The notes under the pieces are model-generated. The model searched no databases. It saw only the letters and a program-made list of their open reading frames with translations, and was not told the DNA's origin. This document shows, piece by piece, positions 1 to 26,942 of a stretch of DNA of 26,942 bases. Origin of the DNA: a virus (lineage: Duplodnaviria; Heunggongvirae; Uroviricota; Caudoviricetes); IMG/VR virus record IMGVR_UViG_3300030616_000569; one strand, given 5' to 3'. Numbering within the stretch: position 1 is the stretch's first letter; each line of letters starts with the position of its first letter. The translations under genes were made by a program, and so were the position numbers.

Positions 1-35
1 TTTCAACATCTTGGGTTATTGGAAAAATAGAAGAT

Positions 36-155
36 ATGATGAGTTGCATAAATGACAAGAAATTTATAAAAACTAGGAATGCATTATGTAACAAATGGTG
101 CGGTTACAAATTAGATTGTGATCTAGATGATATTTGTCCTTGGGCTATAATATGA
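36..155 (+). CDS. 39-aa Cys-rich microprotein (MMSCINDKKFIKTRNALCNKWCGYKLDCDLDDICPWAII)
   Basis: Hand-translated and absent from the ORF track; 5 Cys; its stop overlaps the next ATG (ATGA 152-155). Confidence 0.5.
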   Translation: MMSCINDKKFIKTRNALCNKWCGYKLDCDLDDICPWAII

Positions 156-772
156 GATCAAAAAAAGAAGTAAATGTTTGGAGAACTGTGATATACATTA
201 GTGTGACAATATTTATTATAATTTCTTTTATGTATTTTTATAATACAAATACTATTAATCAAGAAGAAACAGAAGAAGATGTGATGTTGCACAATTATTC
301 ATATTTGTTATCAAATAAAGAGTTATACATAACACCAGACAGTGTATCTAATTTTACTATTGATGTACTTAATTGTACAAAAGATTTAAATATATCAGAT
401 TATATAACTATCTTTCGCTACCTTAGAGATAATTTTGATCGTTCCATTTTGGTAGATCAACCCAGACCACCTGTAGAGACAATATCACGAGGTTTAGGTT
501 CAGACCTTGACCTCAGTCTTCTCTACACATCAATGTTATTGTATCTTGATTATGATGCATATCTTTTCATATCGGATGAGCTTATCACAACAATATTCAT
601 TCAGGATGCTATATTATATGTGTTTGATTGGAAATATCATTCACCATTAGAGATTGATAACCCTAGAATATTATTAGATTATGAGTTATATAACAACGTG
701 ATTGTAATGTCTCCATCATACACACGTGTACACAACGGTGATTTTTATCTTTGGGTGAGGAGAAATATATGA
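152..772 (+). CDS. Membrane-anchored transglutaminase-like fold protein, probably catalytically inactive
   Basis: ATG 152 preferred over TTG 134; N-terminal TM helix; PVETISRGLGSDLDLSLLYTSML resembles the family pattern P.ETl...GDCeD.a.Ll.slL but lacks the Cys. Confidence 0.5.
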   Translation: MRSKKEVNVWRTVIYISVTIFIIISFMYFYNTNTINQEETEEDVMLHNYSYLLSNKELYITPDSVSNFTIDVLNCTKDLNISDYITIFRYLRDNFDRSILVDQPRPPVETISRGLGSDLDLSLLYTSMLLYLDYDAYLFISDELITTIFIQDAILYVFDWKYHSPLEIDNPRILLDYELYNNVIVMSPSYTRVHNGDFYLWVRRNI

Positions 773-1569
773 AACTGACCGAGAAATATAGACCAACAAA
801 ATATGATGAACTTATTGGTGATGTTGAAACGATAAAAGGTCTAGAAACATTTGTGAAGAACTCATTTCCTGTGATCTTGTGTGGTGATCCTGGAATTGGG
901 AAAACTACATCTGTTTATGTCATTGCAAATGAGCTTGGGTATTTTGTTTCAGAAAGTAATATGTCAGATGCTAGGACATCTGGTGATTTGCATAAACTAG
1001 GTCAAGAGTTAAAAACAAATAAGTTTGTTCCTACACTATTTTTATTAGATGAGATAGATGGTGTATCTAACCAATCATTATTACTTGATGTAATAAAAGA
1101 TTCGAAACACCCTATTATGATGACTGCCAATGATAAATACAAATTGTCACCATCTTTGAAAAAATATTGTAAATTCTTTGAGTTAAAGAATCCAAATCCT
1201 AGTGAAGTTGTTGCATTAGTGAAGAGGATCGCAAAAAGTGAGAATATAACGAATATCTCTTTTAGATCTATTTCTTCTGATGTCCGTGCCAGTATAAATG
1301 CTGCATTCAGAAATGGATGTTCATATGATGATGATAGTAATGATTTTAATGATACATCATTGGCATTCAAAGAAAATGTTGTTTCATCTGTTGATCCTAT
1401 TTGGTTGCTTGATAATGTCAATAACTTTTATCATGGCATTGATGTATATGATACAATAAAGAAAATATCATACATTGTTGATACGATGGACCCAATATTT
1501 ATCACGACATTTAAGAAGGCAAAATCTGGAACACCTAGTTACCCTAATTTTATACGTCGAAAGTCATGA
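769..1569 (+). CDS. rfcL: Replication factor C large subunit-like AAA+ clamp-loader ATPase (C-terminally shortened)
   Basis: EKYRP box, Walker A GDPGIGKTT, IANELG..E.N.SD.R, Walker B LLDEIDG, PIMMTAND; no SRC arginine finger (LKKYC), as in large subunits; SD GGTGAGG 754-760 and ATGA overlap support ATG 769. Confidence 0.85.
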   Translation: MKLTEKYRPTKYDELIGDVETIKGLETFVKNSFPVILCGDPGIGKTTSVYVIANELGYFVSESNMSDARTSGDLHKLGQELKTNKFVPTLFLLDEIDGVSNQSLLLDVIKDSKHPIMMTANDKYKLSPSLKKYCKFFELKNPNPSEVVALVKRIAKSENITNISFRSISSDVRASINAAFRNGCSYDDDSNDFNDTSLAFKENVVSSVDPIWLLDNVNNFYHGIDVYDTIKKISYIVDTMDPIFITTFKKAKSGTPSYPNFIRRKS

Positions 1570-2894
1570 ATCTTATTGACGAATATATCGATCTAGTGTC
1601 ACCACACCTAGATGCACCAAATGTATTTATAGAAGCATCTGCTTATCATCTTATATCATCACTATTAGGTCGTTTTTGTGCATCTGCATCTGCGCCTGGG
1701 TTACAAGGTCTTAGACCAAATGCTTGGATAATAATATCATCGATTCCAGCACGTGGAAGACGTTCTACGGTTGCTAATTATTGTAACCTGGTGTATGAAC
1801 ATGCGTCAAGACGTCACTATGAGAATATTATGAATATCGGACACGATGAGGCACTTCGTGTCGCACGTGATTGCTATATTGAAGGTGGTACGCAAGAGGG
1901 TATTATTGATCATATATCGTCTACAGATTTAAGGACATATTATATAAATTCAACTGAGTTTGGTGCAGTTTTGCAGAGCATGATCAAAAAAGATCATGAG
2001 CTAGGTGTTTCTGCATTATATTCCAAATTATATTATGGAGAAAGTGGTGTTTATCGATTATCCAAAAAGAGTGCTGAAACAGAAGAAGATTCAGTGAGAT
2101 ATCTCAGAGGTGGAAAGTATGTTTCTATGTTTGCTGGTCTTCAGGAACCACATTTGTATATAACACCAGGGATGCTAAAACAAGGTTTAATCAGAAGGAT
2201 ATTGCTTATATATGCTGATAAAAATGATTTTGGCACATTTCTTCCACCATTAAATGATTCTAGATCTGGTTTGCGTGCAGGTTTAAAAAGTTATGCAAAT
2301 AGACTGTATGATGTAATGTCTAGATATCATGATTACTCTAAAAACAAAGCTGATCCAAATCCATTGTTAAACAAAACATTTGATTTTGATTATAATACAG
2401 ATGTGATAAAATACATAAATGATTATGCAAAAAAATTGGATGATGAGTTGTTAGAGACAATGTCTAATATAAGTTCATATCGTCAAACATTGTGGGAGCA
2501 TCTTGCCAAATATTCGATGTTACACGCAATTGCAAGAGATAATGTTATTAGTGTAGATCTAGGTAATGAAGTTGATGTTCATGGTAGAATTGACATGGAA
2601 GATGTTTTATCAGCAAAGAAGTTTGTCGATGAAGCGACAAAACATAGTGATACTATTATTAGTGAGTTAGGTCGTGTAGAACAACCCTTACGGACTTCTC
2701 ATGATCCTTTAGAACGTGTATTATCCTTAATTAGAAAGGAAAAGGTTATTAGCCGTAGTAAATTATATAGAAAAACTAAAATGCTTTCAAGGTCTTTGGA
2801 CGAGGTTTTAAAGACGTTGATAGAGCAGGAGATGATAGATATTGATAGTAGAGAAACAGATGGTAGACCAAAAATATTTTATGTGTTAAAATGA
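1566..2894 (+). CDS. DUF3987-like P-loop protein (putative replicative helicase module) with C-terminal winged helix
   Basis: N-terminal IDEYI...DAP..F....AYHLISSLLGR, degenerate P-loop IPARGRRST, GTQEGII and TEFGAVL motifs, C-terminal wHTH-like segment (ISRSKLY..LDEVLKTLIEQEMI). Confidence 0.6.
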   Translation: MNLIDEYIDLVSPHLDAPNVFIEASAYHLISSLLGRFCASASAPGLQGLRPNAWIIISSIPARGRRSTVANYCNLVYEHASRRHYENIMNIGHDEALRVARDCYIEGGTQEGIIDHISSTDLRTYYINSTEFGAVLQSMIKKDHELGVSALYSKLYYGESGVYRLSKKSAETEEDSVRYLRGGKYVSMFAGLQEPHLYITPGMLKQGLIRRILLIYADKNDFGTFLPPLNDSRSGLRAGLKSYANRLYDVMSRYHDYSKNKADPNPLLNKTFDFDYNTDVIKYINDYAKKLDDELLETMSNISSYRQTLWEHLAKYSMLHAIARDNVISVDLGNEVDVHGRIDMEDVLSAKKFVDEATKHSDTIISELGRVEQPLRTSHDPLERVLSLIRKEKVISRSKLYRKTKMLSRSLDEVLKTLIEQEMIDIDSRETDGRPKIFYVLK

Positions 2895-2992
2895 GAGAGA
2901 TACGTTGCCCTAAATGTAATTCAAGAAAAGTTGAACAACTTGATAAGCATTACCAATGTTGGAAATGTTCACATTCCTGGGAAAAGAAATAA
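2891..2992 (+). CDS. 33-aa zinc-ribbon microprotein (MREIRCPKCNSRKVEQLDKHYQCWKCSHSWEKK)
   Basis: Hand-translated; CPKC...CWKC pairs; ATGA overlap with the upstream stop. Confidence 0.75.
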   Translation: MREIRCPKCNSRKVEQLDKHYQCWKCSHSWEKK

Positions 2993-3000
2993 GATTCTTA

Positions 3001-3030
3001 AAACGTATATATAAATAAATATATATGTTT
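3001..3030. repeat. AT-rich imperfect inverted repeat
   Basis: aaacgtatatat-aaataa-atatatatgttt; 12-bp arms with one mismatch (G-T pair). Confidence 0.55.
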
Positions 3031-3071
3031 GACTTCAATCAGTTCTGGTTTTAGTCACCTTACTCATGGAC

Positions 3072-3091
3072 GGACATATTTAAATATGTCC
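3072..3091. promoter_or_regulatory. Perfect 20-bp palindrome (candidate operator or origin element)
   Basis: ggacatatttaaatatgtcc equals its own reverse complement; lies mid-way in the longest intergenic gap of the window and is followed by T-tracts. Confidence 0.7.
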
Positions 3092-3156
3092 TATTTTTTT
3101 GAATATTCCATTTTTTTAAATATCCCATTCAAGTGTATGAACTGATTACCAATACG

Positions 3157-3171
3157 TTTATATATTATAAA
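3157..3171 (+). promoter_or_regulatory. Candidate archaeal TATA box(es) for the structural operon
   Basis: tttatata/ttataaa about 60-70 nt upstream of ATG 3231. Confidence 0.45.
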
Positions 3172-3230
3172 CAAAATATTCATTACTAATAAACGACCTC
3201 GTATGCCGATGCTACGAGATTTGGTGCTTT

Positions 3231-3617
3231 ATGGGCGAAGTAATAACGTCAAGATTGTGCCGAGTTTGTAATCAATACCATCGAAAAAACTCTGATATTT
3301 CTGGTGATTATGATGAAGAAGGTAAACTCCTTTCATATTGCCCACAATGTGGCAGTATGCATCCACCAAGACTTTGTGCGATTATTGATTTCAATCTTTC
3401 ACAAAGAAAGAGACATAACCTTGGCACATTGATTGCAAGAACACATGATCTTCCATACAGACAAATGCACAAAATAACATCAGGCATAAAGTTTGTTGAT
3501 GATAATGAATTCCCCAAAGTTTTTTCAAAGCACATCTCGGAGACATTTGATATTTCTTTTAGTAGAGAAGATGTCATAGAATATATTAAGAGGTCTGGGA
3601 ATATAATTAAAAGGTGA
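3231..3617 (+). CDS. Zn-finger-containing protein, possible regulator
   Basis: CRVC...CPQC pairs; soluble; first gene after the intergenic region. Confidence 0.65.
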   Translation: MGEVITSRLCRVCNQYHRKNSDISGDYDEEGKLLSYCPQCGSMHPPRLCAIIDFNLSQRKRHNLGTLIARTHDLPYRQMHKITSGIKFVDDNEFPKVFSKHISETFDISFSREDVIEYIKRSGNIIKR

Positions 3618-3621
3618 AACA

Positions 3622-4398
3622 ATGTTTGAAAACATGACAACCGAAATAATAATTGGTCTCGGTGGACTTGTCCTCGGTCTTATATTATTATTCGGTGCTG
3701 TATTTAGAAAGCAAGCAGGTTTAAAAAATCTGAATCCAATGTGGGCAGGTGTCATCGGTACACTTCTAATTGTGTTCGGTGGTATCGTCGGTTTATTGCC
3801 AATGATCCCTGAAGAAGGTGGAACCGTTGTAAATGTTGATGCTCCTGGTGTTACACTTACACAACCAACATTTTCATTGGATGTAACAAATGGAACAACT
3901 GGTCTTGGTAACACTACAACTGTTCAAGTAAATGAAGATGAAACAATGGCAACTGTTTTACTTGAAACTTGTGGTTCTGGTGGAAATCAACCACTTGCAG
4001 GTACTCATTTTGGTGTTAACTTTACTGTAGCTCCAATTCCTCCAAATGGTGCAACAGCAGATTCTCTAGCAACTGTATATTTCGAAACTGATTATTTGAT
4101 GAAGTTTAATGGTGAATATATACTTGCAGAATCTGATGGAACGTACTATGCAAACTGGTCATATGCAGGTGGAACAAGTGATGAAGCTCTAAAAGACTAT
4201 GCATCACAAATGACAATGCTTATGACTGAAGTTGGATACGCAGAAATTACTTATGAAATGGATAGTGGTTCTGCTGACAGATTCTCTGCTGAGCTAGATA
4301 CAATCGGTGATACTGGTAGCTGGGATATCGTATTCCACAACGAAGACTGGTCTTGGTCTGAAACATTTACTGTGACTTGGATATTAGTCGAACAATAA
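3622..4398 (+). CDS. Membrane protein with two N-terminal TM helices and a beta-rich acidic ectodomain; candidate major envelope/structural protein
   Basis: SD aggtga, two hydrophobic helices, followed by a terminator-like element; paralog of 4653-5174. Confidence 0.7.
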   Translation: MFENMTTEIIIGLGGLVLGLILLFGAVFRKQAGLKNLNPMWAGVIGTLLIVFGGIVGLLPMIPEEGGTVVNVDAPGVTLTQPTFSLDVTNGTTGLGNTTTVQVNEDETMATVLLETCGSGGNQPLAGTHFGVNFTVAPIPPNGATADSLATVYFETDYLMKFNGEYILAESDGTYYANWSYAGGTSDEALKDYASQMTMLMTEVGYAEITYEMDSGSADRFSAELDTIGDTGSWDIVFHNEDWSWSETFTVTWILVEQ

Positions 4399-4407
4399 AC
4401 ATAATAC

Positions 4408-4436
4408 GGGGATTTTCCCCACATTTATTTTTTTTA
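4408..4436 (+). terminator. Short GC hairpin plus T-tract terminator
   Basis: gggg-atttt-cccc then acatttatttttttt directly after stop 4398. Confidence 0.6.
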
Positions 4437-4468
4437 TATAATAAAAATCGTATCGTAATGAGTGAAAC

Positions 4469-4648
4469 ATGTTAAGAAAATATATAACACCAGTGTTGTT
4501 GTTTATAATCGCTTCTATCGGTGTTATACATCAATATATTGTTTCTGGTACAATCTTTAATTTCGATGATCTTCACCATGAAACATTTATAATGGCATTT
4601 ATAATTGCAGGTTTGGTGTTATTCATTGTCAAAAGAAAGTTGTATTAG
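4469..4648 (+). CDS. 59-aa two-TM membrane protein
   Basis: Hand-translated MLRKYITPVLLFIIASIGVIHQY...FIIAGLVLFIVKRKLY; fills the gap; gtga upstream. Confidence 0.7.
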   Translation: MLRKYITPVLLFIIASIGVIHQYIVSGTIFNFDDLHHETFIMAFIIAGLVLFIVKRKLY

Positions 4649-4652
4649 TGTA

Positions 4653-5174
4653 ATGATGCTGTTCGTTTTATTATTACTTTCTGGTTGTCTTCAGCAATCA
4701 ACCGTAAAAAGTGCTGAATTTGATACTCAGGTGAATACTGTACAAAACTCGAATTATGACTCTAATTTGAAACAGATAACAGTTATTGTGCAAACTGATG
4801 AAGATGATAATCTAATAGATTATAGAAATCCAATAATAAATTTTACATTTGTTATTTACCCACCACCAGGATCTTATGAGGATGATTATGCATATCTAAT
4901 TTTTTCAGCCCATGATTATGATCCACGAATATTTCGTGACTCAGATGGTATATATCAATTGATCTGGAAAGACGAAAATAGAGATACATTTCTCATCAGT
5001 GGTGAAAAAAGGTTAAAGATGCTTAATGCACCATATCTTGAGCTTGAGATGAAATTAAATCCATATCAGCTCGCTGAGATTGGTGATTCTTCACTTCAAA
5101 TCACATTTCATAATCTTGATGATTCCTGGAGTGATACATATGATGTGTTGTTTCTAGGAGTTGAAGTTGAATGA
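4653..5174 (+). CDS. Lipoprotein, paralog of the 3622-4398 ectodomain
   Basis: ATG 4653 gives MMLFVLLLLSG-C lipobox; co-linear motif matches to 3622-4398. Confidence 0.75.
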   Translation: MMLFVLLLLSGCLQQSTVKSAEFDTQVNTVQNSNYDSNLKQITVIVQTDEDDNLIDYRNPIINFTFVIYPPPGSYEDDYAYLIFSAHDYDPRIFRDSDGIYQLIWKDENRDTFLISGEKRLKMLNAPYLELEMKLNPYQLAEIGDSSLQITFHNLDDSWSDTYDVLFLGVEVE

Positions 5175-5272
5175 AAATTAATACAAGGGTATTGAAATCA
5201 AAGAAGTTTTTGATATTTTTGATATTGGTGTTTTCATTTATAACAATTATTAGAGTGATATCTCTATTATAA
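5171..5272 (+). CDS. 33-aa single-TM peptide
   Basis: Hand-translated MKINTRVLKSKKFLIFLILVFSFITIIRVISLL; ATGA overlap; fills the gap exactly. Confidence 0.55.
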   Translation: MKINTRVLKSKKFLIFLILVFSFITIIRVISLL

Positions 5273-5281
5273 GGTGACAAA

Positions 5282-7624
5282 ATGGTTAGATCAAAGTTAT
5301 TTAGGTTAAGTGGAAAGAAAAAAGCTATAATTCCTATCGTGATAATATTAATGCTCATAATGGTTGCTTATTTTGTCCCGATCAGTGATTTTTTTTCTGT
5401 TACGCAACAAGAGGTAGAATCATATATAGACTCAAAGAATGATTTATCGCCATACGAATTGGATTTATTGAGTGAAATATTGCTTCCTGGTGGTATCTAT
5501 GAAGATCCTTCAATAATGGATGATGGTTATGTTGATAGTGATTATCCAAATAACAACTACAACGATAATTACTTATGTGGTGATGAATCAAAAGATATGT
5601 ATGTGAAAATTAATTTTGTTGGATTGTATCACTTTATAACAGAGAATGGTTATACATTTGATGAAGTTGTGAATCATATTGATCTTAAATTAAGATCATA
5701 TACTTCAACAACAACAAGATCATTTTATTTTCATAGCTGTTCTGATAGTTGGAACGAGGAGTCATTGACTTGGAATAATCAACCAACTGGAGATTATTAT
5801 CAGGGTTATCAAAGCGTTCAATCAGACGGTAGTTATTATGTTTATCAAATAACTGATATAGTAAAGAATAACTTTGAGAATGGTGATTGGATATGTTCTA
5901 TCCAGATGCTCTATGCTAGTGGTTTATTTGATGTTACATTTTCTTCTAAAGAATATACACATCCACCATTAGTTTATATTGATTCAAAAATGGAAATTAA
6001 TTCAGTTCCTTGGGTATTAACTGGAATACCAGTCAGTGGTGGATTTTCTACATATTTGGGTATAGACAGTGGTTATCGTATAAAAAAGAATACAGCTGTT
6101 CTTGACGTTAATGTTCCACCAGTCATATATGAAGGTGAATCATTTACGGTAGAGGTTGCTACTGGATACTTCACTGATTCAGTTGTTAAAATCGAGTTAT
6201 TAGATCCATCAGATACTGTTGTTGGTACTTATACTGGATCTGTACCTGAAGTTATTGTTTCAAATTGTCCACTACCACAAGGTGATGGAACTGTTCGTGT
6301 AACAGCAAGTCGTGCAGGTGAAAGTCTTGTTGCTACAAAACCAGTTACAGTAGCAGGTCTAGATCTCATTGTTGAACAAGATCCTTATTATGAAGCAGGA
6401 GAAACATTTTGGGTTGATGTGCATTTCAGTGACCCAACTATAAATAGACCAGTTACAATCGAGTTTTATCAAGGATCATTACTTGTAGCATCGTATGCTG
6501 GTACAATGCCAAGTGTACAAATATTGAACCCAATAATGACTGGTACTGTTGATATGGTTGTTACGACCACATATAGTGGTATTACATATGAAAAAACATT
6601 AACGATATCGTTTGATGAGATACAACTTGTTGTTGTGCATCCTGGGACATTCCAATATGGTCTTACAACACAGATACAAGTGTCTATATCAAATCATCCA
6701 GAGGTTTCAAATCCTGTACAAGTGACATTTTCGAAAGGCACTTCAATACTTGAGCAGTACAATGGTAATATGCCATTGATACAAATTGACTCTCCAAAAG
6801 TTCTTGGTGTTGCACAAATGAAAGTTGCTACATCATATATGGGAACGTCATATGTTCGTGTGTTTGATGTGTTTTTTGAAGGATATCCTATTGTTACAAC
6901 AGCACGTGCAAACTCATATGTCCAATATGAACACGAACCAGTTATATTCTTTGTAGATGTTCGTGATATTAATGGTGAATATCTTACACCCAAATATATT
7001 GCTGATATTATTCCGATATGCACATTATCTGGTGGCGAAGTGACAGAATCGTCATATGAGCATTTGGGTGATGGTACTTACAAGATAAGTTCTACAGTAG
7101 TTGGTGTTGGTAACTTTATTGGAAAACTGGCATTTAAGTATCTTGGAACAGCATTCGAGTCAGAGTTAATATCTATTAATATTGAAGAAAACGCACTTGC
7201 AATTTCTACAGCAGGAATTCCTTCATCGGCAATACGTTATGAATATTTCACTGGTGAAGTAGAGATATTTGATCCTAAAGGTGTTAAGATAGATCCTGAT
7301 AACCTTGAGATTGATGTGCATCTTCCAGATGGATCTACTATTGATTATATACCAATGAGTCAAATGAATAGAATGTCAGCTGGAAAATATTCATTCTCAT
7401 ATAGACCAACACAGCTTGAGAGATATACATTTGAGGTCACTGCAACAAAGACTGATGTCACAACAGCAACATCTAAAGCAACTGTGAATGTTTATGATGA
7501 TTCTGATATAGAACCAGATGATGATATTGTATCAATGATACTTGGTGTTATAATTAAATACATTTGGGTGTTTGTTATCATATTCATTGGTGTTATTATA
7601 CTGATATGGAAGTTTTTGAGGTGA
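5282..7624 (+). CDS. Large adhesin/spike-like protein: N-TM, DNRLRE/CBM96-like domain, Ig-like stalk repeats, C-terminal TM
   Basis: D.YV.SDYPNNNY...DSWNEESLTWNNQP motif; three tandem ~87-aa repeats (6104-6883); hydrophobic C-terminus ending WKFLR. Confidence 0.7.
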   Translation: MVRSKLFRLSGKKKAIIPIVIILMLIMVAYFVPISDFFSVTQQEVESYIDSKNDLSPYELDLLSEILLPGGIYEDPSIMDDGYVDSDYPNNNYNDNYLCGDESKDMYVKINFVGLYHFITENGYTFDEVVNHIDLKLRSYTSTTTRSFYFHSCSDSWNEESLTWNNQPTGDYYQGYQSVQSDGSYYVYQITDIVKNNFENGDWICSIQMLYASGLFDVTFSSKEYTHPPLVYIDSKMEINSVPWVLTGIPVSGGFSTYLGIDSGYRIKKNTAVLDVNVPPVIYEGESFTVEVATGYFTDSVVKIELLDPSDTVVGTYTGSVPEVIVSNCPLPQGDGTVRVTASRAGESLVATKPVTVAGLDLIVEQDPYYEAGETFWVDVHFSDPTINRPVTIEFYQGSLLVASYAGTMPSVQILNPIMTGTVDMVVTTTYSGITYEKTLTISFDEIQLVVVHPGTFQYGLTTQIQVSISNHPEVSNPVQVTFSKGTSILEQYNGNMPLIQIDSPKVLGVAQMKVATSYMGTSYVRVFDVFFEGYPIVTTARANSYVQYEHEPVIFFVDVRDINGEYLTPKYIADIIPICTLSGGEVTESSYEHLGDGTYKISSTVVGVGNFIGKLAFKYLGTAFESELISINIEENALAISTAGIPSSAIRYEYFTGEVEIFDPKGVKIDPDNLEIDVHLPDGSTIDYIPMSQMNRMSAGKYSFSYRPTQLERYTFEVTATKTDVTTATSKATVNVYDDSDIEPDDDIVSMILGVIIKYIWVFVIIFIGVIILIWKFLR

Positions 7625-7628
7625 TAAG

Positions 7629-7880
7629 ATGAAATTGACAATGTTAGGATTGAAAACAATAGCATATTCAGTTATCTTTGCAATTTCTTTTCTTTTCTAC
7701 TTCCTATTATTATTTCTAATAAAAGAAGAATTCTTCTATGCAGCGATTTTCGTAATATCAGTGTTATATGGTATCTCGTTCGTGTTCGCCAAAAAAATAC
7801 TTTCTAGCGGAAGGATAATCTCTATAGTATCGTTCATATTAGCTGTATTGTTAAATTTGAGACTAATGGGTGTGCTTTAA
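7629..7880 (+). CDS. 83-aa three-TM membrane protein
   Basis: ORF track, hydrophobic segments, SD gaggtga. Confidence 0.75.
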   Translation: MKLTMLGLKTIAYSVIFAISFLFYFLLLFLIKEEFFYAAIFVISVLYGISFVFAKKILSSGRIISIVSFILAVLLNLRLMGVL

Positions 7881-7882
7881 AC

Positions 7883-8905
7883 ATGAAAAAGATGATTCTA
7901 TGCATAATTATGCTAATGCCAATTCTTGTTTCTTCTACAGCACTTGCATGGGGTCCAGCAACGCACACATATATTACAAATGAATTACTTGAAAATTATT
8001 CTAGTACAAATGCAATCCTTATGTTGTGTAACAAAAACCAAGAGTGTCGAGAGGCATTTATGGCAGGATCTGAAATACCTGACATAACTGTTGTTTATTA
8101 TTTCGAATCTGGTGGATCCAAGTATCGTGCAACACATAACTGGAACTTCCAACAGGACGTAATGTTACAGGCTGAAGAAGATCATGAAAAAGCATTTGCC
8201 TATGGTATTGCACAACACCTTATATCTGATTCAATAGCTCACCAAGATGTTGTCCCAACTGCAATTTCATCACAAGGAATACCAAATTGGTTGTTACATC
8301 CTCTACTTGAGCAAAAATATGATTCCTATCTGAAAGAGACACAACCAGAGATTGCTGAGCAATCGAAACATATGTTTGATGCTATCATTTATGGACCTCA
8401 TGGTGATAGATATATGGAAATGTGTCAAAATGCACTTGGTAGCACACTTGATGTAGAAGAACATGTCATAAAACTCGCAGCAGCATTTGATTCTTTCTAT
8501 AATCCAGATGGTGGTAATTTCCATCCTGAAGATGTTGGGATATTTGGTCTTTATCCAATTATATCAGGAATAGCAGATATGATGTCTCCATATACTTCAA
8601 TAGGTGGTGTAGATCAGATAGATAATGCATTATTTAAAACACTTCAACAAAATGTTAATATATATAACAACTGGGGTGCAAGACATGCATTAACACCTCA
8701 TGGTTTTGATGATCTAGAGGATGCTGAAGAAGAAGGTAATGTTGGTATATTTTCATTTCTATTCATGATATATATTATTTCAATATTTGTTATACCAGTC
8801 ATTGCTTATGTATATTTCAAAAAGATCATGGTACTTCCAATATCTCTAGGGATTATGATAGTTGGTTTGGTTTCATGGTTCTTCATGATTTATTTTTCAT
8901 TATGA
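7883..8905 (+). CDS. Zinc-dependent phospholipase C / P1 nuclease fold protein, secreted and C-terminally membrane-anchored
   Basis: Signal peptide then WGPATH at the mature N-terminus, GSEIPDI, ATHNW, YGIAQHLISDSIAH, HPLLEQKYD; two C-terminal TM helices. Confidence 0.8.
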   Translation: MKKMILCIIMLMPILVSSTALAWGPATHTYITNELLENYSSTNAILMLCNKNQECREAFMAGSEIPDITVVYYFESGGSKYRATHNWNFQQDVMLQAEEDHEKAFAYGIAQHLISDSIAHQDVVPTAISSQGIPNWLLHPLLEQKYDSYLKETQPEIAEQSKHMFDAIIYGPHGDRYMEMCQNALGSTLDVEEHVIKLAAAFDSFYNPDGGNFHPEDVGIFGLYPIISGIADMMSPYTSIGGVDQIDNALFKTLQQNVNIYNNWGARHALTPHGFDDLEDAEEEGNVGIFSFLFMIYIISIFVIPVIAYVYFKKIMVLPISLGIMIVGLVSWFFMIYFSL

Positions 8906-8931
8906 TGTGAGAGCGAAAATAGGTGATAAAA

Positions 8932-9087
8932 TTGACGAAACAAAAATCATTAAAATTTCATGATATGAAGACGCACAAATCTTTCAATTCTTCGAACTAT
9001 AATCATGTTAATCGTGGAAAAACAAAGTTTGCTGTAGCAAAAAATCCAAGTGGAAACGAATCTTGGAGAATAGTTGGAAAGAAATAA
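8932..9087 (+). CDS. 51-aa CC1-like (crenarchaeal chromatin protein 1) small basic DNA-binding protein
   Basis: TTG start 7 nt after aggtga; MTKQKSLKFHDMKTHKSFNSSNYNHVNRGKTKFAVAKNPSGNESWRIVGKK matches the recalled CC1 pattern LKF.D.K....F....Y...RG...FAVAK.P..G....R..GKK. Confidence 0.75.
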   Translation: MTKQKSLKFHDMKTHKSFNSSNYNHVNRGKTKFAVAKNPSGNESWRIVGKK

Positions 9088-9088
9088 C

Positions 9089-9736
9089 ATGCATAATTTC
9101 TTCTCGAATATCAATAATCGGATAGCAAAGACTTCGTTCATATTTATTCTTATTGTTATCGAGATATATTTCTTTATTAATGGTCGTGCACACTTTTCTG
9201 CATGGGATGAAACATATGGTCAGTTAATAACGATTTATCTTCTTATGGTCGTCGTGTTTCTATTGTGGTCTGGTAGAAAAACAAAGCAACAAATGAACAA
9301 ACCACTTAATGAATCGATAGGTGGATTTGTTGGCTTCTTCATTGCAACATATTTCTTTCTTGCAGCAGCAACGTATCTATCTGGTGACACTATATCTGTG
9401 ATGGCAAGGGAATTATTCTGGCCAACAGTAATTGTTCAGGTCTGTGTTGTTGCAACATCAGAAGAATTGATGTTTCGTGGTGTGTTATTAGAAAAATTCG
9501 GTATTATTGTATCATCAGTGTTATTTGCATTATGGCATGCTTATGCATATGGTGTAATGTATTATATGCCAGATGTTGTTGGTATAGAAACTATAGTAGC
9601 AATATTGCTCGCCTTTTGCATGGGTATAATACTTGCCTTTGTGGCAAAGAAATGGGGTCTATCATCAGCAATAGCTATCCATGCATGCTATAATTTATTT
9701 GTTTCGGGAGCATTTATAACATTTAGTATTATGTAA
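9089..9736 (+). CDS. CPBP/Abi (type II CAAX, Rce1-like) intramembrane glutamic protease
   Basis: SEELMFRG, SSVLFALWH and AIAIHACYN motifs in a multi-TM protein; ATG 9089 preferred. Confidence 0.9.
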   Translation: MHNFFSNINNRIAKTSFIFILIVIEIYFFINGRAHFSAWDETYGQLITIYLLMVVVFLLWSGRKTKQQMNKPLNESIGGFVGFFIATYFFLAAATYLSGDTISVMARELFWPTVIVQVCVVATSEELMFRGVLLEKFGIIVSSVLFALWHAYAYGVMYYMPDVVGIETIVAILLAFCMGIILAFVAKKWGLSSAIAIHACYNLFVSGAFITFSIM

Positions 9737-9746
9737 GGCAGATAAC

Positions 9747-10400
9747 ATGAATAACGAAAATCGTGGTTGGTTTAATCATTCAAAAGAGCATTCTTTGGCT
9801 TCTCAAGGTATTCCTACAAAGAAATCAGATCCAAGAACGGAGACAAAAACAGTGGATACTAATGTTGTTAAGAAGACCAACAATTTGTCATTTGATAGAG
9901 AAACAGAGAGAGTGATGGAATTATTTGCTGATGTTAATCAAAAATATGAGATTTCACCATCAGTTAATAACAATGGTATAAAATTAAGTGAAGATGAATT
10001 ATTGAACATACTCAAATATTCTATACCAAATGGTTGTGGAACATTTAACAATGAAGAATTTGTTAAATTAGCTCAGTTATATGAACCAAAATGCAAATTT
10101 ATTATAAAACGTGATCCAGAGGACGGTGGTGTAATTATTTCTGTTTATGGTACACCACTGACACATCCAGGACAAATAAAAGAGTGGGTTAACTCTAGTT
10201 ATGTTACAACTGATGAAAACAATGTCTTTACTTATAAATGGACATCGATTGGTGTTATTAATAAAAACATAGATAAATCAGCAAAGCTATCACATGATGA
10301 TAGATTACTACTAGAATGGTCTGAAGAGGTCAAAACAAGGCAAACTGACTTATCTTTCCCAGACTGGATAAGGTCAGGTGAAATTGATGAAGAAAGGTAA
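9747..10400 (+). CDS. GW..RH.LA..GI-tagged protein 1, unknown cargo domain
   Basis: Tag GWFNHSKEHSLASQGI at 9765-9812; soluble. Confidence 0.75.
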   Translation: MNNENRGWFNHSKEHSLASQGIPTKKSDPRTETKTVDTNVVKKTNNLSFDRETERVMELFADVNQKYEISPSVNNNGIKLSEDELLNILKYSIPNGCGTFNNEEFVKLAQLYEPKCKFIIKRDPEDGGVIISVYGTPLTHPGQIKEWVNSSYVTTDENNVFTYKWTSIGVINKNIDKSAKLSHDDRLLLEWSEEVKTRQTDLSFPDWIRSGEIDEER

Positions 10401-11121
10401 AGGGTGGAGAGGTGAACCTTTTCGACATAGTTTGGCAGGACAGGGTATATCAACATATAGATTAGTCAGAGATAGACCAGATAAGAATAAACAAGATTTT
10501 GAATCACAAAAAAGATATGGTACAGTCACAAAACAACCATTATTTCCCACTTATAAAGGTGATTATAAAAACAGATATAAAAAACATCGTGTAGTTCTCA
10601 ATTATCCTGATAACATGAAAGAAGGTGACAGGTTTAATTACAATATGGAAATGTCTGATGAATCTCTTACACCAGAAGACAGACAGGAGATATATGACAG
10701 ATGGCAAAAATGGAAGGAGTGGCGAAGCGGGAAAGGTCACATTCATAGAATAATTTCAAATTTAGAGTTTGAAGATAATCCATATCGTCCATATTATGTG
10801 ACGAATTCTAATTACCCACCAGAAGGTTATAGGTGGGTTGATGATGAATCAGAAATCAAGGTTGCAGAAGGAAGACTTCTTGGCAAATTCTATCCTGATT
10901 TGACATATGAAGAATTTGATCAGTTTATGACATTTGATGAGTTCATGGATACAACTAAAGTTAGACCAACAAGAACTCGAAGCAGTACTAAAAGAAAAGT
11001 TGGCAAAAAGACACCTGGAAGAGAGGAAATGCAAGATATTTCAGAACAGCGTCTTTCTGCATATAGATCACATAAAGATAGAAGAATTGAAGAATTAGAA
11101 GAGAGAAGGAGAAGTAGATAA
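10387..11121 (+). CDS. Tagged protein 2, charged, unknown cargo
   Basis: SD ggtga 10377-10381 supports ATG 10387; tag GWRGEPFRHSLAGQGI at 10402-10449. Confidence 0.75.
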   Translation: MKKGKGWRGEPFRHSLAGQGISTYRLVRDRPDKNKQDFESQKRYGTVTKQPLFPTYKGDYKNRYKKHRVVLNYPDNMKEGDRFNYNMEMSDESLTPEDRQEIYDRWQKWKEWRSGKGHIHRIISNLEFEDNPYRPYYVTNSNYPPEGYRWVDDESEIKVAEGRLLGKFYPDLTYEEFDQFMTFDEFMDTTKVRPTRTRSSTKRKVGKKTPGREEMQDISEQRLSAYRSHKDRRIEELEERRRSR

Positions 11122-11123
11122 TT

Positions 11124-11483
11124 ATGTATCAACAACCAGTAATGCATATTGAGCGTGGTACAAGTAGATTAGTTGCATTGATGAATGGTCCAAGACTTAA
11201 TGTTGGGTTATTATTATCGTCAGTGATAATTTCTATGTTAATTGGAATAATAATTCTTGGTACCATGGGTCTTTCTGCATTCATAGGTGTAATTTGTATT
11301 ATTTATGCAGGTATAGCATTACTTTTAAATAGAGGTAAATTCTTGTCAGAAACAGTGATAATCATTCTTATAATTGGTGTAGCATTCTTGGTACTTCATT
11401 ACGTCGGTGTCGATATGATGGTAATAGATTTTCAGGCATTTGGACCGACAAATAAATTATATGAATTGTTCCATCAGAGGTGA
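11124..11483 (+). CDS. Multi-TM membrane protein
   Basis: ORF track, three hydrophobic helices. Confidence 0.75.
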   Translation: MYQQPVMHIERGTSRLVALMNGPRLNVGLLLSSVIISMLIGIIILGTMGLSAFIGVICIIYAGIALLLNRGKFLSETVIIILIIGVAFLVLHYVGVDMMVIDFQAFGPTNKLYELFHQR

Positions 11484-11488
11484 AACAT

Positions 11489-11731
11489 ATGTTTAAATTT
11501 AACAAAAGAACGCTAGTTTCTTCATTGACAGCAGGTTTTTTTATAACTCTGTTTACTGGATACTTTGTACTCGGTGGTACTGGTGAATATGGTGGTATAT
11601 TCTTAGGGTGGTATCCTCTTGATACTAGGTTGCCATTTCTAGGTGGTGAATTCATAATAAATGTTCTATTGTGGACTGCAATATCAAGTTTCATTATACA
11701 AGTATTCATAAAAAAGAGGATACCTTTTTGA
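11489..11731 (+). CDS. Two-TM membrane protein
   Basis: SD aggtga supports ATG 11489; hydrophobic ends. Confidence 0.7.
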   Translation: MFKFNKRTLVSSLTAGFFITLFTGYFVLGGTGEYGGIFLGWYPLDTRLPFLGGEFIINVLLWTAISSFIIQVFIKKRIPF

Positions 11732-11739
11732 GGTGAATT

Positions 11740-12363
11740 ATGAAAAATAATCATGCGATAGCTCCAATAATTGGTGTTATTATAATTGCAAGTGCAATCG
11801 GTGCAAGTGCTGGTAGTTATGTTATCTATGAAAATAACAAATCATATGAGATCGAACCAAACACAGTATTCGTACACAAAGATTATGGTAATGGTCTAGA
11901 TAATTCGAAAGAGACAACATCACAACCAGTGGTAACAGAATATGAGATTACGACTAATACAGCAATATCTAATATTCTTAGTTATATCGGAAGTGATACA
12001 ACTATAGATGTAGATAGTTATCGTGGGTGTATAGATAAATTAAATGTTAATGTATATTGTGTGAATGGTAAGACAATGGATAGTATAATTGACGACTATA
12101 AGACAAAGATAAATGAAGATGGGTATACAATCGAAATTGAACAAGATCGTGATAATTCAGGTTGGTCTGGGAAACTCATCTTTGCAAGAGGTAGTCTACA
12201 TGGTCGTCTTATTGTTGTTGCAAGTGGATCAGTGATAGAAAAAATATTTGGTTGTGATGTTCTTTTGATTACATCAAGTGCATTTCTAACTGATTATTAT
12301 TCTTGCCAACATTTGATTGAAGGACAATCTGAAGAACCAAATAATTGTTGTGGAGAGAGTTAA
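11740..12363 (+). CDS. N-terminally anchored alpha/beta surface protein, paralog of 23710-24237; possible class III signal peptide
   Basis: KNNHA-IAPIIGVIII N-terminus; shared motifs with 23710-24237. Confidence 0.7.
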   Translation: MKNNHAIAPIIGVIIIASAIGASAGSYVIYENNKSYEIEPNTVFVHKDYGNGLDNSKETTSQPVVTEYEITTNTAISNILSYIGSDTTIDVDSYRGCIDKLNVNVYCVNGKTMDSIIDDYKTKINEDGYTIEIEQDRDNSGWSGKLIFARGSLHGRLIVVASGSVIEKIFGCDVLLITSSAFLTDYYSCQHLIEGQSEEPNNCCGES

Positions 12364-12364
12364 T

Positions 12365-12637
12365 ATGCCACCAGGAAGACGTGCAAGATCATTTATTAAT
12401 CACGGTCCACGTGGTATGTATAGAAGAAGGATTTTTTCTGGTGTCCTTATCACAATTATACTGATATTAGGAGTATTACTACTTGGTTATATGTCATTTA
12501 TACCGATCATTCCTGCTGTTATATATGCATTTGCATTCTTTACTATATTTCTAAGTGTTAAATTGTATCGTGTGACGCCTATATTATTAGGTACTCTATT
12601 AATAATATTCTCGACATATTGGGTATTATATTGGTGA
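12365..12637 (+). CDS. Membrane protein with Arg-rich N-terminal tail
   Basis: ATG 12365 just after stop 12363; MPPGRRARS...RRRI followed by three TM helices. Confidence 0.7.
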   Translation: MPPGRRARSFINHGPRGMYRRRIFSGVLITIILILGVLLLGYMSFIPIIPAVIYAFAFFTIFLSVKLYRVTPILLGTLLIIFSTYWVLYW

Positions 12638-12641
12638 TAGT

Positions 12642-12854
12642 ATGGCAAAACCCCTTACACTATTAGCAAGATTACCAGATAATATAAGATTTCTGGTAAT
12701 TATAATTATAGTCATGGTTGGATTATGGATGTTTATAACACCATTTTATAATTGGGTGATAGAAATGTTTGAAATTAATCCATTATGGTCAATAATAATA
12801 GGTGCCATAATTGTATATTATGGTATTAAAAAATGTAGACTACATCCGTGGTGA
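12642..12854 (+). CDS. 70-aa two-TM membrane protein
   Basis: ORF track, SD ggtga, helical hairpin. Confidence 0.75.
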   Translation: MAKPLTLLARLPDNIRFLVIIIIVMVGLWMFITPFYNWVIEMFEINPLWSIIIGAIIVYYGIKKCRLHPW

Positions 12855-12861
12855 TAACTTA

Positions 12862-12993
12862 ATGCCGAAAGAACTAGAAAGATCTCTTGAGAAACAAGCG
12901 AAGAAGAAGGGATTTAAAGGAGAAAGAAGAGATCGTTATATTTATGGTACAATGAGAAAAATGGGTTGGAAACCAAAACGTGAAATGAGGTGA
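12862..12993 (+). CDS. 43-aa basic microprotein
   Basis: SD ggtga 12850-12854 supports ATG 12862; MPKELERSLEKQAKKKGFKGERRDRYIYGTMRKMGWKPKREMR. Confidence 0.7.
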   Translation: MPKELERSLEKQAKKKGFKGERRDRYIYGTMRKMGWKPKREMR

Positions 12994-12999
12994 TTAAAT

Positions 13000-13131
13000 A
13001 TGGCTAAAAAAGGAGTACCAAAACACGATGGATCTGGAAAAGGTCAACGTGCAAATCGTGGTCGTGGAGGTTGTAAAACAACACGGTCAAGAGGTCTTGG
13101 ATTAAGAAATTACATAAGAGGTAGAAGGTAA
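13000..13131 (+). CDS. 43-aa Gly/Arg/Lys-rich protamine-like microprotein
   Basis: Hand-translated MAKKGVPKHDGSGKGQRANRGRGGCKTTRSRGLGLRNYIRGRR; SD gaggtga; TAATG overlap with the next gene. Confidence 0.75.
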   Translation: MAKKGVPKHDGSGKGQRANRGRGGCKTTRSRGLGLRNYIRGRR

Positions 13132-13343
13132 TGAAAATAATACGAAAGTTGAGACATATTCTATTATTTATCGTTTTATTTGGATCTGATCTAGTGATCG
13201 GTTTCTTTGGTCATTATCAAGGGTCAGGTGGTGGCGACTTTATTGAATATATCTCTGAGTTATCATTCAGTGATATTGGACCAACTCTAGTTGTCGCAGT
13301 GACAGTTATTGTCTTTGTAGAGTTTTTATGGAGACATAAATAA
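13131..13343 (+). CDS. 70-aa two-TM membrane protein
   Basis: ORF track, two hydrophobic helices. Confidence 0.7.
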   Translation: MKIIRKLRHILLFIVLFGSDLVIGFFGHYQGSGGGDFIEYISELSFSDIGPTLVVAVTVIVFVEFLWRHK

Positions 13344-13352
13344 GGTGAAAAA

Positions 13353-14138
13353 ATGAAAAACACAAAAATATTTGTAATTGTAATGATGCTGATGCTTTCT
13401 GGTTCATTCTTTTGGACATCTTCAACAGATAATATGATCGTTAGTGCAGGTGATGTTTATAACAGTGCTGCATCGCCAGCAAATGCTACAACACACTATA
13501 GAAATGGAAATTTGACACTTTCTGTAACACTTGTTACTAAAACTGGTGCAACAATGAATCAGAACTTCACTACAAATGTGAGTGGTACATGGACTACAAT
13601 TGGACAGAATTTACATGGTGCAAATGCCACTGTGACTGATACATTATCTGGTTTTACTTCAGCAAATAAGAAGTATTTCTGGGCTTCAAATGTTTCTAAC
13701 TCTAATGCTACACATGAGTGGGATAATAACACCTATTATTTCTACACAATGTCTAGTGATGAGCCACCTACAACATCTGGTGGAAGTAGTGATACTGCCA
13801 ATAGAGTGACAATATTTATAAGGGATTCAAATGGTGATCCAGTCCATGGTGTTAGAGTGCAAGTTGATAAGAGATCAAGGGTAACAAATAACAACGGTGC
13901 TGTTGTATTTACACTTGATTCAGGTTCATATAAAGTATATGCTTTACATGATGATTATAATTTCAACACAGAATTGATAAACACAGATGATAGCTCAACG
14001 TTTACTATCACAACAACATCTAAAGCAACATTAAGTGTTGGTGAAGATGATGGTATTGCATTGCCTGGATTTGAGTTATTTATCTTTGCATTTGCAGCTA
14101 TATGTGTGTTTATAATATATAGAAGAAGGGTGATATAA
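13353..14138 (+). CDS. PGF-CTERM surface glycoprotein with prealbumin/carboxypeptidase-regulatory-like domain
   Basis: Signal peptide; many N-x-S/T sequons; PGFE + TM + RRR tail at 14064-14138. Confidence 0.85.
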   Translation: MKNTKIFVIVMMLMLSGSFFWTSSTDNMIVSAGDVYNSAASPANATTHYRNGNLTLSVTLVTKTGATMNQNFTTNVSGTWTTIGQNLHGANATVTDTLSGFTSANKKYFWASNVSNSNATHEWDNNTYYFYTMSSDEPPTTSGGSSDTANRVTIFIRDSNGDPVHGVRVQVDKRSRVTNNNGAVVFTLDSGSYKVYALHDDYNFNTELINTDDSSTFTITTTSKATLSVGEDDGIALPGFELFIFAFAAICVFIIYRRRVI

Positions 14139-15331
14139 TGAGAAAAAAAACAAGTGCCTTTTTAATAGGTGTGATTGTTGTATTTGCAGTAATAGGTGCA
14201 TATTTTATTACAACAACAGTAGCAGATAACATAGACGACTGGATGGGTGATATATCAATTATGTCTGGTCAGTGGAAACAAGATATAAAATTTACGCTTG
14301 CAGATGGCAGAGTAGAGAATCTCAACACAATGTCTTTATGGCATGAAGATACTCAAGTTACTGATGTATCAATAACAATATCTGCACGTGCATACACTCC
14401 AGCAGGAAAAGATCCTTGGGAGGATGTTGAAGTTGATTTAGCAGCATGTTCACTTGGTGCAACATACGGTGATAGTGTAAATACAACAACAATATGGTCA
14501 GATTCTAGAGATCAAACTGGAATGGTAACAGGTGCGGTAGATGGTGATTGGTTTGTTGTAATGTCTGAATCATTTGATTTAGAATCAGCTTCTGATGATA
14601 CTTGGGAAAGCGGAGATGTATTATCCTTTGTTCTATCAGGTGCAATAAATTATCGTGGTTCGACTGGAACAGAATCTAGTGATTGGAAAACAATAGACTC
14701 TCCTGGTCTTGCTGATATTTATTTGTCATATGTCGGAAAGGACATAATGTTAGAATGGCAAGATAGTATCGATTGGGACGGAGGAACAACAACCTATGAT
14801 ACTGATGGTGACGGTGTCAATGATGAGATCGATAACTGTCCACTTACACCGAACCCTGATCAAATAGATACAGATGGTGACGGTGCAGGTGATGCTTGTG
14901 ATACATATGATGATGGAGAACTCAGATTAGTAATTGAAGATGCGACAGTTAACTACGGTGACACAGTTGATGTGAACATATATCTATACAACGCTGAAAA
15001 CATCGAGAATATTCGTGTATACTCTGAAATACTTGATACGTTCTTTATAGAGTGTACTGGTGTCAGTTGGGACTCAAGTGATTTTTCTCAAGTGACATCT
15101 GGGTATAATGATGTTGTTGGATGGTTCAGAGGAGAAGCATCATCACCTATTGGCGGCAATCTAAACGTGTGTACATTTACATATCTTGGAACGAATCTTG
15201 GTACATCAGAATTGAGTCTGGATAACACAAATCTACAGATTCTAGATGGTTATGGTAGTCCAGTATATCCAATACTACAAAACGGTGTGATCACTGTAAC
15301 AACTGGTGCTGCTGGTGGGTCATCTGGGTGA
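14138..15331 (+). CDS. N-anchored surface protein with thrombospondin type 3 repeats and a C-terminal cohesin-like domain
   Basis: DTDGDGVNDEIDNCPLTPNPDQIDTDGDGAGDACD at 14798-14902; cohesin-like ends (V..GDTVDVNIYL ... QNGVITVT). Confidence 0.75.
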   Translation: MRKKTSAFLIGVIVVFAVIGAYFITTTVADNIDDWMGDISIMSGQWKQDIKFTLADGRVENLNTMSLWHEDTQVTDVSITISARAYTPAGKDPWEDVEVDLAACSLGATYGDSVNTTTIWSDSRDQTGMVTGAVDGDWFVVMSESFDLESASDDTWESGDVLSFVLSGAINYRGSTGTESSDWKTIDSPGLADIYLSYVGKDIMLEWQDSIDWDGGTTTYDTDGDGVNDEIDNCPLTPNPDQIDTDGDGAGDACDTYDDGELRLVIEDATVNYGDTVDVNIYLYNAENIENIRVYSEILDTFFIECTGVSWDSSDFSQVTSGYNDVVGWFRGEASSPIGGNLNVCTFTYLGTNLGTSELSLDNTNLQILDGYGSPVYPILQNGVITVTTGAAGGSSG

Positions 15332-15336
15332 TCCTG

Positions 15337-15687
15337 ATGTCGAAGATGAAGGATGAAAACATCAAGAGACTAAACAAAATAAAAGAATCTCGAGATAGAA
15401 AGGGTTGGCATGGCGAATCTCGTCGCCATTCCCTCGCCTCTCGAGGCATATATACTAGATTTCCAAGCAAAAGATCTGTTGATACACCAGTAGGAAAATA
15501 TGGTTCACCAAATAAAGTAGATCTAACACCAATGGAGATTGATTACAATAGATTTATGGAAGAGCGTGATGATGATTTATCTTGGGAAGATTGGGAAAAA
15601 AAGGAACATCCAGAGTATTTCGATAAAGAAAAACTAGAAAAACAGATAAGGGAAGAATTCAGAAGTGGAAAATATTCGAAACAATGA
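15337..15687 (+). CDS. Tagged protein 3, short charged cargo
   Basis: SD ggtga supports ATG 15337; tag GWHGESRRHSLASRGI at 15403-15450. Confidence 0.75.
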   Translation: MSKMKDENIKRLNKIKESRDRKGWHGESRRHSLASRGIYTRFPSKRSVDTPVGKYGSPNKVDLTPMEIDYNRFMEERDDDLSWEDWEKKEHPEYFDKEKLEKQIREEFRSGKYSKQ

Positions 15688-15698
15688 ATGGTGATAAA

Positions 15699-16016
15699 AT
15701 GGCAAAATCTAGTGGTCGTGGTTGGCACGGTGATTCTCGTCGCCATATACTTGCAAGGTATGGAATCTCTACAAAACCATCTTCAAATATGGCTCGTTTG
15801 GGAGAAAATAACGGTCGGTGGAAAGGCGGTACGTCAAAGACGTATTATCGACCAATTGCAGGGTGCAAACCAAATGATGGAAAGATAGTTCATCATAAAG
15901 ATCACGATAAGACAAACCCACATCCAGCAAATCTTGAAGCCCTAGATAATAGAGGTATATCTGCAATGGCAAAACATAATAAAGCTCATCCAGAAAAAGG
16001 TAGAAAGAAGGAATGA
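15699..16016 (+). CDS. Tagged protein 4: minimal HNH endonuclease
   Basis: Tag GWHGDSRRHILARYGI at 15720-15767; GENNGRWKGG (NUMOD3-like) then VHHKDHDKTNPHPANLEAL...HNKAH. Confidence 0.8.
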   Translation: MAKSSGRGWHGDSRRHILARYGISTKPSSNMARLGENNGRWKGGTSKTYYRPIAGCKPNDGKIVHHKDHDKTNPHPANLEALDNRGISAMAKHNKAHPEKGRKKE

Positions 16017-16022
16017 TAATAT

Positions 16023-16487
16023 ATGGTAAAACGAGCAACTCAATTGTATAATAGAAGACATAAAAATATGCCTTTTGAGCCATATGTAAGTGGTAACAAA
16101 AGACAGTTGAAACACATACTTGTACAGAATACAAGGATTGTTCGTAAAGATGGGACTGAAGATGTTGGAAGACTTGCAGATAAATATTATTTCCGTATCT
16201 TTAAACACAAAGGTCAGCCATATACACTTTATCTTGGTCCACCAAAGAGAACGCATGGTGGTCTTAGAGTCAAAAGTACTGATAAAAACAAAATCAGATC
16301 GGGTAGAAGGACAAAAAGTGTTGGTGGTACTTCGAAACCAACGGTGCATGAGAAAACTGACGTAGAAAAATTCTTAGAACAATATAAAGAAATAGACTCT
16401 GGTCCTCACTCTGGAAAATACAAACATAAAAAAAGTGGTGACATTCTTACTGAAACACAATTAAGATTGGCACTTGCAAAGAGGTAA
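16023..16487 (+). CDS. Highly basic soluble protein, putative nucleic-acid binding
   Basis: Lys/Arg-rich, no TM, no recognisable family. Confidence 0.65.
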   Translation: MVKRATQLYNRRHKNMPFEPYVSGNKRQLKHILVQNTRIVRKDGTEDVGRLADKYYFRIFKHKGQPYTLYLGPPKRTHGGLRVKSTDKNKIRSGRRTKSVGGTSKPTVHEKTDVEKFLEQYKEIDSGPHSGKYKHKKSGDILTETQLRLALAKR

Positions 16488-16490
16488 TGT

Positions 16491-17435
16491 ATGAAACAAC
16501 AGTCGGCGATAACATCTGCTATAATTATATTACTTGTAGTTGTCAGTATTGGTGTTTATGTATCACAATCTCTAACTATATATGATAATCAATTATATAT
16601 CAATCCATATAATGATGGTTCTATAACAAATCTGCAAACAAAAGGATCAACAGATCATTTTCAGTGTGTTAATGAAGGAATGTCAAATGATGGTGACAAA
16701 TCATATGTATTTCTTAATGAACCAGATTTACCTTCAGTTGATCAGTATGGATGTCCACCGATAGGTGTGTATGATGGACAGATAGGATCTATTCAGGTTG
16801 TTGCATGTGCAAGGTACTATGGTACTGGTACTGCTGAGTTACATCTTGGATTAGATACAGAAAATTGGGTATTTTCACCTTGTGATGATTCTTCAGTACT
16901 GACTTCTGGTTACAAAGAATATACAGTGACATTTGATGAGAGACCATCTGGTGGTCAGTTCTTATGGTCAGATCTTGAAGATATGGGTATAGGTGTAAAA
17001 CCTTATATTTATCCAGATGCTTCTGGTGAGGTTAGAATAACTTCTGTATATGTTGTCATAAATTATGGTACTGTTAATCCAATCTATAATCTAGAAGTGT
17101 CATATAATACAACACGTGGTTATGTTGAAATTGAAAACCTATCGATGCCACTTCAAGTGACATCAAGGGATTATGAAAGTGGATCAATAGTCAAATTGAT
17201 TGCACATAGTGTTAGTCCATATGAGTTTATTAGATGGGCAGGTGATTTGGAAAGTGAAAGTAATCCTGATGTTATAACAATGGATGGTCATAAATCTATA
17301 ACAGCAGTGTTTTCTTTACCAGATGATCCTGATCCAGGTCCTGATCCAAATGATACACCAGGATTTGAGGTTATTACTTTGTTTACAGGAATTGTAATTT
17401 CAATAATGTTAATAATGAGGAAAAAACATGCTTAA
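16491..17435 (+). CDS. PGF-CTERM surface protein with an InlB B-repeat-like domain
   Basis: N-terminal TM/signal; Y..GSIVKLIA....YEFIRWAGD...ITMDGHKSITAVF; Pro/Asp linker; PGFE + TM + RKK at 17358-17435. Confidence 0.85.
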   Translation: MKQQSAITSAIIILLVVVSIGVYVSQSLTIYDNQLYINPYNDGSITNLQTKGSTDHFQCVNEGMSNDGDKSYVFLNEPDLPSVDQYGCPPIGVYDGQIGSIQVVACARYYGTGTAELHLGLDTENWVFSPCDDSSVLTSGYKEYTVTFDERPSGGQFLWSDLEDMGIGVKPYIYPDASGEVRITSVYVVINYGTVNPIYNLEVSYNTTRGYVEIENLSMPLQVTSRDYESGSIVKLIAHSVSPYEFIRWAGDLESESNPDVITMDGHKSITAVFSLPDDPDPGPDPNDTPGFEVITLFTGIVISIMLIMRKKHA

Positions 17436-17724
17436 TACAATATTTAGGAAACTATTCAGAAGGAAATATGAGCTTCTTGTTCTTGGTGTAATTGTATTTC
17501 TCACAACAATTATAGGAAAAGTAATTTCTGTAGAGCATTGGATTACTATCGATTTTGATCTTAGTTCATATAGTCCATGGGCACCAATAATTGCTTTTAT
17601 TTGGGCAGGTGCAGGAATCCTTGTGCTTTGGATAAGAAAGATACGAGCACCTTCTTTGTGGTTTATATTCTTGTCAAGTTTAGTATATACATTTATAATG
17701 TTCTGGGCAATTTGGTTGAAGTGA
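17428..17724 (+). CDS. Three-TM membrane protein
   Basis: ORF track, overlap with upstream gene. Confidence 0.75.
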   Translation: MLNTIFRKLFRRKYELLVLGVIVFLTTIIGKVISVEHWITIDFDLSSYSPWAPIIAFIWAGAGILVLWIRKIRAPSLWFIFLSSLVYTFIMFWAIWLK

Positions 17725-17729
17725 TAATA

Positions 17730-17963
17730 ATGAATGTAATAATAAAACACTTTGTGTCTTGGTTAGTTGCTACATTAATAATATACTACTATGTTGTCTC
17801 AACATTTGGTCAAGAGATGTTTGTCTTAATGTTTATTAGTTTTCTTGTTATAATATTGATATATTACTTCTCACAATTTATAAAAAAATATTTAATGTTA
17901 CCAATTATTGCACTAACGATCTCAACAATTATTTACTATTACTTAATAATGGGAAATATATAA
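17730..17963 (+). CDS. 77-aa three-TM membrane protein
   Basis: ATG 17730 avoids a long overlap; almost entirely hydrophobic. Confidence 0.7.
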   Translation: MNVIIKHFVSWLVATLIIYYYVVSTFGQEMFVLMFISFLVIILIYYFSQFIKKYLMLPIIALTISTIIYYYLIMGNI

Positions 17964-17972
17964 GGTGAAAAA

Positions 17973-19496
17973 ATGAATAAAAAAATATTAGTAGCAATTG
18001 CACTCACTATAGTTGCAATATTAATTGTAGTACGAATTATACCAAGTCTAGATGTATCACAACCGATAGGTGATGAGTTATTTACTATGAATGGCCAAAA
18101 TCATCCTGATGGAAGAAAGTTTTTGGCTCAGTCATTTGTACCAGATGAAAATACAATTGCAACAATTGTTGTGTACTCAACATATGAGTCACCATTCCCA
18201 ATCCCTATACGATGTGGTATCACAACAAATGTAAATCATTATTTTGATGACGGTGACGGTGCATTTCTTGCAGTTTCTAATGGTGTTTCTACATCTGGAA
18301 TGATAATGTTTCCGTTTGATAATGTTCCTGTTTATAAGGATGCTTCTTATTACTTTGTCCTAATGCTTGGTGATGATGATACAGTAGAAATAAAATATAG
18401 TGATGAAAATCCATATTCTGCTGGTAAGATGTATCTTGTAACAACAACACTATCTGTATATAATGATCGTGATCTGAGATTTATTATTGATACAGAATAT
18501 TCTGGTGATCCTAACCAAAAACCAATTGCGACGTTTGATTGGTCTGGTGTACAGTCAGTCGGTGAACAAATATTGTTTGATGCGTCTGATAGTTATGATC
18601 CTGATGGAACAATAGAGGAATATAGATGGAATATTGGGTCAGATTCATGGACTTCGTGGACTGACGACCCAAAAATAATGTATACATTTACCTCTGAAGG
18701 ATCTTATGATGTTTGGTTAGATGTTAAGGATAATGATGGATTATATGATCAATGGTTAGAGACTATTGAAATATCATCTAGTGCACCACCATCATACAGC
18801 GTGCATGTAACAACAATGGAACATATCGATTATGGCGGATCGATAATACCTGATGCAACTGTAAATCTAGTTGGTCCAATCACAAAATCAGGTAAATCAG
18901 ATAGTAGCGGTTTTATTACATTTTCTAACTGTCCTCCTGGTGAATATACAGTAAGTGTTACAAAAGCAGATTACGAAAGATGGTCTGGAACAAGCCAGTT
19001 GTCTGATATTGATCTTGTATTTGTCTCTGAGAACATTCCAACAAGTGTAACACCACCAGATGGATATAATGTTGATGTATTTGTAAAGGATAGTTCTGGC
19101 AATGTCATTAGCAACGCTCTTGTATTACTACATTCAGAGTTAATAGAATATAGCACAAAGACGAATGAATATGGTAGTGCCAAATTCACTGAGATTAATG
19201 GTGGATCATATAATATTGTAGTAACACATAGTTCATTTGATGATTATACAAAGAGTGTTATAATTGATTCTAATACGCACATATCTGTTGAATTATCTAG
19301 TGATCCATCAATATTATCAGGGTTGAATATATTAGCTGCTGGTATATCTATTGGTGTTGGTATATTCATAGTAATAATTGCATTAGTGCCATCATTTGCA
19401 TTGTCGCATAAATATCGCATACTTATGATAATATTTGGTGCAGCACTTGCATCTGTTTTGTATGTTCTACTTGATATGTTAGGTGTGATGTTATAA
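17973..19496 (+). CDS. Surface protein with PKD domain, two carboxypeptidase-regulatory-like domains, N-TM and C-terminal TM hairpin
   Basis: NQKPIATF...FDASDSYDPDGTIEEYRW...YTFTSEGSYDVWLDVKDNDG PKD signature. Confidence 0.85.
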   Translation: MNKKILVAIALTIVAILIVVRIIPSLDVSQPIGDELFTMNGQNHPDGRKFLAQSFVPDENTIATIVVYSTYESPFPIPIRCGITTNVNHYFDDGDGAFLAVSNGVSTSGMIMFPFDNVPVYKDASYYFVLMLGDDDTVEIKYSDENPYSAGKMYLVTTTLSVYNDRDLRFIIDTEYSGDPNQKPIATFDWSGVQSVGEQILFDASDSYDPDGTIEEYRWNIGSDSWTSWTDDPKIMYTFTSEGSYDVWLDVKDNDGLYDQWLETIEISSSAPPSYSVHVTTMEHIDYGGSIIPDATVNLVGPITKSGKSDSSGFITFSNCPPGEYTVSVTKADYERWSGTSQLSDIDLVFVSENIPTSVTPPDGYNVDVFVKDSSGNVISNALVLLHSELIEYSTKTNEYGSAKFTEINGGSYNIVVTHSSFDDYTKSVIIDSNTHISVELSSDPSILSGLNILAAGISIGVGIFIVIIALVPSFALSHKYRILMIIFGAALASVLYVLLDMLGVML

Positions 19497-20017
19497 TGCC
19501 TATGCCAGTGTATGCTCCACACGCATCACAAGCTCGTGGTCTCACACGATCACAAGGTGTCAGAATAGTTGTATTTATTATGATAGCTGCAATAATGATA
19601 TCAGCAGTTGTTATATTCGTCAGCGGTGATTTCGGTATAGGATATAAATTTACTGTCTCTGGTGATGTACGTCTTGGTGGTCTTGGTGACGGATCGTGGT
19701 ATATAGAAAATATACAGATATCTGAACCAATAGCAGATAAAAGTATACTTGAGTTTGGATTCGGTCTACTTGATACATCTAGTATTGATGTTGTTTGTGA
19801 ACTACAAGGAAAATCAGTTACTGATGGCCTTGGTACATTTTCAACAATTGGCGGAACAAAACACTTTACATGTGAATTCAGGCATATATTACCAGGATAT
19901 TATTCTGGAGAGATATATGTTTATGAAAATATGTGTGGTTTAATTCCAATAAATTGTGACACAGTGGAACAAGCAAATGAACCATTCAGTATTGATATTG
20001 ATATAATAGGTGATTAA
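19496..20017 (+). CDS. Single-TM beta-rich surface protein
   Basis: TAATG coupling, N-proximal TM. Confidence 0.7.
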   Translation: MPMPVYAPHASQARGLTRSQGVRIVVFIMIAAIMISAVVIFVSGDFGIGYKFTVSGDVRLGGLGDGSWYIENIQISEPIADKSILEFGFGLLDTSSIDVVCELQGKSVTDGLGTFSTIGGTKHFTCEFRHILPGYYSGEIYVYENMCGLIPINCDTVEQANEPFSIDIDIIGD

Positions 20018-20019
20018 AA

Positions 20020-21975
20020 ATGAAAAAGGTAATAATACCAATAATATTGATTATCCTTGCAGTGCTTATTGTTAGTGGTGCATATCTTAATCTAAGAACA
20101 TTTGATATGGTAGATGGACAAGTTATCCATTATGATTCACAACCAACTGATCCAGTGATTTGGTATGGACCAGTACCACAGGGATTTAAACATTATTGTT
20201 TTGGTAATCTAGTTAAGGATACCATAAATCCAACTGGTGAATTAGTGAAAGATCTCAATATTGTATCCTCATGGTCTTCAGATGGTATGAGTATGTCAAT
20301 ATCTATTAATCCTGGTTCATATAGTGTCGGTTGTGATAAAGTATTTCCACTTGTTGGACCAAATCCACATACAACAAAGTGGTGGTATGAATTAACGTTT
20401 TATGATGGTGGAACAGGACAAAAAACAGTTCTTGCTGATGAAAGTGGTCTTCGTGATTCCCCATCTATGATAACTGATGTTCAATTTTTAACATTTGGAT
20501 TTAATGATTGGGTAGGTAGTTGGACAGGTTATGAGTTTATGCCAGTTAGCAGTGATGTTTTTATACTACCATGTGAACACAGTGATGGTTGGTATGTTGG
20601 TGATGTTGTAGAAACTATAGACAATGATGATGATCCAGAAGAGTGGCTCGATGCTATATCGAAACCAGTCACATTCAAGTTACTTGGTCCAGTTGATGGA
20701 ATCCTAAAGATAGAATTAAAAACTAAATTGTTTTGGTGGGATACACCAGATGCTAAAAAAACATATCATTGTAATGAAGTGGCTTGGATAACTGATTGGG
20801 TACAAATCTCACGTGGAGAATGTGCTATATCTATAGATCCAAGTCCTGATGCATATAGACCTACTATATTTGAAGAGGGTGAAACAGTTAGTATAAACAT
20901 TCAAACAGATTATGCTGGAAATACAGTTTCATCTGTTGGTCAATGGCGTGTAACTATATATAACCCAGATGGAATTGCAATGGGTGATCCTGATGATGAT
21001 ATTATTGGTGATGGTGATATTGAATTGATACATCCTGATGGTTCAAGAACGGATGGTCTTTTCTATGTTGATGATCTTGCAGGTGGTGGTGTCGGTGGTT
21101 TCCAATGGTATACTGTAAGATGGATAATTCCAGAGGATATTTCTCTTGATTATACAAAAAAGGATTGGGAGATAAAAATAGAGAATACAATTCAAGCAAA
21201 AAAAACAGATGATTTTATCATAACTGTCCTTGGTGGTCGTGATGATGGACCATTAAATCCATTTGTTGAGATAACAAATAAAGATAGTGAAGATTATACA
21301 AAACATGTTGAATGTCTTGCAGAAGGTAATCCTGATGGAACAGGTGAAGTATCATACTTTACACTTCAGGCAACCTCGAATGGAATAAAATTCTTTGAGC
21401 AGACATGGACAGCACATTCTTCGTATTCTACAAATGCATATACTGCATCTGGTGATATACCAATAACAAATGGTGTCATACGTGTGTTCATGAGGGCTTA
21501 TGATAAAAACAATATGCCGTCTGCAAGAGTAGAAGATAGTTTTAATCATGATCCTGATGGTACATTAGGATGTTTAGTAGATATATACACGAAATACGGT
21601 GATGATACACCAATCCCAGGTGTAACGATAACACTGAATGATGATGTGTCTGAAACATATTCTACTGATGGTCAAGGTCATGTTGAAATAATTGTACCAA
21701 AAGGAAATAGAGTAAAAATATGCGCTGAGCACGATGGCGATGTTATATGTGCAAACCCGAGAATTACAACTAATGGTCAAGTTGTTAATTTGTATTTTGG
21801 GTTTTCAACAATGATGATAATATCAATTGCAATTGGTATAATTATTATGTCACTTTGTATTATTGCATTTATTATGCTCCACATTTCTATACCTTGGAAA
21901 ATATTGATAATGTTCATTGGTGGTATTGTATCCCTATTCATTTATATAATACTAAATGGATACTTGTATTTGTAG
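20020..21975 (+). CDS. 651-aa surface protein, N-TM/signal and C-terminal TM hairpin; candidate spike
   Basis: Large acidic beta-rich ectodomain with about nine Cys; no family recognised except a membrane-proximal prealbumin-like domain. Confidence 0.7.
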   Translation: MKKVIIPIILIILAVLIVSGAYLNLRTFDMVDGQVIHYDSQPTDPVIWYGPVPQGFKHYCFGNLVKDTINPTGELVKDLNIVSSWSSDGMSMSISINPGSYSVGCDKVFPLVGPNPHTTKWWYELTFYDGGTGQKTVLADESGLRDSPSMITDVQFLTFGFNDWVGSWTGYEFMPVSSDVFILPCEHSDGWYVGDVVETIDNDDDPEEWLDAISKPVTFKLLGPVDGILKIELKTKLFWWDTPDAKKTYHCNEVAWITDWVQISRGECAISIDPSPDAYRPTIFEEGETVSINIQTDYAGNTVSSVGQWRVTIYNPDGIAMGDPDDDIIGDGDIELIHPDGSRTDGLFYVDDLAGGGVGGFQWYTVRWIIPEDISLDYTKKDWEIKIENTIQAKKTDDFIITVLGGRDDGPLNPFVEITNKDSEDYTKHVECLAEGNPDGTGEVSYFTLQATSNGIKFFEQTWTAHSSYSTNAYTASGDIPITNGVIRVFMRAYDKNNMPSARVEDSFNHDPDGTLGCLVDIYTKYGDDTPIPGVTITLNDDVSETYSTDGQGHVEIIVPKGNRVKICAEHDGDVICANPRITTNGQVVNLYFGFSTMMIISIAIGIIIMSLCIIAFIMLHISIPWKILIMFIGGIVSLFIYIILNGYLYL

Positions 21976-21976
21976 G

Positions 21977-22600
21977 ATGTCTATGAAATCATTATTTGTG
22001 GTATATTTGATGATCATCGTGTCATTTTCTTGTGGTTGTATAAATCTAGAGACCAATATTAATGAAAGTTACACGAACTATCCGTTGTATTATGAATTAG
22101 ATGAAATATCTACACTATTACCTGATACAGCGAAGATTCCTTGTAATGTTTCATTGATGATAACATATCCAGATGGTAAACACTATGGGATATATCGTGT
22201 ATATGCAACATCTAGGAATGTTGTGTTTCATCCAGTAAATCATACGCTGTTTCAAACAGGTATTTACACTGCAAAATATGAAGTATCTAATGTGATTAAA
22301 TACGATTATTTTTTTGCAGGGTCTATAGATTCCAGAATTGTGTTTAACCCTACCAAATTTGAGGTAAATGACGATAAGGTTTCCCTAAAGGTAACAAATA
22401 ACGGCAAAATAGATGGGTTTCTATACCTTACCCTTTATACAAAGAAACCTTTTGTATTAGGGTCTAAAATAGTCTATAACAATTATTATGTAAATGACAT
22501 TATATTTGTCAAAAATGGACATTTCTATGAATTTGATCATAATGTGAATTCAGATGAAATGGTAGTATTGATAAATGGAGAATTATATGAATTGAGGTGA
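21977..22600 (+). CDS. Lipoprotein
   Basis: ATG 21977/21983; hydrophobic stretch then SCG-C lipobox-like motif. Confidence 0.7.
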   Translation: MSMKSLFVVYLMIIVSFSCGCINLETNINESYTNYPLYYELDEISTLLPDTAKIPCNVSLMITYPDGKHYGIYRVYATSRNVVFHPVNHTLFQTGIYTAKYEVSNVIKYDYFFAGSIDSRIVFNPTKFEVNDDKVSLKVTNNGKIDGFLYLTLYTKKPFVLGSKIVYNNYYVNDIIFVKNGHFYEFDHNVNSDEMVVLINGELYELR

Positions 22601-22604
22601 TGAT

Positions 22605-23201
22605 ATGACAAAACCGTATAAAAAAGATATGAAGGGTAAGCAATTCAACAAATATGTAGATTCAAAACTCAATGAAGATACAACCAAATCAATTTCTGTA
22701 CCAAAACGATCTTATGGTATGAATGTTAAAACTGCAAATCGTGGGAAACAGGGTTGGTATGATGAGTCGTATAGACATAAGCTTGCTGCTCTTGGTATTT
22801 CTAGTGCTATAGATAAACGAAATGAAGTTAAGACAGCAACAACTAGACATTATCAAGGATCAAGACATTTACAAGGTAGTGAGAAATTTGATGATGAACC
22901 ACCAACTGAACTTGTTTCTATCTATATAGATGAACTTCATGATTCACTGAATGAAAATAACAGAAGATATGAGTCTGGTGAAATATCATCGGATGAACAT
23001 GAGAGAGCCGAAAATGTTATTGTTGCCACTGCGAATTTTATACATGAAAGAAGAGGTTCAATCTCAGATGATGATTTAACAGATGTTATGAGACAATCAC
23101 GTGGTGCACAAAGAGGATCAAATGAGATGATGTTCTATTATAATATAGGTAAAATAGAGAAAGGTGCAGACTACACATATAATACAAAGGGTTGGGTATG
23201 A
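22605..23201 (+). CDS. Tagged protein 5 (tag at residue 50), helical acidic cargo
   Basis: Tag GWYDESYRHKLAALGI at 22752-22799. Confidence 0.75.
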   Translation: MTKPYKKDMKGKQFNKYVDSKLNEDTTKSISVPKRSYGMNVKTANRGKQGWYDESYRHKLAALGISSAIDKRNEVKTATTRHYQGSRHLQGSEKFDDEPPTELVSIYIDELHDSLNENNRRYESGEISSDEHERAENVIVATANFIHERRGSISDDDLTDVMRQSRGAQRGSNEMMFYYNIGKIEKGADYTYNTKGWV

Positions 23202-23710
23202 AGAAGATATATGCATATTTTCTTCTATTGTTCATATTATCTATTATTTCCACATCTGTCATAGAAGCTGATGAGTCATTTGACGTGAAGGTAAAAGTTC
23301 TCAATGATGATGAGCCATTGTACAATGTGTTTGTGTCAATAGGTAATGAATCAAGTCTTACAAATGATAATGGTATTGCTAGATTATCTGTTCCTGGTGG
23401 AACATATACACTTTCAATTATATCAGTAGATTTTGGCAAAATAATAGATGAAGTTATAATAATATCAGATGATTATTATGAAGTCGATTTTTCATATACT
23501 GATACTGTAAATGAAGAGTCGGATTCTTTCACTGTGAATCCATACATAATATTTGTTATATTATTAGTTATAATATTTGCGATACTTATAGGATCTCCTA
23601 CACAAACGAATTTTATTAAAAAGTATCAGGAGAGTCCTTGGACATATATTGCAGCAGGTATAGTGTTGTTTATAGTGATATATGTGTTAACAATAAATGG
23701 TGGTCTATAA
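23198..23710 (+). CDS. Secreted prealbumin-like domain protein with two C-terminal TM helices
   Basis: ATGA overlap supports ATG 23198; LTNDNGIARLSVPGGTYTL motif. Confidence 0.75.
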   Translation: MKKIYAYFLLLFILSIISTSVIEADESFDVKVKVLNDDEPLYNVFVSIGNESSLTNDNGIARLSVPGGTYTLSIISVDFGKIIDEVIIISDDYYEVDFSYTDTVNEESDSFTVNPYIIFVILLVIIFAILIGSPTQTNFIKKYQESPWTYIAAGIVLFIVIYVLTINGGL

Positions 23711-24237
23711 TGAAAAAAATGAAAAATAGTACAATGGCAGTTGTTGCAATTGTAATACTTGCATCAGCTGTTGGTGCAGCATATTATCTTGGGTACATTG
23801 ATATTCCAGATCTTGGAATAAATCTTTTGTCAGGTGATTTAACACCTTCAGGTGCCAATAAACTTCAAGTTTCTTCAGGTGACATATACACTGCACTTGA
23901 TACAATATCAACAAAGGAACTTAATCTAACAGATGTAGAACCATATTTTTCTACTCTAAATATGGGAATGTGGTGTTCACCAATGTCTGCATTACCTCTT
24001 GCAGAATGGTATGATGCTGAATTAACTGCTGATGGGTGGGCACCAAGTGAATCGGGTACAAGATCTGGCAGTGATTGGATCGCATATATCAGGACTTGGA
24101 CTCGTGGTGATCAGGCATATTGTATCATTGTTGGTGAAGGTGCATCCGTAAATACAATATATGGTTGCACGACTGTATATATTATGGGACACGGATCTAT
24201 CGGTACAGTTGAACAATTTTTGGTATACTTCAGTTAG
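23710..24237 (+). CDS. N-anchored surface protein, paralog of 11740-12363
   Basis: TAATG overlap supports ATG 23710; shared motifs. Confidence 0.7.
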   Translation: MKKMKNSTMAVVAIVILASAVGAAYYLGYIDIPDLGINLLSGDLTPSGANKLQVSSGDIYTALDTISTKELNLTDVEPYFSTLNMGMWCSPMSALPLAEWYDAELTADGWAPSESGTRSGSDWIAYIRTWTRGDQAYCIIVGEGASVNTIYGCTTVYIMGHGSIGTVEQFLVYFS

Positions 24238-24247
24238 TGGTGATAAT

Positions 24248-24556
24248 ATGATAGGTATGTTGTTATCAATGAAACTTGTCGGAAAGGAAAGTTGGTTAAG
24301 ATCAATTATCTTTTGGGCAGTTGTCTTTGTGTTAGGTATTGTCACAGGAATATTTACTGTATTGGTTCCATTCTTGTCTCTAGTAGTCGGTGCACTGATA
24401 GTTATTTTACTAGCTCATTATTGGTACAAAAAAAATCTTTTATTATCTGTCGTTATATTTGCAGTCGGGTATGTCATTGACATTGTTATAATGTACCTTC
24501 TTGTTTTACTAGGACTCTACTCTGCTATGGCACTATCAGTATTTGAAATGATATAA
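24248..24556 (+). CDS. 102-aa multi-TM membrane protein
   Basis: SD ggtga 24239-24243 supports ATG 24248. Confidence 0.75.
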   Translation: MIGMLLSMKLVGKESWLRSIIFWAVVFVLGIVTGIFTVLVPFLSLVVGALIVILLAHYWYKKNLLLSVVIFAVGYVIDIVIMYLLVLLGLYSAMALSVFEMI

Positions 24557-24583
24557 TCAGATATGTATTATCAGTGATAAAAA

Positions 24584-25177
24584 ATGACAAAATCCAATAA
24601 AGGTTGGCGCAAAGAACCTCGACGACACAGTTTATCTGCTAGAGGTATTAAGAATAAACCAAAAGGAACACCAAGTAAGGAACTTCCATCTGAAGAGGAA
24701 TATGTCAGTAATCATATGAGACATGTTCAAGAAATCCAGGAACAAAAAGAACAACTTGCAAATTCAGATGATGAGTGTTATTTTATTGAAAGTGTGTCAA
24801 GTCTTCCAGATAATATTGGTGGATTTCATCTTGTTGATGGACCATTCACTTATGATAACGCAAAAGAAATAGAGGATTCTTCTTTATTTCCAGGTATGTG
24901 GAAGGTTATCTCTCGATCTGATGCAATAGATAAGTATCACATATCGAAGGACTACTGGATTCCAATTGAAGAGTCTGCATACATTGCAGCACGACAGGGT
25001 GCTGAAGATATGTATGATGATATGGTTTTTCATGAAGAACAGCGCATCGGGATGGGTTTATCATTGGAAGAGTATCAGGATCTAAGAGAGGAGGATCGTG
25101 AATGGTATATCAGTGAGCGTGACAAAATAGCTGAAGAAATAAAGAAAAAAGATGATATGAGAGGAATGAAAAGATGA
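24584..25177 (+). CDS. Tagged protein 6, acidic unknown cargo
   Basis: Tag GWRKEPRRHSLSARGI at 24602-24649. Confidence 0.75.
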   Translation: MTKSNKGWRKEPRRHSLSARGIKNKPKGTPSKELPSEEEYVSNHMRHVQEIQEQKEQLANSDDECYFIESVSSLPDNIGGFHLVDGPFTYDNAKEIEDSSLFPGMWKVISRSDAIDKYHISKDYWIPIEESAYIAARQGAEDMYDDMVFHEEQRIGMGLSLEEYQDLREEDREWYISERDKIAEEIKKKDDMRGMKR

Positions 25178-25722
25178 CACGTGGGTGGTACAACGAGCCT
25201 CGACGTCACTCTTTAGCAAGTCGTGGTATCTCTACGAACAATTATACATATATACCAAGTAAACTCGAGAAATTAGCAAGAGAAAAATGGTCTGTCAGAG
25301 ATTCATTCTGTGAAGAATTAAGTGAATTTATATTAAGTGATGGTAAAATATTGTCTATTGTCGATGACGACGAAAACACATATAGCCATTGCCATGTTTC
25401 TGAAGCGTGGACTGACGTTGAAAAGAGAGATGATGACAAATTTTATATTGAAAACCCAGAATTCAGCGATAACGAAATGAATAGATTTTTAGATGATAGT
25501 GGTGCAATACGTGTCCAAATCTGTAATCACGGTCCAAACGAATTTAATTATTATATACACGCAAACAAAAAACCGACAGAAGTGCAAATTAATTTGATAA
25601 TTGAAGAAGTGGAAAAATATGATTTTGATGAGATTCATTTTCTCTATAGAGATGGAACAAGGGATGTTATAAAAAATCCAAGACCAATTGATATTCAGAG
25701 GTGGGTGAGCAAGTATGACTAA
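25174..25722 (+). CDS. Tagged protein 7, cargo with ILSDG...H...GAIR...PT..Q pattern
   Basis: Tag GWYNEPRRHSLASRGI at 25183-25230; ATGA overlap. Confidence 0.75.
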   Translation: MTRGWYNEPRRHSLASRGISTNNYTYIPSKLEKLAREKWSVRDSFCEELSEFILSDGKILSIVDDDENTYSHCHVSEAWTDVEKRDDDKFYIENPEFSDNEMNRFLDDSGAIRVQICNHGPNEFNYYIHANKKPTEVQINLIIEEVEKYDFDEIHFLYRDGTRDVIKNPRPIDIQRWVSKYD

Positions 25723-26227
25723 AGGCTGGCACCGTGAACCTTACCGTCACAGCCTCGCATCACGTGGTTTCAGAACTAATACTGAAACACGTACATATTA
25801 TCCAGAAAGAGCATCGCATGAAGCATATTCAAATGTAAATAAAGAAACGATTGATTCGTATGCATATGAATCTGTGAAGTTGTTGAATGACCTTGGATTA
25901 AGAACATGGTCATCTTGTTCTTCACATCCAGACAGTGGGTATTATGAAGCAATGATATCTTATACTCACAAAGATGGTTATGAATATATTGAAGAAGCAA
26001 TGAAAAGAGCGGGATGGTCAGTGCAAAAACCAATTAGACTTATGTCAGTGTATGATAAAGATTCTTTAGAAAATGGAACATTCATTATGCCAGATAATGT
26101 GTACATAAATACTAATTATGCTAGAGGATGGGAGAATCAATGGCGTTTTTCTGCTGATATAAGAACAAATACTGAAATGCATGAGTTATGGGATAATACT
26201 GAACGTGAGTTATTAGGATTAATGTGA
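25715..26227 (+). CDS. Tagged protein 8, TYW3/Taw3-like motif cargo
   Basis: Tag GWHREPYRHSLASRGF at 25724-25771; ID...SVKLLNDLGLRTWSSCSSH matches the D...v..lN..G..T.SSC motif. Confidence 0.7.
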   Translation: MTKGWHREPYRHSLASRGFRTNTETRTYYPERASHEAYSNVNKETIDSYAYESVKLLNDLGLRTWSSCSSHPDSGYYEAMISYTHKDGYEYIEEAMKRAGWSVQKPIRLMSVYDKDSLENGTFIMPDNVYINTNYARGWENQWRFSADIRTNTEMHELWDNTERELLGLM

Positions 26228-26231
26228 TAAC

Positions 26232-26579
26232 ATGTCTAATGGTTGGTTTAGAGAAAGTAAAAGACACAGTCTTGCACGTCGAGGTATTACTTCAAGGAAA
26301 ACACCGATAAAAACTCCACTTCATGGTGGTATTGCTGAGTATAGAAAACCAGCTGATTTTAATCCCAGTGATCTTGATAAAGGCATTGATATTGAAATGG
26401 AACACACTGATGATCCAGAGATTGCTGCTCGAATAGCAATGGACCATCTTGAAGAGTATCCAGAATACTACAAATATCTTCCAAAGATGGAACGGAAACT
26501 TGAGAAAAGGGAGTTAAGACAGGCGAAACGAATACAAAAGAAGCGTGACAAGAAGAAGAAAAAGAAACAAAGAAGATGA
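26232..26579 (+). CDS. Tagged protein 9, DUF5661-like cargo
   Basis: Tag GWFRESKRHSLARRGI at 26241-26288; GIDIEMEHTDDPEIAARIAMDHLEEYPEYY signature; poly-Lys tail. Confidence 0.8.
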   Translation: MSNGWFRESKRHSLARRGITSRKTPIKTPLHGGIAEYRKPADFNPSDLDKGIDIEMEHTDDPEIAARIAMDHLEEYPEYYKYLPKMERKLEKRELRQAKRIQKKRDKKKKKKQRR

Positions 26580-26583
26580 TAAA

Positions 26584-26942
26584 ATAACAAATGACAACCG
26601 TGGTTGGCACAATGAGTCAAAACGTCATGCTCTGGCCTCTAAAGGAATTAAGACCAAACGTGACATAACGAATACAGAATATAAAAAACTCTATCCGAAA
26701 TCTCACTGGGAACTAGATTCTGATCATGATGGTGTCAAAAACAAAGACGATTGCTATCCATTCGACAAAGATCGCCAACATACTGGTTTAAAAAAAGAGC
26801 AGAATTTTCAGGAGCTTGATGGTATTGTTTTCTATGATATATCTGACAATCATTTTATTCAGTTGCGTAATGTTGATGATAAGTATGCATATTTTGGACC
26901 TGGGTCAGAATTCTATAATGATGCAAAACATCCACCATATGA
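26584..26942 (+). CDS. Tagged protein 10 (runs off the window end; start appears to be ATA)
   Basis: Hand-translated open frame (I/M)TNDNRGWHNESKRHALASKGIKT..., tag at 26602-26649, TSP3-like DSDHDGVKNKDDCYPFD; no in-frame ATG upstream. Confidence 0.65.
   Translation, partial: MTNDNRGWHNESKRHALASKGIKTKRDITNTEYKKLYPKSHWELDSDHDGVKNKDDCYPFDKDRQHTGLKKEQNFQELDGIVFYDISDNHFIQLRNVDDKYAYFGPGSEFYNDAKHPPY

What the first reader, a model, noticed from the sequence alone, without database searches (positions are those of the whole stretch)
3231..26942. Structural module of a probable enveloped archaeal virus with no head-tail genes
Seen: about 26 of 40 genes after base 3622 encode TM, lipobox or PGF-CTERM proteins, and no HK97 capsid, portal, terminase or tail motif is recognisable. 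Established: pleolipoviruses and spindle-shaped viruses build particles from membrane proteins but usually have only a handful. Inference: an unusually complex membrane-bound particle or vesicle-packaged element with many surface adhesins plus internal cargo, possibly a new family.
Basis: inference. Interest (0 to 1): 0.75.

Follow-up and report, generated by a model that had tools for sequence, protein, structure and literature searches.

The report
Capsid-less membrane module, large archaeal virus
This stretch belongs to a roughly 100-kb virus-like element of a sediment archaeon and encodes almost only membrane and surface proteins plus soluble proteins sharing one short tag, which points to a membrane-wrapped particle built from proteins unlike any known virus shell, though no particle has been seen and part of the genome is unread.

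Summary
Observation confirmed. From base 3622, 25 of 38 co-oriented genes encode membrane-anchored proteins; the other 13 are ten proteins with a shared N-terminal tag and three small basic proteins. No head-tail gene is detected in the 40 kb read. The window lies on a 98-kb contig, after a PolB-XPF-RFC replication block. The first module gene (3622-4398) defines an unannotated family of 80 clusters: two membrane helices plus an Ig-like domain (pLDDT 91.5), with a conserved terminator and usually a CPBP protease nearby. It is the best candidate major envelope protein. One relative shows a glycosylated fibre and an ATPase block; a complete 74-kb circular tag-sharing genome lacks terminase, portal and HK97 capsid. 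No spindle-virus capsid, pleolipovirus VP3/VP4 or fusexin was found, with limited sensitivity. Best reading: a new lineage of large, enveloped, non-tailed archaeal viruses (0.6). Rivals: vesicle- or contact-transferred plasmid (0.22), tailed virus with unseen capsid genes (0.13). Host unproven; about 58 kb unread. The scan earlier noted the tag and ATPase block on this genome and similar layouts on other DNA.

The parts
769..1569 (+). RFC large-subunit-like clamp loader, end of the replication block (context)
   Evidence: PolB, XPF, HD, RFC small and PD-(D/E)xK lie upstream on the same contig
1566..2894 (+). probable replicative helicase/primase-associated ATPase with C-terminal HTH (context)
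   Evidence: weak PHROG primase hits; a DUF3987 gene holds the same position in relative L100; conserved 42-69% in relatives
3231..3617 (+). soluble CxxC Zn-finger-like protein, always directly before the candidate envelope gene
   Evidence: homologs in L084, L087, L088, L091
3622..4398 (+). candidate major envelope protein: two-helix membrane hairpin (7-27, 39-61) plus Ig-like beta-sandwich (about 79-258)
   Evidence: 80-cluster family; model pLDDT 91.5; Ig-like matches Z up to 9.4, rmsd 2.8, 114 aligned; no hit among sequenced phages
4407..4436 (+). GC hairpin plus T-tract, probable terminator after the candidate envelope gene
   Evidence: similar hairpin/T-run in five of six relatives checked
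4650..5174 (+). lipoprotein-like paralogue of the 3622 Ig domain
   Evidence: BLASTP 30% over 129 aa, E 1e-9; kept beside it in four relatives
5282..7624 (+). 780-aa adhesin: signal, CBM96/DNRLRE head, Ig-like stalk, C-terminal anchor; variable
   Evidence: absent from the syntenic stretch of L087, L088, L091
7883..8905 (+). membrane-anchored Zn-dependent phospholipase C-like enzyme; variable
   Evidence: PF00882 E 1.9e-11
8932..9087 (+). 51-aa basic protein (pI 10.6), possible nucleoprotein; untested
   Evidence: no meaningful PDB or Pfam hit
9089..9736 (+). CPBP (Rce1-like) intramembrane protease, core gene linked to the 3622 family
   Evidence: PF02517 E 1.6e-13; one or two genes after the 3622 homolog in L085, L087, L088, L089, L091, L100
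9747..26940 (+). ten soluble proteins with N-terminal tag GWxxESxRHSLAxxGI: genes at 9747, 10387, 15337, 15684, 22605, 24584, 25174, 25715, 26232, 26545
   Evidence: alignment; across all fetched loci 208 tagged proteins, none with a membrane segment, against 213 of 566 untagged
11124..13343 (+). cluster of small 1-3 TM proteins and an anchored protein (11740, paralogue of 23710)
   Evidence: 11124, 11740, 12642, 13131 have homologs in L064 or L087
13353..17435 (+). variable surface proteins: two with PGF-like sorting tails (13353, 16491), one with TSP3 repeats (14138); interleaved with tagged and basic proteins
17428..22600 (+). conserved adhesin/stalk block: 3-TM proteins, PKD protein (17973), 173-aa anchored protein, 651-aa multi-Ig protein (20020), lipoprotein-like 21977
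   Evidence: order kept in L091/L092 and, by gene sizes and Pfam, L093; 20020 C-terminal half is FnIII plus transthyretin-like, N-terminal 270 aa unmodelled
23198..24556 (+). three further membrane proteins (23198, 23710, 24248)

Best explanation
The window is the particle-building arm of a large (at least 98 kb) non-tailed archaeal virus whose particle is a membrane envelope, not a protein capsid. Shown: the gene content, the conserved order, the fold of the 3622 protein and the exclusion between tag and membrane segments. Inferred: the 3622 protein is made in bulk from a short terminated transcript and coats the envelope through its membrane hairpin, with the Ig domain outside; the linked CPBP protease matures envelope proteins; a conserved Ig-stalk block plus a rapidly exchanged set of adhesins binds the host; the basic tag directs many unrelated soluble proteins into the particle lumen, by binding DNA or a membrane-protein tail; an ATPase block outside the window drives genome packaging or extrusion; particles bud without lysis. 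The entry (fusion) protein is not identified.
For: Membrane enrichment. No head-tail family in window or flanks. RNA-primed PolB of close relatives matches tailed-halovirus PolBs at 22-25%, so the replicon is virus-like. Same order PolB-XPF-RFC-nuclease-RFC-helicase-3231-3622-4650-CPBP, wholly or in part, in four other contigs. 3622 family size, fold and terminator. A 3622-family contig, L099, carries a sequon-rich anchored fibre, a block ending in a P-loop ATPase and a glycan island. Complete circular G001 with 25 tags has no terminase, portal or HK97 hit and its ATPase matches those of spindle-shaped haloviruses LSV-48N (E 2e-26) and BLv25.
Against: No particle, proteome or host link exists. 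About 58 kb of the own contig and any sequence beyond it were not read. G001 has no 3622 homolog, so it is a proxy by tag and layout only. No fusogen or known capsid protein was detected. The L099 ATPase matches enveloped-virus ATPases only weakly (20-23% probability) and no sequenced phage. The tag is absent from 30 kb of close relative L091/L092, so it is dispensable. In L099 the 3622-family member has a different N-terminus and position, so the family is not always the lead gene.
Confidence: 0.6

Rival explanations
1. A large plasmid-like element that decorates the host surface and moves in self-encoded vesicles or by cell contact (like pR1SE/apHPV); the ATPase recruits DNA and the tag marks transferred effectors.
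For: No recognised capsid or fusogen; many adhesin, cohesin/dockerin and S-layer-like domains; apHPV cores also hold a protease, PKD/S-layer-like proteins and an ATPase (PMC10818511).
Against: Virus-type PolB and dense single-strand organisation; G001 is held as a complete virus record with spindle-type ATPase; no S8 protease or conjugation family in the scans shown. The line between this rival and the best explanation is partly one of definition.
Confidence: 0.22
2. A tailed virus (Caudoviricetes) of the magrovirus/HGTV-1 kind whose head-tail genes lie in unread or unassembled DNA; this module would remodel the host surface or block superinfection.
For: PolB plus clamp loader in a genome of about 100 kb is the magrovirus pattern (PMC5434244); best PolB matches are tailed haloviruses; the contig ends inside PolB, so it is incomplete.
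Against: No head-tail gene in 40 kb of the own contig, in 30 kb of the 69.6-kb relative, in L099, or in complete G001; devoting over 30 kb to surface genes would be unusual for a tailed virus (own knowledge).
Confidence: 0.13
3. A fragment of an ordinary or reduced archaeal chromosome (surface-protein island).
For: RFC subunits, XPF and S-layer-like domains are also cellular.
Against: No ribosomal, metabolic or other housekeeping genes in 40 kb; 97% of window bases in + strand genes; relatives occur on metagenome contigs with the same viral-type order.
Confidence: 0.04

Closest known systems
Large spindle-shaped ANME-1 viruses (Pletoitzamnavirus, tepeuvirus PBV144; PMC9894754) and halophilic LSV-48N, His1, BLv25
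   Same: Membrane-protein structural arm beside an enzymatic arm with RNA-primed PolB; spindle-type ATPase in tag-sharing G001.
   Different: No match to the hydrophobic helical capsid protein; larger genome than the 72.6 kb maximum cited; Ig-bearing candidate envelope protein and tagged soluble proteins are not described there to my knowledge. ANME-1 virus genomes were not available for direct comparison.
Pleolipoviridae and Thalassapleoviridae (HRPV-1, HHPV-1, AvPV1; PMC10919331)
   Same: Would work like them: lipid envelope, membrane structural proteins, an NTPase, no capsid.
   Different: Their genomes are 7-17 kb and carry the hallmark VP4 fusogen; here at least 98 kb, and no VP3 or VP4 match.
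pR1SE and apHPV plasmid vesicles (PMC10818511)
   Same: Mobile DNA with many membrane and surface proteins, a protease and an ATPase, no capsid.
   Different: Haloarchaeal, 58-65% GC, S8 protease and ORF6 core; here 33% GC, CPBP protease, PolB-RFC replisome.
Magroviruses and HGTV-1-like tailed viruses (PMC5434244)
   Same: About 100 kb, PolB, clamp loader, nucleases.
   Different: They carry MCP, portal, protease and terminase; none seen here.

Membership tests
Caudoviricetes | HK97 capsid, portal and terminase genes, in the window and 13 kb of flank | tested here: not met
Caudoviricetes | HK97 capsid, portal and terminase genes, in the whole own genome | tested here: inconclusive
   about 58 kb unread, contig incomplete; absent from complete tag-sharing G001 and from read parts of 3622-clade contigs
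Pleolipoviridae/Thalassapleoviridae | genome of 7-17 kb | tested here: not met
   98,148-bp contig against PMC10919331
Pleolipoviridae/Thalassapleoviridae | VP4-like fusogen and VP3-like membrane protein | tested here: inconclusive
   no match with two-sequence profiles among 1434 proteins; sensitivity low, genome partly unread
Pleolipoviridae/Thalassapleoviridae | conserved NTPase | tested here: inconclusive
   none in window; relative L099 ATPase matches HRPV-1 VP8 at 20% probability only
Spindle-shaped viruses (Halspiviridae, Fuselloviridae, Itzamnaviridae) | small hydrophobic two-helix major capsid protein | tested here: inconclusive
   best probability 3% for any window protein while His1 against BLv25 scores 97.5%; the same test missed a candidate from LSV-48N, so divergent members can escape
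Spindle-shaped viruses (Halspiviridae, Fuselloviridae, Itzamnaviridae) | conserved AAA-type ATPase | tested here: inconclusive
   met in G001 (99%, E 5e-20), weak in L099 (23%), own gene not read
apHPV plasmid vesicles | ten core genes including ORF6 and an S8 protease | tested here: inconclusive
   no S8 family among listed hits for the window; no apHPV profiles available
Fusexin (Fsx1)-carrying elements | HAP2-like fusogen | tested here: inconclusive
   no PF10699 in G001/G002; no fusexin among matches of 20020 or 5282, but the 20020 N-terminus is poorly modelled
Varidnaviria (jelly-roll capsids) | double or single jelly-roll capsid protein | tested here: inconclusive
   the 3622 model matches Ig-like domains, with no capsid among the rows listed; soluble proteins were not folded
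any virus | infectious particle with protected genome | not testable with these tools
   sequence only

The most novel reading that the evidence does not exclude
A new family-level or higher group of large archaeal viruses with an undescribed particle type: a vesicle coated by a membrane-hairpin/Ig protein matured by its own intramembrane protease, studded with tens of exchangeable adhesins and filled with tag-addressed soluble cargo, comparable to a tegument.
Probability: 0.4. Interest if true: 0.87.

Novelty: new variant of a known kind. Interest (0 to 1): 0.68.

Why it matters
Virus discovery in sediments leans on capsid and terminase markers, so large membrane-wrapped archaeal viruses are easy to miss: only the tag found relatives in the viral collection, while four queries with this clade's own genes found none. 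The 3622 family plus CPBP gives a concrete marker for such a group. If the particle is as inferred, it extends capsid-less virions from about 10-kb genomes to about 100 kb and offers a testable sorting signal for loading proteins into archaeal vesicles.

Tried and rejected
No whole genome is held and the own contig cannot be searched by family. I stopped fetching it at just under 40 kb in total because of the stated limit per metagenome record, and did not walk further by another tool. No tRNA or Rfam hit in the window; DNA repeats are only tag codons and start-site look-alikes. Searches of viral contigs with the 1566 protein, the 3622, CPBP and PolB alignments gave nothing. The one genome-collection hit is a contig in a bacterial WOR-3 bin; I take it as probable mis-binning and not as a host. 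A three-copy complex prediction of 3622 gave no verdict (score 0.14) and is not used either way. Atlas searches were uninformative. Weak sequence hits of 3622 to archaeal pilins (E 0.28-0.87) are not significant; several N-termini resemble pilin-type signal peptides by eye, untested. The idea that 20020 is a fusogen got no support: the confident half is FnIII and transthyretin-like and the rest is unmodelled. A search with the G001 ATPase did not return a protein from the own contig. Literature searches found no description of this group. Host: archaeal by RFC, XPF and sorting tails; Thermoplasmatota or Asgard are guesses I could not test.
Full report
Observation. Of 38 genes from base 3622 to the window end, all on the + strand, 25 carry a hydrophobic segment. 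The neighbouring replication block has 2 of 13 (p=0.003). The 13 soluble genes are ten with a shared N-terminal motif and three small basic proteins at 8932, 12862 and 16023. Pfam, PHROGs and NCBIfam give adhesin-type domains (CBM96, PKD, TSP3, carboxypeptidase-regulatory-like), a phospholipase C, a CPBP protease and an HNH motif, and no head-tail family. The PGF-like tails do not reach any sorting-signal cut-off.

Context. The window matches, without mismatch, a 98,148-bp metagenome contig. Upstream lie the end of a family B polymerase, XPF, an HD protein, a small RFC subunit and a PD-(D/E)xK nuclease; the contig ends inside the polymerase, so it is incomplete. The next 8.5 kb downstream continue the same pattern, with more tagged proteins, a dockerin-like and a cohesin protein, a cysteine peptidase-like surface protein and the start of a 1345-aa anchored protein. 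I read 40 kb in all; about 58 kb remain unread.

The candidate envelope protein. The first module gene, 3622-4398, has 80 relatives at the 50% cluster level, none named and none among sequenced phages. With 74 sequences it folds confidently into two membrane helices and a beta-sandwich (pLDDT 91.5) whose best matches are Ig-like domains (Z 9.4, rmsd 2.8, 114 residues), a common fold that shows no function. It is followed by a GC hairpin and T-tract, echoed in five of six relatives. A CPBP protease gene follows one or two genes later in six relatives, including two that lack the polymerase block next to it; in the window, four variable genes have come between. Conservation, lead position and terminator make it the best candidate for the abundant particle protein. 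This is inference.

Core and variable genes. Contigs L084, L087, L088 and L091/L092 keep the replication-to-CPBP order, and L087, L091/L092 and L093 keep parts of the block 17428-22600. The large adhesins at 5282, 7883, 13353 and 16491 have no counterpart in those relatives. The module is thus a small core with exchangeable surface genes. The 651-aa protein at 20020 is a multi-Ig stalk in its confident half; it is not shown to be a fusogen.

The tag. It occurs on 208 non-redundant proteins in the fetched loci, none with a membrane segment, whereas 213 of 566 untagged proteins have one. It is absent from 30 kb of relative L091/L092, where the homolog of 15684 lacks it, and L085 has a different N-terminal motif. 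It reads as an optional address label for soluble cargo; its destination is inferred.

Proxies for the unread part. L099, a 33% GC contig with a 3622-family gene, shows an anchored, sequon-rich repeat fibre, a block ending in a P-loop ATPase, a small recombinase-like gene and glycan enzymes. This parallels what earlier notes report downstream on the own contig, which I could not check directly. G001, a complete circular 74,350-bp virus record with 25 tags, has no hit to two terminase models, a portal model or a capsid model that ring in control genomes, and its ATPase is closest to those of the spindle-shaped haloviruses LSV-48N and BLv25. G001 lacks the 3622 family, so it supports the general layout, not this clade's gene list.

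Comparison with known systems. The polymerase of close relatives is 22-25% identical to those of tailed haloviruses, and polymerase plus clamp loader at about 100 kb is the magrovirus pattern (PMC5434244). RNA-primed PolB with a membrane-type particle is already known from ANME-1 spindle-shaped viruses up to 72.6 kb (PMC9894754). Pleolipoviruses are 7-17 kb and defined by VP4 (PMC10919331). Profile tests found no spindle capsid protein, VP3 or VP4 here; these profiles are shallow, so absence is not proven. The element most likely works like these enveloped viruses or like apHPV plasmid vesicles (PMC10818511) but cannot be filed in any of them.

Verdict. Most likely the particle module of an undescribed lineage of large enveloped, non-tailed archaeal viruses (0.6), with a vesicle- or contact-borne plasmid (0.22) and a tailed virus with unseen head genes (0.13) as rivals. 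I rate it a new variant of a known kind, interest 0.68; if the particle architecture is confirmed it would deserve about 0.87. The scan had already noted the tag, the ATPase block and the terminator on this genome, and similar layouts on other DNA; those notes are not independent support. New here are the 3622 family, its fold, its link to CPBP, the core-versus-variable map and the complete-genome test.

Noticed in passing
L002:10242-11340 (just past the window end); L092:14823-15924: Adjacent membrane-anchored dockerin-like and cohesin proteins, conserved in a relative: a possible self-assembling surface scaffold on a virus-like element.
   Followed up: partly
L085:4498-5776: Three soluble genes after the CPBP gene share a different basic N-terminal motif (QQKAMFA-like), perhaps a second tag family in the same position.
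   Followed up: no
L091:15328-15600 versus window:15684-16016: The same HNH-like protein exists with and without the tag, showing that the tag is gained or lost as a module.
   Followed up: partly
L075:512-14547: An array of 500-700-aa proteins with tag-like N-termini, far larger than the usual tagged proteins.
   Followed up: no
L011, L082, L083 (contigs of a WOR-3 bacterial MAG): Contigs closely related to G001, with 20 or so tagged genes and the ATPase, sit in a bacterial genome bin; probably mis-binned.
   Followed up: no
L004:11965-17973 and L003:386-964: The G001 clade has its own conserved core (807-aa and 1030-aa membrane proteins, a 3-TM protein and a 192-aa anchored protein) directly before the tag array, unrelated to the 3622 family; unfolded candidates for spike and envelope protein.
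   Followed up: partly
window:2891-2992: A 33-aa CxxC micro-ORF overlaps the stop of the 1566 gene; a similar-sized gene sits at this position in L084.
   Followed up: no
L008, L010, L079-L081 (IMG/VR 61-kb linear record): A third tag-bearing genome with a different set of large membrane proteins and no terminase, portal or capsid hit.
   Followed up: partly

What the first reader, a model, noticed from the sequence alone, without database searches (positions are those of the whole stretch)
9747..26942. Shared 16-aa N-terminal tag on ten unrelated soluble proteins: candidate virion cargo-loading system
Seen: ten ORFs carry GW-x-x-[ED]-[SP]-x-R-H-x-L-[AS]-x-x-G-[IF], usually followed by x-T. 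The copies are GWFNHSKEHSLASQGI (9765, the most divergent), GWRGEPFRHSLAGQGI (10402), GWHGESRRHSLASRGI (15403), GWHGDSRRHILARYGI (15720), GWYDESYRHKLAALGI (22752), GWRKEPRRHSLSARGI (24602), GWYNEPRRHSLASRGI (25183), GWHREPYRHSLASRGF (25724), GWFRESKRHSLARRGI (26241) and GWHNESKRHALASKGI (26602). Eight lie within the first ~8 residues; the others start at residues 23 and 50. Downstream of the tag the proteins share nothing. Codons differ synonymously (e.g. tct/tcc/agc, ttg/ctc/tta), so the conservation is at peptide level. No membrane protein has the tag. Of 14 soluble proteins after base 3622, 10 are tagged and the other 4 are strongly basic. Established analogy: T4 internal proteins share a short N-terminal capsid-targeting sequence that packages diverse cargo. 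Inference: this is a modular address label docking effectors onto a virion or nucleoid partner for delivery at infection. I know of no description of this motif in archaeal viruses.
Basis: partly seen in the sequence, partly recalled or inferred. Interest (0 to 1): 0.93.

Follow-up and report, generated by a model that had tools for sequence, protein, structure and literature searches.

The report
Shared N-terminal tag, archaeal virus-like element
Ten otherwise unrelated soluble proteins in this window start with the same unannotated ~18-residue basic peptide, which also heads about 2,000 protein families on related uncultivated, probably archaeal, virus-like elements; it is most likely a docking or sorting label, but its partner and destination are unknown.

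Summary
Ten + strand ORFs carry [KR]-G-W-x-x-E-[SP]-x-R-H-S-L-A-x-x-G-I-x-T at the stated coordinates; 0.02 matches are expected by chance. Codons are scrambled, so selection acts on the peptide. No cargo pair in the window is similar.

The tag matches no Pfam, NCBIfam, PHROG, PDB sequence, GenBank phage or plasmid. The KGG and NUMOD3 models miss it. A profile finds 1,988 cluster representatives among 1.84 billion proteins, nearly all with the tag at residues 2-20.

In 135 loci there are 483 tags. 103 loci have two or more, always on one strand. A complete 74-kb IMG/VR record has 25 tags and no head-tail hallmark genes. Species genomes hold the tag on only six contigs, which look like the same elements.

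New here:
- Tag arrays are interleaved with acidic membrane-anchored surface proteins, downstream of a conserved Zot/pleolipovirus-like ATPase block.
- One conserved ~500-aa core protein is tagged too.
- Four relatives, not this window, keep element-specific tag "dialects" although synonymous sites are near saturation.
- AlphaFold2 models the tag as a short helix on a flexible arm.

Best reading (about 0.45): a docking peptide for a lineage-specific receptor that recruits proteins into the particle. Virion loading is not shown. This scan has noted the same tag before, in this genome (e1-1858490) and apparently in others (e1-3281549, e1-4805902).

The parts
9747..10400 (+). Tagged ORF 1 (217 aa, pI 5.3). 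The tag lies at 9765-9812 and is the most divergent copy. The cargo has no family match.
10378..11121 (+). Tagged ORF 2 (244-247 aa, pI 9.5). The tag lies at 10402-10449. The cargo has no family match.
15328..15687 (+). Tagged ORF 3 (116-119 aa). The tag lies at 15403-15450, after an N-terminal extension of about 22-25 residues.
15684..16016 (+). Tagged ORF 4 (110 aa). The tag lies at 15720-15767. The cargo is an HNH_3 endonuclease domain (Pfam E=1.2e-5, above the cut-off).
22605..23201 (+). Tagged ORF 5 (198 aa). The tag lies at 22752-22799, at residue 50. A strong Shine-Dalgarno sequence sits before 22605.
24584..25177 (+). Tagged ORF 6 (197 aa, pI 5.0). The tag lies at 24602-24649.
25174..25722 (+). 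Tagged ORF 7 (182 aa). The tag lies at 25183-25230. The ESM Atlas model of the cargo has no fold match above TM 0.45.
25715..26227 (+). Tagged ORF 8 (170 aa). The tag lies at 25724-25771.
26232..26579 (+). Tagged ORF 9 (115 aa). The tag lies at 26241-26288. The cargo is DUF5661 (Pfam E=5.9e-12), the commonest cargo family in related loci. In the AF2 model the tag is a short helix (residues 10-16) in a low-confidence arm, detached from a confident helical cargo.
26545..26942 (+). Tagged ORF 10, which runs off the window end (the full protein, P0008, is 343 aa). The tag lies at 26602-26649, about 20 residues after a GTG start.
8923..9087 (+). Untagged small basic protein (54 aa, pI 10.7). It is 47% identical to the C-terminal 49 residues of a tagged protein of a related element (G003:C4 7964-8647).
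12811..13131 (+). Two untagged, very basic small ORFs (60 aa, pI 10.2; 43 aa, pI 12.0) inside the block. They are candidate DNA-condensing proteins (inference from charge only).
16023..16487 (+). Untagged basic soluble protein (154 aa, pI 10.4).
3622..24556 (+). The block in which the tagged genes are interleaved with acidic surface proteins and small multi-pass membrane proteins. The surface proteins have N-terminal signals or anchors, and many also have C-terminal anchors; their domains include PKD, CarboxypepD_reg, CBM96, TSP_3, InlB B-repeat and Zn phospholipase C. All genes are on one strand and have GGTGA-type ribosome-binding sites.

Best explanation
The tag is a short linear docking peptide. 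It consists of one helix (about E-[SP]-x-R-H-S-L-A-x-[KR], capped by Gly), preceded by an invariant Trp and followed by I-[KR]-T and a Lys-rich flexible linker.

It does not fold onto its cargo. Instead it most likely presents W, R, H, L and I to one conserved receptor that is specific to this lineage of large, AT-rich, probably archaeal, virus-like elements. Through that receptor the element gathers a quarter of its proteome at the site where the particle (probably membrane-enveloped) is assembled, so that these proteins travel with the genome.

The gathered proteins fall into two groups. One is a conserved ~500-aa core protein. The other is a fast-changing set of small enzymes and DNA binders: HNH, Pol-beta-type nucleotidyltransferase, GNAT, Tpt1-like, HTH, Zn-ribbon and DUF5661.

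What is shown:
- The existence of the tag, its N-proximal position and peptide-level selection.
- Cargo diversity.
- Restriction to these elements.
- Placement in the block of surface and membrane protein genes.
- Flexibility of the arm in the model.

What is inferred:
- That the tag binds a receptor.
- That the receptor is encoded by the element or is lineage-specific.
- That the destination is the particle.
For: 1. The tag is real and under peptide-level selection.

2. It is almost always N-proximal. About 140 of the best 150 hits have it in the first 20 residues. Across 483 copies the Trp mostly sits 2-11 residues after the nearest ATG.

3. The cargos are unrelated. 396 cargos form 225 BLAST clusters, of which 174 are singletons. 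Pfam finds enzyme and DNA-binding domains in only about 15% of 80 representatives.

4. Copies are densely clustered and co-oriented. 103 of 135 loci have two or more, and no locus has tags on both strands. Some loci are almost all tags: 15 of 18 genes in one, 13 of 14 in another.

5. In G001, G003:C4 and this window the arrays are interleaved with large acidic membrane-anchored proteins. In relatives they lie directly downstream of the conserved membrane protein, small protein and ATPase block. A conserved tagged protein (c5) sits next to a spike-like gene.

6. The tag is far better conserved than any protein of these elements. The ATPase, the only protein found across the big elements by BLAST, is 22-27% identical between distant members.

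7. Four relatives keep their own 'dialect' at the variable tag positions. Identity within versus between elements is 0.87 vs 0.40, 0.63 vs 0.39, 0.54 vs 0.36 and 0.52 vs 0.37. In three of the four, synonymous codons are at the level expected by chance. This points to a lineage-specific receptor rather than a universal ligand.

8. AF2 gives the tag arm pLDDT 47-59 with a short helix, detached from a cargo with pLDDT 83-94.

9. Part of the cargo repertoire (Pol-beta nucleotidyltransferase, HNH; by eye also HExxH zincin-like and ParB-like G-x-H-R clusters) echoes domains of phage and plasmid 'polyvalent proteins', which are argued to be delivered with the DNA (PMC5512222).
Against: - No particle protein is identified. 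The complete relative G001 has no detectable capsid, portal, terminase or maturation protease, so these elements could even be plasmid-like.
- No receptor was found.
- The window's own tags show no dialect (0.26 within vs 0.27 between).
- Dialects can also arise from common descent of paralogues inside one element.
- The strongly basic tag plus Lys-rich linker would also suit plain nucleic-acid binding.
- Most cargos have no recognisable function, so calling them 'effectors' is a guess.
- The ParB-like and zincin readings were not confirmed by Pfam.
Confidence: 0.45

Rival explanations
1. The tag is a nucleic-acid tether. The basic helix plus Lys-rich linker binds the element's DNA, or a nucleoprotein made with the small basic proteins encoded in the same block. 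This either places the cargos on the genome or lets them be co-packaged passively with it.
For: - The tag and the following 10-15 residues are rich in K/R, with an aromatic Trp.
- Untagged neighbours in the block are small proteins with pI 10-12.
- Many recognisable cargos act on nucleic acids: HNH, nucleotidyltransferase, HTH, Zn ribbons, Tpt1.
- A few proteins carry two or three copies of the tag, as DNA-binding mini-motifs often do.
- The helix-Gly-x-Thr shape recalls the helix-turn of HhH and RHH motifs (my own reading, not tested).
Against: - Near-invariance of W, E, R, H, L, A, G and I, including a conserved acidic residue, is more than non-specific DNA binding needs.
- Element-specific dialects are not expected for a universal ligand such as DNA.
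- Models of known DNA-binding mini-motifs do not match: NUMOD3 hits only other genes of G002 and none of the 39 tags.
- Cargos such as GNAT and an M10 peptidase have no obvious need for DNA tethering.
Confidence: 0.2
2. The tag docks onto a host hub. It binds a conserved host machine (for example a chaperone, protease, replication or translation factor) inside the infected cell, so that many viral proteins are brought to, or protected by, that machine. The virion plays no part.
For: - The tag is far more conserved than any element-encoded protein, as expected if the partner is a slowly evolving host protein.
- The arm is flexible and resembles a short linear motif.
Against: - The tagged genes sit in the block of surface and membrane protein genes, not among the replication or early genes.
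- No known archaeal hub-binding motif fits. The PIP box, MIM and HbYX motifs were compared by eye only.
- The hosts appear diverse (Methanosarcinales, Woesearchaeota and euryarchaeote bins), although the binning is uncertain.
Confidence: 0.12
3. The tag is an export signal. It is recognised by an element-encoded membrane and ATPase machine (the conserved Zot/pleolipovirus-like ATPase with its neighbouring membrane proteins), which moves tagged proteins across or into the membrane. This would be an unconventional secretion route rather than packaging.
For: - The signal is N-proximal and lies on otherwise cytoplasmic-looking proteins.
- The arrays lie directly downstream of the ATPase block and among many small multi-pass membrane proteins.
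- All three elements larger than 50 kb have the ATPase.
Against: - There is no hydrophobic core, so this is not a Sec, Tat or class III signal.
- Nothing indicates that the ATPase handles proteins. Its nearest profile matches are a Zot match below the Pfam cut-off and a DnaA-like phrog.
Confidence: 0.1
4. The tag acts in cis, with no common partner. It would work as a stability, solubility or translation-start module or as a timed degron, or it would be a hitch-hiking 5' cassette that merely eases recombinational swapping of cargos.
For: - Gene arrays with a constant 5' end and variable bodies are what cassette shuffling produces.
- Cargo turnover is very high: 174 singletons among 396 cargos.
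Against: - Synonymous sites are scrambled, so there is no DNA homology to recombine on.
- The distance from the start codon varies from 2 to about 50 residues, which argues against a translation-initiation role.
- Eight near-invariant residues across about 2,000 families imply a specific binding surface.
Confidence: 0.06

Closest known systems
Capsid-targeting sequence (CTS) of phage T4 internal proteins IPI-III and Alt (from my own knowledge of the T4 literature; Alt's packaging is cited in PMC5512222)
   Same: Both are short N-terminal peptides shared by otherwise unrelated, fast-evolving proteins of one virus. The genes are clustered and the design is label plus swappable cargo.
   Different: - There is no sequence likeness.
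- The T4 CTS is about 10 residues long, binds the prohead scaffolding core and is cut off by the prohead protease.
- Here the tag is about 18 residues and basic.
- No head, scaffold or protease genes are detectable.
- Cleavage is unknown, the host is probably archaeal, and packaging is unproven.
Polyvalent proteins and MuF-fused effectors of phages and conjugative elements (Iyer et al. 2017, PMC5512222)
   Same: The cargo repertoires overlap: Pol-beta nucleotidyltransferase, HNH, possibly zincin-like and ParB-like domains, and ART/Tpt1-like domains. The genes are encoded among virion-component genes. The proposed logic is the same: proteins that travel with the invading DNA.
   Different: In polyvalent proteins many domains are strung together in one giant polypeptide, or fused to a head protein (MuF). 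Here each domain is a separate small protein with its own copy of a short tag.
Cargo-loading peptides of encapsulins
   Same: Both are short conserved peptides on a flexible linker that dock diverse cargo onto the inner face of a protein shell.
   Different: Encapsulin peptides are usually C-terminal and have a different consensus. No encapsulin or HK97-fold shell gene was detected in G001.
   Same: Both have a loosely similar flavour: a Gly-aromatic start, an acidic residue, and a [AS]-[KR]-G-[GI] end.
   Different: The spacing differs by 2-3 residues. The PF10685 model finds none of the 39 tags of G001 and G002 even at E<=10, while it rings in 6 control genomes. The tag is not a member.

Membership tests
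T4-type capsid-targeting sequence system | A head-tail virion with a scaffolding core and a prohead protease that removes the tag | tested here: not met
   Forty non-tagged proteins of the complete relative G001 were scanned against Pfam and PHROGs. No capsid, portal, terminase, scaffold or prohead-protease family reached E<=1e-4. The window has none either.
T4-type capsid-targeting sequence system | Tagged proteins are physically present in the virion | not testable with these tools
   There is no cultured representative. The tag is absent from GenBank phage and archaeal-virus records.
T4-type capsid-targeting sequence system | A short N-terminal peptide shared by unrelated clustered genes | tested here: met
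KGG repeat (PF10685) | A match to the family model | tested here: not met
   There are no matches at E<=10 in G001 and G002 (39 tags), while the controls ring. No KGG hit appears at E<=1 on the ten window proteins.
NUMOD3 DNA-binding motif (PF07460) | A match to the family model | tested here: not met
   G002 has 26 matches, all in NUMOD3-repeat genes. None falls at a tag position, and G001 has none.
Sec / Tat / class III (prepilin-type) signal peptides | A hydrophobic core of about 12-20 residues after the charged N-region | tested here: not met
   The tag is followed by a Lys/Ser/Pro-rich hydrophilic linker. Tagged proteins have GRAVY -0.8 to -1.5 and no predicted transmembrane segment. The first Arg of the 'RR' pair is variable.
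Polymorphic toxin / effector-immunity arrays | Each variable toxin gene is followed by a small cognate immunity gene | tested here: not met
   Tagged genes follow one another directly, often with overlapping stop and start codons and no interposed small untagged genes.
Encapsulin cargo-loading system | An encapsulin (HK97-fold) shell gene next to the cargo genes | tested here: not met
   No such family was found among G001 proteins or the window proteins.
Any curated protein family or solved structure | Sequence match of the tag | tested here: not met
   Pfam, PHROGs and NCBIfam gave nothing. PDB sequences gave nothing at E<=10. Full-text search of six tag substrings gave nothing relevant.

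The most novel reading that the evidence does not exclude
The tag is the sorting signal of an undescribed protein-loading pathway of large enveloped archaeal viruses. In this pathway an element-encoded receptor in the conserved ATPase and membrane-protein block would pull about a quarter of the viral proteome into the particle, as a kind of archaeal 'tegument'. That proteome includes a core protein and a rapidly renewed arsenal of enzymes. The element-specific tag dialects would prevent cross-loading between co-infecting relatives.
Probability: 0.3. Interest if true: 0.85.

Novelty: new variant of a known kind. Interest (0 to 1): 0.7.

Why it matters
If the tag is a sorting label, it gives a one-line sequence rule that picks out the probable particle-associated or co-delivered proteins of a whole group of uncultivated archaeal viruses. 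That amounts to about 2,000 protein families that are now pure 'hypotheticals'.

It also offers a handle for finding the receptor and the assembly machine of viruses that have no recognisable capsid genes. The tag would be a portable peptide for loading foreign proteins into such particles.

Finally, it would be the first such label in archaeal viruses that I am aware of. The design (one small tag per small protein) contrasts with the bacterial solution of giant polyvalent proteins.

Tried and rejected
- **Complex prediction.** The tag (alignment A8) was folded against the ATPase (A5), the small conserved protein (A6) and the soluble part of the conserved membrane protein (A7) of locus L130. 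The verdict was 'no answer' (score 0.00). This is no evidence either way.
- **CPBP/Rce1-like protease as a tag-processing enzyme.** The gene at 9074-9736 lies just upstream of the first tagged gene. The family is absent from G001 and G002 and is not on the tag contigs of the MAGs. Rejected.
- **Acidic cytoplasmic tails of the surface proteins as docking sites.** The tails are short and basic. Rejected.
- **Apparent hit in pleomorphic virus ThalV2** (E=9). The match lies antisense to the annotated gene, so it is chance.
- **Genome search with a narrow peptide pattern** found nothing real in the species genomes. The broader DNA pattern then found six contigs.
- **Word-index protein search** limited to the tag region found only 3 proteins. 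Not informative.
- **ESM Atlas look-ups** of the tag and of the 25174-25722 cargo gave no usable hit.
- **Foldseek of the DUF5661 model against the PDB** gave no match.
- **Amphipathic membrane helix.** A helical-wheel reading by eye shows no hydrophobic face.
- **PKA-type RRxS site.** The Ser is replaced by A, Y or G in many copies.
- **Twin-arginine motif.** The first Arg is not conserved and there is no hydrophobic region.
- **Limits.** No whole genome is held for this window.

Full report
**What is in the window.** The window (26,942 bp, 30-39% G+C) is almost entirely coding on the + strand. It begins with an RFC/RuvB-like AAA+ ATPase at 751-1569 and a primase-like protein at 1566-2894. 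From about 3.6 kb it becomes a long block of two gene classes.
- The first class is acidic proteins with N-terminal signals or anchors, often also with C-terminal anchors. They carry PKD, CarboxypepD_reg, CBM96, TSP_3, InlB-repeat or Zn-phospholipase-C domains. Small multi-pass membrane proteins belong with them.
- The second class is hydrophilic proteins without membrane segments.

Genes of both classes are tightly packed behind GGTGA-type ribosome-binding sites. The window has no tRNA genes.

**Checking the observation.** A degenerate DNA form of its invariant core occurs 10 times, against 0.02 expected.

The ten coding stretches use different synonymous codons. At identical residues the same codon is used in a fraction of 0.30, against 0.42 expected from codon usage. 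Conservation is therefore at the peptide level.

No two window cargos are similar by BLASTP. The untagged soluble proteins of the block are small and have pI 10.2-12.0.

The tag is N-proximal rather than strictly N-terminal. Three or four copies lie 13-50 residues in. For 22605-23201 the upstream start has the better ribosome-binding site.

**Is it a known domain?** It is not. Pfam, PHROGs and NCBIfam have no model covering the tag. PDB sequences give nothing at E<=10. GenBank phage and archaeal-virus records and PLSDB plasmids give only chance hits or none. A full-text search for six substrings of the tag finds nothing relevant.

The KGG model finds nothing at E<=10. NUMOD3, which I suspected, matches only separate NUMOD3-repeat genes of G002.

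Two window cargos do have families: HNH_3 (15684-16016) and DUF5661 (26232-26579).

**How widespread is it?** A 30-column profile of the ten tags was run with HMMER against 1.84 billion cluster representatives. It gives 1,988 proteins at E<=1e-3. In the best 150 the tag starts within the first 20 residues in about 140.

The consensus over 483 copies is K-G-W-[KRHFY]-x-E-S-x-R-H-S-L-A-[ARS]-[KR]-G-[IV]-[KR]-T, followed by a Lys-rich linker. The median cargo is 165 aa.

A strict DNA pattern finds the following:
- 2 IMG/VR contigs.
- Only 6 contigs among 185,579 species genomes.

Four of those six contigs are in archaeal bins (Methanosarcinales, Woesearchaeota, a euryarchaeote and an unclassified archaeon). 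The two in bacterial bins have 34-38% G+C and look mis-binned. Within the MAGs all tags sit on a few contigs.

Of 135 loci, 103 hold two or more tags, never on both strands. Some loci are nearly all tags. None of ten sampled clusters carries a name or an NCBI source.

**What kind of element is this?** G001 is an IMG/VR record of 74 kb with direct terminal repeats, rated complete by CheckV. It has 25 tagged genes in a central stretch of about 37 kb, interleaved with seven or eight large acidic membrane-anchored proteins. This is the same plan as the window.

Its other genes include a DNA methylase, PAPS reductase, a DUF5131/radical-SAM protein, a topoisomerase-like protein, an integrase and a P-loop ATPase. 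The ATPase has weak Zot and DnaA-like profile matches. There is no capsid, portal or terminase.

That ATPase, often split by an intein, is the only protein that BLAST finds across the large elements. In G003:C4 and in L025, L081, L109 and L130 the order is conserved:
1. a two-span membrane protein;
2. a small protein;
3. the ATPase;
4. two or three tagged genes, including a conserved ~500-aa tagged protein in four of the five;
5. a secreted spike-like protein (seen where the locus extends far enough);
6. more tags.

Earlier notes of this scan place a related ATPase block, a full tRNA set with archaeal introns and a glycan island elsewhere in this same 98-kb genome. I did not re-test those notes.

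**The cargos.** 396 cargos fall into 225 BLAST clusters, 174 of them singletons. Pfam recognises about 15% of 80 representatives: Pol-beta-type nucleotidyltransferases, GNAT, HNH_3, DUF5661, HTH, Zn ribbons, an M10 peptidase and a Tpt1-like domain.

By eye, two further clusters have an HExxH zincin signature and a ParB-like G-x-H-R signature. Pfam did not confirm either. Part of this list overlaps the domain hubs of phage and plasmid polyvalent proteins, which are argued to enter the host with the DNA (PMC5512222).

**Shape of the tag.** I ran AlphaFold2 on the DUF5661 protein of the window with nine homologues. It gives a confident helical cargo (pLDDT 83-94). The N-terminal arm is low-confidence (47-59), with one short helix over K-R-H-S-L-A-R, and is not packed on the cargo. 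This fits a docking peptide, not a domain.

A minority of copies (19 of 483) extend the tag by a second conserved stretch, T-x-I-D-x-G-R-R-F-D-V-S-x-F-V-A-[KR]-G. Two long proteins repeat such an extended module three times internally.

**A new clue: dialects.** Within G001, G002, G003:C4 and G004:C50 the 'variable' tag positions are much more alike than between elements (0.87/0.40, 0.54/0.36, 0.52/0.37 and 0.63/0.39). Synonymous codons are at or near the chance level in three of the four, and somewhat above it in G001 (0.53 vs 0.39). More dialects are visible in L004 and L006.

This suggests constraints specific to each lineage. It argues for a co-evolving receptor and against a universal ligand such as DNA. 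Shared descent of paralogues is an alternative explanation, and the window's own tags show no dialect.

**Conclusion.** The tag is a genuine, unannotated and widespread label. The most likely mechanism is docking to a lineage-specific receptor during assembly of the particle. DNA tethering, host-hub docking and an export signal are live rivals.

One complex-prediction job against three conserved proteins gave no answer (see Tried and rejected). Particle loading itself cannot be shown with these tools.

The same tag has been reported by this scan before, in the adjoining window of this genome (e1-1858490) and apparently in other genomes (e1-3281549, e1-4805902), with the same general reading.
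- the failed membership tests for KGG and NUMOD3;
- the synteny with the ATPase block;
- the tagged core protein;
- the dialects;
- the structural model of the arm.

Noticed in passing
window 8923-9087: The 54-aa basic protein, which another first-stage note called CC1-like, is 47% identical over 49 residues to the C-terminal end of a tagged, HExxH-containing protein of a related element (L143:7964-8647, residues 179-227). It is therefore a mobile small domain that can stand alone or be fused to tagged proteins. Pfam has no match for it.
   Followed up: partly
L140:12542-14053 (G002) and L144:1751-4822 (G003:C4 21751-24822): The conserved P-loop ATPase of these elements is often interrupted by an intein (Intein_splicing E=6.6e-12). 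The forms range from about 300 aa without an intein to 1,023 aa with one.
   Followed up: partly
G002 (L139-L142), e.g. 255-608, 3494-3952, 10776-11261, 42498-42767, 60156-60758: The 61-kb IMG/VR relative carries at least five genes made of NUMOD3 repeats (26 model matches). These are homing-endonuclease-type DNA-binding modules, and they are unusually abundant for one element.
   Followed up: no
P0002 and P0029 (metagenomic proteins of 572 and 654 aa): Each holds three internal copies of an extended module of about 100 residues. The module consists of the tag, a P-G-K-R-x-D-V-S-x-F stretch, a second R-R-H-x-H-S-A-R-G-G stretch and D-Y-K-R-L-R-F-D-K-F-V. In several repeats the tag directly follows an N-P pair, which may indicate a polyprotein or a repeated docking array.
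   Followed up: no
window 7883-8905: This secreted, membrane-anchored protein has a zinc-dependent phospholipase C domain (E=1.9e-11) and lies inside the surface-protein block. It is a candidate membrane-remodelling enzyme for entry or exit.
   Followed up: no
window 9074-9736: This multi-pass CPBP/Rce1-like intramembrane protease (E=1.6e-13) lies directly upstream of the first tagged gene. It is not conserved in other tag-bearing elements.
   Followed up: yes
L003 (Burkholderiales MAG contig) and L006 (WOR-3 MAG contig): Two tag-bearing contigs sit in bacterial bins but have 34-38% G+C. L006 has the G001-type gene content, so they are probably mis-binned viral contigs.
   Followed up: partly
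window 751-2894: An RFC/RuvB-like AAA+ ATPase and an adjacent 442-aa protein with a weak primase match (phrog_14296, E=4e-6) form the replication end of the window.
   Followed up: no
L137:4698-5150 (G001): One tagged cargo matches DUF3140 (above the Pfam cut-off) and, more weakly, DUF6321. Both are families of unknown function that could be annotated through this context.
   Followed up: no
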